Shown here: positions 1 to 64,000 of the stretch, in pieces | Numbering within the stretch: the stretch's first letter is position 1 | Layout of the letters: the number at the start of each line of letters is the position of its first letter | Source of the DNA: Dehalococcoidia bacterium | GTDB lineage: Bacteria > Chloroflexota > Dehalococcoidia > Bin125 | DNA: 64,000 bases | Reading direction: 5' to 3' | Assembly (NCBI GenBank): GCA_965116225.1 | Contig: OZ220495.1 | Span: 149,405 to 213,404, forward strand | Position numbers and translations under genes: made by a program | The notes under the pieces: generated by a model | Databases searched by the model: none | Told to the model about the DNA's origin: nothing | What the model saw: the letters and a program-made list of their open reading frames with translations, nothing else

Positions 1-1068
1 GTCGAGCTGACGCCGCTCGACGATCTGCTCGGACGGGCGGATGTGGTGACGCTGCACTCGTCGACCTCGTCCGACGCGCCGCCGCTGCTGGGCGCGGAGC
101 AGCTGGCGCGGATGCGGCGCGGCGCGCTACTGGTCAATACGGCGCGCGGGCGCCTGGTCGACGAAGCGGCGCTGCGGGCGGCGCTGGACGCGGGCCGGCT
201 GGGCGGGGCGGCGCTGGACGTGTTCGCCGTCGAACCGGCGCACGAGAATCCGCTGATCGCGCATCCGCTGGTGCTGGCGACGCCGCATCTGGGCGCCTCG
301 ACGCAGGAGGCGCAGGAGCGGGTCGCCGTGGATATCGCCCGGGAGACGCTGCGCGTGCTCGGCGGTCGTCCCTCGCAGGCAGCCGTGAACGCGCCGCTGA
401 TCGATCCGCAGTCGCTGGAAATCGTCGGTCCCTACCTGTCGGTGGCCGAGACGTGCGGTCGGCTGGCGACGCAGCTCGCCCGCGGCCAGTGGCGCGACAT
501 CACGATTCACTATCGCGGCGAGATCGCCAAGCACGACGTGACGCCGCTCAAGGCATCGGTCGTGGCCGGACTGCTGGCGCCGATCTCGGACGAGCATGTC
601 AACCTGGTCAACATTAACAACGTGATCGCGCATCGCGGCTGGCGCATCTTGGAACGCAAGATGCCTGACGCCGAACCGTTCACCTCGACGATCGCGGTGT
701 CGTTGCGCACCTCGTCCGGGGCCACCTCGCTGATGGGCACGCTGGAGCACGGGCGGGCGGCGGTGGTCGAGATCAACGGCTTTCAGGTGCACATCGCCAG
801 CGCGCTGCCGCGACCGGGCCGCTCGCAGGATCACCTGCACCTGCTGGTCCTGCGCAACGAGGATCGTCCCGGTCGAATCGGCGAGGTGGGCATGGCGCTG
901 GGCGGGCTCGATGTCAATATCGCCGCTATGGATGTGGGTTTCAGCGGGCGGGGAGCGGACGAGATGTCGCTGATGGCGCTGACCATCTCGCGCGCGCTGA
1001 CGGCGGACGAAGTCGACGCGCTGGCGTCGATTGACGGGGTGGAGGACGTGTCGCAGGCGCGGATGTAG
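1..1068 (+). CDS. serA: D-3-phosphoglycerate dehydrogenase, C-terminal part (5' end lies outside the window)
   Basis: In-frame from nt 1 (VELTPLDDLLGRADVVTLH...). NAD-binding/catalytic segment LGGAALDVFAVEP...ATPHLGASTQEAQERVA followed by an ACT-like C-terminal domain. Stop at 1066-1068. Confidence 0.85.
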   Translation, partial: VELTPLDDLLGRADVVTLHSSTSSDAPPLLGAEQLARMRRGALLVNTARGRLVDEAALRAALDAGRLGGAALDVFAVEPAHENPLIAHPLVLATPHLGASTQEAQERVAVDIARETLRVLGGRPSQAAVNAPLIDPQSLEIVGPYLSVAETCGRLATQLARGQWRDITIHYRGEIAKHDVTPLKASVVAGLLAPISDEHVNLVNINNVIAHRGWRILERKMPDAEPFTSTIAVSLRTSSGATSLMGTLEHGRAAVVEINGFQVHIASALPRPGRSQDHLHLLVLRNEDRPGRIGEVGMALGGLDVNIAAMDVGFSGRGADEMSLMALTISRALTADEVDALASIDGVEDVSQARM

Positions 1069-1096
1069 GGGTCGTCGAGCGGCGCGTTGAGCGGGA

Positions 1097-2317
1097 TCAG
1101 TCGAACGGATGCAGGACGAGCCCGGTGGGCAGCTTGGGCACGAAGTAGGTGCTCTTCTGTGGCATGAATGATCCGGCGTCGGCGGTGTCGATCACATCCT
1201 GCAGCGTCGGCGCGGGCAGGACGAAGCCGGCCTTGGCGCGGCCGCCCGCGACGGCCTCGATCAGCTCGCTCAGATGGTGCGTATAGGCAATCGCTTCACC
1301 GTCCGCCAGCGCGTCGGCGTCGATGCCGAGCAGCGGTTCGAGGATGGCATGCTGGAGGATCGCGGGCGCCAACCCGCGCCAGGCGTCGGGCGCGTCGACG
1401 AGCATCGCGGCGCGGGCGGCCGCGGTCGGCGTCAGTCGCCAGGCGCCGTCCGGCGTGATCAGGCCGATCTCGGCGCTGCCGTCGGGCAGCGCGTCCACCA
1501 GCTGGGCGGCGTCAAGCTCGTCGATGCGGAACCCGCGCCCCAGCTGGGCGACGAGACTGGCGGGCAGATCGACGCGGACGAGCCGGTGCGTCGCGCCGAC
1601 GACCAGACCCGGGTCCGACTGGCAGACGATGCCCATCAGCACGCGGCGCGAAGCGGAGCGCTGATCGATGGCGGCCAGCGCCGATTCGTAGCGATGGTGT
1701 CCATCGGCCATGTAGATCGTGTCGCTGGCGAAGGCGCGGCTGATCGCCGCCGCGCGGGCGGGATCGTCGATGCGCCTCAGCGTGTGCGCGTCGCCGGTGG
1801 GGTCGACGCCGATATGGATCGGCGCCAGTTCAGCGGCGTCGTCGATCAACGCCGCCAGCGCGCCGGCGCGGTCGGGGACGAACGCCATCAGCGGCGAGAC
1901 GTCCGCGCCCACGGCCGAGCGCAGCGCCGCGCGGACGGCTTTGGGCCCCGGCATCGTGCGTTCGTGGGCCATGACGCCATCGCCCCAGGCGGTGAGCGCG
2001 ACCGCGCCGAACAGGGCCCGGCGCGTCTGTCGGTCGCCGAACCGATCGTCGAACTGGTGCTCGTGCAGGTAATAGCTGGGCGCTGCGTCCCGCACGAGCG
2101 CGCCAGCCTCGCGCCAGTCGCGCAGGTGCCGAGCGGCGGCGTCGATCTCGTCGCCGCCGGCCGTCTCGATATGTGTGATCTGGTACGGGCTCGACGCCTT
2201 CAGCCTGGCGGTCTGGTCGGCGTCGACGATGTCGTAGGGCGGGCCCAGCACGGTGCCCCAGTCGTCGATCAGGGTGGGGTTGTAGCGGAGCGCTCGGAAC
2301 GGCTGGACGTCGACCAT
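1097..2317 (-). CDS. DUF1015 family conserved hypothetical protein
   Basis: ORF 1097..2806 trimmed to internal ATG at 2317 (MVDVQPFRALRYNP...), the typical DUF1015 N-terminus. The upstream extension is R/A/P-rich and overlaps the paralogue 3' flank. Confidence 0.65.
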   Translation of the reverse strand: MVDVQPFRALRYNPTLIDDWGTVLGPPYDIVDADQTARLKASSPYQITHIETAGGDEIDAAARHLRDWREAGALVRDAAPSYYLHEHQFDDRFGDRQTRRALFGAVALTAWGDGVMAHERTMPGPKAVRAALRSAVGADVSPLMAFVPDRAGALAALIDDAAELAPIHIGVDPTGDAHTLRRIDDPARAAAISRAFASDTIYMADGHHRYESALAAIDQRSASRRVLMGIVCQSDPGLVVGATHRLVRVDLPASLVAQLGRGFRIDELDAAQLVDALPDGSAEIGLITPDGAWRLTPTAAARAAMLVDAPDAWRGLAPAILQHAILEPLLGIDADALADGEAIAYTHHLSELIEAVAGGRAKAGFVLPAPTLQDVIDTADAGSFMPQKSTYFVPKLPTGLVLHPFD

Positions 2318-2639
2318 GGCGTGGGATTCTCGCAGCGCATCCGGTTTTGGCGTCGGCCCACGGAGGGCTGGACCGACGCGATGAGGCAAGCGTATCGCAC
2401 GTAATCGCACCGTGCCGCGCTGCGACGGCCGTCGCTCCCGCGCAGAGTCGCAGGCCTGCGTCCTGTGCGGGAATCTCGTTCGGCGCTCGTCGAGCCAAGC
2501 CAGCAGCGAGATGCCAACGAGCTGGGCATGACGGACGAGGCGGGAATGGCGGCAGGAAGGCGCGCCGTCGCTGCTCGACAGCGCCCCGGGCGCAGAGTGA
2601 CAAGGGGGGGCAGCGGAACGGGGCGCGGTTAACGAGCGA

Positions 2640-2672
2640 GTGGGACGAGGTCTTGCGACCCCGCCCCACTCG
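2640..2672 (-). terminator. Conserved GC-rich hairpin just downstream of paralogue A stop
   Basis: Inverted repeat gagtgggacgagg...ccccgccccactc. Homologous hairpins follow paralogues B (6815-6850) and C (23250-23281). Confidence 0.4.
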
Positions 2673-2697
2673 GGTTGTGCTCGCCGCGCTTCGGCGA

Positions 2698-5178
2698 CTA
2701 GTTGCTGATGTAGAGGATGTCCGAGCGGCCGACCGTGAAATCGCTCGAACCCGGCACCATCGTCCCATCCACAACGGAATAGCGAACCCAGGCCGAGCCG
2801 TTCCACAGGTGGACGGCGCTGGCGCCGCGACCCGAGACCAGACCGAAGACCTCCGACGCCGTTGATTCGACATCGCAGGTCCAGGTGGCGAAGCCGCTCA
2901 AGGCGCTGAGACAGTCCAGACTCGCTTCCGCCGCCGGCGCCGCGGGCGCGCCGGCCGTGCTGATCAGCACCTCGACGTCGCGCGCCGGCGTCGAATCGTC
3001 CGAGACCGTGGCTCGCACCACCGCCCGACCGGCCCCGACCACCGTCAGCGTCGTCGTCGCCTTGCCGGCTACCGTCAGCGCCGACGTATCGTCCAGCACC
3101 GCCACCGCATCGTCGTCGCCGACCAGGTCCGACACCCCGAATGCGACCATGGTGCCGTCCGCCACCGCGTTGCCGCCGGCGTCTGTGACCATCACGCTCG
3201 CCGTCACGCCCTGACCAATCTCGGTCGCCGGCACCGGATCCAGCGTCAGATCGACCTCGTCCGCCGCGCCCACGACCATGAGCGTCGTCGACGCCTTCAG
3301 CGTCCCCGACGTCACCTCAAGTGTGTACGTCCCAGCCGCCAGCGCCGATGTGATCGCCGCGTCGATGTCCAGCATCAGACTGCTCATCATCGAACCCGAC
3401 TGCGTCGTCTCGTACTTGCTCTGCGCCACCAGCGCGCCGCCCGACGTCTTCAGCATCGCCGTCACGGTCGGTACCGTAACCGCCGAACCGGAGGCGTCCG
3501 TCGCGTCAAGCATGAACGAAATCTGGTCGCGCGCGTCCGTGCCGCTATCCGCCTTGGTCGCCGCGTTATAGTCGGCCGCCTGGTCGTTGCCGACGTTGTA
3601 GCCCAACACGTTGCTGGGCGCCGCGCCGATGCTCAGCGAGGTGGCCGGACCCGAGAACCGCACCTGGACCGGGTCGGGTCGATGCACCTGACCGCCCGAG
3701 ATCACGGTCGCCGTGACCGTCGCCGTACCCGGCGACGCCGGCGCCTTCAGCTCAATCCGCATCTTGGCCGGCAGTTGGTCGCCCGACGCCCGCAGACTGC
3801 TCAGGTCGAGCTCGCAGGCCGCCGAGTTCTGCGTCTTGCAGTTCGCCGCCTGAGCCGTCTCGGACCCCATCGCGCCGATGCTCTGCGTCGACAGCGTCCC
3901 GCCCGTGGTCGTGACCACAATCGACGAGACCGCGCTCGCCTCCGACGGCTGGTTGCTCCCGCTCAACACCGACAGCGACAGCTCGGTCGTCCCCGTGCCC
4001 GCCATAATCGTGGTCGGCTCGGCCGTGGTCGCGTCGTCGACGTAGCCGTCCTTGGGCGTCGTATCCGTATCGCCGGCCATCGCCTTGCGCGGCGAACTGG
4101 GGCCGAAACTCACCGTCCCCACCTGGTTCGCCGTCGGACTCACCGTCAGCACCTTCGTGACCGTAATCGGCGTCGTGTCCAGCGCGCCCCGCTGTCCCTT
4201 GACCGTCACCGGGTAATCGCCCGCCGGCGTACCCGACGGAACGACGATCTCAATCGAGATGACATTGGTACCGGTCGTGTCCGATACCGCTCCGGGCAGC
4301 ACATTATCGGCGGTGCACCCTTTGCCCACGTAGGCGTATCCATTACTGCCGCTGCTACTGTCCGAACTGGTGCTGCCGTAGTTAACGCGGAAGCAGGTTT
4401 CCGCAAGCGCCTGATAAATCCAGTAGGCAGTTGCAGCCCTGTACGGATATTCAGAGTTCCTGAAGTATGTCTGCGAATATCCGTCGATCAGCGCGCCCAA
4501 CGGAACCCGAAGCACCCGAATGTCGGGGTCGCTATCCTTGTCGTGGTCGGCCGTGGTGATGGACCGGCTGCGATCCCGATCCAGGTAGTCATCGGGAACG
4601 GACTCGGTGCGCACCATGTCGAAGTTCAGACCGGGAACCTCGGCGCTGTTCACCAGGGCCCCGTTCTTGCCCGTCACCTTGAGCTGCACGTTCGTCCCCG
4701 CCGGCACCACGCCGTCGGACTCGCCCACGAACACGACCTCGAGCGACGGTGTCGCCTCCGGCGTGGTCGAGGGCGCCTGGTCGGCCGCATACGTCGTCAC
4801 CGTGATCGTGTAGCGGTTCAGCGCGATCCCGTTGTCGGTCACGACGATCTCGTAGACCGCCGAACCGGTGTCGTCTTCGCTATCGGCGTCCCGATCCGAG
4901 GGGGTGAAGGTGACCACCCGGCCCGACACCGAGGGGCTGTCCGACGCCAGCGTCTTGGTCCCGCCGCTCTTCCAGACCGCGCTGACCGTGCCCGTGCCCG
5001 GAATCGTCCGCGTGCACGGTACCGCCGCCGGCGTGCCGCCCTCTCCCGCCTGGGTCACCGTGCAGGCGGGCAGCGTCGTCTGCGCCTCAGCCGGTTGCGA
5101 GACCGCCGCCAGCGCGAGCGCCAACGCGACGAGCGCTGCCCCCCCCCCAATAATTTGGTTGATTTGGTTGATGCGCAT
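2698..5178 (-). CDS. Secreted Big_1 (invasin/intimin-type Ig-like) repeat surface protein, paralogue A; in frame only from secondary ATG at 5178
   Basis: 827 aa from ATG 5178 (MRINQINQIIGGGAALVALALALAAVSQPAEA, signal peptide). C-terminal ~480 aa nearly identical to the paralogues at 6870 and 23306, with Big_1-like motifs (GVTASVMVTDAGGNAVADGTMVAF). The G10 tract at 5149-5158 encodes GGG. Confidence 0.75.
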   Translation of the reverse strand: MRINQINQIIGGGAALVALALALAAVSQPAEAQTTLPACTVTQAGEGGTPAAVPCTRTIPGTGTVSAVWKSGGTKTLASDSPSVSGRVVTFTPSDRDADSEDDTGSAVYEIVVTDNGIALNRYTITVTTYAADQAPSTTPEATPSLEVVFVGESDGVVPAGTNVQLKVTGKNGALVNSAEVPGLNFDMVRTESVPDDYLDRDRSRSITTADHDKDSDPDIRVLRVPLGALIDGYSQTYFRNSEYPYRAATAYWIYQALAETCFRVNYGSTSSDSSSGSNGYAYVGKGCTADNVLPGAVSDTTGTNVISIEIVVPSGTPAGDYPVTVKGQRGALDTTPITVTKVLTVSPTANQVGTVSFGPSSPRKAMAGDTDTTPKDGYVDDATTAEPTTIMAGTGTTELSLSVLSGSNQPSEASAVSSIVVTTTGGTLSTQSIGAMGSETAQAANCKTQNSAACELDLSSLRASGDQLPAKMRIELKAPASPGTATVTATVISGGQVHRPDPVQVRFSGPATSLSIGAAPSNVLGYNVGNDQAADYNAATKADSGTDARDQISFMLDATDASGSAVTVPTVTAMLKTSGGALVAQSKYETTQSGSMMSSLMLDIDAAITSALAAGTYTLEVTSGTLKASTTLMVVGAADEVDLTLDPVPATEIGQGVTASVMVTDAGGNAVADGTMVAFGVSDLVGDDDAVAVLDDTSALTVAGKATTTLTVVGAGRAVVRATVSDDSTPARDVEVLISTAGAPAAPAAEASLDCLSALSGFATWTCDVESTASEVFGLVSGRGASAVHLWNGSAWVRYSVVDGTMVPGSSDFTVGRSDILYISN
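5149..5158 (-). repeat. Homopolymeric G10 tract (C10 on plus) inside the signal-peptide coding region of paralogue A
   Basis: Counted directly. Homologous tracts are G12 (9272-9283) and G13 (25789-25801). Confidence 0.8.
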
Positions 5179-5472
5179 CGGCGCATGTTGGCGCGCATCC
5201 GCGCAAGTCTCTGAACCATCTCCAGCCCCTTTCCCGAGACCAGTCGCCGCCCCGTCCGCTCGGGGCGCTCTCCGCCCAAGTATCGCACAGGCAATACCGC
5301 GCAAGACCCCGTATTTCGGTTCTTTTCAAGAATTTACGCTCTGGTTACGATCATTCTGCCGATTTCCGCGGCCCGCCTCCGTCGTACTCGCGCTCTGCCC
5401 GGGCCACAAGAGAACGTCATGTCCGCGCCGGGCGCGGCATGACCGTAGGGGGGGCGCGCCCCTCACCCTTCA

Positions 5473-5850
5473 CTAACTCCGATGTACTCTTCGCGCCCGG
5501 CGGCACTCTAGCGTGAAGGCGTTTTCGTCAGACTCGTTGCGCGCCCACTCGCAATCCAACGGACCGAGCCATTCGAACTCGACCTCGACGGGCTCCGACC
5601 AGCGTTGGCACTGCGATGAGTAGGCGCTGACCCGTACGCCCAGCGTGGGCCAGTTCTGGATCGGCAGATTATCGATCGTCCGCGACAGATCCGCGTCCGC
5701 GGAACCAAATTCGACCGCGTCTGCAACATTCGCGGCCGTCCGTCTCGACCTGCGCGTCCCACTCGGCTCTGGCCTTGCGCAGGGCTGTAATGGCGGCTGA
5801 ATCAAGCATTGCCGACTCCCGCCCGATATCGCACGCTTTGGCTTTGCCAC
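5473..5850 (-). CDS. Hypothetical small protein (weak call)
   Basis: ORF has a W-rich, non-biased C-terminal half (NWPTLGVRVSAYSSQCQRWSEPVEVEFEWLGPLDCEW). Start uncertain. Confidence 0.25.
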   Translation of the reverse strand: MAKPKRAISGGSRQCLIQPPLQPCARPEPSGTRRSRRTAANVADAVEFGSADADLSRTIDNLPIQNWPTLGVRVSAYSSQCQRWSEPVEVEFEWLGPLDCEWARNESDENAFTLECRRARRVHRS

Positions 5851-5895
5851 GAGTATAGGAAGCAGGCGCTGGTCGGGCCGGTTTCGTGGCGCTAG

Positions 5896-6522
5896 CTAGC
5901 CGCCGTTGCCGTTGGCATCAGGGTTGGGGTCGGGATTGCCGTTGGGATTGGGGTTAGCGCCGGGATTGCCGTTGGCATCGGGGTTAGGGTCGGGATTGCC
6001 ATTGGCATCGGGGTTAGGGTCAGGATTGCCGTTGGCATCGGGGTTAGGGTCGGGATTGCCGTTGGGATTGGGGTTAGGGTCGGGATTGCCGTTGGCATCG
6101 GGGTTGGGGTCGGGATTGCCATTGGCATCGGGGTTGGGGTCGGGATTGCCATTGGCATCGGGGTTAGGGTCGGGATTGCCGTTGGCATCGGGGTTAGGGT
6201 CGGGATTGCCGTTGGGATTGGGGTTAGCGCCGGGATTGCCATTGGCATCGGGGTTAGCGCCGGGATTGCCGTTGGGATTGGGGTTAGCGCCGGGATTGCC
6301 ATTGGCATCGGGGTTAGCGTCCGGTGGCGTTGGCGTCGGGGTTGGCGGCGGCGGCGGCGGCGGGGCTGGTGGCGTCGGCGTCGGCGTCGGGGTCGAGGCT
6401 GAAGGCCTATCGCCACCGCTGCAGCCGTCTCGGGCGTCAACCGACTCAATGGCGGCGATGGCTCCGATGATCACGGCGATGCTCAGCGCTGCCGTCGCCG
6501 CTGCTATCCGTAGGCGTTCCAT
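5896..6522 (-). CDS. Membrane-anchored/secreted low-complexity protein with Pro/Thr linker and about 14 NP(D/N)ANG decapeptide repeats
   Basis: ATG at 6522 preceded by AAGGAG (spacing 6). Hydrophobic N-terminus (MERLRIAAATAALSIAVIIGAIAAI), then a PTPTPTPPAPPPPPPPTPTPTPP linker and a tandem (DANGNPDPNP)n array. The plus-strand alternative frame (GLGSGLPLAS)n has no signal or RBS. Confidence 0.55.
   Translation of the reverse strand: MERLRIAAATAALSIAVIIGAIAAIESVDARDGCSGGDRPSASTPTPTPTPPAPPPPPPPTPTPTPPDANPDANGNPGANPNPNGNPGANPDANGNPGANPNPNGNPDPNPDANGNPDPNPDANGNPDPNPDANGNPDPNPDANGNPDPNPNPNGNPDPNPDANGNPDPNPDANGNPDPNPDANGNPGANPNPNGNPDPNPDANGNGG
5935..6315. repeat. 30-bp tandem repeat array (about 12-13 units, variants gggattgccgttggcatcggggttagggtc)
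   Basis: Direct reading of the sequence. Units differ by single substitutions (agggtc vs agcgcc vs ggggtc). Confidence 0.85.
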
Positions 6523-6814
6523 GAGGATCTCCTTCTCTGTCGCCCCGCCTGTCAGGGCACTCCCGGATATATTCGGGCAGTCGCGTGTTATGGCCAAGCT
6601 GGCAAACCGCTGCCGAACAGGTACCAGAGAGGGATAGGAAGCGGGCGAGCGGGTCGCGGAGGCTGGGCTTCGAGCGTCAGCTCGCCTTCGGACGCGTCTG
6701 GTCGATCAGCGGTCGAATGCGGCGTTGCGCACGGGGGTGGGAATGGGGCAGTTGCGCGCCGACGCCGGAGGCGAGGGCATGATCGGCATCTCCGCAGCGG
6801 AACTTAACGACGAG

Positions 6815-6850
6815 CGGGGCGAGGTCTGGCGACCCCGCCCCGCTTGGGTT
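6815..6850 (-). terminator. Conserved hairpin downstream of paralogue B
   Basis: gagcggggcgagg...ccccgcccc, homologous to 2640-2672 and 23250-23281. Confidence 0.4.
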
Positions 6851-6869
6851 GTTCGACTCTGCTCAGCGG

Positions 6870-9354
6870 TTAGTTGCTGATGTAGAGGATGTCCGAGCGG
6901 GAGACGGCGAAGTCGCTGGAGCCGGGCACCAAGGTTCCGCCGACGACCGAGTAGCGGATCCAGGCGGTACCGTTCCACAGGTGGACGGCGGTCGCGCCCC
7001 GACCGGAGACCAGACCGAAGACCTCGGAGGCCGTCGATGTGACGTCGCAGGTCCAGGCGGCGAAGCCGGTCCAGGCGCTCAGACAGTCCAGACCCACGGT
7101 CTCGGCCGCCGCCGCCGCGGGCGCGCCGGCCGTGCTGATCAGCACCTCGACGTCGCGCTCCGGCGTCGAGTCGTCCGAGACCGTCGCTCGCACGACCGCG
7201 CGACCGGCGCCCACGACCGTCAGCGTCGTCGAGGCTTTGCCGGCTACCGTCAACGCCGTCGTATCGTCCAGCACTGCCACCGCGTCGTCGTCGCCGACCA
7301 AGTCCGAGACGCCGAACGTGACCATCGTGCCGTCCGCCACCGCGTTGCCGTCGGCATCGGTGACCATCACGCTCGCCGTCACGCCCTGACCAATCTCGGT
7401 GGCCGGGACCGGATCGAGCGTCAAATCGACCTCGTCCGCCGCGCCCACGACCATGAGCGTCGTTGACGCCTTCAGCGTCCCCGACGTCACCTCCAGCGTG
7501 TACGTCCCCGCCGCCAGCGCCGATGTCATCGCCGCGTCGATGTCCAGCATCAGATTGTTCATCATCGAACCCGACTGGGTCGTCTCGTACTTGCTCTGCG
7601 CGACCAGCGCGCCGCCCGACGTCTTCAGCATCGCGCTCACGGTCGGCACCGTGACCGCGGAGCCGGAGGCGTCCGTCGCGTCGAGCATGAACGAAATCTG
7701 GTCGCGGGCGTCCATGCCCGCGTCCGCCTTGGTCGCCGCGTTGTAGTCGGCCGCCTCGTCGTTGCCGACGTTGTAGCCGAGCACGTGACTCGGCGCCGCG
7801 CCGATGCTCAGCGAGGTGGCCGGGCCGGAGAACCTGATTTGGACCGGGTCGGGTCGATGCACTGTGCCGCCCGAGATCACGGTCGCGGTGACCATCGCCG
7901 TACCCGGCGTCGCCGGCGCCTTGAGCTGAATGCGCATCTTGGCCGGCAGCGGATCGCCCGACGCCTTCAGGCTGGTCAGGTCGAGCTCGCAGGCAGCCTG
8001 ACCGCCGGTCTTACAGGTCGCCTTCTGGTCGACCAGGGCGCCGGCCGGGCCGATCTGCTCGGTCGACAGCGTGCCGCCCGTGGTCGTAATCACAATCGAC
8101 GAGACCGCGCTGGCCTCGGACGGCTGGTTGCTCGCGCTCAATACCGAGAGCGACAGCTCGGTCGTGCCCGTGCCGGCCATAATCGTGGTCGGCTCCGCCG
8201 TGGTCGCGTCGTCGATGTAGCCATCCTTGGGCGTCGTATCCGTATCGCCGGCCATCGCCTTGCGCGGCGAACTGGGGCCGAAGCTCACCGTCCCCACCTC
8301 GTTCGCTGTGGGGCTGACCGTCAGCGTCTTCGAGATGGGCGTCAGCGGCGTCGGGTCCTTCAGGCTGCGCTGACCGTACAGCGTGACGACGTAATCACCG
8401 GCAGGCGTGCCCCTGGGCACGACGAGCTCCAGCTCGTACTGGGAGGTATGGAGCGCGCCCGCCGTTTCGCCCTCGTTGCAATAGGATGGGGGGTTGGTAT
8501 TGATTGCCTTTTGGCAGCGACCCCGGAGCAGGAACTCGGCTAAGATGTACTGTAACTGCCCACTCCCGTATTTCGGATTGATTCTGCCAGTGAAGTGCGG
8601 CTCGGATGAGGTGTAGATGTCCGAACCGAGCGACGATGAGCGCGTGATCCGCACATCCATCTTGTCATCCACATCGTGATCCTTGTCGTCGACGGTTTCG
8701 TCCCCATTCCGATCCAGCGTGTCGTCGCCCCAGTAGGCGGTCCGCTTGCCGAAGAAAGTCAACCCTCCCGAAACGGTGATCCGCGTCGGCCATGCATCGT
8801 TCTTGGAGACGTACCTGACGATGACGTTCGTGCCCGCGGTGACGACGCCGTCGGACTCGCCCAGGAAGACGAGCTCGAGCGAGGGCGTCGTCGTCGTGGT
8901 CGCCGGCGCCTGGTCGGCCGCGTAGGTGGTCACCGTGATCGTGAAACGGGCCAGCACGATCCCGTTCTCGGTCGCGATGATCTCGTAGACCGCCGAACCG
9001 GTGTCGTCGTCGCTATCGGCGTCCCGATCCGAAGGCGTGAACGTCACCACCTTCCCCGACACCGAGGGGCTGTCCGCCGCCAGCGTGCTGTCCTTGCCGC
9101 TCTTCCAGACCGCGCTGATCGTGCCCGTGGCCGGAATCGTCCGCGTGCAGGGCACTGCCGCGGGGTCGTCGCCCTCTCCCGCCTGGGTCACCGTGCAGGC
9201 GGGCAGCGTCGTCTGCGCCTCAGCCGGCTGCGAGACCGCCGCCAGCGCTAGCGCCAACGCGACTAGCGCTGCCCCCCCCCCCCAATAATTTGGTTGACTT
9301 AGTTGATGCGCGTCGGCGCATGTTGACGCGCATCCGCGCCAGGCTCTTGACCAT
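6870..9354 (-). CDS. Big_1 repeat surface protein, paralogue B; out of frame at the G12 tract in this sequence
   Basis: SD-linked start ATG 9354 (gggaagagagg-N5-ATG, MVKSLARMRVNMRRRASTKSTKLLGGGG). The conserved signal core and mature protein (AALVALALALAAVSQPAEAQTTLPACTVTQ...) are in another frame and are only in frame if the tract is G11 or G14. The stop-to-stop ORF is 6870..9404. Confidence 0.65.
9272..9283 (-). repeat. Homopolymeric G12 tract in the signal-peptide region of paralogue B
   Basis: Counted directly (9 C + 3 C on the plus strand). Confidence 0.8.
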
Positions 9355-9445
9355 CTCGGCCTCTCTTCCCGGTATTCAGTCGCCGCCTCGTCCGTCGGAG
9401 GCATTGTTGCCTATTATCGCACAGCCGAACCGCGATATCGCCGTG

Positions 9446-9454
9446 CCCCCCCCC
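9446..9454 (-). repeat. Second homopolymeric tract (G9) in the conserved 5' promoter-like region of paralogue B
   Basis: Lies between an A/T-rich block (TAAATTTTTTTAC) and a putative extended -10 (TGCGATAAT at about 9408-9416, minus strand). Confidence 0.6.
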
Positions 9455-9527
9455 GTAAAAAAATTTACGCTCTAGTTACAATCGCCTGATTCCCATGCGT
9501 TGCGCGGGAATGAAGAAATTGAGTGGC

Positions 9528-11885
9528 TCACGGAGCATCCCCCGAACCCGATTGCCAGCGGGTGAGGCGAAGGGCGTTGCCCAGCACGGAAAGGGAGCTG
9601 GCGACCATGGCCATGGCGGCGGCGATGGGCTCGAACTGCCCGCGATCGCCGAACAGCCACTGGAACCCGGCCGGGACGCCGCCAGCGGCGTCGAACAGGG
9701 GTACGGCGAGTCCGGCCGCCAGCGGAATCAGTAGGATGTTGTATCCGAAGGCGAAGCCCAGATTCTGTCGGATGATCGCGCGCGCGGCGCGCCCGATCAG
9801 CATGGCCTGGGCGGCGCGCAACGGACTGGAGCGCATCAGCGCGACCTGGGCGGTTTCGACGGCGATGTCCGAACCGCTGCGCATGGCCAGTCCCAGATCG
9901 GCCTGGGCTAGGGCGGGGGCGTCGTTGACGCCGTCGCCGACCATCGCCACGCGCTTGCCGAGCGATTGCAGTCGCGCGACCCGATCCGCCTTGTCCGTCG
10001 GCAGTACCTGCGCCGACACGTCGTCGATGCCGACCTGACCAGCGACGGATCGGGTTACGGCTTCGGCGTCGCCGCTGATCAGGATCGAGTCGACGCCGCG
10101 CCGACCGAGCAACTCGACCGCGTCGGCAGCGCCGACGCGCAGCTGATCCTCCAGTCGGATGACGCCGAGCAGTTCCGCGTCCCGGGCGACGTAGACCGGC
10201 GTGGCCGGAGTGCGCGCGCCATCGGGCGGGTCATCCGGCAGGCTGACGCCCAAATCGGCCATCAGTCCGGCGCTGCCGACCGAGACCCGACGTCCGTCGA
10301 TCATCCCGCTGGCGCCGCGCCCCGGGTAGGAGATGAATTGGGATACGGCATGTTGCGACACGGCGGGCGGCGCATCGCGGGAAGGTAGGTCGCGGGATTC
10401 CGCATAGGCGACAATCGCTTCGGCCAGCGGGTGCTCGGACTGGCGCTCGACGGCCGCCGCCACGGACAACCATGCGAGATCGTCCTCGAGATACGATTCG
10501 ACGGCAACGACCTCGTGCCGACCGCTGGTGAGGGTGCCGGTCTTGTCCCAGATCACGGTGTCGATGCGCCCCGCCGCCTCGATCGCCTCGGCGTCGCGGA
10601 AGAGGATACCGAGCCCGGCGGCGCGGCCGGCGGCGGCGGCGATCGCGGCCGGGGTTGCCAGACCCAACGCGCAGGGACAGGCGACGACCAGCACGGCGAC
10701 GGCGCTGAGCAACGCGGCGCTCCAGCCCCTCTCGCCGCCGAACAGGCCCCAGGCCAGGCACGTCGTCGCGGCGATCAGGATGACCAGCGGAACGAAGACG
10801 GCGGCGAGACGGTCGGCGAGCCGCTGCGCCGGGGCCTTGGATGCTTGCGCGCGCTCGACGGTCGCCGTAATCCGGGCGAGTGCCGTCTCGGCGCCCACCT
10901 GCGCGGCGCGATAGCCGAAGGCGCCGTCGAGGTTGATCGCGCCGGCGAACACGCTGTCGCCGCGCCCCTTGGCGACCGGCGCGCTCTCGCCCGTGAGGAT
11001 CGACTCATCGACCGCGCTGTCGCCCTCGACAATCTGTCCGTCGACCGGGATGCGTTCGCCCGGTCGGACGCGAACGAGATCTCCGACGACAACCCGATCG
11101 GCGGGCAGATCCCGTTCCACGCCGTCGCGGACGACGCGGGCGGTCTGCGGCGCGAGCTGCAACAGCCGGGTCAGCGCCGAGGCGGCTTTAAGACGCACCC
11201 GCGCCTCTAGCGCGCGTCCGAGACTGACGAATCCGACGATGATCAGGGCCGTGTCAAAGAACACGTCGCGATCGGCCAGGGCTGAGTCGAATCCGCCCAG
11301 CGCGCCTAGCGCATTGTGCCCCAGCGCGATCGTGGCGCTGTAGCCCCAGGCGGCGAGAACCCCGAGCGCGATCAGCGTGTCCATGTCCGTGCTGCGACGC
11401 GAGGCGGCGAGCGCGGCGCGACGCAGATTGGGCCAGGCGCACCAGGCGAGAATCGGGGTTGCGACGGCGAAGAGGATCGGGTGCAGGAGGTCGGGGTTCC
11501 AGCCGAGGTCGGCCCAGCGATTGGCCTGCATGGCGGCGAAAATGCCCCAACCGGCCAACAAGGCCGGCCCCGCGCGGTTGAACAGGGCGCGGCTAAGCGA
11601 GAGCGGCGGCGACTCGCGCGCCGCCGACCGGTCGGGTTCGGCTTCGAGCAGTTCGTAGCCGGCGCCGCTAATCGCCGCGCCGATTGCGGGACGCTCGAGC
11701 GCGCCGTCGATCTCGATCACGGCGCGTCCGGCGAGGAAGTCGGCAGACGCCTCGACCACGCCGTCCAGCTTGAGCAGCGCCCGCTCGACGCGTCGCACGC
11801 AGGCGGCGCAGTGCATCCCGTCGATGCGCAGCGTCTGCCTGCTCGACGCGCCCGGATCGGTCGCGGTAGTCATCGCTTGCAGCAT
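9528..11885 (-). CDS. copA: Copper-translocating P1B-type ATPase
   Basis: N-terminal HMA domain (GMHCAACVRRVERAL), CPC motif (VVACPCALGLATP), DKTGTLT, GDGVNDAPAL. Confidence 0.9.
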   Translation of the reverse strand: MLQAMTTATDPGASSRQTLRIDGMHCAACVRRVERALLKLDGVVEASADFLAGRAVIEIDGALERPAIGAAISGAGYELLEAEPDRSAARESPPLSLSRALFNRAGPALLAGWGIFAAMQANRWADLGWNPDLLHPILFAVATPILAWCAWPNLRRAALAASRRSTDMDTLIALGVLAAWGYSATIALGHNALGALGGFDSALADRDVFFDTALIIVGFVSLGRALEARVRLKAASALTRLLQLAPQTARVVRDGVERDLPADRVVVGDLVRVRPGERIPVDGQIVEGDSAVDESILTGESAPVAKGRGDSVFAGAINLDGAFGYRAAQVGAETALARITATVERAQASKAPAQRLADRLAAVFVPLVILIAATTCLAWGLFGGERGWSAALLSAVAVLVVACPCALGLATPAAIAAAAGRAAGLGILFRDAEAIEAAGRIDTVIWDKTGTLTSGRHEVVAVESYLEDDLAWLSVAAAVERQSEHPLAEAIVAYAESRDLPSRDAPPAVSQHAVSQFISYPGRGASGMIDGRRVSVGSAGLMADLGVSLPDDPPDGARTPATPVYVARDAELLGVIRLEDQLRVGAADAVELLGRRGVDSILISGDAEAVTRSVAGQVGIDDVSAQVLPTDKADRVARLQSLGKRVAMVGDGVNDAPALAQADLGLAMRSGSDIAVETAQVALMRSSPLRAAQAMLIGRAARAIIRQNLGFAFGYNILLIPLAAGLAVPLFDAAGGVPAGFQWLFGDRGQFEPIAAAMAMVASSLSVLGNALRLTRWQSGSGDAP

Positions 11886-12096
11886 ATGCGGGCGTGCAGG
11901 CGATCGGCCGGCGCAACCGTCCTTTGGCGAACAATGCCGGACTCGAGTTCACTTCCATACGGAGCGGAAGCGGACTGATGTTGGTGGGCGGCGCGGCGTT
12001 CCGCTGAGGCGACGGTAAATCGCCCGTAAATCACGTTGAACGGGAGGGCGGTAGATAACGTTTGCGGCGCCTGCGGCGTGCAATGGTGGGCATCAG

Positions 12097-14961
12097 ATGA
12101 TCGACCCAGGAAAGGGGCGAACGATGCCTGGAATACCCAGTGGACGCCTAGTAATGCCGGCGGGAATCCGGATCAGGTTGGCATGCGCGGCGACGCTAGT
12201 CGCGCTAGTCGGCGGGATAGTCGTCGCGGCGCAGCCGGCATCGGCTGCGCCGCCCGCGCCGTATTGGACGAGCGCCAAGGCGACCATCGCGACGATCACG
12301 CTCAACTGGGGCATCAGCGACCCCTCCGGCGTGACCAAGTTTCAGTACCAGCAGAAGGAGGGTGGCGGCAGCTTCGGCGCCTGGACCGACGTCCCCAATT
12401 CCGGCAACGGCACCAGGAGCTTCAAGAAGACCGGCCTGACCCCGGGCACGAGTTACACCTTCAAGCTTCGCGCCGTCGCCGGAGCCACCCCCGGCGCAGC
12501 ATCGGGTACTTGGTCGAAAACGACGGAATACGTACCGTCCCCGGCCTTCTTGTCGAACCAGTTCGTCAGCACCAGCGCCTCGATCACGCTCAAGTGGAAG
12601 TCGGACAGCAGCAACGAGATCACCAAATGGGAGCTTCGCTACAAGCTGAACAGCGCCGGCTCGTTCGGGAATTGGGCGAACGTCGGCGGCGCGGCCACCC
12701 GGACGCACACGGTGAGCGGACTGACGGCCGACACAGAGTATGACTTCGAGCTGCGCGCTGTCGTTGGCAGCACGCCAGGCAGCGCGCAGGCATATACGGC
12801 GTCTACCACTGCCGCAGGGGGAACCCCAACCCCGACTCCAACCCCGCGGGTCACGACGGCCCCGCCGGCGCCGGCCTGGTCGGCCTTACAGGCCACCATC
12901 GCGACGATCACGCTCAACTGGAGTATCAGCGACCCCTCCGGCGTGACCAAGTACCAGTACCAGCAAAAGGCGAGCGGCGGCAGCTGGAGCGCCTGGACCG
13001 ACATCCCCGATTCCAACGCCGGTACCACGAGCTTCACCAGAACCGGCTTGACCCCTGGCACGAGCTACCAATTCAAGCTTCGCGCCGTCGCCGGCGCCAC
13101 CCCCGGCGCAGCATCGAATGCCCGGTCGAGTTCGACCGACTACGTACCGTCCCCGGCCTTCTTGCATGACCAGTTCGTCAGAACCCAGACGTCGATCACG
13201 CTCAAATGGAGCGCGGCGAGCAGCAACGAGATCACCAGGTGGGAAGTTCGCTACAAGCTGAGCAGCGCCGGCTCGTTCGGGAAGTGGGCGAACGTCGGCG
13301 GCGCGACCACTCGGACGCACACGGTGACAGACCTGTCACCCAACACAGAGTATGACTTCGAGCTGCGCGCTCTCGTTGGCAGCGCCTCCAGCGCCGTACG
13401 ACAATACACGACGTCTACAACTGCCGCAGGGCGGACTCCAACACCGACCCCAATACCAACCCCGACCCCAACACCGACCCCAGCGCCGCGGGTCACGGTC
13501 ACGGCCCCGCCAGCGCCGCATTTGGGGAACTTCCAGGCCACCATCGCGACGATCACGCTCAACTGGAGCATCAGCGACAGCGCCGGCGTGACCAAGTACC
13601 AGTATCAGCAAAAAGCGGGCGGCGGCAGCTGGAGCGCCTGGACCGACATCCCCGATTCCAACGCCGGTACCTCGAGCTTCACCAGGACCGGCCTGACCCC
13701 TGGTACGTCTTACCGCTTCAAGCTTCGCGCCGTTGCCGGAGCCACCCCCGGCACAGCATCGATGGAACGGTCGATATCGACGGAACACGTGCCCTCCGGG
13801 GCTTGGTTGTATGACGAATTCGTCAGGACCGGCGCCTCGATCACGCTCAAGTGGAAGTCGGACAGCAGCAACGAGATCGCCAAATGGGAGCTTCGCTACA
13901 AGCTCAGCAGCGCCGGCTCCTACGGGAAGTGGACGAACGTCGGCGACGCGACCACTCGGACGCACACGGTGAGCGGCCTGACGGCCGACACACAGTATGA
14001 CTTCGAGCTGCGCGCTCTCGTTGGCAGCACCCCAGGCCGCGTACAGAGATACACGACGTCTACCACTGCCGCCGCACAGCAGAGTCCGACGAACACGCTC
14101 AAGGTCGTGCGCGACTCCGACCCCAGCGTGATCATGGGCTCGGGGCAGGTCGAATCCGTCTCCGTCGCCGAAGGGGACAGCGAAAACACATCGCTTTCGT
14201 TCCGTCTCACGCTCGACCAGACCCCTTCGCACGACGTCAGAGTCCAGGCGACGGTCTGGGCGCCTCGCGACGCGAACGTTCGAGGACGTTCCGGCGCCGG
14301 GCGCGAGCGCGACTTCCATTATCTACAACGCCATATCACGTTCGCGGCCGGCGCCACTGGACAGGCGTTGAGCAAGCTGCTGACCGTCGAGATCATCGGC
14401 GATACCCGCGATGAAGATGATGAGACGTTCGAGGTTCGGGTCAACAACCTGCACAGCGGCGATGCCCGGGTGCGGCTGCACGGCGGCGGCAAGCGGATCG
14501 CCTTCAACGTCGTGATCAGCGATGACGACGAACCGAACGCCGAACAGGTCTCGGCGACGCCGATCATCGTCAGCGTGACCGACCAGGCCGCCGCGGAAGG
14601 GGATGCGGGCGTGAGCTTCATGGAATTCCCCGTGACGCTCAGCGGTTCGCCGTCTCACGATGTCCGGCTGCAGGTCACGGCCTGGGCCAAGGGGAAAGAC
14701 ACTGTGCGAGGAAGCCGCAAGGGCCCGGGTCGCGACTTCGGCTATCTGCGGCGTCACATCACGTTCGAGGCCGGCGCCAGCGGGGCGGCGCTGACCCAGA
14801 CGATCCGGGTTCGCATCTTCGGCGATCAGGTTGCGGAACCCGACGAGACGTTCGAGGTTCGGGTCAACAACCTGCTGACGCAGGACAAGCGAGTGCAGAT
14901 GGGCGTGGACGGCCGGACCAGGGTGACAGCGACCGGCACGATTCGCAACGACGACGAGTAG
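12097..14961 (+). CDS. Secreted protein with three tandem FN3 pairs followed by two Calx-beta-like domains
   Basis: Signal-like N-terminus (ATLVALVGGIVVAAQPASAAPPAP; likely start at 12124 or 12154). Three ~210-aa repeat units (WTS/ATIATITLNW...YQQK...TGLTPGTSY.FKLRAV). C-terminal units with Calx-beta signatures (DETFEVRVNNL, ISDDDEPNAE). Confidence 0.75.
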   Translation: MIDPGKGRTMPGIPSGRLVMPAGIRIRLACAATLVALVGGIVVAAQPASAAPPAPYWTSAKATIATITLNWGISDPSGVTKFQYQQKEGGGSFGAWTDVPNSGNGTRSFKKTGLTPGTSYTFKLRAVAGATPGAASGTWSKTTEYVPSPAFLSNQFVSTSASITLKWKSDSSNEITKWELRYKLNSAGSFGNWANVGGAATRTHTVSGLTADTEYDFELRAVVGSTPGSAQAYTASTTAAGGTPTPTPTPRVTTAPPAPAWSALQATIATITLNWSISDPSGVTKYQYQQKASGGSWSAWTDIPDSNAGTTSFTRTGLTPGTSYQFKLRAVAGATPGAASNARSSSTDYVPSPAFLHDQFVRTQTSITLKWSAASSNEITRWEVRYKLSSAGSFGKWANVGGATTRTHTVTDLSPNTEYDFELRALVGSASSAVRQYTTSTTAAGRTPTPTPIPTPTPTPTPAPRVTVTAPPAPHLGNFQATIATITLNWSISDSAGVTKYQYQQKAGGGSWSAWTDIPDSNAGTSSFTRTGLTPGTSYRFKLRAVAGATPGTASMERSISTEHVPSGAWLYDEFVRTGASITLKWKSDSSNEIAKWELRYKLSSAGSYGKWTNVGDATTRTHTVSGLTADTQYDFELRALVGSTPGRVQRYTTSTTAAAQQSPTNTLKVVRDSDPSVIMGSGQVESVSVAEGDSENTSLSFRLTLDQTPSHDVRVQATVWAPRDANVRGRSGAGRERDFHYLQRHITFAAGATGQALSKLLTVEIIGDTRDEDDETFEVRVNNLHSGDARVRLHGGGKRIAFNVVISDDDEPNAEQVSATPIIVSVTDQAAAEGDAGVSFMEFPVTLSGSPSHDVRLQVTAWAKGKDTVRGSRKGPGRDFGYLRRHITFEAGASGAALTQTIRVRIFGDQVAEPDETFEVRVNNLLTQDKRVQMGVDGRTRVTATGTIRNDDE
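12210..14100. repeat. Three tandem ~630-bp DNA repeats (FN3-pair units), roughly 85-90% identical
   Basis: Identity assessed by eye; near-identical stretches such as gccaccatcgcgacgatcacgctcaactgg recur at 12290, 12895 and 13535. Confidence 0.8.
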
Positions 14962-14991
14962 CGAGCCGTCCGCGCTCGATCGGCTCCGCGC

Positions 14992-15030
14992 CAGGGGGCG
15001 GGGGTTGGCTACGGCCCGCCCCCGCTCTCG
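14992..15030 (+). terminator. GC-rich hairpin after the FN3/Calx gene
   Basis: agggggcggg...cccgcccccg inverted repeat 30 nt after the stop. No T-tail. Confidence 0.35.
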
Positions 15031-15233
15031 GCATGCGGCTCCGTCCTGATCGGCGACGCCCGCGCCGCGGGCGTAATGATGTAGAGCGGTAGAGCGCCTG
15101 CCCGCGGCGCAGGCAGGCGACCGCTTCCCGCGACCTGATCGATCCACGCATCCCCGGCATCAGGGTCGCCGTCGCGGTCCGTCGCGCAATCGTTTGCCGC
15201 ATCTGTCGGAGCGCAGGCGATCGGCCTGCGGAT

Positions 15234-15266
15234 AGCCTGGAACTAGCCTGAGACTAGGCTGAGATC
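15234..15266 (+). promoter_or_regulatory. Three tandem 11-bp direct repeats (TAGSCTGRRAY) abutting the start codon of the ATP-grasp gene
   Basis: tagcctggaac / tagcctgagac / taggctgagat, then ATG 15267. Confidence 0.4.
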
Positions 15267-16490
15267 ATGTCGCGCGTGATGCTGCTGATCCCGACCGCCT
15301 CGTACCGAGCGCCCGACTTTATGTCAGCGGCCGACAAGCTGGGGCTTGACGTTGTCGTCGCCTCGGATGTGGATCAGCCGTTGGCGGATATGTATCCCGG
15401 TCGCTGGCTGACGCTGCCCTATCACGACATCGAGCGCGGCGCGCGGGCGGTCGCGCGTTACGCGGATCGATTTCCGCTCGACGCGGTCGTGGCAGTCGAC
15501 GATCCAGGCACGCTGCTGGCCGCGCACGCCAGCGCCGAGCTGCGGCTGTCGGGCAATGCGCCCGAGGCGGTAATCGGCACGCGCGACAAATCGGCGCTGC
15601 GTCGGGCGCTGGACGCGTATGGCGTGCGCTCCCCCTGGTGGCGCGTGTTCCAGTTCGGCGCGTCGCCGCCGCTCGACTCGTTCGCGTTCCCGGTCGTCGT
15701 CAAACCGCTAGGGCTGAACGGATCTCGGGGAGTCATGCGCGCCAACGACCCCGCCTCGCTGGCGCGGGCGATTGCGCGGCTGGGCAAGCTGCTGCGCACG
15801 CGCGCCGCGGCCGAGGAGTGCGGCGAACTGGCCGATCGCTTCCTGATCGAGCAGTACATCCCCGGTCTCGAGGTCGCCGTGGAAGGCCTGTTGCGAGACG
15901 GTGAGCTGCACACGCTGGCCATCTTCGACAAGCCAGACCCGCTGGAGGGCCCGTTCTTCGAGGAGACGATCTACGTCACGCCGTCGCGGTTGACCGAAGC
16001 GCAGATTGCGGAGGTCGTGGAGACGACGCGCCAGTCGGCGCGGGCGCTGGGGCTGCGCGACGGCCCGCTGCACGCCGAGTTGCGCCTGAACGAAGCGGGC
16101 GCTTGGCCCGTGGACGTCGCGGCGCGCACGATCGGCGGGCTCTGCGCTCGCACGTTGCGCTTCGGCGCGGGAATGTCGCTTGAGGAAATCGTCCTGCGGC
16201 ACGCCGTCAACGCGCCGTTGGAAACGCTGAACCGCGAGACGCGGGCGGCGGGCGTGATGATGATGCCGATCGTCGGTCGGGGTCGGATTACGGCCATCCA
16301 CGGCCTGGACGCCGCGGCGACAGTGCCTCTGATCGAGGCAATCGAGATGGAGGCGCGGATCGGCGACCGGCTGCTGCCGCTGCCCGAGGGCGCTAACTAT
16401 CCGGGCTTCATCTTCGCCCGCGGCGAGCATCCAGAGGAGGTGGAGTCGGCGCTGCGCGAGGCCTGGTCGAAGATCGAGTTCGCCTTCTGA
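15267..16490 (+). CDS. ATP-grasp domain protein (carboxylate-amine ligase family)
   Basis: ATP-grasp fold motifs (VVKPLGLNGSRGV, EQYIPGLEVAVEGLLRDGELH). Confidence 0.7.
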   Translation: MSRVMLLIPTASYRAPDFMSAADKLGLDVVVASDVDQPLADMYPGRWLTLPYHDIERGARAVARYADRFPLDAVVAVDDPGTLLAAHASAELRLSGNAPEAVIGTRDKSALRRALDAYGVRSPWWRVFQFGASPPLDSFAFPVVVKPLGLNGSRGVMRANDPASLARAIARLGKLLRTRAAAEECGELADRFLIEQYIPGLEVAVEGLLRDGELHTLAIFDKPDPLEGPFFEETIYVTPSRLTEAQIAEVVETTRQSARALGLRDGPLHAELRLNEAGAWPVDVAARTIGGLCARTLRFGAGMSLEEIVLRHAVNAPLETLNRETRAAGVMMMPIVGRGRITAIHGLDAAATVPLIEAIEMEARIGDRLLPLPEGANYPGFIFARGEHPEEVESALREAWSKIEFAF

Positions 16491-16551
16491 GGCTGACTGA
16501 GGCTGAGGTCACGATCCCGCGCCGCCGGACGGTTCGGTGCCGCGCGGCAGA

Positions 16552-17931
16552 TCAAGGCTCAGATTGCCTGGCGCCCCGCTGCGGTGCCGGGCGTGGCAGC
16601 AGCGGATTGATGGCGCGGGCGATGGCCGCGCCGGGCGGTCGGGCGAAGTAGATCGGCAGGATGGCGGCGTAAGTCAGGATCGCGACCAGCGTCAGCGGAA
16701 CCTCGTAGGAGCCGGTGATGTCGTCCAGCAGCCCGATCAGCCACGGTCCCAGTCCGCTGGAGAGGTTGGTGGCCATGGCGACCAGGCCGTAGATCGCGCC
16801 GAAGCTGACGTAGCCGAACACATCGGAGGTAAGCAGCGACATCAGCATGTAGATGTTGCCAATCGTGAAGCCGAAGGCGAGCACGGCGAGATAGGTCAAC
16901 GCGACGTTCTCGAACTGGATCACGATTAGTGCCGCCGTGCCCTGGACCAGGAACATGATCACGGTCAGCACGCGCAGATCGACGCGGTCCGCGAAGAAGC
17001 GGCCCACGATCAGGCGGGCGACGATGCTGCCGAAGGCCAGCATCGAGAGTGCGGTCGTAGCGGCGGTGAGCGAGCCGAGTCGCGCTTCGAGCAACGCCGT
17101 TTGATGCAAAATGAAGCCGGTCTGCGCCAGCAGCACGATGGTGAAGCTGGCGATGATCGCCCAGAACGACGCCGTGCGCGCCGCCCGACCCTTCGTCCAG
17201 ACCCGGGTCTGATTGGCCGTCGAGCGCGCGAAGTTCGACGAGGCGCGCGGCAGCGGTCGCAGACCGTCCTGGGGCAGTCCCATCTGGCCGGGATCCCAGA
17301 CGAGCGCGAACAGCACGATCGGCAGTCCGATCAGCAGGATCAGCCCGGCCATGACGGGCGTGGCCAGACTAAGGCCGAAGCGTTCGATCAGGAAGCCGTT
17401 GAGCGGGGAGAGCACGACGCCGCCGAGCGAGACGCCAGTGGAAGCCATGGCCATGGCCCAGGCGCGACGCTGCACGAACCAGCGCGTCAGCGTCGCGTTG
17501 ACCGCGACGCCGGCGCTCATGCCGGCTCCGATCGCGAGCGTGCTGTAGGCCAGGTAGAGTTGCCACAGCTCGCGGACCTGTCCAACCGCGCAGGCGGCGA
17601 CGACGACCAGCGCCAGGCCGGGCAGCATCCAGCGCTTCGCACCCTGTCGATCGATCCTCGGCCCTACCCAGGCCGCGGAGACGCCAGTGAAGACGAAGTA
17701 CATGCCGGTCGCCAGCGAGACGTCGGCGTTGCTCCAGCCGTGTAGCTCGCGCAGCGGGCTCAGATAGATGGCCAGCCCGTAGTAGCCGACGCCGACGGAG
17801 ACGAACATCAGGGCGCCACAGGCGAAGACGATCGCCCAGCCGTAGTAGAAGCGGGCCGGCAACAGCCGCGCGGCGAGCGGTCGTTGCGGCGCCAGCTGCA
17901 TTTCGTCGCGGGTCGATGGCGGACTGGGCAT
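16552..17931 (-). CDS. MFS transporter
   Basis: 12-TM-like hydrophobic profile. Start at ATG 17931 (MPSPP...) or 17901 (MQLAPQ...). Confidence 0.8.
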   Translation of the reverse strand: MPSPPSTRDEMQLAPQRPLAARLLPARFYYGWAIVFACGALMFVSVGVGYYGLAIYLSPLRELHGWSNADVSLATGMYFVFTGVSAAWVGPRIDRQGAKRWMLPGLALVVVAACAVGQVRELWQLYLAYSTLAIGAGMSAGVAVNATLTRWFVQRRAWAMAMASTGVSLGGVVLSPLNGFLIERFGLSLATPVMAGLILLIGLPIVLFALVWDPGQMGLPQDGLRPLPRASSNFARSTANQTRVWTKGRAARTASFWAIIASFTIVLLAQTGFILHQTALLEARLGSLTAATTALSMLAFGSIVARLIVGRFFADRVDLRVLTVIMFLVQGTAALIVIQFENVALTYLAVLAFGFTIGNIYMLMSLLTSDVFGYVSFGAIYGLVAMATNLSSGLGPWLIGLLDDITGSYEVPLTLVAILTYAAILPIYFARPPGAAIARAINPLLPRPAPQRGARQSEP

Positions 17932-18118
17932 GGCGAAGCTGGGTGGGGCGGGTCGACGGGTCGGATGAACGAGTCGGGCCGGCCGCCCGAGCCGATTCAG
18001 GATACGACCGAGGCGAGGCGGCTCGGCGCCGCCCGACCGACTAGACTGCCCGCGGTGCCAGCATGGGCGGCGCGCAGCGCGATCTCGGCGATCCGCGCAA
18101 TCCACGAAAGGCGGGCGC

Positions 18119-19246
18119 ATGTCCGAGCGACGCACGGGATGGATCTATCACGAGTCCTACATGTGGCACGACACGGGCAGAACGCAGGCGTTCGACCCCG
18201 AGTTGCGACGATGGATGCAGGCCTGGGAGCATTGGGAGAATCCCGATACCAAGCGGCGGCTGAACAATCTGCTGGAAGTATCGGAGTTCTCGGAGCAGCT
18301 GACGCGGCTCAAGCCGCGCCCGGCGCATGCGGAGCAGCTGCTGCGCTTTCATACGCCGGACTACGTCGATCGCATCCGGGCGCTGTCGGCGGTCGACGGC
18401 GGCGACGCCGGCGAGGGCGCCCCGTTCGCGCACGGCGGCTACGAGATCGCGCTGCTCTCGGCGGGAGGGACGATCACGGCGGTCGACGCGGTGCTCGACG
18501 GCGCGGTCGACAACGCCTATGCGTTGACCCGTCCGCCCGGTCACCACGCCGAACGCGACCGCGGTCGCGGCTTCTGCATCTTCGGCAATGTCGCCATCGC
18601 CGCCATGCATGCGCTGGCGGAGCGCGGCATCGACCGGGTGGCGACGCTGGACTGGGATGTCCATCACGGCAACGGCACGCAGCAGGCATTTTACGAGCGA
18701 CGCGACGCGCTGACGATGTCGATCCACCAGGACCAATGGTATCCGCGCGATAGCGGCGGAATGGACGAGCGGGGCGCAGGCGAGGGCGAGGGCTACAACA
18801 TCAATATTCCGCTGCCGCCCGGCAGCGGGCACGGCGCATATGTCGAGACCGTGCGCCAGGTCGTGGTTCCGGCGCTCCAGGCGTTTCGGCCCGACCTGAT
18901 CCTGCTGCCGTCGGGCTTCGACGGCAGCATGTACGATCCGCTGGGTCGGATGATGGCCTATTCCGAGACCTTCCGCGAGATGACCCGCCTGCTGATGGAA
19001 GCGGCAGACGAACTCTGCGACGGTCGGCTCGTGCTCAGTCACGAAGGCGGCTACAGTCCCACCTACGTGCCGTTCTGCGGACTTGCCGTGGTCGAGGAGC
19101 TGAGCGGGAAGCGCTCGATTGCCGGCGATCCGTTCGAGGACAACTCGGCGACGGCGGGCGGTCAGGAGCTGCAACCGCACCAGCAGGCGGTCTTGGACGA
19201 GGCGAAGCCGCTCGTGGATCGCCTGATACAGCTTGAGGGCGTATAG
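18119..19246 (+). CDS. Histone deacetylase-family amidohydrolase (acetoin utilisation / acetylpolyamine amidohydrolase-like)
   Basis: HDAC-superfamily motifs (RPPGHHAERDRGRGFCIFGNVAIA, DWDVHHGNGTQQAFYERRDALTMSIH). Confidence 0.8.
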   Translation: MSERRTGWIYHESYMWHDTGRTQAFDPELRRWMQAWEHWENPDTKRRLNNLLEVSEFSEQLTRLKPRPAHAEQLLRFHTPDYVDRIRALSAVDGGDAGEGAPFAHGGYEIALLSAGGTITAVDAVLDGAVDNAYALTRPPGHHAERDRGRGFCIFGNVAIAAMHALAERGIDRVATLDWDVHHGNGTQQAFYERRDALTMSIHQDQWYPRDSGGMDERGAGEGEGYNINIPLPPGSGHGAYVETVRQVVVPALQAFRPDLILLPSGFDGSMYDPLGRMMAYSETFREMTRLLMEAADELCDGRLVLSHEGGYSPTYVPFCGLAVVEELSGKRSIAGDPFEDNSATAGGQELQPHQQAVLDEAKPLVDRLIQLEGV

Positions 19247-19265
19247 GGACGTCGCGTCGCGCGGC

Positions 19266-19590
19266 TCAGAGCCGACTGAAGATTGCCGTCATCATCCCGA
19301 ACATGCCCGCGAACCCCAGACCGATCGCCCGGGTCATCAGGGTGAGACGCTTCTGCAATTCCCCGAATCGCTGATCCATCTCGCGCTACAACGAATCCCG
19401 CATCTCGGCGCGGACCTACGCCAGGCCGTCCTGCAACTCCTGTCGCGCGCCGTCTGCGAAATCACCCGGGTCAGACCGAGCTCGAACGCTTGCCGATCGA
19501 CGCCTGATCCATCCCCGCCTCGACCAGCCCCTCCTCAAGATCGTCCGACTATGCCTCAATCGCCGGCTCGCGCATCGTCTCAGTCGTCAT
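19266..19590 (-). pseudogene. Decayed copy 1 of a small DUF1640-like coiled-coil/TM gene
   Basis: Homologous to 22680-23145, but has an in-frame TAG after MTTETMREPAIEA and lacks the coiled-coil expansion. Confidence 0.5.
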
Positions 19591-19779
19591 GCCCTTGCCT
19601 CCGCTTTCTGCATACCGCATCCCCATCTCCTCTGCGGAACGCCGCGAACGAGGCGGAGGCGGAGTTGTGCGACTCCATCCCTCGGGCTGGCCGCCGTCCT
19701 CGTCGGCGCCATGCTATCGGGGCAGCGTGAGGTCGGTTGCGGTCCTTGCGCTGGCGCCCCGCCAGGCGCGGGTTGCATT

Positions 19780-20400
19780 GGTCAGTGCCCGATTGGGTTC
19801 CCGACGATCGTTGCGATGGTTGCGTTGCTGGCGCGAGTGGTGGCTGTCGCTGAGGGGCCATTCGGGGTTCTTGGCGATCGTTGCGAAGATTGAGGCGGCG
19901 TCAGGTGCGTCTCTGGCGGTGGTTGCGGTGGTTGGCATGCCGATCCGAGGGCGATGTTGGCGTTGATGGCATCGGTCGCCATCGGTTCGATCATTCGTGC
20001 GGCGGATATGGCGACAATTGTGGTGGTTGCGGTTGGCTTCCTGATGTCGGTTGCTCAGCTGACGCGGGTCGCGATTGCGTTCCCAAGGTTAGTTGCGATA
20101 GTTAATATCGCTCGTTCGAGAGCGGCGTTGGCGTTAATGGCATCGATCGCCATCGGTTCGATGATCCGCGTGGGAGATATGGCGACGGGTGCGTTCCTGG
20201 CGTGAGTTGCGTTGGCTGGGAGTGATAGCAGTTATCGGGTTGGATGCGATGGTCGGCTCGGCGGCGCTTGTGCGCCTGGCGACGACGGGAGCGATTGAGT
20301 TGCGGTTGGGTTCCCGGCGATCGTTGAGTTGCCGATGCCGGTTGCGCGCCCGGCTGCGGTTACGTTGATTGCGTTGGAATGCGGATCGACGTTATAGCTC
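19780..20400. repeat. Degenerate tandem repeats (period about 170 bp, GTTGCG/GATGGC-rich); probably a decayed coding repeat related to the big paralogues
   Basis: ggcgttgatggcatcggtcgccatcggttcgat... recurs at 19957 and 20127. A related segment at 22430-22620 flanks a paralogue C-terminal fragment. Confidence 0.5.
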
Positions 20401-20436
20401 CCTCGTTGGCTTTCTGGCGATGGTTGGGGCGTTGCG

Positions 20437-20476
20437 GCGCTCGCGGGGGCGGGCCGACCGCGCGTCGGCCCGCCCC
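20437..20476 (-). terminator. Perfect 17-bp GC hairpin downstream of the FN3 gene
   Basis: cgcgggggcgggccgac cgcgcg gtcggcccgcccccgcg. Confidence 0.5.
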
Positions 20477-20489
20477 CGCGATCAGCGGT

Positions 20490-21659
20490 CTACTTGCTCC
20501 ACCAGCCGTAGTGGCGGCTCTTCGACCATTGTCCGCATTGGTCGGAGTAGGCCTCCACCTGCACGCGCAGATAATGACCGGTGCCAGTCGGCAGACCGGT
20601 CACTGTCTTCGACAGCGTCGCAGCGGCGGAGCGGAAGTACTCGTCCGCGTAATCCACGTCGGTATACGCGTCGAGGTAGACGTAGTAGTTGTACTCGATC
20701 ATTTGCGCCGCGTACTTGGTCGCCTGGTTGCCGCCGGCGCTGACGTAGGCGCAGCGCTTGTCGCGCTTGCCACCGATGGCTCGCGGCTTCTGCCAGCTGA
20801 TCGTCACCTCACCCGACGTGCTCGTATCGACGCTCAGGTCGCGCACCGGAAACGGCGCGCGCAACTTCCGCGTCGCCGGCGCAGACGGATTCGTGTTCGA
20901 CGCCGACGTCCAGAAAAACGCCGTCGCCAACTCCGATTCCTCCCCGCAACCGTCCTCCGACTCCGCGTACACCTCCACGTAATGCCGGTACGGATAGTTC
21001 AACTCGTCCACGTACCAACTCGTACCGCTATCGATGCGCAGCGACTCGGCCACCATCGGCATCGTCGGCGCCACCTCGTACACGCGCACGAAGTAGCCGG
21101 CCGTGGGACAATAGCCGCCGTCGCCGTGGCCGCCGCTCGTCCAGGAAATCAGGGCGCTATCGTAGCCCGCCTGCACCGTCAACCCGGTCGGCGTACTGGG
21201 CAACGTTCCAGCCGCGCCGTACGGCTTGGCGCTGACCGTATCCGAGGCCGGGCCGATCCCGCCTGAGTTCTTGGCCCGCAGCTCGAAGCTGTAGCTCACC
21301 CCGCTGCCGTCCAGCGACCTGACCCGGTAGAAATCCGTCCAGCTGCCGCCGGCCGCAGTCCAGCTCCCCCAGGCGCCACTGCCCTTGCGCTGCCGATATT
21401 CGTAATTGTCGATGGCCCGAACCTCCGCCATCGACGGATGATTCCACTTCAGCGTGACCGATCGCGGCCCCGCAGTGGCGAACAACCCCTCCGGCTTGGT
21501 CAGCGTCACGCTCTGCCCGAGCGCCGACTCCGAGCCGAACGCGACCAGCCCGACCAGCAATCCGGCCATCGCCAGCAGACCCCAACGAGTCAGGAACCGA
21601 GACCTGTGATCAGCACGCAATATGCGAAGAGGGGCGTTGAGCCCTGGTGGGTAAGACAT
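20490..21659 (-). CDS. Secreted fibronectin type III domain protein
   Basis: ATG 21659 (MSYPPGLN...RWGLLAMAGLLVGLVAFGSESALGQS, signal peptide). FN3-like motifs (SVTLKWNHP, YEYRQRKGSGAWGSW, YSFELRAKN). Confidence 0.7.
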   Translation of the reverse strand: MSYPPGLNAPLRILRADHRSRFLTRWGLLAMAGLLVGLVAFGSESALGQSVTLTKPEGLFATAGPRSVTLKWNHPSMAEVRAIDNYEYRQRKGSGAWGSWTAAGGSWTDFYRVRSLDGSGVSYSFELRAKNSGGIGPASDTVSAKPYGAAGTLPSTPTGLTVQAGYDSALISWTSGGHGDGGYCPTAGYFVRVYEVAPTMPMVAESLRIDSGTSWYVDELNYPYRHYVEVYAESEDGCGEESELATAFFWTSASNTNPSAPATRKLRAPFPVRDLSVDTSTSGEVTISWQKPRAIGGKRDKRCAYVSAGGNQATKYAAQMIEYNYYVYLDAYTDVDYADEYFRSAAATLSKTVTGLPTGTGHYLRVQVEAYSDQCGQWSKSRHYGWWSK

Positions 21660-21894
21660 CCGAACATCTCCTGTGCATCTCCAACGATGCCAGCGCCCAA
21701 CCCGAGCGCCCGGCGATAGCGGCACATTAGCCACGACGCCCGCAGCCGATCAAACGCGCCAAGCGATATTCGGTAACCTTCGCCCGAATCGAGTTAAGCG
21801 GAACAAGCTTATCGTCGACCAAATTCGTTATGCTCGCGCCCGGCGCGAGCGCGGCGACGCACCGAGCAGGTGGAACGTCGGCGAGCAGCGCGGT

Positions 21895-22143
21895 TCAGAG
21901 AGCCGATTCAGCATCACGCTGAGCATCGCGCTCATTAAGCCAAACATACCCGCGAACCTGTGCCAAGCCGTCCTGCAATTCCCAGCGGGTCGCCGTCTGC
22001 GAGATCACCCGCGTCAGACCCAGCTCGAGCGCCTGCCGGTAGGCCCGCGCCGACGCCTGATCCATCCCCGTCTCGACCAACCCTTCCTCCAGATCGTCCG
22101 ACCATGACTCAATCACCGGGTCGCGCACTGTCTCAGTTGTCAT
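21895..22143 (-). pseudogene. Copy 2 of the DUF1640-like small gene; TM segment lost by frameshift/deletion
   Basis: MTTETVRDPVIESWSDDLEEGLVETGMDQASARAYRQALELGLTRVISQTATRWELQDGLAQVRG, then out of frame relative to copy 3. Fused directly to the paralogue fragment upstream. Confidence 0.45.
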
Positions 22144-22199
22144 GCCGTCGCCTCCGTCGTCGGCATACCGCATCCCCTGAGCGGCGGCGCTGCGCTGGC

Positions 22200-22500
22200 G
22201 ACGCGAGACCAGACCGAACATCTCCGACGCCGTCGATTCGACATCGCAAGTCCAGGTGGCGAAACCGGTCAAGGCGCTCAGGCAGTCCAGACTCGCCTCG
22301 GCCGGCGTCGCCGACCCGGCCCGCCCGCCGTGCTGATCAGCACCTCGACGTCGCGCTCCGGCGTCGAATCGCCCGACACCGTCGCCCGCACCACCGACCG
22401 ACCGTCGCCGACCACGGTCAGCGCAGCGAAGATTGAGTCGGCGTCGGGCGCGGCGCTGGCGGTCGTTGCGAAGGTTGGGTTGCTAGCGCGAGGGCAGCGT
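22200..22500 (-). pseudogene. Fragment of a fourth Big_1 paralogue (C-terminal region only, frameshifted)
   Basis: Encodes VVRATVSGDSTPERDVEVLISTAG and LDCLSALTGFATWTCDVESTASEMFGLVS in two different frames. Lacks the last ~60 codons and the terminator. Confidence 0.55.
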
Positions 22501-22679
22501 TGGCGACGGTGGCGTCTGTCGAGTAGGCGGCGCCTGGAGTTATGCGATGTCAGTTGCTCAAGTCGCATAGGTTGCGATTGCGTTCCTTGCGGCGGCGTGA
22601 TGCCGACGCCCTACACGGGAATCACGGACCGGCCAAGGACGAGGAAAAGGCCAGCAAGCGAAGTGGCGGCCCGCAGGGC

Positions 22680-23145
22680 TCAGAGCCGAACGAGGAGCGC
22701 GGTCATAAACCCGAACACGCCCACGAACCCCAGACCCACCGTCCAGGTCAACAGATTGAGCCGCTTCTGCATCTCCCCGAAGCGCTGATCCATCTCCCGC
22801 TGCAACTGATCCCGTATCTCCCGCATCTCAGCGCGCAACTGGTCGCCCATTTCCTTCATCTCAGCGCGCAGCTGTTCCCGCATCTCCCCCATCTCCCGAC
22901 GCAGGTCGCCCATCTCCCCGCGAACTTGCGCCAAGCCCTCATGTAGCTCTTGCCGACCCTGCGCCAAGCCGTCCTGCAGCTCCTGCCGCGTTGCTGTCTG
23001 CGAGATCACCCGCGTCAGACCCAGATCGAACGCCTGCCGATAGGCGTGCGCCGATGCCTCATCCATCCCCACCTCGACCAGCCCCCTCCTCCAGATCGTC
23101 CGACCATGCCTCAATCACCGGGTCGCGCACTGTCTCAGTCGTCAT
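22680..23145 (-). CDS. DUF1640-like small coiled-coil protein with C-terminal TM, copy 3 (frameshift at a G5 run near the 5' end)
   Basis: From ATG 23145 the frame breaks after EEG (gaggagggggctggtc; copy 2 has one fewer G). Downstream frame gives MDEASAHAYRQAFDLGLTRVISQTATRQELQDGLAQ...LRAEMKEMGDQLRAEMREIRDQLQREMDQRFGEMQKRLNLLTWTVGLGFVGVFGFMTALLVRL. Confidence 0.5.
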
Positions 23146-23249
23146 GCCGTCGCCTCCGTCGTCGGCATACCGCATCCCCTAGGCGGGGCTCGGTCAGGCC
23201 CGCGCGGGGGTGCGGCATGACCGTAGGGCTAGCGCGCCGTTAACTACAA

Positions 23250-23281
23250 GTGGGGCGGGGCCTTGCGACCCCACCCCACTC
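23250..23281 (-). terminator. Conserved hairpin downstream of paralogue C
   Basis: agtggggcgggg ccttgcga ccccaccccact. Confidence 0.45.
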
Positions 23282-23305
23282 GGGCTGTTCGCCGTTCCTT
23301 GGCGG

Positions 23306-25845
23306 CTAGTTGCTGATGTAGAGGATGTCCGAGCGGCCGACGGCGAAGTCGCTGGAGCCGGGCACCATCGTCCCATCGACCACCGAGTAGCGGACCCAGG
23401 CGGAGCCGTTCCACAGGTGGACGGCGCTGGCGCCCCGACCCGAGACCAGGCCGAACACCTCCGACGCCGTCGATTCGACATCGCAGGTCCAGGTGGCGAA
23501 GCCGCTCAAAGCGCTGAGACAGTCCAGGCTCACCGCCTGGGCCGGCGCCTCGGGCGCGCCCGCCGTGCTGATCAGCACCTCGACGTCGCGCGCCGGCGTC
23601 GAGTCGTCCGAGACCGTGGCGCGCACCACCGCGCGACCGGCCCCGACCACGGTCAGCGTCGTCGAGGCTTTGCCGGCTACCGTCAGCGCCGACGTATCGT
23701 CCAGCACCGCCACCGCATCGTCGTCGCCGACCAGGTCCGACACCCCGAACGCCACCATGGTGCCGTCCGCCACCGCGTTGCCGTCGGCATCGACGACCAT
23801 CACGCTCGCGGCGACGCCCTGACCGATCTCGGTCGCCGGCACCGGCTCCAGCGTCAGATCGACGCTGTCCGCCGCCCCCACGACTATGAGCGTGGTTGAC
23901 GCCTTCAGCGTCCCCGACGTCACCTCCAGCGTGTACGTCCCCGCCGCCAGCGCCGATGTGATCGCCGCGTCGATGTCCAGCATCAGACTGCTCATCATCG
24001 AACCCGACTGCGTCGTCTCGTACTTGCTCTGCGCCACCAGCGCGCCGCCCGACGTCTTCAGCATCGCGCTCACGGTCGGTACCGTAACCGCCGAACCGGA
24101 GGCGTCCGTCGCGTCAAGCATGAACGAAATCTGGTCGCGCGCGTCCGTGCCGCTATCCGCCTTGGTCGCCGCGTTGTAGTCGGCCGCCTCGTCGTTGCCG
24201 ACGTTGTAGCCCAACACATTGCTGGGCGCCGCGCCGATGCTCAGCGAGGTGGCCGGACCCGAGAACCTGATCTGGACCGGGTCGGGTCGATGCACCGTGC
24301 CGCCCGAGATCACGGTTGCGGTCACCGTCGCCGTACCCGGCGACGCCGGCGCCTTGAGCTGAATCCGCATCTTGGCCGGCAATGGATCGCCCGAGGCCCG
24401 CAGACTGGTCAGGTCGAGCTCGCAGGCCGCCTGGCCGTTGCTCTTGCACTTTGCCTTCTGGTCGACCAGGGCGCCGGCCGGGCCGATCTGCTCGGTCGAC
24501 AGCGTCCCGCCCGTGGTCGTGATCACAATCGACGAGACCGCGCTCGCCTCCGACGGCTGGTTGCTCCCGCTCAACACCGACAGCGACAATTCCGTCGTGC
24601 CCGTGCCCGCCATAATCGTGGACGGCTCCGTTGTCGACGCGTCATCGATGTAGCCGTCCTTGGGCGTCGTATCCGTATCGCCCGCCACCGCCTTGCGCGG
24701 CGAACTGGGGCCGAAACTCACCGCCCCCACCTGGTTCGCCGTCGGACTCACCGTCAGCACCTTCGTGACCGTAATCGGCGTCGCGTCAACCGCGCCCCGC
24801 TGTCCCTTGACCGTCACCGGGTAATCGCCCGCCGGCGTCCCCGACGGAACGACGATCTCAATCGAGATGACGTTGGTGCCGATGGTCTTGTTGGCGCCCC
24901 CTACCTGTCCGGGGAGCGGATTGTCGCTGTCGGCGCCCGAGCACCCCGCGCCCAGGTAACTGCCGTCGCTCGAACTGCTCGTACTGATGTACTCGACTAC
25001 GCCGCCAACAGTCCTTGAGCCGCCGTAGTTATAGCGGAAGCAGGTTGCCTCAAGCGCCTGATAAATCCAGTAGCTGGCGCCCGACCTGTATGGGAATTCC
25101 TGATTGGAGACTTCGATCTTTGACCCATCCCTCGACTCGATGTACGGACCTAACGCAACCCGAGCCACGCGCACATCGGGGTCGCTATCCGCGTCATGGT
25201 CGGCGGTGGTCCAGGAGCGGCTGAGGTCTCGATCCAGATAGTCATCGGGAACGTACTCGGTGCGCAGGAAGTCGAAGTGCAGACCGGAAGCCGCGATGCT
25301 GTTCACCTGGGCGCCGTTCTTGCGGGTCACCTTGAGCTGCACGTTCGTGCCCGCCGGCACCACGCCGTCGGACTCGCCTACGAACACGATCTCCAGCGAG
25401 GGGGTCGTCTCCGGTGTGGTCGAGGGCGCCTGGTCGGCCGCGTAGGTGGTCACCGTGATCGTGTAGCGGTTCAGCGCGATCCCGTTGTCGGTCACGACGA
25501 TCTCGTAGACCGCCGAACCGGTGTCGTCGTCGCCGGTCACCCGGTCCGACGGCGTGAAGGTCACCACCCGACCCGACACCGAGGGGCTGTCCGACGCCAG
25601 CGTCTTGGTCCCGCCGCTCTTCCAGACCGCGCTGACCGTGCCCGTGCCCGGAATCGTCCGCGTGCAGGGCACTGCTACCGGCGTGCCGCCATCCCCAGCC
25701 TGGGTCACCGTGCAGGCCGGCAGCGTCGTCTGCGCCTCAGCCGGCTGCGAGACCGCCGCCAGCGCAAGCGCCAACGCGACGAGCGCTGCCCCCCCCCCCC
25801 CAATAATTTGACGCGCATGCGCGCAACGATGTGAGTCATCTTCAT
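23306..25845 (-). CDS. Big_1 repeat surface protein, paralogue C; out of frame at the G13 tract
   Basis: SD-linked start (aaagggag ATG AAG ATG at 25845/25839; MKMTHIVARMRVKLLGGGG) is in frame with the mature protein only if the tract is G11 or G14. The stop-to-stop ORF is 23306..26116. Confidence 0.65.
25789..25801 (-). repeat. Homopolymeric G13 tract in the signal-peptide region of paralogue C
   Basis: Counted directly (2+10+1 C on the plus strand). Confidence 0.8.
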
Positions 25846-25931
25846 CTCCCTTTCGCAGGATCCGTCTCCGCCCCGAACGGCCGAGGCGCACTTGGCAAGT
25901 ATCGCACGGCGTCGCATGTCGTATCGCCGTA

Positions 25932-25943
25932 CCCCCCCCCCCC
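25932..25943 (-). repeat. Second homopolymeric tract (G12) in the conserved 5' region of paralogue C
   Basis: Same position as the G9 tract of paralogue B, next to AAATTTTTTGAC and upstream of TGCGATACT. Confidence 0.6.
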
Positions 25944-26102
25944 GTCAAAAAATTTACCCGTGATTTACAATCAACGAACCCGTAACCCGTCGATTGACGT
26001 GATCCATCTCCGTCATGCCCGGCTGGCCCGGGGCTCTCGCTTGCAAGGCGGGGAACAAGACGCCCGCGCCCGGCGCGGGCATGCATGACAGGAGGCGGCG
26101 TT

Positions 26103-26942
26103 TCAGATCTCAGCATGCGCGCCGCGATGGCGCATGCGGGCGACGAAGACGGGCGGAATGTCGGGGAGATGAGCCCAGCTGAGGCGCATGGTCGGCTCGT
26201 CGGCGTCGCCCTCGCCGCCGTCGCTGATCGACGGTTCGCGGATGCCGTCGAGCACCCAGCCGCGGTCGAAGGCGGCGCTGAACAGCTCGGTCAGGGTTCG
26301 ATGGAAGTACGGCTGGAGGCTGGGTTGACCGACCGCGGCGATGCCGCGCTGCGCGCCCGTGTTCCGATAGCCGCTGATGCGCACGCCTGTTTCTTGGATC
26401 AGTTCGCCGTCCGGCGTCTCCATGCGCTCGGCGAACAGGCGCACGTCGGGTCCTGGATTGAAGGCGGGATGCAGGATCGAGAAGACGAACGGCGCGTTGT
26501 CGGCGAGGACGAGCGGGAGCATGTCGAACAGCGGCGTGATCTCGGCGATATCCATGAGCGCCATGTTGCAGACGACCGCGCCGAACGGCGCGCCGGCGGC
26601 GCCCGCCAGCGCGGCCAGGGCGGAACGATCAGTGGCGTCCAGGCGCATCCAGCGGATTTTGACGCCCGTGGAGCGCTGATCGGCTCGGTCGAGTTGCGCC
26701 TTCGAGCCGTCGGTCGCGGTCACCGCAACGCCGTGACCGGCGAGCTGTCGAGCGAAGGCGCCGTTGCCGCAGGCGATCTCCAATACCCTGTTCGGCAGCG
26801 GCTGGAGCAGCTCCAGGCTGGCGGGGAAGACCAGCGTTCGCTGCCAGTAGTTGCCCTCGTCGCCCTGGACCTGGTCCCAGAATTCAGCGTTCTGCTCCCA
26901 CGCCTCCAGCGATTCGTCGTTGTGTTCGGGATAGTCGATCAT
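26103..26942 (-). CDS. Class I SAM-dependent methyltransferase
   Basis: VLEIACGNGAFARQLAGHGVAVTATDGS (motif I). Start ATG 26942 (MIDYPEHND). Confidence 0.75.
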   Translation of the reverse strand: MIDYPEHNDESLEAWEQNAEFWDQVQGDEGNYWQRTLVFPASLELLQPLPNRVLEIACGNGAFARQLAGHGVAVTATDGSKAQLDRADQRSTGVKIRWMRLDATDRSALAALAGAAGAPFGAVVCNMALMDIAEITPLFDMLPLVLADNAPFVFSILHPAFNPGPDVRLFAERMETPDGELIQETGVRISGYRNTGAQRGIAAVGQPSLQPYFHRTLTELFSAAFDRGWVLDGIREPSISDGGEGDADEPTMRLSWAHLPDIPPVFVARMRHRGAHAEI

Positions 26943-27028
26943 GGCGAACCGCGCTCGTTGATACCGTAAGCGCAAAACCAGACCGTAATGAGGCCGCGCC
27001 GCGGGCTGCGGCGGCTGCTCGCCTCGGC

Positions 27029-28030
27029 GTGCGGAAGATCACTGTATCCCAAATGCGGCAGGGGGACATCATGAGCGCACCGCTACCCGTGATCATCCAG
27101 GGGCTGGGACCGATCGGATTGCGAATCGCCGAAGCGGCGCTGCAGGATCCGTTGCTGGAATTGGTCGGCGCCGTCGAGATCGATCCCGATATGGTCGGCA
27201 GGCCGCTGTCCGACTTCGTCGAGCGCGCCCCCGAGATCGCCATTCGACGGTCGGTCGCGGCGGCTCGCGTGGACGCGCGCGCGGACGGCGGCATCCTCCT
27301 GCACTGCACCGGTTCCTACCTGGAGCGGGTCGCGCCGCAGATCGAGGAGGCGCTGCGGCAAGAGCTGCACGTCGTCTCGACCTGCGAGGAGCTGGCCTTC
27401 GCCCAGGCGCGACACCCGCAGCTGGCCGCCGGGCTCGACGTCCTCGCCAGACGGGCGGAACGAACGGTGCTCGGCACGGGCGTCAATCCGGGCTTCCTGA
27501 TGGATGCCCTGCCAGCCTCGCTGTCGTCGATTTCGCACAGCATCCGCTCGGTCTCGGTCAAGCGGGTGCAGGATCCGTCCCGTCGGCGCATCCCCTTCCA
27601 GGAGAAGGTGGGAATGGGCATCTCAGTCGCGCAGTGGCAGTCCAAGCGCGACGCCGGCGGCTTCGGCCACGTGGGACTCGAGGAGTCGGCGCGACTGCTG
27701 GCCTACGCGCTGGGCTGGAAGCTGGTCGACTGGCGGCACGAGATGGTTCCCTGCGAGGTTGCCGGGCGGGAACTGGTCGCCGGCACGCTCGAGACGCTGG
27801 AGGGCGCGACGTTCGACGGCCGCACGGTGCAGCTGCACTTCGAGGCCAACGCCTCGGTCGAGGCCGAGTACGACGAGATCACGGTCGATGGCACGCCGCC
27901 GCTAAAGCTGCGCTTCGAGGGCGGCGTCTTCGGCGACGACGCGACCGCGGCGGCGGTACTGCGCGCCGCGCGGGTGATCCCGCACACGCGTCGCGGGTTA
28001 ATGACGGTGCTGGACCTGCCGCTGCGCTAG
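27029..28030 (+). CDS. NAD(P)-binding DapB-like / diaminopentanoate dehydrogenase-family oxidoreductase
   Basis: Rossmann N-terminus (PVIIQGLGPIGLRIAEAAL). A start at 27071 is also possible. Confidence 0.55.
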   Translation: MRKITVSQMRQGDIMSAPLPVIIQGLGPIGLRIAEAALQDPLLELVGAVEIDPDMVGRPLSDFVERAPEIAIRRSVAAARVDARADGGILLHCTGSYLERVAPQIEEALRQELHVVSTCEELAFAQARHPQLAAGLDVLARRAERTVLGTGVNPGFLMDALPASLSSISHSIRSVSVKRVQDPSRRRIPFQEKVGMGISVAQWQSKRDAGGFGHVGLEESARLLAYALGWKLVDWRHEMVPCEVAGRELVAGTLETLEGATFDGRTVQLHFEANASVEAEYDEITVDGTPPLKLRFEGGVFGDDATAAAVLRAARVIPHTRRGLMTVLDLPLR

Positions 28031-28125
28031 ACGCCGCCCCAGCAAGCCCTCCGCGCGAGGCCCAAACCCAAGTCCGGAACGCTGATCGGCGGTCGTTAGA
28101 CTGGCGAGCGAAGGGCAGGGCGAAT

Positions 28126-28635
28126 ATGGATTTCGACGACCGAGCCTTCCGCAACGCGTTGGGCATGTTCCCCAGCGGCGTCACCGTGATCACGACCGGC
28201 ACGGCCCCAAACTTCGTTGGCATGACGGCGCAGTCGTTCTCCTCGCTATCGCTCGATCCGCCGCTGGTGCTGGTCTGCGTCGACAAGCGCGCCAGCGTGT
28301 TGCCCCTGCTCAGGGAAACCGGCGCCTACACCGTCAACATTTTGCCCGACACGGCGATGGACACGTCGAACTTCTTCGCCAGCAGCAAGCGACCGCCGCC
28401 GCCGCATCAGTTCGACGAACATGCGCACCAGCTGGGCCATACCGGCCAGCCGCGACTCGCGCAGGCGACGATGGTCTTCGACTGCCGCATCCACTCGCTG
28501 CTGGACGGCGGCGACCACGAGATCATCGTGGGCGAAGTGCAGGCGTTCGAGCGGCAGTCGGACGACGAGCCGATCCTGTTCTACGGCGGCGACTATCGCA
28601 AGCTGGCCCCGCCTGATCCGTCGATGAGCTGGTAG
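28126..28635 (+). CDS. Flavin reductase domain protein (HpaC-like)
   Basis: ATG 28126. Flavin-reductase motifs (FRNALGMFPSGVTVITT, MTAQSFSSLSLDPPLVLVCV). Confidence 0.75.
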   Translation: MDFDDRAFRNALGMFPSGVTVITTGTAPNFVGMTAQSFSSLSLDPPLVLVCVDKRASVLPLLRETGAYTVNILPDTAMDTSNFFASSKRPPPPHQFDEHAHQLGHTGQPRLAQATMVFDCRIHSLLDGGDHEIIVGEVQAFERQSDDEPILFYGGDYRKLAPPDPSMSW

Positions 28636-28677
28636 TCCGCCCGCCGACCAAATCGAACGGGTGACAAGGAAATTCAG

Positions 28678-29298
28678 ATGACGGTCCCAGGCAAAATCGG
28701 ATTGGCGCTCACGGCGACAGCGCTGGCGCTCGGCGCGATCGGATTCGCGCTGGGGCAGAGCCTCAGCGGCACGGAAGACGTGCGGATCGCCGCCAGGAAA
28801 CTGGCCGACGGCAAGATCGAATTCGCGCTGGAACAGGATGGCCAGCGCATCCTGCCGCGCTCGCGCTTCTTCCCCGCCAGCGCCCAGGTCGATCGATGGC
28901 TCAGATCGTCTCCGGTAAGTATCGACGTTGAAGCAATCCTGGCAGAGCGAATCCGCGAAACGGAGCAACAAGAGGCCATGCAGAGCAGCCGCTCGCTGTC
29001 CGGCAGCGGCGACGCTTATCAGTCCGCCGGTCATTTCGCCGCCGGGCACTATGTCTGCATAGCTGAGGTGAGCGAAAATGACAGTGGATATGGCAGCGGA
29101 CTCTTCGCCGTCACCTCATACGGCGAGGATGGTTCCTATGGTGCCTTGCACGTCAACGAGATCGAACACTCCTATCGCGCCACAACGCGTTTGATGGTTG
29201 GATCGGGATGGTCCGCCGATGTCCCGGTTGGAGAAGTGTTCTTCGATGTGGCCGCGGCGCCCCAGGGACGTTGGTCAATCGTCTGTACGCGACAGTAG
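28678..29298 (+). CDS. Secreted hypothetical protein
   Basis: Signal peptide (MTVPGKIGLALTATALALGAIGFALGQS). Confidence 0.55.
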   Translation: MTVPGKIGLALTATALALGAIGFALGQSLSGTEDVRIAARKLADGKIEFALEQDGQRILPRSRFFPASAQVDRWLRSSPVSIDVEAILAERIRETEQQEAMQSSRSLSGSGDAYQSAGHFAAGHYVCIAEVSENDSGYGSGLFAVTSYGEDGSYGALHVNEIEHSYRATTRLMVGSGWSADVPVGEVFFDVAAAPQGRWSIVCTRQ

Positions 29299-29389
29299 CG
29301 AGGAGATCGACCCATAAGGTTCTGGGTGGCGATGCCTGTACAAACCTGTACATAGCGGACTACGAAACCGCGCTTGAGATTACTTGCCA

Positions 29390-29660
29390 ACGCCCTCGAA
29401 TTGGACGGCGGCGAGCCCGAGATCAGCGTGGGCGAGGCGCGGGCGCGAGTCGGGCGACGAGCCGATCCCGTTCTACGGCGACGGCGCTGACGATCAGCCC
29501 GATCGGATTCGCGCTTGGTCAGAGCATCAGCGGCACGGGCGGATCGAATTCGGCCTGTGGCAGGACGGGACGGTCCTGCGGCCCGACGCTAGGTTCTGCC
29601 CCGCAAACGCCCAGTCTCGGCAAGTGCTTGCGCTCGTCGCCAATCGAGGTCGCCGCTGAA
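29390..29660 (+). pseudogene. Decayed duplicate of 28490-28930 (3' end of the flavin reductase plus 5' end of the secreted protein)
   Basis: Roughly 70-80% identical by eye; the reading frames are disrupted. Confidence 0.5.
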
Positions 29661-29915
29661 GCAAGACCATGACAAGACCCTGACAGGATCATGACATACA
29701 CCACATACACCGCCCCAGCGCGTTGGTGGCGAGCGACCGTATCGCAACTCCGACGCCCGGTTCGCGCGGCGATATCATCCACCGAGCGACCGGGCTGCCA
29801 GGCCAATCGGCCACTGGAATCGCCAATCGAGGTACAGAGAACAGATAGCGCTGCCGCGATGGCCGGAGCTCGTGCTTGGTAGCCGATAGCCGAATACCGC
29901 CACAACGGCATCGAG

Positions 29916-29927
29916 CCCCCCCCCCCC
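29916..29927 (+). repeat. C12 homopolymer immediately upstream of TATATT, 37 nt before the DinB-like start
   Basis: tcgagCCCCCCCCCCCCatatattcaacc...ATG(29965). Confidence 0.7.
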
Positions 29928-29964
29928 CATATATTCAACCGACATCCCCGACCTGGACTCCGCG

Positions 29965-30573
29965 ATGACCGACGATAATGACGCGCCGATTTCAACACCG
30001 CAGACAACCCGCGACATGCGCGCGCAGGGAATGCCTGAGCGACCGCTGCTGGCGACCGATCCGCCGCTGCCCGCCGACGACTTCGCGCCCGCGCTCTGGG
30101 TTCCGCTGACGCGCGCGTTGCGCGCGCGGCGGCGGCTGATCCGCATGGCCGAGTCGCTGCCGGCCGCGCAGTGGTTGCGCCAGTCGGCGGCGCCGAATTG
30201 GTCGCGGCGCGACCTGCTCGCCCACCTGGCCGCCTCGGATCGGCGCTACCACGACGCGCTGATCGCCGCCCTCAACCAGGCGCCGCTCGAGAATTGGCGA
30301 CCCGACCCGGCCCAGCCAGGGCCCGATCTGGATCGCGCCAACGCGCTGGGCGCCGGGCGCTATGCAGGTCAGTCGGTCGAGCGGTTGGCGGCGCATCTGC
30401 GGGCCGGAGCCGACAAATCGGTCACGCTCCTGGCGGCCTTGAGCGAGGAACAGGTGCTCATGCGAATGGGCTTCGCCGGCAACGCCCTCTCGCTGCTGGA
30501 AGCATGGGCGTCGCACGATAACGATCACGCCGACGACATCATCAACGGACCCAGAATGATGCGCACCCTCTGA
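29965..30573 (+). CDS. DinB/YfiT-like (mycothiol maleylpyruvate isomerase N-terminal domain-like) protein
   Basis: WSRRDLLAHLAASDRRYHDALIAAL, then H-rich helical segments. Confidence 0.5.
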   Translation: MTDDNDAPISTPQTTRDMRAQGMPERPLLATDPPLPADDFAPALWVPLTRALRARRRLIRMAESLPAAQWLRQSAAPNWSRRDLLAHLAASDRRYHDALIAALNQAPLENWRPDPAQPGPDLDRANALGAGRYAGQSVERLAAHLRAGADKSVTLLAALSEEQVLMRMGFAGNALSLLEAWASHDNDHADDIINGPRMMRTL

Positions 30574-30607
30574 CGCCGCTCGCGACTCTCGTCACCGCAT
30601 CGTCTCT

Positions 30608-30795
30608 CTCAGCCTTACTTCCATCGAACCCTGACCGAACTCCTCAGCGACGCCGTCAACCGCGGGTGGGTGGTTCGACGGCACCCGCGAACCGTCGAAC
30701 ACAGACGGCGGTGAGGGCGATGCCGACAATCGCCATCGGCCGGGCCCACTTCCTCGACACACCACCAGTCCTCGGCACCTACCTCCGCCATCGCG
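30608..30795 (+). pseudogene. Frameshifted remnant of the C-terminus of a SAM-methyltransferase paralogue (homologous to the 26103-26290 gene end)
   Basis: PYFHRTLTEL...GGEGDAD... matches PYFHRTLTELFSAAFDRGWVLDGIREPSISDGGEGDADEP. No upstream gene body is present. Confidence 0.55.
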
Positions 30796-30802
30796 GCTGA
30801 CC

Positions 30803-32428
30803 TCAGTCCAGTTCCGGTTTTTGTCCTACCCATCCAATTACGGTCTTCTTTTCGTTTCTATCGTAGCGGAAATAAATTCGGACAACTCGATTCGCACTTC
30901 CGCCTCCCAGCCTCGCATGTAGATCATATACATCTATATCCTTGCTCGCAGGGTTGCGAAAAGTACGCTTCTGACGTCTCGTATCACTTTTACGCACACC
31001 GGAGCTTTCAGGAGCAACATTTACACCTTGCTCAGAGAACCAATCAATGGTACGCTTCCCAATATTACCATTCAACTCGATCATCGTTGCTGCATATTTG
31101 TCCAATACCATAAACGTACGAAGGATTTTCTTCGGTGGCCCCGCAGATGGATCGAGCCCTTTTACACCATCATCCACATCCATTCCAAATGCGAGCCTCT
31201 TGTACTCTCGGTTAGCTATATCTATAGCTTCGCTTACGCTTTTAGGAGAATGATCTGGTGCTTTCTTTTGATCGCGTTCCGATCGCACTTGATCGAGTTC
31301 CTCAAGCAAACTATCACATCTGTCTTGCAAGTCATTTTGAGAGTTAGATTTTTCACTCAGTTCCTGTTGGATGCGACGCAATTCTTCTCCGTGTGATTCC
31401 TTAAGCTGAATTATTTGCGCTTCCAGTTTTTTGTTTTCGTCTTCGAGGTAGTTGATCCATTCTTCACCCTGAAGGTTCTCAAGTCGCTCACTTTTGTATG
31501 CTTCGGTAACAGACTGGATGATCTGCGGGTCAGGTAACGTCGCTGCTTCGGCAAATATCGCCGTCTTGATCTCGCGCTGTGTATTGTCGAGGGCATCTTC
31601 TGCTTCCTTCCCCCAGAGTTTCACATGATGAGGCCAATACCGATGGAATTGCGGCTCGTCTGTACCTGGGCGTATCGGCCAGTATATGCGGATTGCTCCA
31701 GAGAAGCAGCTCCACTCGCGACCGACTAAATCACTTAGCTCCCATGCCCCCGCTACGTCGAGGTGAGCGACATGTGCTACTCCGAAGAGATCGTCTTGGA
31801 AGGAACGGAGGACTCGGTCAGGAGGGAACGGTGAGGGATAATTGTTTGAGGAAATAACGACGATAGGAAGAGTACGGCTTTCATCCCAGATGCTCTCTTG
31901 AAGCAGAAGAGCTCCAGTATCCCCGAAGTAAACTGAGTGATTGCCCTGCACAGATGTGTTTCCAGCTTTCCACTGGTGTGCGGTACCTATCTCCCGCACT
32001 ATCCTGGGGCATTTCAGATCAAGCCCAGGTCTTGGAGTAACTGCGTACTGATCGGCAATCACTTCGGCAATCAATTGACAGCGCGCAGAGAGTACGAGCC
32101 TGTTGTTGCCAGAGGCAATTTTAAGATCTGTTCGGATCGTCGATCCTGAGTCTCCATAAGGATGAGTGAGCTCTAGACTGAGCAGTTTATGAGCCTGGTC
32201 GTCGTGAGTGAGACTGTCGACGGACAGAGACAATGTTCCTTCACGTCCATCACGAAGAATGATGGTTTTTAAGCTCAGGGGTTCTGAATCACCAGTAAAG
32301 TCAAACCGGTCTTTTGCTTTCCGATCTACCCATGCAGATGTCATCTTCATGTATTGATCAAATCGATCAAAAGCCTCAGTAGGCTCTGTCGTTTCAGCTT
32401 GTAGTGAGTAGGCGAGGTAGTTCGTCAT
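30803..32428 (-). CDS. Orphan 541-aa protein in an AT-rich island: N-terminal globular domain, central coiled coil, C-terminal RelE/ParE-like strand motif
   Basis: The 30.8-32.45 kb region is clearly lower in GC than its flanks (estimated by eye at roughly 45% against a ~68% background). Coiled-coil segment LEAQIIQLKESHGEELRRIQQELSEK. C-terminal RVVRIYFRYDRNEKKTVIGWVGQK. No recognisable family. Confidence 0.6.
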   Translation of the reverse strand: MTNYLAYSLQAETTEPTEAFDRFDQYMKMTSAWVDRKAKDRFDFTGDSEPLSLKTIILRDGREGTLSLSVDSLTHDDQAHKLLSLELTHPYGDSGSTIRTDLKIASGNNRLVLSARCQLIAEVIADQYAVTPRPGLDLKCPRIVREIGTAHQWKAGNTSVQGNHSVYFGDTGALLLQESIWDESRTLPIVVISSNNYPSPFPPDRVLRSFQDDLFGVAHVAHLDVAGAWELSDLVGREWSCFSGAIRIYWPIRPGTDEPQFHRYWPHHVKLWGKEAEDALDNTQREIKTAIFAEAATLPDPQIIQSVTEAYKSERLENLQGEEWINYLEDENKKLEAQIIQLKESHGEELRRIQQELSEKSNSQNDLQDRCDSLLEELDQVRSERDQKKAPDHSPKSVSEAIDIANREYKRLAFGMDVDDGVKGLDPSAGPPKKILRTFMVLDKYAATMIELNGNIGKRTIDWFSEQGVNVAPESSGVRKSDTRRQKRTFRNPASKDIDVYDLHARLGGGSANRVVRIYFRYDRNEKKTVIGWVGQKPELD

Positions 32429-33099
32429 TGCTGTTGGCTCCTCGACAGGGCTTAGGGCGCTCCGGCGCGCCGCTCATCGGGTGGGTAGCGGCTTGCGAGG
32501 CATACAATAGGAGGTTGAGCACAGAAGATCAAGAGTGATCCCAGCGGGCCGACGCGATGAGATCACGCAGGATATTATCCGCGCGCCACCCCGGCATCTC
32601 CGCGCACGCGGAATCTCGCTCCCGCGCGGTTGACTGTCTCGCCTCCGCTACGCCTCTGCTGTAGTGTCCGCAGACGGCCGAACCCCGCATCAAGCCGACG
32701 ACCCCATGCGCCAGGAACGACATCAACGCCAATATGGCATCATCGACAGCCAAGGCCGACAAGGCCGGATCGACCACCCGTCACCCCCAATCGCCCCAAA
32801 TCGGTAACAGCGTCTCCCGTTGTGTGGCATTCCGACGCCGAAACGCCGCCCTGGCCGCGTTTGGTCGTCTCCGCCATCACGCTAATTTCCTTCCACCTCA
32901 ACGCGCTGCAAGCCCACTCCGGCAACACCGTCACCGAATCCGCTATCGCCCCATCCATCGCCGAAGCCAACTCAGACAAGACCGCCATCGCCCTCGGCGA
33001 AGCGGCCGCCCGCCGGCGGGTTGCAAATCCGTCCGATGGGCACGGGCGGCGGTTGGGGAGGGGATGGCGTCCAGGCGGGCGGAACCGAGGATGCGAGTT

Positions 33100-33999
33100 T
33101 CAGTGCTCACCCTCTGCTGAGCAGTCCGTTGCGACGGTGATGATCGCCTCGGCCACTGCGTCGGGGCGGCGCATGGGGATGAAGTGGTCCGAGTCCTCGA
33201 CCGCCCGCTCAAACGCGTTGGGAAACACATCGGTCACCTGCTGAGCGGTCGGCGAGCCGTGGCCTTGGGCAGCGCCGGCGCGCAGGATCAGGGTTGGTTG
33301 CCGGACGCGAGCCAGATCGGGCCACGGATCGACGGTCGGCGCATGCTCGAAGCACCAGGCCTCCACCGTCGGATCGCATGCCAGTTCCCACTCGCCCAGC
33401 CTGTTTGTCGGGTTGAGCCCGTAGCGGACATAGCGCTCGACCGCCTCGCGCGTCCAGTGCGTGAACGCGCCGCGACCGATCAGGGACTCCGCCATCTCCT
33501 GCGGGTCGCTCCAGATGCGCCGGCGCTTGCGCGCCAACTCGGCAAGGTCGCCGGGCGCTGTCGGCGGCATCGATCCGCGAGGATTGATCAACACGGGATC
33601 GATCAGCGCCAGCGACTCGATTCGGTCGCTGACGGCTGCGGCGATGGCGCAGACGCAGCCGCCCATCGAGTGGCCGGCGGCGACCACATCCGTCAAGTCC
33701 CGCTGTTCGAGCCAGGCGCTCAGATCGGCCGCCATCTCGCGCCAGTCCGCGCCCGCCTTATCGGATGGCGCCTGCGAAGCGCCGTGACCACGCATGTCGA
33801 GTGCGAACACGCGCCAGTCTTCGGGTAGCAAGCGAACCACATCGTCCCATGTCCGGGCGTGAAAGCCGGTGGCGTGAATCAGGACGGCCGAACGGGCGGG
33901 TTCGGCCGCGGCCGGCCACTCCCAGACCCGCAGGTCATAGCCGCGGACGCGCTCAGTCGATGCAGTGGGCAGCGATCGGTGGTTCATGGACGGATGCAC
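33100..33999 (-). CDS. Alpha/beta-fold hydrolase
   Basis: Nucleophile elbow (GHSMGG), then HATGFHARTWDD. Confidence 0.8.
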   Translation of the reverse strand: MHPSMNHRSLPTASTERVRGYDLRVWEWPAAAEPARSAVLIHATGFHARTWDDVVRLLPEDWRVFALDMRGHGASQAPSDKAGADWREMAADLSAWLEQRDLTDVVAAGHSMGGCVCAIAAAVSDRIESLALIDPVLINPRGSMPPTAPGDLAELARKRRRIWSDPQEMAESLIGRGAFTHWTREAVERYVRYGLNPTNRLGEWELACDPTVEAWCFEHAPTVDPWPDLARVRQPTLILRAGAAQGHGSPTAQQVTDVFPNAFERAVEDSDHFIPMRRPDAVAEAIITVATDCSAEGEH

Positions 34000-36014
34000 T
34001 CCCTACCGGACTCGGGATACGGAAATCCTCGTGCTCTCCAGCAGGCGAAGTGCGCATAGAATTCCTCAGTACCGATACCCCAGAATTGGCGGAAAACCTG
34101 TTCGCCAGCACGAGCCCGCGGGCTCGCGACACTCCTATCCTCCACTTCCGGGGCGAGCCGCGACTGCACGGACAGCGCGCGATAGTATTCGGCGACCGAC
34201 TTGCCGTCGCTGTACGCCTCAAGCCACTCCGTCGCCAGTGCGCCGAGAGCATACTCGGGCGAACCCGAGCTGTTCTCGAGCCTTGGATCATCGAGTGCGA
34301 TATCGTAGCCGCGGGCGGCGGTTACAAGGGGTTCTCTGGCATCAGACCAGGCTTCGTCGAATGCGCCGGCCGCGTACTTGAGGGCGACATACTCGGCAGA
34401 ACCCTCCAGCATGAACGGCGGATAGCTGTTCAGGACGTTGTATCGCTCGGGAAACGACCAGGCGCTTTGCAAAACGTGAAAGTACTCGTGAGCGTATGTG
34501 CCGCCATCCAACAGGCACAGCGCGCCAATCCGTATGGCCGCCGAGGCAAGGCCGCAACCGGGATCACGCGAATCGACTCGCCATGCGACTCCGTCGGCGA
34601 GAAACCCGAATGCATCAACGAACCATTGCTCCACATCGGCGACGATTTGTCGAATCTCATCAGCCCGCGCTTCCGCTAAAGTACCCAAAATAATCACGCG
34701 ATCCGTCTCTGTCGAAAACGGCGGCGCCACCATACGGCGATACGACTCGACACCCGAATAGAACTCATCCCGCGATAGCCCAAATGCGTGATCGAGCGCG
34801 GTCACTGTCACACCGCTGGCTGCGAGGTGATCGAAATATCGGATCAGGCTCTGATCGCCGAATGTCTCCGCAAGGTAGCGAATGACGAGGAATTGCAGTG
34901 GGCGTATGTCGAAGCGCGCATCAACGAGACCGAGCTCCGCCAGGGGAACTGTGACGGATCGCGCCTCAGACAAGTACGCGGAAGCTTGATCACGCTCTCG
35001 ATCAGGCCCAAGCGATGCAAAGCCAACGTATGCGGTATATCCATACCAAAGGCTGTAATCAAGCAGCGTGCGCAGGCGCGCTGCTCTGACCGACTCGACG
35101 GCGACCAGCGTACCTGCGATTTTGGCGATATGGTCGACGCAACTACGGTTGACCAACATCAGCGAATAGGTACCTCCCACGCCGGGACATCCACCGCTTG
35201 GTCTAGCGCTCGGGAATCCCGGCGTTCGTCCATGGTCGGTCAGCAGCGTGTGCGCATCATCCCAATCCTGGGCGACGAAGATGGTATATCGATCCTGCAC
35301 CGCGCCAAAGCGTTCAGCGAGGAGCCGTTCCGCACGACGCACCTCATCGGCGACGCGTTCACGAACTGCTTCGGGCAGCTCGGGCGAAAAGTGGATCACG
35401 CCAGGCGGCTCGACGGGGCGGTTCCAGCTCTGGTCGGCAAGAAGATACAGCGCCATGCGGTCGCCGTACTTCACCGTGGGCGCTGAAGGTGTTAACTCTC
35501 GGACCTGAAGATCGCGGACCGGATACGCATCCCAGGACTGGTTGTCCGCGTTCCACAGCATCACCCCGAATACGTGGGCAAGGTCCAGGCCCCGTAACGC
35601 ATCCGCGAGGGGGACATCATCAGCGCCAAGCCAGCGAAGGACGTTCGCCCCAGTTTGGAGATCCACTCGACCGACAGCAGGTATCGACACACCGCCGTCC
35701 ACCATCGCCACCGTCAGCGTTACTATCGCCTGACCCGGGCCGGTCTCCCTCACCAAAGCCTCGGCCGCCTTGCCGTTAACCACGAACACCACGCCGTCGG
35801 ATTGATCCCGATCTACATCGATGTACCAACTGCCGTCCGCAAACACCGTCGTCGAGCCCAACTCGTCGCCCGAACCAGCGCGCGCGGCAATCTCGTCACC
35901 CGCCGTCGCCCCCGTCCCGTAAAACCGGTACGGCGGCTCCTGCTGCGCCGATGCCATCGCCAGCGCCGACGCCGCCAACGCAATGATCGTCAAGGTTGCG
36001 GCGAGTGGTCGCAT
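33984..36014 (-). CDS. Secreted putative zinc metallopeptidase (HExxH)
   Basis: Signal peptide (MRPLAATLTIIALAASALAMASAQQ). Single HEYFH motif (AHEYFHVLQ). Confidence 0.5.
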   Translation of the reverse strand: MRPLAATLTIIALAASALAMASAQQEPPYRFYGTGATAGDEIAARAGSGDELGSTTVFADGSWYIDVDRDQSDGVVFVVNGKAAEALVRETGPGQAIVTLTVAMVDGGVSIPAVGRVDLQTGANVLRWLGADDVPLADALRGLDLAHVFGVMLWNADNQSWDAYPVRDLQVRELTPSAPTVKYGDRMALYLLADQSWNRPVEPPGVIHFSPELPEAVRERVADEVRRAERLLAERFGAVQDRYTIFVAQDWDDAHTLLTDHGRTPGFPSARPSGGCPGVGGTYSLMLVNRSCVDHIAKIAGTLVAVESVRAARLRTLLDYSLWYGYTAYVGFASLGPDRERDQASAYLSEARSVTVPLAELGLVDARFDIRPLQFLVIRYLAETFGDQSLIRYFDHLAASGVTVTALDHAFGLSRDEFYSGVESYRRMVAPPFSTETDRVIILGTLAEARADEIRQIVADVEQWFVDAFGFLADGVAWRVDSRDPGCGLASAAIRIGALCLLDGGTYAHEYFHVLQSAWSFPERYNVLNSYPPFMLEGSAEYVALKYAAGAFDEAWSDAREPLVTAARGYDIALDDPRLENSSGSPEYALGALATEWLEAYSDGKSVAEYYRALSVQSRLAPEVEDRSVASPRARAGEQVFRQFWGIGTEEFYAHFACWRARGFPYPESGRECIRP

Positions 36015-36031
36015 CGCAAGCGCGTCGCGGG

Positions 36032-36946
36032 TTATGTGCGGCGTTTCACTGCGCCGCGGCCGTCGCCGAATGGATCATCGCGCCACTCGAGCGCGACCTT
36101 GAGCCCTTTTTCGCGCCCGATCCTGGCGAATTCGTCGATGCTCGGGGCCTCGTGCCAGATGGCATCGAAGTCGGCGCCTTCCGATGCCGCCGTGCGCAGG
36201 CCCATCAGCTCGAACCAGCGATTGGTGGAGTGCTTGTGCACCGTCAGACCGTCCAGCGGCACGTGGGCGATTCGCTGACAGAAGGCCATCGTCTCTTGAT
36301 CGAGCGCCTCTTCGGGGTAGGCGCGATTGATCATGCCGATCCGTTCCGCCTCGTCGCCCTCGACGGTATCGCCCGTGAAGAGCAGTTCCTTCGTCTTCAG
36401 CATGCCGATCTTGACGGGCCACAGGCCCAACGTCGGGGGGATGCCGATGGCGCGACCGGCGGGATGCCCGAAGCGAGCCGTCTCGGCGGCGAAGACGATG
36501 TCGCAGGCGCCGATCATCTCGCCGCCGCCGGCGAGGCACCAGCCGTGCACCTGGGCGACGATCGGTTTGCGGTACGACCACATCCACATCCAGCGCTCGA
36601 CCGAGTCGCGCAGACCCTCGCGGTCGAGCGCGATCCGCGACTCGCCCAGCTCCCAGGCCTGCTCGCCGCTGCGGCGGTTGGGTCGCCAGTTCAACGACCC
36701 GCCGCCGGGCGTCAGGTCGTAGCCGGCGCAGAAGGCGCGGCCGGCGCCTTTGAGTCGGATCACGCGCACGTCGTCGCCTGGGTTCAACTCGCGCAGCGCC
36801 GCCTCAAGATCGTTCCGCAATCCACCCGAGATGGCATTCAGCTTTTCAGGGCGGTTCAGCGTGATCGTCGCGACCGGTCCATCGAGTTCAACCAACACGT
36901 TCTCGTACTCAGTTGCGGGTTCGGTCATGGGCTCAGTCATGGTCAT
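36032..36946 (-). CDS. Enoyl-CoA hydratase/isomerase family protein
   Basis: Crotonase-fold motifs (LNRPEKLNAI, GAGRAFCAGYDL). Confidence 0.8.
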   Translation of the reverse strand: MTMTEPMTEPATEYENVLVELDGPVATITLNRPEKLNAISGGLRNDLEAALRELNPGDDVRVIRLKGAGRAFCAGYDLTPGGGSLNWRPNRRSGEQAWELGESRIALDREGLRDSVERWMWMWSYRKPIVAQVHGWCLAGGGEMIGACDIVFAAETARFGHPAGRAIGIPPTLGLWPVKIGMLKTKELLFTGDTVEGDEAERIGMINRAYPEEALDQETMAFCQRIAHVPLDGLTVHKHSTNRWFELMGLRTAASEGADFDAIWHEAPSIDEFARIGREKGLKVALEWRDDPFGDGRGAVKRRT

Positions 36947-37018
36947 TGCCCCCCTGTCGGATGCCGCTGTCGGCCAATCTCTGCGGCTATTGGCTATTGA
37001 TGATGTGGTAGTGGAATG

Positions 37019-37879
37019 CTAGCCGCCGCGGGAGCGGGCGGCCGGCGACGTCTTGCGCCGCTTCGCGCGACGAAACTCGGCGTACTCGTCGTGGTGCTGC
37101 TGACAGAACCTGCGCAATCCTAGCGCCGTCTCAATCGGGCTGGCGAGATCGTCTGCCCTGCGACAATCCTTCCAGGCGCAGCGAAGCGGCGCGCTTTCGT
37201 CTGCGCGCGGAGCATTGGCGCGCGCCCGCGCTTCGCGTTCCGACTGATCGCGCGCTTCGCGCTCTCGCCTGAGTTGATCGAGATCGGCGAGAGTCTGCTT
37301 CCGCATGTCCTCGACCTGTCGCCGCTGCGCTTCGGTCTCGGCGCGGGCTTCGCGCTCTCGTTGTTGATCGACGCGACGCGCTTCCTGTTCGCGTCGTTCT
37401 TGCGCTTCGTCTTGCTCGCGCTGTTCGTCTTGCTCGCCTTGTCCTGCTTCCTGCTGTCTCGCTTCGAATTCAGCGCGGCGACGCGCCATCTCTTCCTGAA
37501 ATGCATCATTCTGCTGTTGGGATTTGCGAGCGCGACCCTGGACGGCTGATCGTCGACGGGCTCTACGCCGTTCTTCCGCTTCGCGCCGTCGGCGAAACGT
37601 GTTGAGTATCTGCTCGCGGTCCGCCTCGGTGACGTCCGGCGCGGGCCGATACAGGTCCTCGCCCGCCTGCGGTATGGAGGGGTTGTCGAGTTGCTCGATC
37701 AGCAAATCATGCGCCGCCTGCAGCTGTGTGAACCGCTCTGACGCGTCGGGCGCATCCGACACATCGGGGTGCACTTCTTTCGCTTTGCGACGGAACGCCT
37801 TGCGGATCTCATCCGCCGACGCGCCCGGTTCGACGCCCAGCAGTTCGCCTGGGTCGTAAGCGCCAGACACGGCGATCAA
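37019..37879 (-). CDS. J-domain protein with a long Arg/Glu-rich charged region and C-terminal Cys-containing tail
   Basis: J-domain (YDPGELLGVEPGASADEIRKAFRRKAKEVHPDV), then (R/E/Q/A)n, then CAWKDCRR...FCQQHHDEY. Alternative (TTG) start. Confidence 0.65.
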   Translation of the reverse strand: MIAVSGAYDPGELLGVEPGASADEIRKAFRRKAKEVHPDVSDAPDASERFTQLQAAHDLLIEQLDNPSIPQAGEDLYRPAPDVTEADREQILNTFRRRREAEERRRARRRSAVQGRARKSQQQNDAFQEEMARRRAEFEARQQEAGQGEQDEQREQDEAQERREQEARRVDQQREREARAETEAQRRQVEDMRKQTLADLDQLRREREARDQSEREARARANAPRADESAPLRCAWKDCRRADDLASPIETALGLRRFCQQHHDEYAEFRRAKRRKTSPAARSRGG

Positions 37880-37979
37880 CCTCGCCTCGCAACTCGGCGG
37901 CGCGCACTCGCGCGGAGGGTTTCATCAAGCAGATGCGCCTGCCCCTCGCCCGTAGCCGTCATGGCGCTCATAAGCTCGC

Positions 37980-38507
37980 TCATGTGGCCAACGATAGCGC
38001 GACAGCCGAGACGCGCGCGCCCAGTGAACGCGCCTGTTCCCGATCCAGATCCGTCAGCTTGCGCACCGCTGTGGCACCGTAGTAGCTGCCCGAGTGGTTC
38101 ATCGTCGATGTCCAGGGCAAGCCGACGATCAGCATGCCATGGCCGATCAGCAGATGCACGATCTGTAGTAGCGTCGCCTCGAGTCCGCCCGAGGGGCTCC
38201 AGCCGGCGCTGAACGCCGCGGCAGGCTTGCCGGCCAGTTCGCCCGACTCCCACAGGTCGCCCGTGTAGTCCCACCAGTGCTTGAGTCGACCGGTGATGCC
38301 GGTCCAGTTAGGGCTTCCCAGAATCAGCGCGTCGCAGGCGACCAGCTCATTCTTGTCGGCGATGTCGAGCGGCCGATCCCAGACCTCGACACCCTCGATC
38401 GAGTCAGCGCCCTCGACGATCGACGCCGCCAGTTCCGCGACCAACCCTTGCGAGTCGTACAGCACCAGCACGACGACCTTCCCCGACTGCGCGGACGCTT
38501 GCGCCAT
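37980..38507 (-). CDS. Flavodoxin-like NAD(P)H:quinone oxidoreductase (WrbA family)
   Basis: Flavodoxin-fold N-terminus (KVVVLVLYDSQGLVAELAASIVEGA). Confidence 0.7.
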   Translation of the reverse strand: MAQASAQSGKVVVLVLYDSQGLVAELAASIVEGADSIEGVEVWDRPLDIADKNELVACDALILGSPNWTGITGRLKHWWDYTGDLWESGELAGKPAAAFSAGWSPSGGLEATLLQIVHLLIGHGMLIVGLPWTSTMNHSGSYYGATAVRKLTDLDREQARSLGARVSAVALSLAT

Positions 38508-39034
38508 CAGAGCTCCGTCTCGAACCAGGCCGACTGACCCGGCATCTCCTCGACGCCGACCCGCAGCCGCGCCAGACCGGGCGGCGCCGAAGACGCCAGC
38601 GACTGCGTCAGCCGTTCGGCAATGTACTCAGAGAGCCGCTCCGCCGTGCTGTTGTCGATCGGCAGCGCCGCGACGTCGCGTTTGGGCAGTCGATATGGAT
38701 GCTCGTCCCGGTATTGAATGATGTAATGCGTGTCGTCGTCGCTGATCGTCAGCGCGCGCGAGTGCATCTGCAACAGGAATTTATGATCGAGCGTCTCGCA
38801 GATCTCGCGCGTCAGACGCTTGAGCAGCGAGAAGTCGATCACCCACGATTCCTCGCTCAACGGTCCGACGACCTCGACAAACACGTCGTAGTTGTGACCG
38901 TGGATCGGCTCGAGCTCATCGGCGAAGGTGGCGAAGTGGCCGGCGGCGAAGCGCAGACGTTGGCGCTCGACGCTGACGGCGTGTCTCGCGTTTGGGCTCA
39001 TATCTGCGCTCGTGTCTGCGCGCTGATCGGGCAT
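38507..39034 (-). CDS. 6-pyruvoyl-tetrahydropterin synthase family protein (QueD-like)
   Basis: PTPS-family motifs (FAAGHFATFADELEPIHGHNYDVFVEV). Confidence 0.75.
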   Translation of the reverse strand: MPDQRADTSADMSPNARHAVSVERQRLRFAAGHFATFADELEPIHGHNYDVFVEVVGPLSEESWVIDFSLLKRLTREICETLDHKFLLQMHSRALTISDDDTHYIIQYRDEHPYRLPKRDVAALPIDNSTAERLSEYIAERLTQSLASSAPPGLARLRVGVEEMPGQSAWFETEL

Positions 39035-39056
39035 CGATGCAGCCTACCCTGCGTCG

Positions 39057-40307
39057 ATGAATGCGCCCCGTCTGAGCGAGTGGACTCAGTGGGCGGCCAC
39101 CTGGCGACCGGCGCTGCTGCTTGGTCTGCTTACGGTCGGCGCGTACGGCGTTCCCATGTACGGATTCGGCGTCTTTACCGGTCCGATGCAGGAACAGGCC
39201 GGTTGGTCGTCGGGGGCGGTCAACGCCGCGTTCATGGGTTCGTATCTGCTCGGCGCAGCCGCGTCGCTCGTGTCGGGATGGGCGCTGGACGCGATTGGCC
39301 CGCGGTCGGTGCTCTGGATCGGCCTGGTGGCTGGCACCGTGATCATGATTGGCGCTTCGTACGCGGAACAGATCGAGCTGTTCATCGGTCTGTGGACGAT
39401 CGGCGGCGCGATCACCATCGCTGGGCTGTTCTACAACGTGACGATGCCGATTGCAGCGCGGATCTATCCCGATCGCCAGACCGCCGCGATGGCCGTCCTG
39501 GTGACGACGGGAGGCTTCTCCTCGGTCGTCTTTCTGCCCTTGGCGGGACTCTGCGCCGAGGAGTTCGGGTGGCGCTGGGCGGTGCGGATGCTCGTTGTCC
39601 TGGCTGCGATTCTGGCTCTGCCGGCGGCGCTCACGATTCGTCGCCTGCCGACCCTGCCAACGTCGACCGGCGGCGGGCAAGCGGCGGTGTCCGACGTTCT
39701 CAGTGATCAGCGCGGCTACGTCAGCATCGGCAAGGCGCTGCGCTCGCGGGAGGCGCAGGTCACGATCGCGATGGCGCTGTGCAGCTCGTTCGGGCTCGGC
39801 GCGCTGCTCAATCACTTCGTGCCCGCGGCGACCGCGGCTGGGCTCTCGCTGACCGCCGGCGCGTCGTTGACCGGGCTGCGCGGTTTCCTGTCGCTGCCGG
39901 GGCGCGCGTTAATCGGGCCGATGGCGAGCTGGCTCGGACTGCGACCTACGCTCGGCGTCAGCTATCTGGTGACGTTGCTGGGGACGCTCAGCCTGATCGC
40001 CGCGGGTCCGACATTCTGGATTTACCTGTCGGCGGTAATCGCCGGTCTCGTCTGGGGTCAGATGATGCCGTTGCAAGGATTGATCGCGGCCGAGGTCTAC
40101 GGACTGAGACGGTTGGGCACGCTGATGGCGATTCAGACGTCGGCCGGTAACGTAGCGCTCGCGATTGGCCCGTTCGCCGCTGGCGTGCTGCTGGATGAGG
40201 TCGGCGGCGACTACCAGCCGGTGCTGGCCGCGATCGCCGTGATGAACGCTCTGACCTTCCTACTGCTGGTTCTGCTGACCCGCGTGCACAGGCGGGGGTT
40301 AGGCTGA
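39057..40307 (+). CDS. MFS transporter
   Basis: 12-TM profile. Confidence 0.8.
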   Translation: MNAPRLSEWTQWAATWRPALLLGLLTVGAYGVPMYGFGVFTGPMQEQAGWSSGAVNAAFMGSYLLGAAASLVSGWALDAIGPRSVLWIGLVAGTVIMIGASYAEQIELFIGLWTIGGAITIAGLFYNVTMPIAARIYPDRQTAAMAVLVTTGGFSSVVFLPLAGLCAEEFGWRWAVRMLVVLAAILALPAALTIRRLPTLPTSTGGGQAAVSDVLSDQRGYVSIGKALRSREAQVTIAMALCSSFGLGALLNHFVPAATAAGLSLTAGASLTGLRGFLSLPGRALIGPMASWLGLRPTLGVSYLVTLLGTLSLIAAGPTFWIYLSAVIAGLVWGQMMPLQGLIAAEVYGLRRLGTLMAIQTSAGNVALAIGPFAAGVLLDEVGGDYQPVLAAIAVMNALTFLLLVLLTRVHRRGLG

Positions 40308-40333
40308 TAGGCAATCACAGGAGGATTGGGATT

Positions 40334-41125
40334 ATGGGACAACTGGGCGGCAAGATCGCGCTGGTCACCGGCGCGGCGCGAGGGATCGGCAAGGGCATCG
40401 CGACCGAGTTGGCCAAGGCGGGCGCCGAGATCGTGATCTGCGATGTGCTGATCGACGACGCCTTCCGCACCGCTGGCGAGATCCAGAATCGACACGGCGT
40501 CACGGCCATCGCGCTAGAGATGGACGTCACCAGCGACCACTCGATCGCTACCAACGTCGAGAACGCGATCGCCGAGATGGGGCGCATCGACATTCTGGTC
40601 AACAATGCCGGCGTCGCCCCCGACCATCTCAGCCAGGATGAGGTTGAATCGGACTGGGATCGCTGTTTCGAGGTCAACCTGAAAGCGATCTGGAAGGTCA
40701 GCCGCGCGCTGATTCCGCACTTCAAGTCGAATGGCGGCGGCAAGATCGTCAACATCGCCTCGATCGCGGGGCGACAGGGCGGCACGATCGCGTCCTACTC
40801 GGCGTCCAAGGCAGGCGCGATTAGCATCACGCAGTCGCTGGCGACCGACCTGGGTCCGCACAACATCAACGTCAACGCGATTTGCCCCGGTCTGCTGTGG
40901 ACCGACCTGTGGCGCAAGCTCGAAGGCATGCTGATCGGCGACGACGCGGATGAGGTGGTCGACCGACGCCAGGCATTCGAGGCGGGCATCGCCAGCCGTA
41001 TGCCGCTGGGCCGAGAGCAGACGCCAGAAGATATCGGCAAAGCCGTCGTCTTCTTCGCCTCCGACGACGCCAGGAACATCACCGGGCAGGCGCTCAACGT
41101 CGACGGCGGCATGCGGATGAACTGA
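40334..41125 (+). CDS. SDR-family oxidoreductase
   Basis: Cofactor motif (GKIALVTGAARGIGKGIA) and catalytic YSASK. Confidence 0.85.
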   Translation: MGQLGGKIALVTGAARGIGKGIATELAKAGAEIVICDVLIDDAFRTAGEIQNRHGVTAIALEMDVTSDHSIATNVENAIAEMGRIDILVNNAGVAPDHLSQDEVESDWDRCFEVNLKAIWKVSRALIPHFKSNGGGKIVNIASIAGRQGGTIASYSASKAGAISITQSLATDLGPHNINVNAICPGLLWTDLWRKLEGMLIGDDADEVVDRRQAFEAGIASRMPLGREQTPEDIGKAVVFFASDDARNITGQALNVDGGMRMN

Positions 41126-41170
41126 GATCGGGACGACTTACTCTGCGTCTGTCGCACGGAAGGAACAGGC

Positions 41171-41977
41171 ATGACCGACGAACTGCTCTATGACGTCCAG
41201 GATCACATTGCGGTGATCAGGCTCAACCGTCCGGAGAAGCTGAACGCGTTCTCGAACGAGATGCTCGACGCCTGGCAGGAGTCGATTGTCCGCGCCTCGG
41301 TCGATCAATCGGTGCGGGTGATCATCGTCACCGGGGAGGGTCGCGGCTTCTGTTCCGGGGCCGATGTGGGACGCGAGCGGGCCGGGTCGGATGTGCTGGG
41401 CGGCGACCCCAACGCGCCGGCGGCGAACCGCAACTCGCTGCGAAACTCGGTCCAGCGGGTGCCGCGGGCGCTGTTCAACTGCGAGAAGCCGTATATCGCC
41501 GCGGTCAATGGGTCGGCCGTCGGCGCGGGTATGGACATGGCGTCGATGGCCGACCTGCGCATCGCCTCCGATCGAGCCAAGTTCGGCATGGCCTATGTGC
41601 GGATGGCGCTGATCCCCGGCGACGGCGGCTGCTACTACCTGCCACGCATCGTGGGGATGTCGAAGGCGCTCGAATTGATGTGGACGGGCAAGATCTTCAG
41701 CGCGCAGGAAGCGCTCGAGATGGGTTATGTCAGCAGGGTGGTCGAACACGACGAGCTGATGCCGGCGACATTCGAGCTGGCGGAGCAGATCGCGAAGATG
41801 CCGGCCGTCTCGGTGCAAATGATCAAGCGTCTCGCCTATCGCTCGGCGGAGACTGGTCTGCACGAGTCGTTGGAAATGGCGGACCACGCGATGGTGATCG
41901 CGCGTTCGACGGAGGACGCCAAGGAAGGCCCGCGAGCCTTTGCCGAAAAGCGCGAGCCGAACTTCCAGGGGTTCTAG
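41171..41977 (+). CDS. Enoyl-CoA hydratase/isomerase family protein
   Basis: Crotonase-fold motifs (LNRPEKLNAFS, GEGRGFCSGADV). Confidence 0.85.
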   Translation: MTDELLYDVQDHIAVIRLNRPEKLNAFSNEMLDAWQESIVRASVDQSVRVIIVTGEGRGFCSGADVGRERAGSDVLGGDPNAPAANRNSLRNSVQRVPRALFNCEKPYIAAVNGSAVGAGMDMASMADLRIASDRAKFGMAYVRMALIPGDGGCYYLPRIVGMSKALELMWTGKIFSAQEALEMGYVSRVVEHDELMPATFELAEQIAKMPAVSVQMIKRLAYRSAETGLHESLEMADHAMVIARSTEDAKEGPRAFAEKREPNFQGF

Positions 41978-42432
41978 CCGCGTCGCCTCGCCATTCGCGC
42001 GCACGCAGGAATGACAGACTGGTGGCTCAGCGGCGTGACCGTGACCTGATCGGCGACCAGTTGGACAGCGGCCTCCGCCAACTTGCTCCGCAGTCTCAGG
42101 CGGTACAAGCGACAGTATCTCTTTCGCCACTAGGTGCACTCGCACTATTAGCGCACCGGCGATTCCGGTACCTTCCGGCAGTCCCTCAATCGTTTTCAGC
42201 GCCCGCTGGAATCTCGTTCCTATCGGACGACGCGCCGTCTCAAAGGACGTTTCGGGTCGGGTTGCGCGACGGGATTCCGGTACACGCGCGCAGACCCGTC
42301 GAGCACAGGCGGGAATCCCACGTGCGCGGGACTAACGGATCGTTGGCATGATGTCATCAAGAGCAATAAGGTTGCAAACCGCCAAGGCGGTTTCAAAAGC
42401 GTAATGTTGGAATTGGAGCGAGGAGGCATAAC

Positions 42433-42681
42433 ATGACTGGCCGCAACCTGATCCGCTACGTCGATTACCCGGCGGCGCTGATCGTCGGTGGAGCGCTTTT
42501 CGGTGGCATCGGGTGGTACATCCCCTCTTCCTGGGTTGGAGTGCCATTGATCGCTCACATTGTGATCGTGACCGGCTTCGCGCTTCGACCAACATACCAC
42601 CGACTGATTCTGGCGTTCACAGTCACCTTTCTGATGTGGTGGCCTTTCTGGGCAAGAGGATTGATCTGGAGCGACCACTAA
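42433..42681 (+). CDS. Small 2-TM membrane protein (82 aa)
   Basis: GAGGAGG RBS then ATG 42433. W-rich ends (LMWWPFWARGLIW). Confidence 0.6.
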   Translation: MTGRNLIRYVDYPAALIVGGALFGGIGWYIPSSWVGVPLIAHIVIVTGFALRPTYHRLILAFTVTFLMWWPFWARGLIWSDH

Positions 42682-42690
42682 GACCACTAA

Positions 42691-42972
42691 TTGGATGGCA
42701 GGTCTCTAGGGCGCGGGTATCTCGGCCCGCGCCCTATTTCGGTCGGCGAGCGGGGGAGAGATGTCCAGGAGCGTCGAATTTCCGGTGGTGCGATTATCGG
42801 CGGGACGGTGGGGTGGTACTTCGGTTATTTCTTTGGGTTCTTGCTGGGCGCGCACGTTGCAATCGTGGTCGGCTTCGCGCTGGAACCGACTCGGCGACGA
42901 CTGGGGCTGGCGCTCGCGGTCACCTTCCTAATGTGGTGGCCCGCCTGGCTGGGGCAGTGGTTTTGGGAATAG
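42691..42972 (+). CDS. Tandem paralogue of the small 2-TM protein; start codon unclear, possibly degenerate
   Basis: ...GGAIIGGTVGWYFGYFFGFLLGAHVAIVVGFALEP...LMWWPAWLGQWFWE aligns with the first copy. Only a TTG at 42691 opens the frame, and it would span the hairpin. Confidence 0.4.
   Translation: MDGRSLGRGYLGPRPISVGERGRDVQERRISGGAIIGGTVGWYFGYFFGFLLGAHVAIVVGFALEPTRRRLGLALAVTFLMWWPAWLGQWFWE
42699..42726 (+). terminator. Perfect 10-bp hairpin after the first small membrane-protein gene
   Basis: agggcgcggg tatctcgg cccgcgccct, followed by atttcgg. Confidence 0.5.
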
Positions 42973-43008
42973 GACGCTGCAGCGCCCCGCCTGTGCGGAG
43001 CGGGAGCG

Positions 43009-43386
43009 TTATTCGTCCGAGACGTAGATCGTGCCGTCCGACACGCGCGTGTTAAAGGTCTGAATCGCGTCCGGCTCGATCTTGTTCTTGATAAACGGCG
43101 GTGGCGGCGGCATCAGCTTGTGGATCAGGTTCCAGATGCCGTTGGGCAGCCAGCGCTTGGTCTTGCCCGTGCGCATGTCGAACTCCGAGTCGTGCCAGGG
43201 GCAGACGATGTGGGCGTTCTTGAGTTCGCCTACGGAGAGCGGCGCGAAGAGGTGCGGGCAGCGATCCTGAACGGCGAAGATTTCGCCATGCACGTTGGCG
43301 ACGCAGACGCGCGTGCCGTCCAGATCGGCGGCGGTGACGTCGCCCGGTCGCAGTTCGGACAGCGGGCAGACGGCGGTCTCGGTCAC
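43009..43386 (-). CDS. Rieske [2Fe-2S] domain protein
   Basis: CPHLFAPLS...CPWHDSEFD (two Cys-X-His boxes). Confidence 0.8.
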   Translation of the reverse strand: MTETAVCPLSELRPGDVTAADLDGTRVCVANVHGEIFAVQDRCPHLFAPLSVGELKNAHIVCPWHDSEFDMRTGKTKRWLPNGIWNLIHKLMPPPPPFIKNKIEPDAIQTFNTRVSDGTIYVSDE

Positions 43387-43678
43387 GGCGGCCTCCCTCG
43401 TCTCGGGTGATTTCGAACTCCGCTGCCCCGATCATCGCGCGGCGCTCGCGCACAGTCAACGCGGGCAACGCAGGCGGCTCCTCGCGGCGGGAACGAGATT
43501 CCCGCATTTGCGGGAATGAAGGCGTTGTCAGGCGGCCAAGAGGCCTCGCCGTCGTAGCGGGAATGTGGCATCTAGCTGACGCACGCGTAACTCGTATCGA
43601 CCTGTATCACCCGTACACTGGGAGTACGGCGATCGCCATTGACGATCGGCGCTGACGATGAGCACTGGATGGTGAATT

Positions 43679-44527
43679 ATGCACTTCGAGCAGTACCTCT
43701 TCCCGCCGCGCGTGGCCGTCATTGAGGTCGCCGGGCAGATTGGCGCCCGTCTCAATCCACGCGAGCTGAGCCGAACTCTGCACAGCGTTCGGGAGAATCC
43801 CCGTTACCCGTCCGTGGTGCTCGACATCGACTCGCCCGGCGGCGGGGCGGCGGCATCCGAGGCGCTCTATCTCGCCGCCAGGCGGCTGGCCGAGGAGAAA
43901 CCGGTCGCCGCTGCGATTCGCGGGGTCGGCGCGTCCGGCGGCTTCATGATCGCCTGCGCCGCAAATCCGATCTTCGCCTTGCCGACGTCGGTGGTCGGCT
44001 CGATCGGCGTGATCTGGACCGCACCGATGATCTCCGAAGCGCTCGACCGCGTGGGGGTCAAGATGCGCACACGAGCGGCCGGGGAGTACAAGGACATGGG
44101 GTCGCTATTCCGCGATTCGACGCCTGAGGAGGACGCCAAGCTGGACGCGCTGATCCACTCGGTCTACGAGCGCTTCGTCGACATCGTCGCCGAGGGTCGC
44201 CCGGACTTATCGCGCGATCGTGTCGCCGAGCTGGCGTCGGGCGAGATCCATACAGGCACCGAGGCACACGAACTAGGACTGGTCGATCGCCTCGGCGACC
44301 TGCACGACGCGGTCGCCTGGGCGGCCGACGCGGCCGGTATCGAGCCGCGCACCACGTTGGTTCGCCCGAAGCGCGGCATCCTGCACCTGCTGATGTCGCA
44401 GGGGGCCGACTCGATCGCCAACGCGGTGGTCGATGCCGTGACCGAACGACTGGACACGGCACGGTCGGAGTGCCTGCTTGAGACGCGACTGCGCAGATAC
44501 GCAGGTAACCGGGCACGTCTGGGCTAG
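43679..44527 (+). CDS. sppA: Signal peptide peptidase SppA (S49, 36K type)
   Basis: VVLDIDSPGGGAAASEALY...ASGGFMIACAA. Confidence 0.8.
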   Translation: MHFEQYLFPPRVAVIEVAGQIGARLNPRELSRTLHSVRENPRYPSVVLDIDSPGGGAAASEALYLAARRLAEEKPVAAAIRGVGASGGFMIACAANPIFALPTSVVGSIGVIWTAPMISEALDRVGVKMRTRAAGEYKDMGSLFRDSTPEEDAKLDALIHSVYERFVDIVAEGRPDLSRDRVAELASGEIHTGTEAHELGLVDRLGDLHDAVAWAADAAGIEPRTTLVRPKRGILHLLMSQGADSIANAVVDAVTERLDTARSECLLETRLRRYAGNRARLG

Positions 44528-45663
44528 TTCGCGGCAGGTACGCGGGTGGGGCGGGGATAGATAATGTGGACGCCTTCGAGCGAGGGGATGAGTCGCTCGA
44601 TTGCCGTTCTCAGCTGATCGAGGTTGCGCTTCTCGCGCGCGGAGACCGCGATCGCCTGGACATCCAAGCGATCGTTCAGCTCCGCGAGCGCACCCTCGAC
44701 GGGGGCGTCAAGCGCGTCGATCTTGTTGAGCGCGGTCAGCGTCGGTCGCTGGTCGACGCCGAGTTCGCGCAGGGTTCGCTCGACGCTTTCGATCTGCTCC
44801 AGCACGTCCGGCGAGGCGCCGTCGACGACGTGCAGTAGCAGGTCGGCCTCTTCCAGTTCTTCCAACGTGGCGCGGAACGCCGCCACGAGCTGGGTGGGCA
44901 ATTTCTGAATGAAGCCGACCGTGTCGGAGAGCAGCACGGTGCGAGCCTCGGAGAGTCGGCAGCGGCGGGTAGTCGGATCGAGGGTCTCGAAGAGGCGGTC
45001 GCGTGCGCGGATGTCAGCGTTGGTCAGCGCGTTCATCAACGTCGATTTGCCGGCGTTGGTATAGCCGACCAGCGCAACGAGCGGGATGCCGGCGCGGTCG
45101 CGCTGGCGACGGTGCTGTTGTCGATGCGTCCGCACGCGCTCGAGGTCCTGTTTGAGCCGTTTGATCTGGTTGCGGATTAGGCGACGGTCAGTCTCAAGCT
45201 GGGTTTCACCGGGGCCGCGCGACCCGATGGCGCCTTCCATGCGCTCGAGGTGCTCCCACTGTCCGGTCAGTCGGGGCAGCAGGTACTCGTGTTGGGCGAG
45301 CGCGACCTGGACGACGCCTTCGCGGGTGCGTGCGCGCTGGGCGAAGATATCGAGGATCAGCGCCGTGCGGTCGATCACCTTGATGCCCAGCCGCCGCTCC
45401 AGCGTGCGCTGCTGTGCGGGGGTCAGTTCGTCGTCGAAGATGGCGATCGTGGCACGCAGCTGCTCGCGCAGCGCGACGATCTCCTCCAGCTTGCCCTTGC
45501 CGACATATGAGTTGGGGTCAGGATGTCGCAGTCGCTGCTTGACGCGGGTCAGCGGCATCGCGCCTGCGGTGACGGCGAGTTGCGCCAATTCCTCGAGCGA
45601 TGCGTCGATGTTCCAGTGCGCCGAGCGTCGCGAGTCGACGCCGACCAGAATCGCCCGTTCGCG
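44524..45663 (-). CDS. hflX: GTPase HflX; the N-terminal domain is encoded in frame but no canonical start codon is present
   Basis: G-domain (LVGYTNAGKST, DTVGF, NKID). The track ORF starts at TTG 45588, but the HflX N-domain (RERAILVGVDSRRSAHWNIDASLEEL) continues in frame upstream with no ATG/GTG/TTG back to a TAA at about 45826. Confidence 0.75.
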   Translation of the reverse strand, partial: RERAILVGVDSRRSAHWNIDASLEELAQLAVTAGAMPLTRVKQRLRHPDPNSYVGKGKLEEIVALREQLRATIAIFDDELTPAQQRTLERRLGIKVIDRTALILDIFAQRARTREGVVQVALAQHEYLLPRLTGQWEHLERMEGAIGSRGPGETQLETDRRLIRNQIKRLKQDLERVRTHRQQHRRQRDRAGIPLVALVGYTNAGKSTLMNALTNADIRARDRLFETLDPTTRRCRLSEARTVLLSDTVGFIQKLPTQLVAAFRATLEELEEADLLLHVVDGASPDVLEQIESVERTLRELGVDQRPTLTALNKIDALDAPVEGALAELNDRLDVQAIAVSAREKRNLDQLRTAIERLIPSLEGVHIIYPRPTRVPAAN

Positions 45664-45868
45664 CGGCGGATGGGTCGGATGCCGTCGGCGGCGTTTGCCA
45701 CCCGGCGGTCCTGATGGAAGGTTACGTTGGCGCGGAATGAGGACCTCCGTCGCTACGTCTATGCACGCATCATGCCTGTCGCAAGGCGGGGGACGCGATT
45801 CAGTCTGGCCAGAGCGAGCGGAGCTTTACATGCGGCAGGAACCTCCCACATCGGTTAGTTGATTCAGC

Positions 45869-47032
45869 TTAGCGCGACGTGAAGGCGGCAATGCGGTTGA
45901 CGCCTTCGTCGACTTCGTCGTCGGGGAGGGTGAGGCTGAGGCGGATGTAGCCTTCGCCGGCGGGGCCGTAGCCGTTGCCGGGGGTGACGACGACTCCCTG
46001 CTCCTCGATCAGGCGGGCGGCGAAGTCGGCGGAGGTCTCGCCCTCGGGGATTTTGGCCCAGATGTAGAGGCCGGCTTTGGGGTTGGTCACATCGAGGCCG
46101 ATCGAGCGCAGCGCGTCTACGACTTTGTCCCGGCGACGCTGGATGATCGCGTTGTTGGCCTCGATCACCGACTGGTCGCCGTCGAGCGCAGCGATCGCCA
46201 TCTGCTGGATCGCCTGGGGAATGCCCGAGTCGATGTTGGACTTGACGCGTAGCAGGGGATCGACGAGCTCGGCGTTGCCGCATGCCCAGCCGAGCCGCCA
46301 GCCGGTCATGTTGAAGGTCTTGGAGAGCGAGAAGAACTCCATCCCGGCTGCCTTGCCCGATGGTCCCTGGAGGTAGGCGGGCGCCTCGTAGCCGTCGAAG
46401 GTGATGTCGCAGTAGGCGTTGTCGTGCAGCACGGCGATCTCGTTCGTCAGCCCGAACTGCGCGGCGCGTTCGAAGAAGTCGACGTCGGCCAGCGCGCCGG
46501 TCGGGTTGTTTGGGTAGTTGATCCAGAGCACGCGCGCACGCGCGCACGCGGCGGCGGGTACGGCGTCGAGGTCGGGCAGAAAGTCGTTGTCGGCGGTCAG
46601 GGGCAGGTAGTGCGACGTACCGCCGGCGAACATTGTGCCGATCGCGTAGACGGGATAGGCAGGATCGGGGACGAGCACGACGTCGCCCGGGTCGATGAAA
46701 CAGAGCGCGGAGTTGGCGATGCCTTCCTTGGCTCCGATCAGCGGGACGATCTCGTTGGACGGGTCGAGTGAGACATCGAAGCGCCGTGCCATCCAGCGGG
46801 CGATGCACTCACGCAGTTCGGGCAGGCCTTCGGTCTCCGGGTAGCGATGGTTGGCGGGGATGTCGGCGTGTTCATGCAGCGCATCGAGGATGTGCGGGTG
46901 GGTGGGCAAGTCGGGGTCACCGATGCCGAACGAGACAACACGCACGCCCTTCTCGCGCTGTTCGGCGATCTTGCGTGAGATCTCGACGAACAGATAGGGC
47001 GGCAGGTTCTGAACCCGTCTGGCTATACGCAT
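45869..47032 (-). CDS. Class I aminotransferase, LL-diaminopimelate aminotransferase-like
   Basis: RVQNLPPYLFVEI...SLSKTFNMTGWRLGW. Confidence 0.75.
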   Translation of the reverse strand: MRIARRVQNLPPYLFVEISRKIAEQREKGVRVVSFGIGDPDLPTHPHILDALHEHADIPANHRYPETEGLPELRECIARWMARRFDVSLDPSNEIVPLIGAKEGIANSALCFIDPGDVVLVPDPAYPVYAIGTMFAGGTSHYLPLTADNDFLPDLDAVPAAACARARVLWINYPNNPTGALADVDFFERAAQFGLTNEIAVLHDNAYCDITFDGYEAPAYLQGPSGKAAGMEFFSLSKTFNMTGWRLGWACGNAELVDPLLRVKSNIDSGIPQAIQQMAIAALDGDQSVIEANNAIIQRRRDKVVDALRSIGLDVTNPKAGLYIWAKIPEGETSADFAARLIEEQGVVVTPGNGYGPAGEGYIRLSLTLPDDEVDEGVNRIAAFTSR

Positions 47033-47071
47033 GTCGCGGCTCTTTCGCTCGGTGATTCTCAGGCGGCGCGG

Positions 47072-48013
47072 TTAGAAGCGGCCCCAGATCTTGCCGACCT
47101 TGACGTAGGTGACGACCCGCTCGTCGTAGCGGCGCTGCACCTCGGCTGGATCAGCGGGGCGCTGGTAGGTGAGCTCGTTGGTGACATGGCGGAAGTTGAA
47201 CTCGCGCAGCAGCGGATCGCCGACACTGCCGCCGTCGACGCGTAGCGTCATCGCGCGGCGATTCGCGTCCGCGCCGCGCTGCATTGCCGTGGCGAGCAGC
47301 GCGCGCGACACTTGGGCGTAGTCATGATCGGGATGGACGATCAGCTCCTCGGCCGAGATACCGCGCCGCTCCGTCGGCACGGTGCGGATGTAGCCGATGA
47401 TCGCGTCGCCTGAGCCAGCGCGCTCGGCCAGGCCGATCCATTCGGCATCGTCGAAGAATTGGGTGGCGAGCGGCGGCGCATGCGCCCCTTCGCCGGCCGC
47501 CTGTCGCTCGATCTCGACGATCGCGCCGGCGTCGTCCGGCGATGCGTCGCGGACCGTGAGCGCCTCGTTCAGCTGAGGCAGGTTCTGGTCGCGCACGTCG
47601 CGGCAACGCATGACCGAGACTTCAGAGGGCGAACTGAATCCGGCGCCGATCATCATCGGCTCGATGTAGTGTCGATGGGGAAAATCGGCGAAGTCGAGCA
47701 TCATCAACTCGGACTGGGAGTGTTCCGTCGCCAGTTCGCCCATCTGGTTGAGCAGGTTGGTCAGATGCAGGCGGATGTGGTTGACCGTGTCGAACTCGTA
47801 GAAGACGCGCAGGTGGCGACCGTAGGGAACGCCGATCACGTAGCCGTCATCGCACTGGGTCGAGAGCATGCGCGGCTGGCGGACGAGCGCATCGTAGTCG
47901 AGTTCGGGCAGGTTACGGTAGACGAGATGTTTCGAGGCGAGCGTCTCGTGCAGGTCACGCACCATACCGGGGACGACATCCTGCGCGTGTCGCGTGTAGT
48001 CGGGAATGACCAT
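47072..48013 (-). CDS. Hypothetical protein with C-terminal GNAT-like acetyltransferase domain
   Basis: Loose acetyl-CoA-pocket-like segment (AGAIVEIERQAAGEG...AIIGYIRTV). Confidence 0.5.
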   Translation of the reverse strand: MVIPDYTRHAQDVVPGMVRDLHETLASKHLVYRNLPELDYDALVRQPRMLSTQCDDGYVIGVPYGRHLRVFYEFDTVNHIRLHLTNLLNQMGELATEHSQSELMMLDFADFPHRHYIEPMMIGAGFSSPSEVSVMRCRDVRDQNLPQLNEALTVRDASPDDAGAIVEIERQAAGEGAHAPPLATQFFDDAEWIGLAERAGSGDAIIGYIRTVPTERRGISAEELIVHPDHDYAQVSRALLATAMQRGADANRRAMTLRVDGGSVGDPLLREFNFRHVTNELTYQRPADPAEVQRRYDERVVTYVKVGKIWGRF

Positions 48014-48073
48014 CAGCTATCCATTTCCTGGCGATGTGTTCCTATGGCTGTCGGGGATCAGAGGCGTTGGCGC

Positions 48074-48976
48074 TCATTCGACGCCCAACAGGTTGATGTC
48101 TAACTGACCTTCGAATGAGAACGAAGCAGACCCAGTCATGAAGACGGACTCGCCCGGATTGTCTCCATCGCCCTCCCAATAGATCTCGACATCACCTCCG
48201 GGCATGGAGGCAGTCACATTCTCGTCGACTAAGCCGCGCAGATTGGCCGCGACCACCGCGGCGCAGGCACCGGTGCCGCAGGCGAGCGTGAGTCCGACAC
48301 CACGCTCCCAGATACGTATCCTAAGGTGAGTGCGCGACAGCACCTCGACGATCTCGACGTTGGTTTTGTTGGGAAAGTCCGGGTTCCGCTCCACGATCGG
48401 TCCGTAACGATCGAGCGGGAAATCGTCGATGTCCTGGCCTTCGTTGAGGAACCACACCGCGTGCGGATTGCCCATGCTGACACAGGTGAAATCGATCTCG
48501 CCGTGTGGAAACTCGATCGGATGCCATAGGACCGGCCCTCTGCCTCGATGTCGAACGGGAATTTCGTCTGGTTCGAGCCAAGGGCGCTCCATGTCAACGG
48601 TGACAGTATCGATCTTGCCGCCCGCACAGTCGAACACATACGCGTCGAGCACGCCAGCACCGGTTTCGATCGAGAGCGTCTCCCCGTCAAGCTCGAATCC
48701 GGCCCGTTCGATCAGGTACTTGGTGAAGCAGCGGAATCCGTTACCGCACATTTCGCCGTCGGAGCCGTCGGCGTTGACGATCGCCATGCGTGCCGCAGCG
48801 CGGTCGGAATCTTCGGCGATCAGCATGCCGTCCGCGCCGATGCCGAAATGGCGATCGCAGATACGTGGGGCCAGCGCCGACCAGTCGATCGCTCTGAGGT
48901 GCGCGTTCTCGCCGAGCGCGTCGATCAGCACGAAATCGTTGCCCGCGGCCTGCACCTTGAGGAATGGAATCGACAT
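48074..48976 (-). CDS. dapF: Diaminopimelate epimerase
   Basis: MSIPFLKVQAAGNDFVLID...catalytic Cys motifs (MCGNGFRC, ACGTGACA). Confidence 0.85.
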   Translation of the reverse strand: MSIPFLKVQAAGNDFVLIDALGENAHLRAIDWSALAPRICDRHFGIGADGMLIAEDSDRAAARMAIVNADGSDGEMCGNGFRCFTKYLIERAGFELDGETLSIETGAGVLDAYVFDCAGGKIDTVTVDMERPWLEPDEIPVRHRGRGPVLWHPIEFPHGEIDFTCVSMGNPHAVWFLNEGQDIDDFPLDRYGPIVERNPDFPNKTNVEIVEVLSRTHLRIRIWERGVGLTLACGTGACAAVVAANLRGLVDENVTASMPGGDVEIYWEGDGDNPGESVFMTGSASFSFEGQLDINLLGVE

Positions 48977-49015
48977 ACACACGCTCCGGCACGGTTTTCG
49001 GCGACTGCGTGCATC

Positions 49016-49945
49016 TTACTCAAGCAGGTGCAGCGGAACGTCAGCCGCCCAACAGATTGATGGATCGTCGCGGCGGAACCAGGCGCGTTGGCGTCGGGCG
49101 AAGCGGCGAGTCGCCTGGATGACCGCCGCTCGGGCTTCCGACAGGGGCAGATCGCCACGCAAATGCGCCAGCACCTCGCGGTAGCCGATTGAGTCGAATC
49201 CGGGCGCGGCGGCGGTTAGGCCGTCAGCCAGCAGATCGCATACTTCCTCGACGAAACCGGCTTCGAACATCGCCTGCGCGCGCTGAGCGATGCGCTCGTC
49301 GATCTCGCTCAGCGGCAGATCGGGCGCGACGGCGCGCGAGCAGACCGGCTCGCGCCGTCGCTGCCACTCCGAGATTGGCGTTGCGGTGGCGCGGTAGACC
49401 TCCAGCGCGCGGATCAGGCGGCGAACGTTGGAGTCGCCTATGCGAGCAGCCGCCGCCGGGTCGACGCGCTGCAACTCGTCGAAGAGCCGCGCGGACGGCT
49501 GCGCGGCGAGCGACTGGCGGTAGTCCGAATCCGCTTCAACCGGCGGGACGATCCATCCTTCGAGCAGGGCGCGCATATGTTGTCCGCTGCCGCCGACGAG
49601 GATTGGTCGCTTGCCGCGCGACTGGATGTCGGCGAGCGCCGCGCGCGCGGCCGCAAGGTACTCGCCGAGCGAATAGCGCTCAACCGGATCGACGATATTG
49701 AGGCACCAGTGCGGAATCTCCGCCTGCATCACCGCCGACGGCTTGGCGGTACCGATATTCAGCCGACGGTACATCTGCCGAGAGTCGACTGAGACGATCT
49801 CACCGCCGAGCTGTCGCGCAATCCGCATCGCCCATTCGGATTTGCCGGACGCGGTCAGCCCGACCACCGCAATCAGCGGCGGCTGATCAGCCTCTCCGCG
49901 AGCGTCAGCCTGCGGCGATGGACCGTGTGATGGCGATGAAATCAT
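49016..49945 (-). CDS. miaA: tRNA dimethylallyltransferase
   Basis: P-loop (LIAVVGLTASGKS), then VSVDSRQMYRRLNIGTAKP. ATG at 49945. The track ORF extends upstream through tpiA in another frame. Confidence 0.85.
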   Translation of the reverse strand: MISSPSHGPSPQADARGEADQPPLIAVVGLTASGKSEWAMRIARQLGGEIVSVDSRQMYRRLNIGTAKPSAVMQAEIPHWCLNIVDPVERYSLGEYLAAARAALADIQSRGKRPILVGGSGQHMRALLEGWIVPPVEADSDYRQSLAAQPSARLFDELQRVDPAAAARIGDSNVRRLIRALEVYRATATPISEWQRRREPVCSRAVAPDLPLSEIDERIAQRAQAMFEAGFVEEVCDLLADGLTAAAPGFDSIGYREVLAHLRGDLPLSEARAAVIQATRRFARRQRAWFRRDDPSICWAADVPLHLLE

Positions 49946-50657
49946 CAGGCTCGAGCGAGGCGCCGCCGACGAGCGCGCCATCGATGTCGGGCTGCGCCAT
50001 GAAGTCGGCGATGTTGTCGGGGTTGACGGAGCCGCCGTAGAGCATGCGCACTGTTTCCGCCGTGTCGGCGTCGAGCGAGTCGGCGAGAACGGAGCGAATG
50101 TGGGCGCAGGCCGTTTGCGCCACATCGGGCGTGGCGGCTGTGCCGGTTCCGATCGCCCAGACCGGCTCATAGGCGATGATCAGGCCCGGCGGCGCGGGGG
50201 CGTCGCCGAGTGCAATCCTGACTTGTCGAGCGAGCACAGCGGCAGTGCGCCGGTTCTCGCGCTCGGCCTCGGTCTCGCCGACACAGAGAATCGGCGTCAG
50301 GCCGTAGGTCTCGGCGGCGCGAAGTTTGAGCGCCAGCGCCTGGTCGTCCTCGCAGAAAAGCTGCCGACGCTCGGAGTGTCCCAGAATGACCGTGTCGGCG
50401 ACCTCGCGCAGCTGAACCGGTGAGACTTCGCCTGTATAAGCGCCAGACGGTTGCGTGTGCATGTTCTGTCCGGCGATATGGACGCCAGTGTCGGCGAAGT
50501 ACTCGCTGACCAGGCCGAGTTGCGTAAAGGACGGCGCGAGCACCACCTCGACACCATCGATGTCGACAATGCGGGCCAGACCTTGACAAAGCGCGCGCGC
50601 TTCGTCGTTGGTCCCGTTCATCTTCCAGTTGCCGGCGGCGATCGGAATTCGGGTCAC
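49905..50657 (-). CDS. tpiA: Triosephosphate isomerase
   Basis: MTRIPIAAGNWKMNGT...AYEPVWAIGTG. Confidence 0.9.
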   Translation of the reverse strand: MTRIPIAAGNWKMNGTNDEARALCQGLARIVDIDGVEVVLAPSFTQLGLVSEYFADTGVHIAGQNMHTQPSGAYTGEVSPVQLREVADTVILGHSERRQLFCEDDQALALKLRAAETYGLTPILCVGETEAERENRRTAAVLARQVRIALGDAPAPPGLIIAYEPVWAIGTGTAATPDVAQTACAHIRSVLADSLDADTAETVRMLYGGSVNPDNIADFMAQPDIDGALVGGASLEPDDFIAITRSIAAG

Positions 50658-51880
50658 CCAGCGTCCTCCTCGTCGTCAGGTTCGGCGTCGGGCAGGACGG
50701 CGATGCCGGGCAGGTCGAGTCCCTGCAGGTATTCGAGCGCCGCACCGCCGCCGGTGGAGACGTGGCTCATCTTGTTGGTCAGACGGAACTGCGCGACGGC
50801 GGCCGCGGTCTCGCCGCCGCAGATGACGGTTTTGGTCTGTCTCTGCTTGGCGAGCGACTCGGCCATAGCGCGGGTTCCGCCCGAGAACGCCTCGCGTTCG
50901 AACAGTCCGAGCGGTCCGTTCCAGACCACCGTGTCGCAGGCCTTGATCGCGTCGCTGAACAGCTCGACGGTAGCCGGCCCCACGTCGAGGATCCGCCAGT
51001 CGTCTGGCATCTCTTCCTCGCCGAAGACGAGCGGTTTAGCGCGCGGCGGCTCGTCGGCGCCGCGGGCGATGACGCAGTCGTTGGGGATGAGCAGATCGCA
51101 GTGTTCGGATTCGGCGATCGCCGCGACCTCGTTAGCCGCTTCGACCATATTCTGTTCGAGCAGCGAATCGCCCGTGGGCATGCCGCGCGCGAGCAGGAAC
51201 GTGTTCGCCATGGCGCCGCCGATTGCGATCACTTCAGAGAGTTCCGCCAGGCGCTCCAGCAGACCGAGCTTGTCCGACACCTTCGCGCCGCCGCAGATGA
51301 AGCCGAGCTTGCCGGCTCGCCCATTGCGGATCGGTTCCAGGGCGGCGATCTCGTGCTCGATCAACAGGCCGGCGGCAGCGGGCAGCAATCGCGCGACGGC
51401 ATGGGTGGACGCATGCGCGCGGTGCGCGGCCCCAAATGCGTCGTTGACGTATGCGTCGGCGAGCGCGGCGAGCTGCGCGGCGAAGTCGAAGTCGTTCTCC
51501 TCTTCCTCTTCGTGGAAGCGGAGGTTCTGCAGGACCATAACCTGGCCGGGCTTGAGGTCGCGAGCCATCTGCGCGGCGATCTCGCCGACGCAGTCGGGTG
51601 CCATGCTGACGTTCATCCGCAGCGCCCTCGCTAGGCGGACCGCGGCCGGTGTCAGGTCGAAGGCGGGATTGCGCTCGCCGCGCGGTCTACCGAGGTGGGA
51701 GCAGACGACGACCGAGGCACCCTGAGCGAGCGCGTATCTGAGCGTCGGAAGGGCGGCGCGGATGCGGCCGTCGTCGATCACCCGACCGCCGTCCATGGGA
51801 ACGTTCAGATCCAGCCGCAAGAGCACGCGCTTGCCCACCAGATCCAGATCACGAATCGAGGTTTTGCTCATCCTCTTCAT
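50654..51880 (-). CDS. pgk: Phosphoglycerate kinase
   Basis: KTSIRDLDLVGKRVLLRLDLNVP, then N-terminal domain motifs. Start at 51880 or 51871. Confidence 0.9.
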   Translation of the reverse strand: MKRMSKTSIRDLDLVGKRVLLRLDLNVPMDGGRVIDDGRIRAALPTLRYALAQGASVVVCSHLGRPRGERNPAFDLTPAAVRLARALRMNVSMAPDCVGEIAAQMARDLKPGQVMVLQNLRFHEEEEENDFDFAAQLAALADAYVNDAFGAAHRAHASTHAVARLLPAAAGLLIEHEIAALEPIRNGRAGKLGFICGGAKVSDKLGLLERLAELSEVIAIGGAMANTFLLARGMPTGDSLLEQNMVEAANEVAAIAESEHCDLLIPNDCVIARGADEPPRAKPLVFGEEEMPDDWRILDVGPATVELFSDAIKACDTVVWNGPLGLFEREAFSGGTRAMAESLAKQRQTKTVICGGETAAAVAQFRLTNKMSHVSTGGGAALEYLQGLDLPGIAVLPDAEPDDEEDAG

Positions 51881-51957
51881 CGTTCCATGCGCCATGCGGG
51901 GACGACGTGCGCGTTGAGCCATGTCCATTATCCGCCTTGCGTCCTGCGCCCGCGCGT

Positions 51958-52461
51958 TCAGGCCATGGGCGAGAGCTCAGCCTGCGGCTGCGCTTCGATC
52001 GCGGTCGCGCCCGGCTCGCTGTGGCGGGCCTCGACGGCGGCCAGCTTGGCCAGTCGGCGAACGTGTCGTCCGCCTTCGAACTGGGCCGCGATGAAGGCGT
52101 CCACGATCTCGCCGGCTAGCGCGTAGCCGGTGACATACGAGCCAAGCGCGAGAATGTTGCAGTCGGTGTGTTGCCTGGCGCGGCGCGCGGTCCAAGGGTC
52201 GGGGCAGAGGGCGGCGCGGGCACCGCGCACCTTGTTGGCGGTGATGCTGACGCCGACGCCGTTGGAGCAGATCACGATGCCGAGCTGGTGCTGGCCGTCG
52301 ACAACGGCCTCGGCCAAGGGGGCGGCGATATCCGCGTAGTCGGTCGACTCGCTGGAGGCGGGGCCGAAATCATGGACCTGATGCCCTTGCTTGGTCAGCC
52401 GATCTCGCAGGCGCTCTTTCAGCTCAAACCCGGCATGGTCGCCGCCAATCGCGATACGCAC
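51958..52461 (-). CDS. rpiB: Ribose-5-phosphate isomerase B
   Basis: MRIAIGGDHAGFELKE...ICSNGVG. Confidence 0.85.
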   Translation of the reverse strand: MRIAIGGDHAGFELKERLRDRLTKQGHQVHDFGPASSESTDYADIAAPLAEAVVDGQHQLGIVICSNGVGVSITANKVRGARAALCPDPWTARRARQHTDCNILALGSYVTGYALAGEIVDAFIAAQFEGGRHVRRLAKLAAVEARHSEPGATAIEAQPQAELSPMA

Positions 52462-52485
52462 GTGTTATTGCCTCATCTCATCTGT

Positions 52486-53181
52486 TCAGGAGACCGGGTC
52501 TAGGTCGGAGAGTCCCCAGTGCTGCATCAGCAGTTCAGCGACCTTCGCGCTGAGCGTCGGCCCGCGCCGCACCACGCGCGGGTCTCGGCCTGTGCAGTCC
52601 AAGATAGTCGAGGCGGCACCAGCAGGCACGACTCCACCTTCATCAAGTATGTGGAGCAATTCACTATCTGGAATCGCCGAGGTCGAGGCGTCGAATTGGC
52701 GGCGCGCATCGGCGGCGGTCAGCGAGGCCGGTTGGCCGTGAACGTTCGCGGATGTGCCGGTCAGCGGCTCGTCGGCGAGGTCGAGCAATGCGCAGGCGAG
52801 CGGGTGATCGGGAATCCGCAAGGCGATGGTGGCACCGTTGACCGCCCTACTGCGCCACGACGCTCGCCTGTTCACGATCAGGGTCAGCGCGCCGGGCCAT
52901 GCCGACTCCGCCAATGCCTGCAGGCGGTCGTCGAGCGGCGCGGCGATTTGCGCCAAGTGATCGCGCCAGCGCGCGGGCGGCAGGAAGACGGGAAGATTCT
53001 CGCCCTGCGGACGGTGCTTGAGCCGGAACACTGCGGCTACCGCCTGATCGTTCGCGGCGGCGGCGCTGAGGGCGTACTGCGTATCGGTCGGCAGGGCGAC
53101 GACTCCGCCTCGTCGCAAATGCGCAACCGCTTGATCCAGTGCGCCGAATGACACAGCCGTAGCATACCCCGCGCGTATCAT
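52486..53181 (-). CDS. tsaC: L-threonylcarbamoyladenylate synthase (TsaC/YrdC/Sua5 family)
   Basis: GGVVALPTDTQYALSAAAANDQAVAAVFRLKHRP. Confidence 0.8.
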   Translation of the reverse strand: MIRAGYATAVSFGALDQAVAHLRRGGVVALPTDTQYALSAAAANDQAVAAVFRLKHRPQGENLPVFLPPARWRDHLAQIAAPLDDRLQALAESAWPGALTLIVNRRASWRSRAVNGATIALRIPDHPLACALLDLADEPLTGTSANVHGQPASLTAADARRQFDASTSAIPDSELLHILDEGGVVPAGAASTILDCTGRDPRVVRRGPTLSAKVAELLMQHWGLSDLDPVS

Positions 53182-53204
53182 CGTGGCGTGGCACAGGGCA
53201 TAGC

Positions 53205-54773
53205 GTGATACAAGGCGATTTCCAGCACGAATCGATCGTGATCGTCGATCTCGGCTCGCAGACGGCGATGCTCATCGCGAGGCGTGTGCGGGAGCTCAAC
53301 GTCTATTGTGAACTGGTTCCGCCGACGGCGTCGTGGGAGCGCGTTCGCGGGCTGAATCCGCGCGGGATCATCCTCAGCGGCGGACCGTCCAGCGTTCACG
53401 ACGAAGGCGCGCCGAACGCGCCCGACTGGGCGCTGGACGGTCGGATGCCGGTGCTCGGCATCTGCTACGGGATGCAGGCGATGGCGAAGCAGCTAGGAGG
53501 GCGCGTCGCGTCCGGGCGCGAGCGCGAGTTCGGCGCTGCGTACATCTATCCGCAGGCGGGTTCGGCGCTCCTTGATGATCTGCCGCGGCCGATGCCCGTC
53601 TGGATGTCGCACGGCGACCGCGTTGATGAGCTGCCGAGCGGATTCCGCTCGCTGGCTGGGACGGACAGCATTCCGATCGCGGCGATGGGCGACGACGCCG
53701 GGCGCTTCGGCATCCAGTTCCATCCCGAGGTGGCGCACACGCCGCATGGACTGCACCTGTTGGGCAACTTCGTCCACGAGATCTGCGGCTGCTCGGGCGA
53801 TTGGGACGCGGTGCACTTCATTACCGAGACGGTGGAGGCGATCCGCGATCAGGTCGGCGACCAACGCGTGATCTGCGGACTGTCTGGCGGCGTCGATTCG
53901 TCCGTCGCGGCGGCGTTGGCGCATCGCGCGGTGGGCGATCAACTCACGTGCATTTATGTCGATAACGGTCTGATGCGGCTGGGCGAGACCGTGCAGGTCG
54001 TCGATACCTTCGATCGAGTGATGCGGATGGACCTTCGGGTCGCCCGGTCGGGCGATCGATTTCTGGAGGAGCTGGCCGGCGTCGCCGATCCGGAGACCAA
54101 GCGCAAGCGTGTCGGCGAAACATTCATCTCGGTCTTCGAGGAGACGGCGCTGGAGATCACGAAGGAGGACCACGGCGTCGACTATCTGGTGCAGGGCACG
54201 ACTTACCCCGACGTGGTCGAGAGCGCCGGCTCCGGACAGGGCTCCGCGACGGTGATGATCAAGTCGCACCACAACGTCGGCGGGCTACCCGACGATCTGC
54301 GCTTCGAGCTGATCGAGCCCTTACGCCACCTGTTCAAGGATGAGGTGCGCGAAGTCGGGCGCGAGCTGGGGCTGCCGGAGGAAATTGTCGGTCGGCAGCC
54401 GTACCCGGGCCCCGGTCTGGCGATCCGCATCATCGGCCCGGTGACGCACGAGAGGATCCGCGTGCTGCAACTAGCCGACGCTGTGGTGATGGAAGAAATC
54501 GGCAACGCCGATCTCTATCGCGATCTGTGGCAGTCGTTCGCGATCCTGACCGATACGCGCAGCGTTGGCGTACAGGGCGACGCCCGCACCTACGGTTGGG
54601 TCTGTGCACTCCGAGCGGTGACCGGCGACGACGCGATGACCGCCGACTGGGCGCGGCTTCCATACGATGTGTTAGGGACTATCGCGAATCGGATCGTGAA
54701 CGAGATACCCGAGATCAACCGCGTCGTCTACGACATCACTTCAAAGCCTCCGGGCACGATCGAGTGGGAGTGA
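53205..54773 (+). CDS. guaA: GMP synthase (glutamine-hydrolysing)
   Basis: GATase Cys box (GICYGMQ), PP-loop (SGGVDSSV), C-terminal dimerisation domain. Confidence 0.9.
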   Translation: MIQGDFQHESIVIVDLGSQTAMLIARRVRELNVYCELVPPTASWERVRGLNPRGIILSGGPSSVHDEGAPNAPDWALDGRMPVLGICYGMQAMAKQLGGRVASGREREFGAAYIYPQAGSALLDDLPRPMPVWMSHGDRVDELPSGFRSLAGTDSIPIAAMGDDAGRFGIQFHPEVAHTPHGLHLLGNFVHEICGCSGDWDAVHFITETVEAIRDQVGDQRVICGLSGGVDSSVAAALAHRAVGDQLTCIYVDNGLMRLGETVQVVDTFDRVMRMDLRVARSGDRFLEELAGVADPETKRKRVGETFISVFEETALEITKEDHGVDYLVQGTTYPDVVESAGSGQGSATVMIKSHHNVGGLPDDLRFELIEPLRHLFKDEVREVGRELGLPEEIVGRQPYPGPGLAIRIIGPVTHERIRVLQLADAVVMEEIGNADLYRDLWQSFAILTDTRSVGVQGDARTYGWVCALRAVTGDDAMTADWARLPYDVLGTIANRIVNEIPEINRVVYDITSKPPGTIEWE

Positions 54774-54775
54774 GC

Positions 54776-55207
54776 GCATTGGTGATCGCGATTTGCATGA
54801 GTATGTCGCTACGTCACCGCCTGCCGAGTGTCTGTGGAAGGCTAGAAGCCGCCGGCCACACGGTGCTAACGCCGGTCGATACGCGAGAGTTCGATTACGA
54901 GCGCGCCAACGATCAGCAGCGAGCCGAACTGAAGCGGGAGAAAGACCTGATCCGCACGCATTACGAGAAGATCAAGGGATCGGACGCGATCTTGGTGCTG
55001 AACGAGGATCTGCCCGGCAAGCCCAGGTACATCGGCGGCAACAGCTTTCTCGAGATGGGCTTCGCCCATGTGCTCGACATCCCGATTTATCTGATACAGG
55101 ACGTGCCCGAGTCTCCCTATCGCTCAGAGATGCTGGCCATGGATCCGATCGTGATCCACGGCGACCTGAGCGAGATTCCCGCAAAGCTGCCATCGTCGCT
55201 GGGCTAG
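54776..55207 (+). CDS. Nucleoside 2-deoxyribosyltransferase-like protein (weak)
   Basis: GTG start. ILVLNEDLPG...YIGGNSFLEMGFAHVLDIPIYLI resembles the family core. Confidence 0.45.
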   Translation, partial: ALVIAICMSMSLRHRLPSVCGRLEAAGHTVLTPVDTREFDYERANDQQRAELKREKDLIRTHYEKIKGSDAILVLNEDLPGKPRYIGGNSFLEMGFAHVLDIPIYLIQDVPESPYRSEMLAMDPIVIHGDLSEIPAKLPSSLG

Positions 55208-55216
55208 CCTCAGGCC

Positions 55217-56518
55217 ATGCGCATCCTGGTTGTCGGTGGCGGCGGACGCGAGCACGCGCTGGCCTGGAAGCTGTCCCGATCGCCCGCTTGCGCGGCGATC
55301 TTCACCGCGCCGGGCAACGCGGGCACGGCCGCGCTAGGCGAGAATCTCGCGATTCGAGACTCCGACATCGACGGCATCTGCGCGGCGGCGGTGGAGCGGC
55401 GGACGGACCTGGTGGTCGTCGGGCCGGAGGCACCGTTGGCGATCGGCCTAGTCGATGCGCTGACAGAGCGGGGGATCCTCGCGTTCGGGCCGAGTCGGGC
55501 GGCGGCACGGATCGAATCCTCGAAGTGGTTCGCCAAGTCCATCATGCGGGATGTCGGCGTGCCGCATGCTCGCGGCGAGCTGTTCGAGTCCGCACAGGCG
55601 GCGCACAAGTGGTTGGAGATTCTGGGACCGGACGCGTTACCGATCATCAAAGCCGATGGGTTGGCGGCTGGCAAGGGCGTGATCGTGCCCGATCGGATCG
55701 AGGACGCGCACGCCGCGATTGACGAGCTGTTCGGCGGCGCGTTCGGCTCGGTGGGAGGGCGGATTGTGATCGAAGATCGGCTCTCGGGCAAGGAAGTCTC
55801 GGCGATGGCGATCGTCTCCGGGACCAACATCCTGCCGCTACCGCTGAGTTGCGACTACAAGCGCATTCTGGATGGTGATCGGGGACCGAACACCGGCGGC
55901 ATGGGCGTCTATGCGCCGCCCGGATTCGTGGTCGACGCCGAGCGCGTGTTCGACGTGATCCACCAGCCGGTCGCGGAGCAGCTGGCGGCGGACGGCGGCG
56001 AGTTTCGCGGATTGCTGTACGCGGGGTTGATGGTCGATGACAGAGACATACACGACGCATCTGACGTGCATGTGCTGGAGTTCAACGCCCGTTTCGGCGA
56101 TCCCGAGACGCAGGCCGTGTTACCGCTGCTCGACGGCGATCTGCTGCCGTTGCTCGCCGCCGCGGCGCGCGGCAAGACGCTACCGCACGACGCGATCAGG
56201 CAGAGCAGTCGGGCGTCCGTCAGCGTGGCGATCGTCAGTGGCGGCTATCCCGGTCGTTACGCGATCGGCGCGCCCATTCAGGGGCTGGATGCCGTCGATG
56301 ACGATGATCGCGGGGATTACTCGGTGCACGTGTTTCAGGCTGGAACCGCCATCGACGATGATGGTCGGACGGTGACGGCCGGCGGGCGCGTGCTCGCCAT
56401 TACCGCCGTCGCCGATACGCTGGAAGCGGCGCGCGCGATCGCCTACGACCAGGCGCGTCGGATCACGTTTGACGGCTCGTTCTATCGCACCGATATCGCC
56501 CAACGGGAGCTGTCATAG
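55217..56518 (+). CDS. purD: Phosphoribosylamine--glycine ligase
   Basis: MRILVVGGGGREHALAWKL...ATP-grasp core. Confidence 0.9.
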   Translation: MRILVVGGGGREHALAWKLSRSPACAAIFTAPGNAGTAALGENLAIRDSDIDGICAAAVERRTDLVVVGPEAPLAIGLVDALTERGILAFGPSRAAARIESSKWFAKSIMRDVGVPHARGELFESAQAAHKWLEILGPDALPIIKADGLAAGKGVIVPDRIEDAHAAIDELFGGAFGSVGGRIVIEDRLSGKEVSAMAIVSGTNILPLPLSCDYKRILDGDRGPNTGGMGVYAPPGFVVDAERVFDVIHQPVAEQLAADGGEFRGLLYAGLMVDDRDIHDASDVHVLEFNARFGDPETQAVLPLLDGDLLPLLAAAARGKTLPHDAIRQSSRASVSVAIVSGGYPGRYAIGAPIQGLDAVDDDDRGDYSVHVFQAGTAIDDDGRTVTAGGRVLAITAVADTLEAARAIAYDQARRITFDGSFYRTDIAQRELS

Positions 56519-56530
56519 AGAGCGGCAAGC

Positions 56531-56896
56531 ATGACGACAGAGACGACCCACACGACACGGACGATCAAGCCAAACCTGCAAGCGCATGACAAGGTCGCGG
56601 CCATCGACATGTTCGAGGGCATCGCCCGACGCACGTTGAACGCCGGCGCGCGCACGTCAATCCACGAGATCCAGATCGCGGCGGGCTACGTGGTACCGAT
56701 GCACACGCATCCGCACGAACAGATCGGCTATCTCGTCTCGGGACGGGTCAGGTTCGAGCTCGGCGACGAGGTACGGGAACTGTCGGCCGGCGACTCGTGG
56801 ATCATCCCATCCGAGGTACCGCACGAGGTCACGGCGATCGAGGACTCGGTTGCGCTGGACATCTTCTCTCCCGCTCGCGAGGAGTACATCCCCTGA
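56531..56896 (+). CDS. Cupin domain protein
   Basis: Two cupin His motifs (PMHTHPHEQIGYLVSG...PHEV). Confidence 0.75.
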   Translation: MTTETTHTTRTIKPNLQAHDKVAAIDMFEGIARRTLNAGARTSIHEIQIAAGYVVPMHTHPHEQIGYLVSGRVRFELGDEVRELSAGDSWIIPSEVPHEVTAIEDSVALDIFSPAREEYIP

Positions 56897-58188
56897 TGAT
56901 CCCCCGTTATCAACGCGCACAGATGGCGGCGCTGTGGACCGATGACGCCAAGTGGCGGCGATGGCTGGATGTCGAGATCGCGGTCGTCAACGCCTGGGCC
57001 GACGAGGACGTCGTGCCGCGAGCGGACGCCGAGTTGATCGCCGCCCATGCGGGATTCGACGTCTCAGACATCGATCGTTACCAGGCCGAGGTTCACCACG
57101 ACACGCTGGCGTTCCTGCGCTCGGTCGCCGACACCTTGGGCGCGGAATCGCGCTGGGTGCATCATGGGCTAACCACCTCGGATGTCTGGGACACTGCGTC
57201 GGCACTCCAGATCCGCGATGCGGCGCGGATCATCGAGGATGACCTCGAACGACTCGAAACCGCAATCAGCAGACGCGCCGTTGAGCACAAGCATACGCTT
57301 TGCGTTGGCCGCACGCACGGCATCCACGGCGAGCCGACGACGTTCGGCCTCAAGCTCGCCGGCTGGGTTGATGAAACACGACGCAATCGGCGGCGGCTGG
57401 CCGATGCCATCGAGTCGGTTGCCGTGGGCAAGATCTCCGGTGCCGTCGGCACCCACGCGACGGTGCCACCACACATCGAGGAGCGCGTTTGCCGCGAGCT
57501 GGGGCTAGGCGTCGAGGCGATCTCGACGCAGGTGGTGCAGCGCGACCGCCACGCGCACTTTCTCTCCACGCTGGCGGTGATCGCCGCCTCGCTGGAGCGG
57601 TTCGCGACCGAGATTCGCCATTTGCAGCGCACTGAGGTGCGCGAGGTGCGCGAGCCGTTCGCCGAGGGCCAGGCCGGGTCGTCGGCGATGCCGCACAAGC
57701 GCAACCCCGAGAAGGCGGAGCGCGTCTGCGGACTGGCCCGCACGATCCGCGCCAACGCGATGACCGCACTGGAGAACGTGGCACTCTGGCACGAGCGCGA
57801 TATCTCGCACACCTCGGCCGAGCGCATCGCGATCCCCGACGCCTGCTTCGCCCTAGACTACATCACCGACATGCTGGCATGGATCGTCGACGGGCTCGTG
57901 ATCGACGCTAAGCGGATGCGAGCCAACCTAGACTCGTCCTATGGGCTGATCTACAGCCAGCGCGTGATGCTCGCGCTGACCGAAGCCGGGGTCGGCCGCG
58001 ACGACGCCTACAAACGCATCCAGCGTTATGCGATGCGGGCGTGGGACGAGGGCGCCCAGTTCCGCGAGCTGATCGAAGCCGACGAGCTGATCACGACGGC
58101 GCTCGATCGGGATGCGTTGGACGCGCTGTTCGACCCCGCCTATTTCACGCGGTACATCGACGAGTCCTTCGCGCGGCTGGGATTGTAG
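56896..58188 (+). CDS. purB: Adenylosuccinate lyase
   Basis: MIPRYQRAQMAALWTD...SSAMPHKRNP. ATGA overlap with the cupin stop. Confidence 0.9.
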   Translation: MIPRYQRAQMAALWTDDAKWRRWLDVEIAVVNAWADEDVVPRADAELIAAHAGFDVSDIDRYQAEVHHDTLAFLRSVADTLGAESRWVHHGLTTSDVWDTASALQIRDAARIIEDDLERLETAISRRAVEHKHTLCVGRTHGIHGEPTTFGLKLAGWVDETRRNRRRLADAIESVAVGKISGAVGTHATVPPHIEERVCRELGLGVEAISTQVVQRDRHAHFLSTLAVIAASLERFATEIRHLQRTEVREVREPFAEGQAGSSAMPHKRNPEKAERVCGLARTIRANAMTALENVALWHERDISHTSAERIAIPDACFALDYITDMLAWIVDGLVIDAKRMRANLDSSYGLIYSQRVMLALTEAGVGRDDAYKRIQRYAMRAWDEGAQFRELIEADELITTALDRDALDALFDPAYFTRYIDESFARLGL

Positions 58189-58195
58189 TTCGGAG

Positions 58196-58408
58196 ATGGC
58201 GGGCGACTCGGGCAAGGCAGGCAACGAGCCGAACTGGGACAATCAGACGATCTGGACGGGCGACAACCTCGAGATCATGCGGGGGATGAACTCGGCGTCG
58301 GTGGATTTGATCTACCTCGATCCGCCGTTCAACTCGAACAAGGACTATCTTACTCATTCATTGTCAGCCTATTCCGTAACTGGCAGAGACTTCCTTGTTG
58401 AATCGTAA
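58196..58408 (+). pseudogene. N-terminal stub (about 65 aa) of a beta-class DNA methyltransferase
   Basis: Retains target-region/motif IV (WTGDNLEIMRGMNSASVDLIYLDPPFNSNKDY), then terminates. AT-richer DNA follows. Confidence 0.6.
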
Positions 58409-58966
58409 CGGATCATGCCAATAACATCCAATACAGCTACCGTTATACCGATCGTTGCCTTTGAAATGGCTCACGGCATACCCGAGTCGTTTCGCATCGA
58501 ACCTATTATCGGTCTCCCTGCACTCTTTACAATGCTGTCGTTTAGCAAGATTGACCGCTTTCGAAAGCGGCTGGAAATCGTCAATCGTTACCAGGTTCGC
58601 GTCTGACAGGCGCGGATCATCACGGCGGCCATCCTTATGATCGACTTCAATTTGAGCGCCAACGGCCAGCACGGCGCAACGACGAGACGCCACTTCCCGC
58701 TTGATGTGCGACGGGATTGGTTTCAGGATGGGAGACTTCTTCTTTCCTTGAAGCTCTACACTCACGATCTTATTCCCGCTCTTGTTTCGGCGGACATTGT
58801 ATTCAGCGGCGAGCGCTCCATCATCTCGACACCAACTTCCTCCATTGCCTAGCTGTAACCTTGCATATCTGCCGACAAATTCGGTGATCGGCACGGTGCG
58901 ACTAAAGCCGTCTTCGTCAGGCTCGGCAAGTTCGAGGAACAGTTGCTTAAGTGTAATTCGGGCCAT
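58364..58966 (-). CDS. Putative restriction endonuclease (HNH/Zn-finger-like) partnered with the adjacent methyltransferase
   Basis: Lower-GC gene. His/Cys-rich catalytic-looking segment (EVDHKDG...CKECRETDN...CIGCYWHD). Start overlaps the methyltransferase stop by about 20 nt. Confidence 0.45.
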   Translation of the reverse strand: MARITLKQLFLELAEPDEDGFSRTVPITEFVGRYARLQLGNGGSWCRDDGALAAEYNVRRNKSGNKIVSVELQGKKKSPILKPIPSHIKREVASRRCAVLAVGAQIEVDHKDGRRDDPRLSDANLVTIDDFQPLSKAVNLAKRQHCKECRETDNRFDAKRLGYAVSHFKGNDRYNGSCIGCYWHDPLRFNKEVSASYGIG

Positions 58967-59666
58967 CGTCGATTCTCCGCCTAGCCGCCAAGACGTATTG
59001 TTGATCGATATCACAGCCAGCGAAACGTCGTCCCAGATTCAGCGCGGCGACCGCCGTGGTGCCGCTCCCGACAAAGGGATCGATCACCAGGTTACCCGGC
59101 TTGCTGTGTTTATCGATCAATTCCTCGAACAGCCCTAATGGCTTTTGAGTGGGGTGAATTCGGCGTCCGTTATGACGGGGAATAGGCATCGAGTAGACGC
59201 CGTTGTCGTAACTGCTGTTGAAGGTCGGCTTGCCACCTTTGACGCAATATACCGCTGTTTCTCGGCTGTTCGACAGATACGTCACCTTACTGTTGAGCGG
59301 TACTGGGTTCGTCTTTTGCCAAACGATTTGGCGGAACATTCTAAATCCGGCCGCCTCAAGCGCGCAACGGAGTTCGCCGATCTTCCAGAGGTCATACCAG
59401 ACGATTGCCACTCCACCCATGCGCAACACTCGGTACAGCCCAGCGGCGAAATCGCCCAGATCGATCTCGGCGTGATCCCATTCGCCAAAGTCCATCGAAA
59501 CGGCGAATCGTTGGACACCGTTGCGCACGTTGGCAAAGCCGGTCTCCCGACTGATCGCATAGGGCGGATCGGTGAGCGCAAGATCAACGGATCTCGGAGG
59601 GATACCGACCAAGAAGTCTCGATAATCCGTGCATTCGAGCACTGTCACGCGGTTGATCCTCCGCAA
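58947..59666 (-). CDS. DNA methyltransferase (N6-adenine/N4-cytosine, DPPY type)
   Basis: Motif IV (LALTDPPYAI), motif I-like (DPFVGSGTTAVAA), and RIHPTQKP. Confidence 0.8.
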   Translation of the reverse strand: MRRINRVTVLECTDYRDFLVGIPPRSVDLALTDPPYAISRETGFANVRNGVQRFAVSMDFGEWDHAEIDLGDFAAGLYRVLRMGGVAIVWYDLWKIGELRCALEAAGFRMFRQIVWQKTNPVPLNSKVTYLSNSRETAVYCVKGGKPTFNSSYDNGVYSMPIPRHNGRRIHPTQKPLGLFEELIDKHSKPGNLVIDPFVGSGTTAVAALNLGRRFAGCDIDQQYVLAARRRIDDGPNYT

Positions 59667-59985
59667 TTGAGTCTGAGTCGTTTCCGCGTCATCACACGAG
59701 CAGTCCGCGCCTGCTTTGCAATAGTCTGGCGCGGTCGTTGATTGCGATGACGCGCGAATCCACTCAGGCCAGGTAACCGCGCACGGCTAAGGTCGGCGTG
59801 GTCGAGCTTGCCAAGGGCTGGATACGTCATCCCCGCATCCTCTCTGGAGAGACAGTGTACCCAAATCAGGACAACTATCTACCCTCCTGGTGATCAGGGA
59901 CGGACGCCCGGGCTGGAGGCGCTGATTGCGCGATTGACAGCACAGGACATTCGGCAGGACTAGGATTCAGGGGAAGGAGTCTGCG

Positions 59986-60897
59986 ATGAGCGTGATGATG
60001 GAATCCAACCTCGAGCTGCCCAGATACTCGGGCAAGGTGCGGGACATCTACGATCTCGGAGATCGGCTGCTGCTGGTCGCCACCGACCGCGTGTCGGCGT
60101 TTGACGTCGTGCTGCCGACCGGCATTCCCGACAAAGGCTGCGTGCTGACGCAGATGTCGGCGTTCTGGTTCGACGCCACCGAGTCGGTCGTGCCCAACCA
60201 CATGATCCGCGTGGTCGACTCGACAGACAATCCCGACATCCCGGTCGGGTTGGGCCCTGAGTACATCGGGCGCTCGATGCTGGTGCGTAAGGCGCGGCCG
60301 GTCAAACTCGAGGCGATCGTGCGCGGGTATCTGGCCGGCTCGGGCTGGGCCGAGTATCAGCGCGACGGCAGCGTCTGCGGGATCCCGTTGCCGGGCGGGC
60401 TGAGCGAGTCGGAGCCGCTGCCAAATCCGATCTTCACGCCGTCGACGAAGGCGGAAATCGGCGAGCACGATAAGAACATCAGCTATGAACGGTCGGTGGA
60501 GATCGTCGGCGAGGCAATCGCCAACGCAGTCAGGGTGCGTTCGATGGCGCTCTACACCTACGGCCTCGCGCGGGCGCAGGAAGCAGGGTTTTTTCTCGCC
60601 GACACTAAGTTCGAGTTCGGCATCACCCAGAACGAGCAAGGCGAGGACGAGGTGATCCTGATCGACGAGGCGCTGACACCGGACTCGTCGCGATTCTGGG
60701 ACGCCGAGATTTATCGGCCAGGCCAGTCGCAGCCGTCCTACGACAAGCAGCCGCTGCGCGACTGGCTCGCCTCGACCGGCTGGAACAAGGAGCCGCCCGG
60801 TCCGTCGCTGCCTGACGATGTGGTCGAGCACGTCCGCAGTCGCTACCGCACCGCCTTCGAGCGCGTCAGCGGTCGGCAGCTGATCACGGCCGGCTGA
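59986..60897 (+). CDS. purC: SAICAR synthetase
   Basis: LLLVATDRVSAFDVVLPTGIPDKG... Confidence 0.9.
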   Translation: MSVMMESNLELPRYSGKVRDIYDLGDRLLLVATDRVSAFDVVLPTGIPDKGCVLTQMSAFWFDATESVVPNHMIRVVDSTDNPDIPVGLGPEYIGRSMLVRKARPVKLEAIVRGYLAGSGWAEYQRDGSVCGIPLPGGLSESEPLPNPIFTPSTKAEIGEHDKNISYERSVEIVGEAIANAVRVRSMALYTYGLARAQEAGFFLADTKFEFGITQNEQGEDEVILIDEALTPDSSRFWDAEIYRPGQSQPSYDKQPLRDWLASTGWNKEPPGPSLPDDVVEHVRSRYRTAFERVSGRQLITAG

Positions 60898-60912
60898 GTG
60901 GGATAACGGGAG

Positions 60913-61176
60913 ATGCGTTACCGAGCCGAGATTCATGTCACGCTCAAGCCGACGGTCAACGATCCGCAGGGACTCGCCATCCGCGGCGGGCTGCGCGCGC
61001 TCGGCTACGACGGCGTGGAGACTGTCCGCGCCGGCAAGTTCATCGAGGTCTGGCTGGAAGCGGATTCGCCGGTCGAGGCGCAGCGTCTGGCGGATGAGAT
61101 GTCGGATCGGTTGTTGGCGAATCCGGTGATCGAGGATTACGCTGCCGCGATCATCGAGATCGCGGCAGCGGAGTAA
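60913..61176 (+). CDS. purS: FGAM synthase PurS subunit
   Basis: MRYRAEIHVTLKPTVNDPQG. Confidence 0.85.
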   Translation: MRYRAEIHVTLKPTVNDPQGLAIRGGLRALGYDGVETVRAGKFIEVWLEADSPVEAQRLADEMSDRLLANPVIEDYAAAIIEIAAAE

Positions 61177-61303
61177 GTCTCCACCACTCTCTGTCATTGT
61201 CGTCATTTCCACGTCCTGCGCAGGCATGGCAAGAATAGACACGGGCAACGAGGTTGAGCGCGACCGGGCTGCGTCGCGGGGCGCGGTTGGGTCTGGGTCT
61301 GGT

Positions 61304-61888
61304 CTAGCTCAAGGCACCTTTGGTGCTGGGCGCGCCCACGTCGTCCACGACGCGGGCTGCGTCGCGGAGGCAGCGGGCGAGCGCTTTGAACGCGGCTTCG
61401 GCGATGTGGTGCTCGTTCTGGCCAGCGAGCTGTCGGACGTGGAGTGCGCAGCGCGCCTCGGTCGCGATGGTCTCGAGGATATGCGACACCATGGACGACG
61501 GGAGGGCACCGATGATCGGCGCGGGAAACTCGAGCGCGATCCGCGCATAGGGACGCCCGCTCAGGTCGAGCGCTACGTGGATCAGCGCTTCGTCCAGCGG
61601 CACGGTGCGATCGGCGAATCGGGCAATGCCGGAACGGTCGCCCAGCGCGTCGTTCAGGGCGCGTCCCAAGGCGATGGCGACGTCCTCGGACGTGTGGTGC
61701 GCGTCGACGTGCAGGTCGCCGCTAGCTTCGACGGTGAGGTCGACGCCGCCGTGCCGCGCGAGCTGATGCAGCATATGGTCGAGCATGCCCACGCCGGTGG
61801 CGATCTGCGCCTCGCCATCGCCGTCGAGATTGAGCGACACGCGAATATCGGTCTCGCCGGTGACACGAGTAACGGTCGCTGTGCGCAT
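61304..61888 (-). CDS. hisB: Imidazoleglycerol-phosphate dehydratase
   Basis: MRTATVTRVTGETDIRVSLNLDG...GMLDHMLHQLARHGG. ATG at 61888. Confidence 0.85.
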   Translation of the reverse strand: MRTATVTRVTGETDIRVSLNLDGDGEAQIATGVGMLDHMLHQLARHGGVDLTVEASGDLHVDAHHTSEDVAIALGRALNDALGDRSGIARFADRTVPLDEALIHVALDLSGRPYARIALEFPAPIIGALPSSMVSHILETIATEARCALHVRQLAGQNEHHIAEAAFKALARCLRDAARVVDDVGAPSTKGALS

Positions 61889-62010
61889 AGTTCCACCATG
61901 TCCAGGCATGTTCCCATGCGTTGCCTCATGCCGGGAACACTGTTTAGATTAGCGCGCTGATAGGCTACGGTCCGTTCCGCAATGCGCTCAGGCGAGGTGC
62001 TTGAGCTGCC

Positions 62011-62460
62011 TTGGGCATCGGAGGGTTTGATATAGAGCGGCAGGAACTGATCGCCTTACTCAACGAGGACCTGGCATCCGAATTGGCGGCGATGGTGACC
62101 TACATCGCCTTCGCTGCGCGGGTCGATGGACCGTATCCACCGCGACTGAGCGGTTTCTTCTCCGCCGAGGTCTCTGGCGAACAGGAGCATGCGGTGTACC
62201 TGGCCAACAAGTATTGTCGCGCTCGGCGGCGAGCCGACCACGCGGCCAACCGAGGTGTCGCTCCCGAGGGGCAATCGGGCGATGCTGGAGTATGCCCTGG
62301 AAATATGGAGCGGGCGGCGGCACGCTATGTCGTCCGCGCCCGGCAGGCAGAGGAATTCGGCGACATCGGGCTGAAGCTCTCGTTGGAGGATTTCATCCGC
62401 GATGAATCGGCGCACGTGGAGGAAACCGAGGCGATTCTCAGGCACTGGGGGGACGACTGA
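62011..62460 (+). CDS. Ferritin-like (Dps/bacterioferritin-fold) protein; the central 100 bp reads better in another frame
   Basis: Ferritin-like motifs in frame 1 at the N-terminus (ELAAMVTYIAFAARV...EQEHAVYLANK) and C-terminus (EEFGDIGLKLSLEDFIRDESAHVEETE). The middle matches KIVALGGEPT...LEYALE in frame 2. Confidence 0.55.
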   Translation: MGIGGFDIERQELIALLNEDLASELAAMVTYIAFAARVDGPYPPRLSGFFSAEVSGEQEHAVYLANKYCRARRRADHAANRGVAPEGQSGDAGVCPGNMERAAARYVVRARQAEEFGDIGLKLSLEDFIRDESAHVEETEAILRHWGDD

Positions 62461-63118
62461 TCCGTGACGCAGGGCGCACGGTGGTTCGCTGCTCGATTGC
62501 GTAGAGATCGTCCATCCCGGCCATCCGCTGGATATCGCGGTAGAGTGACATCAGCTCATCGATCCCTCGCCCTGACGTTCCGCCCTCAGCGATGTTCCGA
62601 TAGGCGTCCCGCATCGCGCCATAGGCGGCGACCTGGCCGGTGAGCGGATCGATGAGGAGCGTGAATCCGTGCTGCACCAGTTCGGCGCGGTCGAGCCGAT
62701 CGGCGGGTGCCATCATCGACAGCAGGCCGCCCAGCACTCGACCTGCCTCAGCGATCTGGGCCGGATCACTGGCGAATAGCATCAGTACGTTGGCACCCGC
62801 CTCGCGATAGGCGGCGCAGCGCTCGATCGCGCGCACGGCCCGGGTCGCATGCAGCGCGTCGCCGAATCCGACGCCTCCATCGGCGATCAATGCAATCTCG
62901 GAGCGAGCCGCGATCTGGCGCGTCAGTCCCGTCACCTCCGTGATCGTCAGCAGCGCCTCGGAGACGGCCAGCTGGAAGCCGAATCCGCCGCCGGAGAGAT
63001 AGGCAGCCTCGAAGCCAAGCGACTCGACCAGTCGAGCGGAGAGCGGGTCGAGCGCCACCGGGGCCAGAATGGGCTGTCCAGAACGAACCAGGTTGGCGAA
63101 GCGTCGTCGGTCGGTCAT
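62438..63118 (-). CDS. PEP mutase / isocitrate lyase superfamily protein
   Basis: AAYLSGGGFGFQLAVSEALLTITEV...LIADGGVGFGDALHATR... Confidence 0.7.
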   Translation of the reverse strand: MTDRRRFANLVRSGQPILAPVALDPLSARLVESLGFEAAYLSGGGFGFQLAVSEALLTITEVTGLTRQIAARSEIALIADGGVGFGDALHATRAVRAIERCAAYREAGANVLMLFASDPAQIAEAGRVLGGLLSMMAPADRLDRAELVQHGFTLLIDPLTGQVAAYGAMRDAYRNIAEGGTSGRGIDELMSLYRDIQRMAGMDDLYAIEQRTTVRPASRISRPPSA

Positions 63119-63995
63119 GGCAGTTGTCTTGGTGGTGCGAAACAATAAGCTGATACGAGAAAGATACCGGCTACCAAGTGCCATCAAGTATCGTGAGGAC
63201 ATGGACGATCCAAACACAATCGGAGGCGAGAACGCGGCAATGTTGCGTTATGTCATATCCGCGAGCGCGTTTCTGGAACGGGATTTCGATCCTGGGCACT
63301 CTGGAATCATCTGCGGCGACTCGCTCGAGGTGCTCCCGCATCTACCCGATGATTCCGTCGACCTCATCCACACAAGTCCGCCATACAACATCGAGAAGCC
63401 GTATGCTTCGGGCATCACCGACAAGGCACCACTCTCAGAGTATCTGGAATTTCTGGACTCAGTGATTGGCGAGATCAAGCGAGTCGTGAGGCCTGGGGGA
63501 TCGATCTTTTGGCAAACAGGATACACCCAGTATGATGAAGCAGGGAGCGAGATCGTCCCAATTGATCACCTGAGTCATGTAATGTTCCGTGGTGATCCGC
63601 ATCCAGTCCAGCTGTGGGACCGGATCATCTGGCGCTATTGGGGCGGACACGCATTCACAAAGAAGTTCACGAACAAGCATGAGACTATCATGTGGTGCGT
63701 GAAACCGGGGGCAGAACCGCGGTTCTGCGTAGAAGAGGTGCGCGAGCGGGCCAAGAGCTACGACAAGCGCAACAACTTCTGGGGACGGAATCCGGGGAAC
63801 GTCTGGGATGTGGATCGAGTCGCCTTCGGTAGCAGCGGGCAGACTTCGCATATCGCCGTGTTCCCGGAAGAAGTCACAGAGCGAATTGTTCGAGCGTGTT
63901 CGTCGCCCGACGATTTCGTACTTGACCCTTTCTCGGGAAGCGGTACAGTAGCAAAAGTAGCGCGAGGATTGGGACGCCGCTGGTTAGGCATTTGA
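63117..63995 (+). CDS. DNA methyltransferase (SPPY motif; N4-cytosine/N6-adenine, beta class)
   Basis: Motif IV (DLIHTSPPYN) and motif I-like (DPFSGSGTVAKVA). Start at 63117 or 63201. Confidence 0.75.
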   Translation: MAVVLVVRNNKLIRERYRLPSAIKYREDMDDPNTIGGENAAMLRYVISASAFLERDFDPGHSGIICGDSLEVLPHLPDDSVDLIHTSPPYNIEKPYASGITDKAPLSEYLEFLDSVIGEIKRVVRPGGSIFWQTGYTQYDEAGSEIVPIDHLSHVMFRGDPHPVQLWDRIIWRYWGGHAFTKKFTNKHETIMWCVKPGAEPRFCVEEVRERAKSYDKRNNFWGRNPGNVWDVDRVAFGSSGQTSHIAVFPEEVTERIVRACSSPDDFVLDPFSGSGTVAKVARGLGRRWLGI

Positions 63996-64000
63996 GATTT

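Follow-up and report, generated by a model that had tools for sequence, protein, structure and literature searches.

The window (the whole 64 kb stretch analysed here) carries three long paralogous genes, A, B and C, all on the minus strand with their 3' ends at 2698, 6870 and 23306, together with a decayed, frameshifted remnant of a fourth copy. All four elements had been recognized in the first-pass annotation, and we place the remnant at 22185–22423, where 240 bp are 87.5 % identical to the part of copy A that encodes aa 711–788; beyond the remnant follows a second copy of the small gene found downstream of copy C. What had been taken for a family of three full-length copies in fact comprises at least 16 paralogues on the same 2.6-Mb contig, and the ranges 6870–9354 and 23306–25845, proposed as full-length genes, are not multiples of three. 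In A, B and C alike, reading from the conserved ATG is interrupted by a poly-G tract within 44–54 codons.

2698–5219, minus strand: copy A, from the conserved start ATG (5219–5217) to the stop (2698)
6870–9354, minus strand: copy B, from the conserved start ATG (9354) to the stop (6870)
23306–25839, minus strand: copy C, from the conserved start ATG (25839) to the stop (23306)
22185–22423, minus strand: decayed, frameshifted remnant of a fourth copy (family aa 711–788)
2638–2671, minus strand: 3' hairpin of copy A, 15-bp GC-rich stem with a GCAA loop, terminator-like
6812–6845, minus strand: 3' hairpin of copy B
23248–23281, minus strand: 3' hairpin of copy C

Copies A, B and C each lie in a different genomic neighbourhood, and the DNA repeat unit begins some 35 nt ahead of the conserved start codon and ends a little past the 3' hairpin, with flanks that are 82–100 % identical per 60-nt window. 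Each copy is a complete gene that has a promoter-like region, a ribosome-binding site, a leader and a terminator to itself. The conserved 3' hairpin noted earlier is well founded: a GC-rich stem of 14–16 bp follows every stop codon in A, B and C, with compensatory changes and z of -5.2 to -5.6.

The product is a secreted protein of about 830 aa built as a chain of generic Ig-like beta-sandwich domains, in the order Sec-type signal peptide, conserved N-terminal beta-sandwich, variable head and constant C-terminal module (about 480–500 aa of Ig-like sandwiches and a small terminal domain). The shared signal peptide and the conserved ends described at first pass are evident, in that the h- and c-regions are identical among the copies (AALVALALALAAVSQPAEA|QTT), the N-terminal domain (about 110 aa) is 81–94 % identical among A, B and C and 71–100 % identical across the 14 paralogues compared, and the C-terminal 475 aa are 86–95 % identical among the three. 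The genes are under selection (dN/dS 0.19–0.28 in the C-terminal part), and the constant module defines a wider family in which it is always C-terminal. The earlier description of Ig-like Big_1 repeats stands as regards Ig-like beta-sandwiches but not as regards membership of the Big_1/invasin group: in a domain search the window copies gave no significant Big_1 match and only sub-threshold MG2 and NPCBM_assoc matches, while three of 19 family members had a weak Big_1 match (best 1.6e-6). Like invasin and intimin, these proteins would form secreted rods of tandem Ig-like beta-sandwiches; unlike them, they have neither an N-terminal inverse-autotransporter barrel nor a C-terminal lectin-like tip, and the orientation is reversed, with the constant module C-terminal and the variable part nearer the N terminus. 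The protein is presumably located at the cell surface; a search for surface anchors returned no LPXTG motif, transmembrane segment or known anchor domain.

The variable cassette can be delimited in each copy, and a short exchanged patch is found in the constant part of copy A.

4174–4773, minus strand: variable domain of copy A, class I, 200 aa
8352–8906, minus strand: variable domain of copy B, class II, 185 aa
24782–25426, minus strand: variable domain of copy C, class I, 215 aa
3848–3886, minus strand: exchanged patch in copy A, 20 consecutive informative sites that set B and C against A

A hypervariable middle of about 200 aa is thus present as first described, but it does not differ completely between copies: A and C are 67 % identical here, B is about 40 % identical to either, and all of them can be aligned on a shared framework comprising strands, two cysteines and a D-x-D..PDVR motif. 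Judged from these alignments, the variable middle is a single homologous domain that has diverged into three classes. In copy A it has two conserved cysteines and consists of a beta-sandwich that bears a disulfide-containing, hypervariable insertion about 100 aa long.

Among the paralogues the N-terminal, variable and C-terminal segments are differently combined, and synonymous divergence is 0.17–0.32 in the flanks but reaches about 1.1 when the variable domain is compared between classes. The 39-bp patch in A (the ..QTANCKTQNSAAC.. allele, also present in paralogue P0013 and in the other species) lies in a flank where most of the remaining sites group A with C. These mosaic, homogenized flanks are clear traces of recombination between copies, in line with that part of the first-pass interpretation. 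We consider it unlikely, however, that programmed gene conversion is the main driver of antigenic or adhesin variation here, as first proposed, carrying variable cassettes from one copy to another after the manner of Neisseria pilE/pilS or Borrelia vlsE. The recombined segments, the contrast in synonymous divergence, the 20 consecutive discordant sites and the truncated remnant would all agree with such a system, and the genes resemble pilE/pilS, vlsE and Campylobacter fetus sap in having many homologous copies, conserved ends, variable middles and inter-copy recombination. Nevertheless, the window copies and the intact paralogues are all complete genes in differing neighbourhoods, with no single expression site fed by silent cassettes and no promoterless cassette array in the window, so that programmed cassette switching is unsupported; the sole fragment holds constant C-terminal sequence and no variable cassette; and the exchanges are equally well explained by ordinary evolutionary recombination between paralogues. 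Nor was an invertible promoter found.

Long poly-G tracts lie at two positions of the genes.

5139–5148, minus strand: coding poly-G of copy A, G10, flanked by the basic leader (..STKSTKLL) and the hydrophobic core (AALVAL..)
9272–9283, minus strand: coding poly-G of copy B, G12
25789–25801, minus strand: coding poly-G of copy C, G13
9446–9454, minus strand: upstream poly-G of copy B, G9
25932–25943, minus strand: upstream poly-G of copy C, G12

The coding tract separates the leader from the hydrophobic core of the signal peptide in all three copies, and two of them (B and C) bear another tract ahead of the promoter-like region. These tracts, a key feature of the locus, were absent from the first-pass annotation. 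They are not due to chance: the window has six G/C homopolymers of 9–13 nt where 0.06–0.43 would be expected from its own run-length decay, and five of the six occupy the two homologous positions in A, B and C, the sixth being a C13 at 29916–29928. No G/C run of 8 nt occurs in the 64 kb; apart from these six, no homopolymer exceeds 7 nt, and there is strong depletion of shorter runs as well. Moreover, GGG makes up 16 % of the glycine codons in the window's genes, yet the coding tract amounts to three or four consecutive GGG. Both tracts recur at the same positions, with differing lengths, in homologues from two other Dehalococcoidia genomes (about 48 % protein identity), namely OZ242034.1 (coding tracts G11, G11, G12 and G12; upstream tracts G13, G15, G18 and G19) and ERZ25068678 (upstream G14, coding G12). 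Interruptions have cost A and L003 the upstream tract, and L004 and the leaders of P0007 and P0011–14 the coding tract; no poly-G was found in more distant relatives (37–46 % identity). Once they reach 8 nt, G/C tracts are known to be hypermutable, and they underlie phase variation in Neisseria, Campylobacter, Haemophilus and Helicobacter.

The conserved start codon, with a GGAAGG/GGGAG ribosome-binding site 6–9 nt upstream and a leader M-x-x-x-LAR[M/I/L]R behind it, is common to the species. When tract length was simulated in A, B and C, the frame from this start was full length only with G8, G11 or G14 (840 aa for A, 827 aa for B and 843 aa for C), and all three copies are therefore OFF in the assembly: at the assembled G10 the frame of copy A from 5219 ends after 54 codons, and at G12 and G13 those of B and C stop after 44. 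Copy A is open only from a second, in-frame ATG at 5178 (826 aa), which is without a Shine–Dalgarno-like sequence. An ATG at 9404 in copy B, in another frame than the conserved start and used by the public annotation, would give 844 aa. Copy C, whose leader has a 32-bp deletion relative to A and B, is publicly annotated from a start downstream of the tract (MALALAAV..) and has an in-frame GTG at 25891. Owing to these in-frame starts the OFF state may not be absolute, and transcriptional slippage on G10–13 could restore some in-frame mRNA. In the assemblies L002, L003, L007, P0003 and P0006 are ON, and A, B, C, L001 and L022 (by annotation also P0005 and P0008–10) are OFF, individual states that are uncertain since the tract lengths come from consensus long-read assemblies (the record names suggest a HiFi/metaMDBG-type pipeline), in which homopolymer length is the least reliable call. 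The G7 frameshift that splits the L022 gene may be an assembly error.

Could these be ordinary, stably expressed paralogues, with the poly-G either functionless (a glycine linker and a GC-rich spacer passed on by duplication) or an artefact of assembly? The genome is GC-rich (65–70 %), a Gly3–4 linker would be harmless, long-read homopolymer lengths are prone to error, and about one-third of the tract-bearing copies are ON, as random errors would predict. Against this, runs this long are otherwise confined to the single C13, GGG is a minority glycine codon, and the non-coding upstream tract keeps its position in three genomes despite diverged flanks; further, lengths of 9–19 go far beyond a one-base assembly error, independent assemblies have the same architecture, and tracts of such length are established to be physically hypermutable. 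We hold this explanation to be very unlikely. Equally improbable, in our view, is constitutive expression through RNA polymerase or ribosome slippage (programmed recoding), with an in-frame product at any tract length and the tract setting the dose. Long homopolymers are known for transcriptional slippage, for example poly-A in endosymbionts, and although the consensus puts most copies with a tract out of frame, they are subject to purifying selection; such selection is, however, equally expected for genes that are ON part-time, in-frame copies are present in the same genomes, and recoding explains neither the second, non-coding tract nor the diversity of lengths between copies.

The upstream tract has its own sequence setting.

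5279–5348, minus strand: promoter-like region of copy A, direct repeat and extended -10-like motif

In copy A a GTAACC/GTAAAT direct repeat (11 bp apart, 5332–5348) and an extended -10-like motif, TGTGCGATACT, at 5279–5289 accompany a decayed upstream poly-G (..ATACGGGGTC..). The G9 of copy B is 8 nt downstream of a GTAACT/GTAAAT repeat (9463–9479) and 27 nt upstream of a -10-like GATAAT (9413–9418), and the G12 of copy C is downstream of a GTAAAT/GTAAAT repeat (25952–25968) and 28 nt upstream of a -10-like GATACT (25898–25903). Bordetella fim (poly-C), N. meningitidis porA and opc and Mycoplasma vlp (poly-A) likewise have a promoter-region homopolymer of changing length, with porA having a coding tract in addition. 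In all these systems the promoter homopolymer is situated in the -35/-10 spacer, whereas here no canonical sigma-70 -35/-10 pair turned up, either around the tract or across it, whichever length was simulated. The tract seems instead to lie upstream of the core promoter, adjoining the AT-rich repeat, so that it would act, if at all, in a manner closer to altered UP-element or activator spacing (as in nadA).

We suggest that the genes probably constitute a contingency family based on slipped-strand mispairing and operating in the manner of Neisseria opa/pilC. A contingency family had rightly been proposed at first pass; the signature of programmed variation that the sequence contains is the poly-G tracts, located at the start of the signal-peptide coding sequence and ahead of the promoter. 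Each gene would be switched on its own by slipped-strand mispairing at its homopolymeric G tracts. Depending on its length, the coding tract would bring the gene body into the frame of the conserved start codon or shift it out of that frame, the gene being ON at 3k+2 G (with one glycine added or removed) and otherwise OFF, yielding a 44–54-aa peptide. The upstream tract, between the conserved AT-rich GTAAAT-N5-GTAAAT element and the core promoter, would alter spacing and helical phase and so presumably the level of transcription. Provided that slippage occurs at a useful rate and that the promoter tract does tune transcription, a population would display changing subsets of head domains, their diversity being kept in ancient classes while recombination or gene conversion homogenizes and reshuffles the flanks. 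The benefit may lie in escape from phage or host recognition, or in a change of adhesion.

The closest parallel in mode of working, though not in family membership, is Neisseria Opa. There too, about a dozen complete, dispersed genes per genome are switched separately by a slippery repeat within the sequence that encodes the signal peptide, conserved parts enclose surface-exposed segments that are hypervariable, and inter-locus recombination yields mosaics. The Opa repeat is, however, a CTCTT pentamer and not a homopolymer, and there is no second, promoter tract. The Opa proteins, which belong to a Gram-negative pathogen, are small beta-barrels of the outer membrane and are related to the present proteins neither in sequence nor in fold. 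Neisseria pilC and the poly-G genes of Campylobacter jejuni and Helicobacter pylori share a 5' coding G tract of about 8–13 nt with frameshift ON/OFF control, in pilC within the signal-peptide region as here; they encode unrelated proteins and are single genes, as opposed to a 16-member family with a variable head, in pathogens of low or medium GC content.

Poly-G runs in the start of a signal peptide are a hallmark of random on/off switching in pathogens such as Neisseria, and our literature search found no report of poly-G on/off switching in Chloroflexota. The present genome, as first surmised, is not that of a pathogen. Its relatives come from marine-sponge microbiomes, among them the Aplysina aerophoba sponge metagenome MKWU01 (PMC5649159), and this Dehalococcoidia bacterium is therefore probably host-associated, with a sponge as the probable host.

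The analyses presented here indicate that the three full-length minus-strand paralogues in the window (copies A, B and C) belong to a surface-protein family whose anatomy matches that of slipped-strand contingency loci, and we suggest, on sequence grounds, that its members may be switched by changes in the length of poly-G tracts near their starts. The copies had been recognized in the first-pass annotation and they stand: their open frames end at 2698, 6870 and 23306, and the products align over the whole length. The DNA repeat unit common to the three extends from about 35 nt 5' of a conserved start codon to just beyond a hairpin 3' of the stop; this hairpin, also reported previously, closes a 4-nt loop with a GC stem of 14–16 bp in which the copies differ by compensatory changes, and it folds with z-scores of -5.2 to -5.6. 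The poly-G tracts themselves had been overlooked. In the alignment of the 5' regions, a coding tract lies between the leader and the hydrophobic core of the signal peptide (G10 in A, G12 in B, G13 in C), and an upstream tract lies about 95–130 nt 5' of the start (G9 in B, G12 in C, decayed in A). Of all G/C runs in the window, six exceed 7 nt (9–13 nt each), and five of these are the family tracts; shorter runs comprise 46 of 5 nt, four of 6, two of 7 and none of 8, and the analytic expectation from this run-length decay is 0.06–0.43 runs of at least 9 nt per window, against the six observed. GGG makes up 16% of glycine codons.

Both tracts recur in other Dehalococcoidia genomes. Among five loci in OZ242034.1, the coding tract is kept in four (G11, G11, G12 and G12; one decayed) and the upstream tract likewise in four (G13, G15, G18 and G19; one decayed), and ERZ25068678 carries an upstream G14 and a coding G12. 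Across the three window copies and these six loci from two other genomes, the tracts occupy the same aligned positions with differing lengths (coding 10–13 nt, upstream 9–19 nt), as read from consensus long-read assemblies, for which homopolymer length is the weakest point. That position but not length is kept across about 50% protein divergence, and at a non-coding site as well, argues for selection on the tract itself. A further G7 at 2974-2980 of L022 (the ERZ25068678 locus), where the annotated ORFs 1887-3020 and 3001-6849 overlap and together resemble one fn3-rich family gene, may be another slippage site or a homopolymer assembly error, and warns against trusting tract lengths.

In silico, the length of the coding tract decides whether the body of the gene is in frame with the conserved start. 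The start conserved across species (A 5219, B 9354, C 25839) has a GGAAGG/GGGAG ribosome-binding site and encodes M-x-x-x-LAR[M/I/L]R... When tract lengths of 7–16 were read in silico from this ATG, all three copies gave the full-length product (827–843 aa) only at G8, G11 and G14, and 28–56 aa at any other length; the assembled G10, G12 and G13 of A, B and C yield 54, 44 and 44 codons. A change of one repeat unit thus toggles each copy between a full-length and a truncated product in silico. With these tracts and this toggling, the earlier proposal of a contingency family is borne out in the sense of a contingency-type surface family. In the other genomes, loci L002, L003 and L007 are in frame and L001 is out of frame, as is L022 by virtue of its G12 against the in-frame G11 of L002 within the same flank. 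The OFF state is possibly leaky, through transcriptional slippage or alternative in-frame starts (A 5178, B 9404, C 25891). Within the leader, A and B have a 20-bp stretch in duplicate (ATGCGCGGATGCGCGTCAAC / ATGCGCCGACGCGCATCAAC; 9302-9339 in B), of which C (25802-25839) lacks 32 bp. A T/C difference gives A another ATG (5178) in the +1 frame, and in principle a signal peptide could thus arise in two of the three tract phases.

Public gene models vary accordingly at their N-termini. In the models for P0003 and P0006 the leader is complete; those for P0002 (copy C), P0005 and P0008-10 open at an internal codon (MALALAAV.. or MALAAV..), and that for B at an unrelated upstream ATG. At least 7 of the 16 paralogues of this genome appear mis-annotated, with truncated or wrong N-termini, as gene callers take the out-of-frame state for gene structure. 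Six paralogues (P0007, P0011-14 and P0020) have interrupted tracts and are fixed in frame.

The upstream tract adjoins a promoter-like region. On its 5' side stands a conserved direct repeat, GTAA(A/C)(C/T), 11 bp apart, and 27–28 nt on its 3' side a -10-like GATAAT or GATACT, which in A and B is preceded by TG-C to form an extended -10-like TGCGATA(A/C)T; OZ242034.1 has a TTGAYT hexamer 8 nt downstream. A consensus scanner called no sigma-70 promoter in the three window 5' regions. A role for the tract as promoter spacer was rejected, since no -35/-10 pair spans it at lengths of 4–21 in the six loci scanned, and this would place it upstream of the putative core promoter, where its length would alter the distance and phase to the AT-rich element.

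The first-pass annotation had described near-identical ends around a completely different middle. The conserved ends hold (flanks 82–100% identical per 60-nt window, with a deep trough between them, and mean pairwise identities among the paralogues of this genome of 65–87% in the ends versus 7–30% at residues ~136–335); the middle, though, is one homologous domain with shared framework strands, a D-x-D..PDVR motif and two cysteines, falling into three classes that are 24–40% identical to one another.

Classes of the variable domain
Class I: A and C, 67% identical to each other
Class II: B, P0003 and P0005, 72–76% identical
Class III: the remaining copies, 37–69% identical

Segments have apparently moved between these genes. 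P0011 and P0012 combine the N domain of class-II genes (94%) with a class-III variable domain, and P0001 (copy A) has an N domain 97% identical to that of P0006 and a variable domain just 33% identical to it. Synonymous divergence is 0.17–0.32 in the flanks versus ~1.1 in the variable domain between classes. Further, within the constant part of A (3886-3848), 20 consecutive sites have B and C alike and A different (Fisher p ~1e-10 before scanning correction). The segment mosaics, the divergence contrast and this patch bear the marks of concerted evolution with recombination among paralogues. The exchange between copies proposed earlier is accordingly upheld as evolutionary history, through the mosaics and the 20-site patch, and not as a cassette-conversion system. 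Silent-cassette gene conversion of the pilE/pilS type would involve one expressed locus with promoterless partial donors, and that layout was not found; A, B and C are each equipped with an AT-rich element, a -10-like motif, a ribosome-binding site, a leader and a terminator of their own, and the single partial copy consists of constant sequence. A diversity-generating retroelement was also rejected: self-BLAST of the window returned only the paralogues, with no extra copy of any variable region, the variable-region differences include many indels and affect all bases, and no reverse transcriptase was found in the subset of window ORFs scanned. Positive selection on the variable domain was likewise not adopted, as its overall dN/dS (~0.6, versus 0.19–0.28 in the C-terminal part) lies above the flanks and not above 1, which is no proof.

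We consider 'Ig-like surface protein' a reasonable label on the basis of the predicted models; the Big_1/invasin membership assigned previously is not established. A, B and C had no significant match in Pfam or NCBIfam (only sub-threshold MG2 and NPCBM_assoc) and none to Big_1 (PF02369) at E<0.1; within the 19 family members, Big_1 matched weakly in 3 (best 1.6e-6) and MG2 in 7. Nor did Pfam matches reveal an inverse-autotransporter beta-barrel at the N-terminus or a lectin-like binding domain at the C-terminus. AlphaFold models the full-length protein (pLDDT 68.6) as an all-beta chain of sandwiches: the signal peptide leads straight into the N and variable domains, which are followed by some three Ig-like domains and, last, a small C-terminal domain. 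On direct reading the signal peptide consists of a basic leader, Gly3-4, AALVALALALAAV and SQPAEA-QTT, with an AEA-Q cleavage site. Foldseek with the full-length model found only generic multi-Ig proteins (e.g. complement MG arrays, the SbsB S-layer protein, PrgB and titin), and none of the fold searches went beyond generic Ig, MG, fn3, pilin and S-layer sandwiches. Predicted alone, as had been proposed, the variable domain reached pLDDT 82 and pTM 0.80; its model had no Foldseek match in the PDB below E 1e-3, and an insertion of ~100 residues is without counterpart. Surface anchoring and biological benefit are presumed; no anchor was identified in the family protein.

The family is large and previously undescribed and, as judged from sequence searches, appears rare, lineage-restricted and modular. 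A protein search with copy A found 16 paralogues, all on one 2,601,622-bp contig that is the window's own genome, and further relatives of 41–51% identity on two other contigs of ~2.5 Mb, which a genome scan placed in MAGs labelled Dehalococcoidia bacterium (OZ242034.1, with five loci, and CBDCDO010000001.1); another member lies in a third closed genome, ERZ25068678. The family itself, its regulatory DNA and a small neighbouring gene of 80% identity, all in common with these relatives, point to the window's genome being Dehalococcoidia as well. Family clusters at 90% protein identity have one member each. A profile search of 1.84 billion cluster representatives returned just 378 relatives, nearly all aligning on profile positions ~300–819 through to their own C-terminus. 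Their common part is a C-terminal module of ~500 aa ending ..HLWNG.AW.RYS...G..VPGS.DF......DI.YISN, carried in full by A, B and C; their N-terminal parts vary and include fn3 arrays. Remoter members (37–46%) come from the metagenome MKWU01 of the marine sponge Aplysina aerophoba (PMC5649159) and related JGI sets, so that the Chloroflexota lineage of the window is probably sponge-associated. MAGs of the present sort derive from HiFi sponge data via metaMDBG (PMC12586988). An exact-pattern scan of JGI metagenomes for the tract plus signal peptide gave no match and no second sample of the same strain.

Distant members (L005, L006 and L008-L020) have no poly-G. In this sister clade a conserved 13-bp near-palindrome occupies the same point, at the first codon of the signal peptide, and also closes each gene unit, the units being bounded by TGAGACWGTCTCA. 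The unit start (e.g. L010 2223-2250, L013 4105-4132, L019 2339 and 5513) is TGAGACTGTCTCA, encoding [M/L]RLSHLT from ATG, CTG or TTG, and the inverted copy GACTTTTGAGACAGTCTCA lies at the unit end, past the terminator. Where units stand in tandem, TGAGACTGTCTCA and GACTTTTGAGACAGTCTCA abut, and the resulting 13+13 palindrome spans the start codon (z -5 to -8 for the RNA hairpin); long inverted repeats flank the unit where an array ends. A few poly-G-free copies have an in-frame MIGTLARKRT leader instead. Possible roles for the near-palindrome are as a recombination or cassette site, as an operator and as a translational hairpin; tentatively, its position would fit a family built as a whole round switchable starts. 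The palindrome GAGACWGTCTC of these gene starts is absent from the window.

Taken together, the family displays what appears to be a dual poly-G switch architecture, conserved across species, on surface proteins of a Chloroflexota lineage: a known kind of system in an unexpected setting. Neisseria opa and pilC, as established knowledge has it, offer likely functional parallels to its slippery start, the proteins being unrelated. In host-adapted pathogens, phase-variable surface families are a textbook trait, and nearly all work on them has, to our knowledge, been done in cultured Proteobacteria, Campylobacterota and Mollicutes; for Dehalococcoidia, Chloroflexota and sponge symbionts, a literature search turned up nothing on phase variation. 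Sponges are one of the oldest animal lineages. We tentatively advance, as possible rather than probable, the joint reading that an uncultured sponge-associated Dehalococcoidia has a true contingency system, in which each of up to about 10 variable surface proteins per cell, out of 16, would be under the control of a transcriptional and a translational poly-G switch acting independently, giving combinatorial, heritable and reversible coats in a mutualistic or commensal symbiont, the family as a whole being built round switchable starts with devices that differ by lineage. If the switches work, they would imply strong, fluctuating selection on the sponge-symbiont surface (by phage, host phagocytosis, innate recognition or varying adhesion), the gene set and sequence motif would be directly checkable in existing HiFi read sets, and MAG annotation would need care.

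The window also includes further repeat-bearing and secreted products.

22680-23114, minus strand: small coiled-coil tail-anchored protein gene, intact copy
21895-22272, minus strand: small coiled-coil tail-anchored protein gene, truncated copy
5906-6343 (gene ~5892-6521), minus strand: small secreted protein between A and B, with signal peptide and Pro/Thr linker
12097-14961, plus strand: large fn3-rich secreted protein, six fn3 plus Calx-beta
20490-21734, minus strand: large secreted protein of the same kind, one fn3
29916-29928, plus strand: C13 run, sixth long homopolymer, unrelated to the family, ATATATT directly after

The decayed family fragment noted at first pass was recovered by self-BLAST as 240 bp at 22185-22423, frameshifted and 87.5% identical to A; it covers aa 711–788 only, which is constant sequence. 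One coiled-coil gene copy lies downstream of C and the other downstream of this fragment, which points to duplication of the family gene and its neighbour as a unit, with later deletion. The intact copy holds a 33-bp tandem repeat (22790-22903), and the protein is 80% identical to genes adjoining the family member in L022 (1136-1558). The small secreted protein, without Pfam match, has 14.7 tandem 30-bp units (89% matches) encoding NPDANGNPDP-like repeats and is potentially another length-variable surface or secreted product. The family relatives P0017 and P0019 have fn3 arrays in place of the N-terminal parts, so that surface proteins of this lineage seem to swap these modules. Behind every family gene in the sponge-metagenome loci comes a gene of ~200 aa (L012 2897-3595 and equivalents), whose product combines a signal peptide and a QQEPPHRFYGTGATAGD domain with an acidic linker and, at the C-terminus, a transmembrane segment that has a basic tail; the window too has the QQEPPHRFYGTGATAGD domain, ~60% identical, at the N-terminus of a 676-aa ORF (33984-36014, minus strand; no Pfam match) that is not beside A, B or C.

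A DinB_2-family gene (29965-30573) begins, with an ATG at 29965, 36 nt downstream of the C13 run, which may be a promoter-located tract; the consensus scanner called no promoter there. Window GC is 57–71% per 2 kb, with dips to ~56–57% at 30001-32000 and 58001-60000 versus 63–71% elsewhere, and the first dip contains a 541-aa ORF (30803-32428, minus strand) without Pfam match, which may be foreign DNA.

Follow-up and report, generated by a model that had tools for sequence, protein, structure and literature searches.

A candidate poly-G slippage switch in the signal peptides of a secreted multi-Ig-like-domain protein family from an uncultured Dehalococcoidia bacterium

INTRODUCTION

Homopolymer-based phase variation is textbook material for host-adapted pathogens such as Neisseria, Campylobacter, Helicobacter, and Treponema. 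Homopolymers of G or C become mutable at lengths of about 8 to 9 or more, and in the neisserial pilC gene Jonsson et al. in 1991 reportedly placed the G tract inside the part coding for the signal peptide. A different arrangement is seen in Haemophilus influenzae lic1, where multiple starts lie in different frames upstream of the repeat and are a constant part of the locus. Poly-G or poly-C tracts of 9 to 20 within an ORF are the standard device of translational phase variation in Neisseria, as exemplified by pilC with G9-20 (PMC5953494, where the phase variation of pilC is cited to Jonsson et al. 1991). More generally, a homopolymeric tract at the 5' end of a gene serves to inactivate it reversibly, and the 5' poly-A of Listeria monocytogenes inlA reverts at about 1000 times the point-mutation rate (PMC2831843). 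In the tpr genes (paralogues for putative surface proteins) and tp0126 of Treponema pallidum, a length-variable poly-G upstream of the start modulates transcription, and no second tract in a signal peptide is reported in that account (PMC7864442).

Several of these parallels apply to the locus analyzed here, which encodes one member (paralogue A) of a protein family of a Dehalococcoidia bacterium. Like pilC with its G tract of about 9 to 20 (and like other neisserial genes with poly-G/C inside the ORF, such as lgt, pgl, and nalP), it carries the tract in the 5' coding region, where one G gained or lost separates a full-length secreted protein from a short peptide; the pilC products are host-exposed. 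Unlike in Neisseria, however, the bearer is an uncultured high-GC bacterium rather than a pathogen, the tract is common to a family of about 16 rather than confined to one or two genes, the product has no sequence or fold relationship to that of pilC, and switching, demonstrated there, is a proposal here. The neisserial Opa proteins offer a second parallel, being a multigene surface family with conserved ends and hypervariable internal regions, in which each copy has its own leader-peptide repeat (CTCTT) and switches independently, such that cells display varying subsets; they differ in using a pentanucleotide instead of a homopolymer, in being small beta-barrel outer-membrane proteins as against 800-residue Ig-like chains, and in lacking a promoter tract. 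The Treponema arrangement, a promoter homopolymer of the type also represented by porA and opc of Neisseria meningitidis, recalls the upstream tracts of two further paralogues, B (G9) and C (G12), and of a related metagenome-assembled genome (MAG) (G13-G19), but paralogue A has lost its upstream tract and retains the coding one only. In H. influenzae lic1/lic2A, the number of CAAT repeats likewise aligns the ORF with different starts, resulting in strong, weak, or no expression; the starts of lic1 are fixed, whereas the second ATG of paralogue A is an unconserved single-base variant. Finally, inlA resembles our locus in that a gene for a surface protein has a homopolymer close to its 5' end and yields, upon frameshift, a very short product, but it is a single gene with a poly-A of 7 as opposed to a poly-G of 10 to 13.

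RESULTS

Anatomy of the tract and its frame logic. The analysis started from a prediction that a single-G slip in paralogue A switches between a strong canonical start and a weak or absent one. The minus-strand sequence on which it was built is present in the window (the whole 64-kb stretch of DNA analyzed), as are the two ATGs and their peptides, and its frame arithmetic is correct; the observation as such is confirmed, and its interpretation is partly supported. The features are collected in Table 1. The G10 tract is present on the minus strand but extends 2 nt past position 5141, the lower limit of the interval first given. It lies 71 nt past the main ATG and before the hydrophobic core of the signal peptide, and, when read in frame, it encodes a Gly-Gly-Gly linker that joins the basic n-region to this core, the G at 5139, last in the tract, being also the first letter of the first Ala codon. 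The part of the signal peptide that follows is nearly identical in A, B, and C and corresponds to a helix (residues 29-37) in the structure model.

Table 1. Positions of features of paralogues A, B, and C in the window
Feature	Position	Strand	Remark
G10 homopolymeric tract, paralogue A	5139..5148	-	Proposed slippage site
Main start ATG, conserved across the family	5217..5219	-	Out of frame at G10; in frame at G8, G11, G14
Shine-Dalgarno-like AAAGGGG	5226..5232	-	6 nt 5' of main ATG; putative function
Secondary ATG	5176..5178	-	In frame at G10 or G13, product MRINQINQIIGGGAALV...; no Shine-Dalgarno; unconserved in paralogues
TGA stop of Arg-rich 54-codon product from main ATG, G10 state	5055..5057	-	
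Signal-peptide remainder after tract	5083..5138	-	Core AALVALALALAAV, c-region SQPAEA, predicted cleavage before QTTLPAC
Mature protein, paralogue A (P0001)	2698..5082	-	Stop codon included; no Pfam family
Extended -10-like box TGCGATACT	5279..5287	-	Candidate promoter
Tract in paralogue B, G12	9272..9283	-	Main ATG 9354-9352 out of frame
Upstream G9 tract of B	9446..9454	-	Preceded by GTAAATTTTTTTAC; about 92 nt 5' of main ATG; candidate transcriptional switch
Tract in paralogue C, G13	25789..25801	-	Main ATGs 25845-25843 and 25839-25837 out of frame
Upstream G12 tract of C	25932..25943	-	Layout as in B

At the assembled length, ATG 5219 is, as anticipated, out of frame with the 2.4-kb ORF and reads MVQRLARMRANMRRCASTKSTKLLGGGQRSS... 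until it meets a TGA after 54 codons. In an in silico series of tract lengths from 8 to 15, the full-length product was obtained at 8, 11, and 14, and all other lengths yielded products of 43 to 55 codons. A change of one unit hence converts a full-length into a truncated product and vice versa, in keeping with the single-G logic originally put forward, and G8 has to be added to the restoring lengths G11 and G14 that had been named.

The tract, an uninterrupted repeat in the 5' part of the ORF above the mutability threshold, is more than a chance occurrence. Overlapping matches to runs of at least 8 G number 27 in the window versus 2.6 expected, and the run lengths are bimodal: on the plus strand, 20 C runs measure 5 nt and one measures 6 nt, and the next lengths are 9, 10, 12, 12, 13, and 13. 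With a share of 17% among the glycine codons of eight window genes, GGG is a minority codon, and apart from these tracts the coding sequence of the window has no G or C runs of at least 7.

Start codons. ATG 5219 is the genuine start of the family, as the prediction had it. Two paralogues on the same 2.6-Mb contig as the window, P0003 (MVKSLARMRVNMRRRASTKSTKLLGGGAALV...) and P0006, begin at the equivalent ATG and continue across the tract into the same signal peptide, with the shared pattern MV/MT...RMRVNMRR.ASTK..LLGGGAALV. Since these two and three further copies in the related MAG read through the tract from an equivalent start, the frame of ATG 5219 is the real one. A purine-rich site does precede it, but the GGAG first proposed for ribosome binding abuts the ATG, and the AAAGGGG farther upstream is the likelier candidate in view of its conserved spacing; equivalent purine-rich blocks lie 5 to 7 nt 5' of the start in B, C, and the related MAG (GGAAGGA).

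The secondary ATG is indeed in frame at G10 with the ORF ending at 2698, though it is not alone in this respect, as an in-frame TTG (5124-5122) within the hydrophobic core is usable in every tract state; the equivalent codon was chosen by annotators as the start of the frame-shifted paralogue C. That ATG 5178 has no Shine-Dalgarno sequence is correct, but its peptide does contain one basic residue, Arg2, and the description of it as devoid of a basic n-region is inexact. The proposal that it is leaderless-like is unsupported: it lies 41 nt past the main start and about 100 nt past the only conserved -10-like box, and a strict sigma-70 scan found no internal promoter for it. It owes its origin to a single C-to-T difference (CGC to TGC, changing Arg to Cys in the main frame), its position is ACG in paralogue B, and the segment is deleted in paralogue C. 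The comparison of A, B, and C revealed no sign of selection for it as a second start, and it is probably incidental.

The encoded protein. Paralogue A has a Sec-type signal peptide with an AEA|Q site. A Tat signal, for which the RR in the n-region might speak, was rejected, as some 12 residues separate the RR from the hydrophobic core and the copies of the related MAG lack the RR. The model of the protein is a string of beta-sandwich (Ig-like) domains with a mediocre mean pLDDT of 65, and its fold matches are generic, namely to Ig, FN3, or MG chains and to the Ig domains of S-layer proteins and adhesins. A Pfam search with paralogue A returned nothing above threshold and one sub-threshold match to MG2, and a PDB sequence search gave marginal matches only (E about 0.01 to a cellulosomal scaffoldin domain). 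About 500 residues at the C terminus are conserved, and residues from about 160 to 340 form a hypervariable region. The surface location of the family is putative; what the protein itself offers is a signal peptide and an Ig-like fold.

The family in the same genome. The genome of the window contains roughly 16 copies. The three in the window have the tract at the same site, with lengths of 10, 12, and 13; all three are out of frame, and all retain intact ORFs of more than 795 uninterrupted codons without internal stops. The flanks of the tract are near-identical, with a single difference between A and C among 39 nt compared on the downstream side. Across the 491 conserved codons of the C terminus, dN/dS among A, B, and C is 0.20 to 0.28 at dS 0.19 to 0.33; these ORFs are under purifying selection and, the tract aside, intact rather than decaying. 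Judged by the N-termini as called, 7 of the 9 tract-bearing copies of this genome are out of frame, which is no different from the 2/3 expected for random lengths and is therefore uninformative regarding selection for either state. All examined members without a long tract are in frame (P0007, P0011, P0012, P0013, P0014, and L004 of the related MAG).

Relatives in other genomes. The related MAG, also from Dehalococcoidia (OZ242034.1), encodes paralogues with 43 to 51% identity at the protein level, and four of its five have the tract at the same position. Of these, L002 (G11), L007 (G11), and L003 (G12 after an A) are in frame and L001 (G12) is out of frame; the fifth, L004, whose tract is interrupted (CTGGCGGGGGC), is in frame. 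Thus, both between paralogues and in a second species, the tract varies in length between conserved flanks. More distant relatives, from Aplysina aerophoba sponge metagenome contigs (MKWU01) and other metagenome contigs, possess signal peptides (MRLSHLTALAV...) with neither the coding nor the upstream tract; hence, the tract is a derived feature. A protein-based metagenome scan recovered only such distant, tract-free relatives, an exact-pattern scan of metagenome contigs for the same locus (AAATTATTG8+...CAGCGCT) gave 0 matches, and exact-protein look-ups for P0001, P0003, and the neighboring ATPase found no record.

Upstream tracts and candidate promoter. The related MAG also has a tract of G13 to G19 about 92 nt 5' of the start in four of its five copies. 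B and C carry such an upstream tract as well, a candidate transcriptional switch, and the homologous place in paralogue A reads TAAATTCTTGAAAAGAACCGAAATACGGGG, without a long tract. The 10-mer GTGCGATAMT, allowing zero mismatches, occurs in the window only upstream of A, B, and C. Because a strict scan for sigma-70 promoters and terminators found nothing upstream of these three genes, we assign the candidate promoters by the conserved TGCGATAMT box. Rfam and tRNA scans of the window were empty. The leader RNA of paralogue A folds no better than shuffled sequences (z = -0.74), for which reason a structure-based or riboswitch-like explanation was dropped. An effect of a G-quadruplex was likewise set aside, a single G10 run being too short for a canonical intramolecular quadruplex.

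DISCUSSION

We propose that paralogue A belongs to a secreted multi-Ig-like-domain family whose expression is likely to be controlled through a hypermutable run of G within the signal-peptide coding region. The shared site in paralogues and in a second species, the variable length, and the intact ORFs support a match to a slippage switch. Translation would start at ATG 5219 with its putative ribosome-binding site, and with a tract of 2 modulo 3 (8, 11, or 14 G) it would yield a long basic n-region, a linker of three to four Gly, the core AALVALALALAAV, and the AEA|Q site, whereupon the protein would be exported. With G10, as assembled, ribosomes from 5219 would stop at the TGA after 54 codons, and the gene would be off or at most leaky via ATG 5178. 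Slipped-strand mispairing at replication would add or remove one G and make the switch reversible, and, across the family, cells would show differing subsets of variant surface proteins.

The off state of paralogue A is uncertain, given that the genome is apparently a long-read MAG in which the consensus of a 10- to 13-nt homopolymer may miss by one. On one reading of this kind, which we regard as unlikely, A really has G11 (and B and C have G11 or G14), the gene is on, and both the frameshift and the question of a secondary start are artifacts, with the tract still being a hypermutable site. Residual errors of a long-read consensus fall mainly in long homopolymers; the contigs of the relatives, which are complete-chromosome MAGs, are named in long-read style, and the genome of the window consists of one 2.6-Mb contig; A and B both miss 11 by one G; and the confinement of frameshifts to tract-bearing copies is predicted by an error model too. 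For such an explanation to hold, nevertheless, 7 of the 9 tract-bearing copies of a single genome would have to be misread, some too short (10) and some too long (12), and C (13) would need to be wrong by two bases or to have another true length. Long genes of the window outside the family are intact and complete in their Pfam domain coverage, pointing to good general indel quality; its ordinary genes, having no homopolymers of at least 7, offer no internal calibration. If, on the other hand, the copies were decaying redundant pseudogenes frameshifted at a mutational hotspot, one could account for all three window copies being out of frame and for the truncated or decayed look of P0015 and P0020 elsewhere in the genome; we find this barely credible for A, B, and C, in which about 800 codons per copy are free of other frameshifts or stops despite a dS of 0.19 to 0.41 between copies, dN/dS is 0.2 to 0.3 in the conserved part, and the uninterrupted tract is kept at the same site in two species.

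Two further explanations would let the out-of-frame copies be expressed. One, essentially the original idea, is a graded three-state switch, in which each frame has its own start and tract length sets the expression level: the main ATG would serve 2 modulo 3, ATG 5178 would serve 1 modulo 3, and an ATG past the box of B would serve 0 modulo 3. A at G10 with ATG 5178 would have a workable minimal signal peptide (MR..., retaining the core and the cleavage site), ATG 9404 of B, in frame at G12, lies 8 nt after TGCGATAAT and could be leaderless, and a GTG 6 nt past the box of C is in frame at G13; moreover, many ORF starts in the window are without an obvious Shine-Dalgarno sequence, so a start of this kind need not be dead, and multi-frame starts have a precedent in lic1. 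Yet the alternative starts are unconserved, as seen above for ATG 5178, and those in other frames differ from copy to copy rather than recurring in a second frame as in lic1. Paralogue A has no start codon at the place of ATG 9404 and only a TTG in the 0 modulo 3 frame, and the alternative N-terminus of B (MPPTDEAATEYREERPRW..., 43 residues before the Gly linker, with an acidic N-terminal end) makes a poor signal peptide. All of this renders the three-state version quite improbable. The other explanation is recoding, whereby RNA-polymerase slippage or ribosomal frameshifting on the G run would put some of the transcripts or ribosomes back in frame and so provide constitutive low expression of out-of-frame copies. 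Transcriptional slippage can arise at long homopolymers, being best documented for A/T runs, and the ORFs of the out-of-frame copies are under purifying selection; but programmed recoding sites have a single frame offset that is constant among homologues, and here the offsets are mixed (A +1, B -1, C +1, and 0 for P0003, P0006, L002, L003, and L007). Further, no stimulatory RNA structure is evident in the leader, and, to our knowledge, bacterial slippage on runs of G or C is poorly documented, which together leave recoding with very little probability.

The slippage switch could also be part of something larger. It is possible, if rather doubtful, that this uncultured, probably sponge-associated bacterium has a two-layer contingency system of about a dozen genes with two independent poly-G switches each, one on the promoter side and one in the signal peptide, and with some copies graded via alternative starts; the outcome would be a pathogen-like, combinatorial diversification of the cell surface in a mutualist whose genome measures 2.6 Mb, with host recognition or phage as the driving force.

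The mechanism itself, phase variation of a surface-protein family by a homopolymer, would be a known one; in the literature searched, we found no report of it for Chloroflexi, Dehalococcoidia, or sponge symbionts. If the tracts switch, roughly 1.5% of the genome would be given to a stochastic, combinatorial surface coat, which would speak for strong and fluctuating selection on the cell surface, be it from host recognition or from phage. Researchers of symbiosis would then also gain loci whose tract-length spectra are readable in existing metagenomic reads. As a more practical matter, automatic annotation gives these genes arbitrary N-termini (MRINQ..., MPPTDE..., and MALALAAV...), which hide both the signal peptide and the putative switch.

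Tract length and reading frame in paralogue A

On the minus strand, paralogue A, one of three paralogues (A, B and C) in the window, reads ATG GTT CAG AGA CTT GCG CGG ATG CGC GCC AAC ATG CGC CGA TGC GCA TCA ACC AAA TCA ACC AAA TTA TTG, followed by G10. Translated at this tract length, the first (main) ATG yields MVQRLARMRANMRRCASTKSTKLLGGGQRSS..., which meets a TGA after 54 codons, and the long ORF, MRINQINQIIGGGAALVALALALAAVSQPAEAQTT..., lies in the frame of a secondary ATG at 5178. In an in-silico series of tract lengths, the main ATG joins the long ORF at n = 8, 11 and 14 and the secondary ATG at n = 10 and 13; at n = 9 or 12, a TTG is the only start left. The sequence, starts and frame arithmetic of the original prediction are accurate, and its one-G switch holds across this series. 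The tract is indeed G10 but reaches 5139 instead of ending at 5141. A Shine-Dalgarno-like sequence does precede the main ATG, but the GGAG proposed for it abuts the start codon, making AAAGGGG, at 6-nt spacing, the likelier site.

The secondary ATG had been described as leaderless-like, without a Shine-Dalgarno sequence or a basic n-region. No purine-rich sequence was found upstream of it; however, Arg2 supplies a basic residue, and the codon is not leaderless since it lies well within the transcript. Compared among the paralogues, it originates from a TGC (Cys) in A against CGC (Arg) in B in the main frame; its counterpart in B is ACG, and the whole 32-nt segment is missing from C. The ATG is probably incidental, and nothing points to its selection as a start. 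If used, its product (MR-INQINQII-GGG-core-AEA/Q) could probably still be exported, and hence the G10 state may be "very low" instead of strictly off.

Coordinates of the features discussed, with positions in the window except for those of OZ242034.1
Feature	Position	Strand	Details
Paralogue A	2698-5219	minus	G10
Paralogue B	6870-9354	minus	G12 at 9272-9283
Paralogue C	23306-25845	minus	G13 at 25789-25801
G10 tract of A	5148-5139	minus	from sequence; then CAGCGCTCGTC...
Shine-Dalgarno-like AAAGGGG of A	5232-5226	minus	from sequence; CTGGAG between it and main ATG
Main ATG of A	5219-5217	minus	from sequence
TGA closing main-ATG product at G10	5057-5055	minus	from translation
Secondary ATG of A	5178	minus	frame shared with long ORF, stop at 2698
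Upstream G9 of B	9446-9454	minus	after GTAAATTTTTT(T/G)AC
Upstream G12 of C	25932-25943	minus	after GTAAATTTTTT(T/G)AC
Upstream tracts of OZ242034.1	L001 1306-1320, L002 967-985, L004 1231-1248, L007 1303-1315		
Hypervariable centre	about 3700-4650 (A), 7900-8750 (B), 24300-25300 (C)		

The paralogous family

A protein search recovered 16 relatives on the window's genome contig of 2,601,622 bp (P0001-P0015 and the decayed P0020; A, C and B are P0001, P0002 and P0004), a further three on a contig of 2.46 Mb and a single one on another of 2.49 Mb. In P0003 (MVKSLARMRVNMRRRASTKSTKLLGGGAALV...) and P0006 (MTHRLARMRVNMRRCASTKLLGGGAALV...), the called start is the equivalent of the main ATG, and reading passes uninterrupted across the tract, which argues that the frame of ATG 5219 is the genuine family frame and bears out this codon as the true start of A. 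Judged by called N-termini, seven of the nine tract-bearing copies in this genome are out of frame and two in frame, and all five copies with a broken or absent tract (P0007, P0011, P0012, P0013 and P0014, with LARGW, LLGGLGGW, LLGGW, WWVG and KWW) are in frame. Starts are called out of frame because the tract length is not 2 modulo 3: in P0002, P0005, P0008, P0009 and P0010 at a TTG within the hydrophobic core (MALALAAV... or MALAAV...) and in P0001 and P0004 at unrelated ATGs. Public annotation of these seven proteins accordingly carries arbitrary N-termini (MRINQ..., MPPTDE..., MALALAAV... from the internal TTG), which hide the tract and the common signal peptide.

The poly-G tracts are beyond chance. 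Runs of at least eight G give 27 overlapping matches in the window against 2.6 expected from shuffles, and run lengths are bimodal, with 20 plus-strand C runs of length 5, one of 6, and then 9, 10, 12, 12, 13 and 13; on the minus strand, each of these six long runs is G. Across eight of the window's genes, GGG makes up no more than 17% of the glycine codons, and Gly-Gly pairs outside the tract in the paralogues are mostly GGC-GGC.

The tract in a second species

Among species-representative genomes, relatives were found in two records only, both titled "MAG: Dehalococcoidia bacterium". Copies in the related MAG OZ242034.1 share 43-51% identity with the window's family, and four of five have poly-G at the same signal-peptide point (...LARMRLKI-x-GGG-VALLALAAAL...). 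The G11 of L002 and L007, the G12 after an A of L003 and the interrupted tract of L004 (CTGGCGGGGGC) are in frame; the G12 of L001 is out of frame. More distant relatives (36-53% identity) have signal peptides such as MRLSHLTALAVMIALVGAMFVALPSAGAQ, without the tract; among them are proteins from the Aplysina aerophoba sponge metagenome MKWU01 (PMC5649159), from further metagenome contigs and from the second of the two MAGs. When 1.84 billion cluster representatives were searched with a profile, 378 clusters proved related, in most cases over the C-terminal 300-500 residues. Together, these relatives argue that the tracts are a derived trait, seen in one small subclade of a wider protein family. 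The nearest relatives also suggest that the window's organism belongs to the Dehalococcoidia and has a sponge host.

A second tract upstream

B, C and the related MAG have another poly-G tract about 92 nt 5' of the main ATG in both species, flanked by an AT-rich block and a putative core promoter; A lacks it at the homologous place. In OZ242034.1 it is G15, G19, G18 and G13, and degenerate in L003, with the AT-rich block (GTAAATT.TTTGTAAATTTTC) on one side and TAAAyCTATTGAyT on the other. We propose for it a probable role in transcriptional phase variation, which would add a second layer of switching in these loci.

An intergenic G13 (minus; C13 on plus) lies at 29916-29928. On the plus strand, ATATATT directly follows it, and 36 nt separate the run from the ATG of a DinB-family ORF (29965-30573); on the minus strand, the sequence downstream bears a loose resemblance to that upstream of the family's genes. 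The run may serve as a further promoter switch or be a relic. GC-rich palindromes (for example GGGGCGCGCCCC and CCCGCGCCGGGCGCGGG) are found at 5440-5465 and 26060-26085 (minus), some 170-230 nt ahead of the main ATG in A and in C, and may be terminators of upstream genes or repeat elements.

Proposed phase variation and its alternatives

The simplest reading of these sequences is classical translational phase variation through slipped-strand mispairing. Triplet changes would be harmless since they only add or remove one Gly between n-region and hydrophobic core; other changes would stop translation after 43-55 codons. Alternatively, the 10 counted in A could be a consensus artefact: the window's genome resembles a long-read MAG, and long-read consensus errs at homopolymers of 10-13. 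For this to hold, most copies would have to contain errors, some counts being too high and others too low, and we consider it unlikely, real length variation being the likelier explanation. The existence, placement and conservation of the tracts are robust; the exact count in A is uncertain and, therefore, so is its current off state. It is also conceivable that B and C use leaderless starts, B (G12) being in frame with an ATG 8 nt, and C (G13) with a GTG 6 nt, past a conserved TGCGATAMT box. This is unsupported: strict promoter scans upstream of A, B and C found nothing, and the resulting N-terminus of B would be a poor signal peptide.

Switching by slippage has precedents. 5' homopolymers are reversible inactivators (PMC2831843). 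In Neisseria, G or C tracts of 9-20 lie within ORFs, that of pilC among them (PMC5953494), as in the coding tracts of A, B and C, and the tpr paralogue family of T. pallidum has promoter poly-G tracts (PMC7864442), comparable to the upstream tracts. A literature search on Chloroflexi, Dehalococcoidia and sponge symbionts found no report of homopolymer phase variation. The family would represent a known device, poly-G phase variation of surface proteins, in a lineage for which it has not been described before.

The encoded proteins

A, B and C each have more than 795 uninterrupted codons, and pairwise comparison of the 491 conserved codons at the C-terminus gives dS of 0.19-0.33 and dN/dS of 0.20-0.28; together, these make pseudogenes very unlikely. 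Copies hardly differ in their N-terminal leader and C-terminal domain; residues ~160-340 are hypervariable (47-75% nucleotide identity versus 85-92% in the flanks). This suggests ends homogenised by gene conversion and a diversified middle. About ten copies switching independently, with different hypervariable regions, would generate combinatorial surface variation.

The protein of A has no above-threshold Pfam family and no convincing relative in a PDB sequence search. Its AlphaFold model (mean pLDDT 65) has an N-terminal helix, the signal-peptide core, then a chain of beta-sandwich domains, and Foldseek matches it to Ig, FN3 or MG chains of a generic kind, among them S-layer SbsB and SbsC and adhesin PrgB Ig-like domains. 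A is a putative surface protein. Adjoining the neighbourhood of B, a 954-aa protein (12097-14961, plus) has six fibronectin type III repeats and a Calx-beta domain, and in the related family members P0019, P0022, P0025 and P0026 FN3 repeats are fused to the same C-terminal module. Lower-GC islands at 30000-36000 and 58000-60000 (0.56-0.61 versus 0.65 for the window) carry large ORFs without Pfam matches (30803-32428, 541 aa; 33984-36014, 676 aa) and with differing glycine codon usage, and are possibly acquired DNA.

Follow-up and report, generated by a model that had tools for sequence, protein, structure and literature searches.

Paralogue B, one of three copies of a surface-protein gene family found in the 64,000-nt stretch of DNA analysed here (the window), is probably (at roughly 70%) a member of a slipped-strand contingency-locus multigene family that codes for secreted Ig-like surface proteins and is equipped with two poly-G switches. 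The sequence supports the view that B, as assembled, is translationally OFF and could be restored by a tract of G11 or G14. The features of B that underlie this reading are the following:

9272 to 9283, minus strand: coding poly-G tract of B, G12, in the signal-peptide region, past the n-region and ahead of the hydrophobic core
9352 to 9370, minus strand: canonical start of B, composed of an SD-like GGGAAGAGAGG (9370-9360), a 5-nt spacer and an ATG (9354-9352), conserved in A, B, C and the OZ242034.1 copies
9220 to 9354, minus strand: dead-end ORF from the canonical start with G12, present in the ORF list, 44 codons, MVKSLARMRVNMRRRASTKSTKLLGGGGSASRVGASAGGGLAAG followed by a stop
6870 to 9404, minus strand: open frame of B, called as P0001 from an ATG at 9404
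6873 to 9215, minus strand: mature protein of B, 781 aa, intact

The minus strand reads gggaagagagg-ccgag-ATG (9354-9352) GTC AAG ... TTA TTG-G12 (9283-9272)-CAGCGCTAG, the tract lying 71 nt past the SD-linked ATG, in the 5′ part of the ORF, and exceeding the ∼8 nt required for slipped-strand mispairing. Four lines of evidence identify this ATG as the real start of the family. An SD-like sequence, GGGAA(A/G)(G/A)G(A/G)G, is conserved in paralogues A, B and C, and takes the form GGAAGGAacGGAC in a second species (OZ242034.1). The basic n-region motif (L)ARMR is kept across species at a protein identity of only ∼45–50%. Two further paralogues of the same genome, P0002 and P0011, were called from the canonical start and run through GGG into the hydrophobic core. 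Finally, the product expected from the canonical start has the layout of a textbook Sec-type signal peptide: an n-region of +6 to +8, a hydrophobic core, and AEA followed by Q.

Frame simulation indicated that the canonical frame of B (MVKSLARMRVNMRRRASTKSTKLL-GGG-) requires G8, G11 or G14. A first-pass annotation of this DNA had proposed that G12 leaves B out of frame relative to the SD-linked start, which the sequence and the simulation bore out, and that G11 or G14 would bring the mature frame back, which also held, G8 serving as well. The out-of-frame ORF, however, was found to have 44 codons rather than the ∼60 proposed. A change of ±1 in the tract toggled B between the full-length product and an early stop, with the rest of the ORF intact. 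With G12, the sole in-frame start was the ATG at 9404, which has a weak AGG 6 nt upstream. The annotation had correctly picked out this ATG and the acidic character of the extension that it adds (net charge of the n-region −1, versus +8 for the canonical n-region), but had placed it 48 residues before the hydrophobic core, whereas the distance is 44; these 44 residues are not conserved in A or C. With G10 or G13, B had no start: the alternative ATG of A reads ACG in B, as had been noticed, and the frame also contains a TAA. Downstream of the tract, B is 92% identical to P0002, an ON copy, over the full length, and its 781 codons show no other stop or frameshift; the 27-aa n-region of B in the canonical frame is identical to that of P0002. 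Since B is out of frame relative to a validated SD-linked start while everything downstream is intact, the earlier description of B as phase OFF stands. The G12 length comes from one assembly, in which a 12-nt homopolymer is uncertain by about ±1.

The second tract upstream of B, a third paralogue (C) and the family-wide, cross-species architecture go beyond the earlier annotation. The other two window copies, A and C, present the following features:

2698 to 5219, minus strand: paralogue A (P0005), without an upstream G tract
5139 to 5148, minus strand: coding poly-G tract of A, G10, off register for the canonical ATG (5219-5217)
23306 to 25845, minus strand: paralogue C (P0004), called from an internal TTG (‘MALALAAV’)
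25789 to 25801, minus strand: coding poly-G tract of C, G13, off register for the canonical ATG
25932 to 25943, minus strand: upstream poly-G tract of C, G12, flanked by TTGAC and TACGGC

All three window copies (A with G10, B with G12, C with G13) are thus off the canonical register. The G10 tract of A is in register with an alternative ATG at 5178-5176 (MRINQINQIIGGG...), and simulation gave A start codons in two of the three registers. The canonical ATG of C lies at 25839-25837 or 25845-25843, and requires G11 or G14. A clear family fragment is also present nearby (22186-22421).

At least 15 paralogues were found on a single 2.6-Mb Dehalococcoidia contig, about ten with tracts and five without. 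Two were ON (P0002 and P0011), A was in frame only with its alternative start, and about six were called, as C was, from internal starts past the tract; the OFF status of P0003, P0006, P0009 and P0010 was deduced from these gene calls. The calls themselves were off, P0001 carrying a spurious 44-residue extension and P0003, P0004, P0006, P0009 and P0010 being cut at internal starts. All the protein clusters were singletons.

The same two-tract design was found in OZ242034.1, which contains 15 family loci. Upstream tracts of G9–G19 are present in 12 copies and coding tracts of G9–G14 in eight, at the positions seen in the window; six of the coding tracts are in frame and two out of frame. Tracts are interrupted (locked) in some copies. 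Over 2.95 kb, the 3-kb duplicates L015 and L016 are distinguished solely by G15 versus G14 in the tract, and the boundaries of the duplication resemble those of gene conversion. Both genomes therefore contain many paralogues that carry separate repeats at one and the same position and are in mixed ON/OFF states, as in the Opa family. The ON share differs between them, about 2–3 of 10 in the window genome versus 6 of 8 in OZ242034.1; this inequality is unexpected for a purely neutral, free-running switch and speaks against the switch model. The relatives of the window genome are complete-chromosome MAGs. An exact-motif scan of JGI metagenomes for the same loci gave no match, nor was the species detected there; a profile-based scan recovered 13 related loci from sponge metagenomes, all of them short-read and none (0/13) with tracts. 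The two-tract design is therefore lineage-restricted; the lack of tracts in these loci also counts against the switch model.

The second tract of B lies inside the 173-nt intergenic region that follows a P-type ATPase gene (9528..11885), where three elements were distinguished:

9446 to 9454, minus strand: poly-G tract (G9) in the upstream region of B, at 91 nt from the canonical ATG
9455 to 9468, minus strand: conserved AT-rich box GTAAATTTTTTTAC adjoining the upstream tract
9413 to 9421, minus strand: TGCGATAAT, an extended -10-like motif and candidate core promoter element, of which GTGCGATA(A/C)T does not vary among A, B and C

The GTAAATT of the AT-rich box is common to A, B, C and the OZ242034.1 copies. 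In B and C, the upstream tracts (G9 and G12) lie 89–92 nt before the ATG. Across the window and OZ242034.1 copies this distance is constant (82–92 nt), and the tracts are embedded in conserved AT-rich elements. At locus L079, a family member with an SD-linked ATG has the arrangement TTGAC-G19-TATAGG 82 nt ahead of that start. In which register the upstream tract stands to the -35 and -10 regions is ambiguous. A scan for strict sigma-70 consensus around both window upstream tracts returned no promoter and no terminator, and also missed the TGCGATAAT motif; that no promoter was recognized at the window tracts is a further point against the switch model. Searching the whole window against Rfam at gathering thresholds gave no known RNA element, and a known leader RNA or riboswitch was therefore rejected as an explanation.

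Runs of this length are far from expected in the window. Under a first-order Markov model of its 64 kb, the analytic expectation was 0.007 G/C runs of at least 12 nt and 0.45 of at least 9 nt, while four and six, respectively, were observed; the distribution of run lengths is interrupted between 7 and 9. Of the six long runs, five lie at the starts (5′ ends) of the three paralogues, in one or the other of two conserved contexts. A chance origin of the B tract was rejected on the basis of the expectation of 0.007 runs of 12 nt or more per window. In the window and OZ242034.1 alike, the tracts always have G on the sense (non-template) strand.

The paralogues are mosaics, mature residues 120–270 being only 12–45% identical as opposed to 80–90% elsewhere, which defines a hypervariable cassette. 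The predicted model is all-beta, a chain of multiple Ig-like domains; its fold matches include S-layer proteins and the adhesin PrgB, a similarity limited to the generic Ig-chain fold. Pfam-A searches gave no match for B and only sub-threshold MG2 matches for A and C (17.7–18.2 bits, with a cut-off of 32.8), and a PDB sequence profile search found no relative (best match, E = 0.009). The family protein is predicted to be a secreted, cell-surface protein with multiple Ig-like domains.

In the mechanism proposed, the coding poly-G tract specifies a Gly3–4 linker joining the basic n-region to the hydrophobic core of the signal peptide, and slipped-strand mispairing during replication would change its length. 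As the reading frames show, only lengths of 3n+2 (G8, G11, G14) connect the SD-linked start to the mature frame; with the G12 of this assembly, translation from the canonical start stops after 44 codons, leaving B OFF. The upstream poly-G tract, placed in an AT-rich element 82–92 nt before the start, most likely tunes promoter strength by changing the spacing of elements. By analogy with known systems, and considering the TTGAC-G19-TATAGG arrangement of L079, expression would require both switches to be permissive. The N- and C-terminal scaffolds are conserved around the hypervariable cassette, and about ten tract-bearing copies would switch independently. A clonal population would then display different coat variants, plausibly escaping recognition by phages or by a host, although the selective agent is speculative.

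The strongest alternative is that the B tract is truly G11 (or G14), the gene being ON and the frameshift a long-read homopolymer error. Indels in long homopolymers are typical residual errors of long-read assemblies, and the single 2.6-Mb contig, together with the complete-chromosome MAG relatives, suggests that this is such an assembly; consensus noise could explain the one-G difference of L015 and L016 equally well. Nevertheless, three window copies and about six more in the genome are off register, whereas long ORFs in other parts of the window are unbroken, and random ±1 errors acting on a family that is all ON should leave most copies in frame. Tracts of 9–19 G are, moreover, intrinsically hypermutable. 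Even if the length were miscalled in B, the tracts would be real, since their position is conserved across paralogues and species. An assembly artefact is thus considered unlikely, although it deserves to be taken seriously.

It could also be that tract length does not gate expression, the product being made in any register through RNA polymerase slippage, ribosomal +1/−1 slippage or alternative starts (the ATG at 9404 for B and that at 5178 for A), with the tract tuning only the level. Long homopolymers are sites of RNA polymerase slippage, best documented for A/T runs; the two start-bearing registers of A and the weak AGG before the in-frame ATG of B point the same way. This possibility appears decidedly improbable: the alternative N-terminus of B, 44 residues long and net-negative, is absent from A and C, the third register of B lacks a start and contains the TAA, and the interrupted, locked tracts of some OZ242034.1 copies indicate that tract length matters to selection.

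A role for the tracts in DNA structure (G-quadruplexes, R-loops, or recombination hot spots for gene conversion between paralogues), with incidental effects on the frame, would agree with the constant presence of G on the sense strand, with the mosaic of conserved and variable blocks, and with the gene-conversion-like duplication boundaries; a quadruplex could in principle form from runs of at least 15 G. The coding tract sits, however, where ±3 nt would be harmless (in the Gly linker) and ±1 nt decisive. Expression switching is the simpler explanation for this placement together with the constant, promoter-proximal location of the upstream tract, and a purely structural role is very improbable. 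That B is a decaying duplicate, permanently inactivated, would account for its frameshift relative to its own start, and the family fragment at 22186-22421 shows that gene decay occurs in the region, but this reading is scarcely credible and was rejected: the SD and ATG are intact, the 781 codons have no other lesion than that at the reversible site, and both the 92% identity to the ON copy P0002 and the identical n-region peptide argue against decay.

The interpretation of B as part of a contingency-locus family has precedents. Poly-G switches in promoters and in coding regions are documented (PMC7864442, PMC11868660). In Treponema pallidum, the length of promoter poly-G tracts controls transcription of tprE/G/J, with ≤8 G being permissive, the tract of tp0126 lies between -35 and -10, and mis-annotated starts hide signal peptides in the tpr genes and tp0126 (PMC7864442). 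The family described here resembles tprE/G/J, tprL and tp0126 in being made up of paralogous putative surface proteins with upstream poly-G tracts of variable length, in the promoter in Treponema and in a putative promoter here. However, the Tpr tracts are promoter-only and have 7–11 G, whereas the Dehalococcoidia family adds a coding tract and reaches 19 G; the bacterium, too, is different, belonging to a Chloroflexota symbiont lineage with 65% GC.

For PilC1/PilC2 of Neisseria, Jonsson et al. in 1991 are said to have described a poly-G tract in the signal-peptide coding region. The likeness lies in a G run of ∼11–13 nt within the signal-peptide coding region of a surface/adhesion protein, ±1 nt meaning ON or OFF. 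PilC, however, involves two genes (versus about 15 here) and no second, promoter tract, serves a proteobacterial pathogen as an adhesin at the pilus tip, and is unrelated to the B family in sequence and fold. The repeat of the opa genes is also located in the signal-peptide coding region. Neisseria gonorrhoeae has 11 phase-variable opa genes (PMC11868660). As in Opa, a multigene family of surface proteins (predicted ones here) has its own repeat in each paralogue, probably independent switching, and hypervariable, putatively exposed regions on a conserved scaffold; unlike here, the Opa repeat is the pentamer CTCTT, the proteins are small beta-barrel OMPs, and a promoter repeat is lacking.

Two-layer control, by a promoter-region tract and a coding-region repeat, is found in porA and in sabA of Helicobacter pylori. 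In Neisseria meningitidis, a poly-G tract in the -35/-10 spacer of porA sets transcription, and opc has a poly-C tract at -35 (PMC7864442). However, porA, opc and sabA are single genes, while the Dehalococcoidia design is family-wide, the promoter role of its upstream tract being putative. Campylobacter jejuni reportedly has multiple G8–G13 tracts causing stochastic ON/OFF switching of surface determinants, phage receptors among them (PMC3025981, PMC8224891). Its tracts are scattered over unrelated genes of an AT-rich genome, whereas those described here characterize a single paralogous family of a GC-rich genome.

A search of the literature on phase variation or homopolymers in Chloroflexi/Chloroflexota, Dehalococcoidia or sponge symbionts brought up no earlier account, and the best reading is that the contingency-locus family is new for Chloroflexota. 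Phase variation by homopolymers has been worked out almost wholly in bacteria that infect or colonize animals as pathogens or commensals, such as Neisseria, Haemophilus, Campylobacter, Helicobacter, Treponema and Mycoplasma. At even odds, a wider proposal can be made: that these uncultivated, sponge-symbiont-related Dehalococcoidia operate a two-layer poly-G switchboard (promoter tract plus signal-peptide tract) over about 15 mosaic coat/adhesin genes, each cell displaying only one or a few variants at any moment. It would amount to true phase or antigenic variation, driven by phage predation or by an invertebrate host's recognition, and to the first contingency-locus case in Chloroflexota. 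Gene callers mis-annotate tract-bearing genes, and what look like homopolymer ‘errors’ in MAGs from long reads may be real biology that should not be polished away. If the interpretation is correct, this would be a family-wide case in Chloroflexota, a lineage with abundant sponge-symbiont relatives, and research on sponge symbiosis would gain a concrete candidate for symbiont surface variation; it would also mean that this bet-hedging design evolves under selection within an animal that lacks adaptive immunity, or under pressure from phages.

The window has a GC content of 65%. The lengths of its homopolymer runs end at 7 nt, after which come six C-runs of 9, 10, 12, 12, 13 and 13 nt, all of them G on the minus strand. 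A first-order Markov model of the window predicts 0.45 runs of at least 9 nt and 0.007 of at least 12 nt; six and four, respectively, were observed. Three paralogous genes for predicted surface proteins, A, B and C (gene calls P0005, P0001 and P0004), carry five of the six at their 5′ ends, in one of two conserved contexts: as a coding tract in the signal-peptide region, or as an upstream tract that precedes the ATG.

Paralogues A, B and C and their G tracts
2698..5304, minus strand: paralogue A; coding tract G10, no upstream tract
6870..9404, minus strand: paralogue B; coding tract G12 (9272-9283), upstream tract G9 (9446-9454)
23306..26116, minus strand: paralogue C; coding tract G13, upstream tract G12 (25932-25943)

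The three coding tracts are each flanked by ...AAATTATTG and CAGCGCTxGTCGCGTTGGCGCT..., and the upstream tracts of B and C each follow GTAAATTTTTT(T/G)AC. The minus strand of B, re-read from the window, runs gggaagagagg-ccgag-ATG (9354-9352)...TTATTG-G12 (9283-9272)-CAGCGCTAG, as transcribed in the first-pass annotation. That annotation had considered B to be OFF, with its mature frame restored by G11 or G14. Frame simulation over tract lengths G7-G16 agreed: at G12 B is out of frame relative to its SD-linked ATG, and the mature frame (...GGGAALVALALALAAVSQPAEA|QTT...) is joined to this ATG at G11, G14 and also G8, and at no other length. The canonical start of B requires a tract length of 3n+2, and at G10 or G13 the same simulation found no start codon whatever in the mature frame. 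Two details had to be corrected. The out-of-frame ORF that begins at the canonical ATG has 44 codons (9220..9354) rather than about 60, and the sole in-frame start at G12, ATG 9404, lies 44 and not 48 residues before the hydrophobic core. The n-region from this alternative ATG has a net charge of -1, compared with +8 for the canonical one. The equivalent of the ATG proposed as a rescue start in A is, as reported, ACG in B, and the same frame also contains a TAA.

Frame simulation placed all three window paralogues out of the canonical register. In A, an alternative ATG is in frame at G10. The ATG starts of this gene serve two of the three tract registers (canonical at G8/G11, MRINQINQII at G10/G13; 5139-5219, minus strand), and its upstream region, without a G tract, reads GTAAATTCTTGAAAAGAACC.... 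Given these two productive registers and the missing upstream tract, A would be a partly 'unlocked' or rewired copy. Its two registers also favour leaky expression, via transcriptional or translational slippage or alternative starts, as a possible overlay on the switch. The alternative N-terminus of B lacks conservation and bears no resemblance to a signal peptide.

A search of 5.8 billion proteins returned only 20 relatives, 15 of them paralogues on the same 2,601,622-bp contig (P0001-P0015). The called N-terminus of P0002 (MVKSLARMRVNMRRRASTKSTKLLGGGAALV...) matches the canonical frame of B exactly up to the Gly linker, and that of P0011 is MTHRLARMRVNMRRCASTKLLGGGAALV...; according to their gene calls, both are ON copies, whose reading frame runs from the SD-linked ATG across the tract without a break. 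P0007, P0008, P0012, P0013 and P0014 are called with a similar N-terminus but have no Gly run, and are thus tract-less and fixed. P0003, P0006, P0009 and P0010 are called, like C, from an internal TTG past the tract (MALALAAV... or MALAAV...), the choice to be expected of gene-calling software if the canonical start is not in frame; the call for P0015 begins still further inside. The paralogues of this genome are found in mixed frame states. A, B and C share a conserved SD-like element, and the n-region motif (L)ARMR is kept in a species with only ∼45-50% protein identity. Together with the N-termini of P0002 and P0011, this shows that the SD-linked ATG is the true start and that the first-pass annotation chose correctly. 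The tracts distort the public gene calls: P0001 gains a spurious N-terminal extension of 44 residues, and P0003, P0004, P0006, P0009 and P0010 are truncated at the internal TTG and lose the signal peptide.

A profile scan for the family, with one genome per species, identified 79 loci, all in Dehalococcoidia or Chloroflexota MAGs. One of these MAGs, bin125, comes from the sponge Aplysina aerophoba (PMC5649159); the names of others suggest a sponge origin as well. Contig OZ242034.1 (2.46 Mb) has long G runs at the same two positions as the window. Its upstream tracts (12 copies, G9-G19) lie within GTAAATT-N4-GTAAATTTTC / Gn / TAAAyCTATTGATT, and its coding tracts (eight copies, G9-G14) come right after ...LARMRLKI. 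Loci L002 (G11), L003 (G12), L011 (G11), L020 (G11) and L031 (G13) are in frame, as is L017 (G14) when read by hand, while L001 (G12) and L009 (G9) are out of frame. In L004, L012 and L013 the upstream tract is kept and the coding tract is interrupted (G5, G6AG4 and G4, respectively), so that they are locked in frame (ON). L003 keeps its G12 coding tract and has no upstream tract; set against the former three, this suggests that the two switches have been gained or lost independently in evolution. In a third genome, L079 (OZ241962.1) lacks a coding tract and has the upstream tract TTGAC-G19-TATAGG ahead of its SD-linked ATG (L079:1301-1409). This reads as a sigma-70-like -35/-10 pair with a spacer made entirely of poly-G, the cleanest such case in the data set. 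The upstream tract ends 82 nt from the ATG in L079, and 89-92 nt from it in OZ242034.1 and window B. No second sample of the window species turned up: an exact-motif scan of JGI metagenomes gave no match, and none of the metagenome loci found by the family profile carry tracts.

L015 and L016 stem from a recent 3.18-kb intragenomic duplication. Over alignment columns 27-2973 they differ solely in the upstream tract (G15 versus G14), which is thus either their most mutable or their most error-prone site. An unlikely rival reading would give the G tracts a structural or recombination role instead. The evidence is purely in silico and depends on homopolymer lengths from single assemblies. A miscall at B, with a true tract of G11, is a less probable reading for this one locus. 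It would not account for the wrong register of most tract-bearing copies in the genome, next to intact long ORFs elsewhere, nor would it do away with the conserved tracts. B is not decaying: the 781 codons of its mature frame are uninterrupted and share 92% identity with P0002. Its intact ORF, SD and n-region make a pseudogene unlikely.

In a phase-variable family, slipped-strand mispairing at tracts of G9-G19 would shift tract length reversibly and at high frequency, as expected from established knowledge of contingency loci; B would therefore be a silent yet re-activatable copy. More tentatively, the upstream tract might modulate transcription. It could form the entire -35/-10 spacer, the arrangement seen in L079, and work best at about G17-19; both B (G9) and C (G12) would then be transcriptionally OFF as well. 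Alternatively, it could lie upstream of an invariant extended -10-like TGCGATA(A/C)T (9421-9413 in B), or at +1, behind a TAAATT -10. A strict consensus scan found no promoter at the observed lengths of the window upstream tracts, and Rfam no known RNA element. The sixth long run of the window, a C13 on the plus strand (29916-29928) directly followed by ATATATTC, lies 36 nt upstream of ATG 29965 of a DinB_2/MDMPI_N-family gene (29965..30573, plus strand). Its context is unlike that of the surface-protein family, and it may be another promoter-spacer tract.

The putatively switched protein belongs to no curated family: Pfam gave no significant match, and the PDB no sequence relative. The AlphaFold model of mature B (19-sequence alignment, mean pLDDT 71, pTM 0.37) is a chain of beta-sandwich domains, with low confidence in the hypervariable region and the last ∼80 residues. 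Its Foldseek matches are generic Ig or MG-domain chains, including the S-layer proteins Sap of Bacillus anthracis and SbsB of Geobacillus, and the adhesin PrgB. Among the 15 paralogues, identity is ∼80% over mature residues 1-100, only 12-45% over 120-270, and 80-90% over 300-781. The model, this variable block and the Sec-type signal peptide fit a predicted family of cell-surface proteins in which an exposed cassette can be swapped. Further genes of the window code for FN3/Calx-beta proteins and for a low-complexity repeat protein. The region, where the FN3-repeat proteins and A, B and C form a cluster of predicted surface proteins, looks like a surface-protein island.

FN3-repeat proteins of the window
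12097..14961, plus strand: large FN3-repeat protein, six fn3 domains and Calx-beta
20490..21734, minus strand: large FN3-repeat protein, two fn3 domains

The low-complexity protein, (NPDANGNPDP)n / Pro-Thr-rich with an N-terminal hydrophobic segment, is encoded between A and B by ORF 5896..6597 (minus strand), which contains a 30-bp tandem repeat (5906-6343; 14.7 copies, 89% matches). At 22186-22421 (minus strand), two short tblastn matches with 77-88% identity to residues 713-744 and 757-791 of P0002 mark a family remnant, a piece of the conserved C-terminal domain; it adjoins small coiled-coil ORFs (21895..22272 and 22680..23114).

In silico, B fits the class of SSR contingency loci by its tract, by its frame logic, by an otherwise intact ORF and by the way its family is organised, and the mechanism is of a known kind. 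In the pilC and Opa genes the repeats lie in the signal-peptide region, and porA and H. pylori sabA combine a promoter tract with a coding tract. The coding tract acts like the Neisseria pilC poly-G and like the repeats in the signal-peptide region of Opa, a multigene family, and its pairing with a putative promoter tract resembles porA and sabA. The opa family has 11 phase-variable genes (PMC11868660). The upstream tract is similar to the poly-G runs in T. pallidum promoters, those of the tpr paralogues and of tp0126, and to the promoter tracts of porA and opc (PMC7864442). Literature searches for phase variation in Chloroflexota/Dehalococcoidia or sponge symbionts yielded no earlier description. 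The Chloroflexota/Dehalococcoidia context with its sponge-symbiont relatives, the protein family, and a family-wide two-tract design conserved across species all appear to be undescribed, and would be of note to researchers who work on phase variation or on sponge symbiosis.
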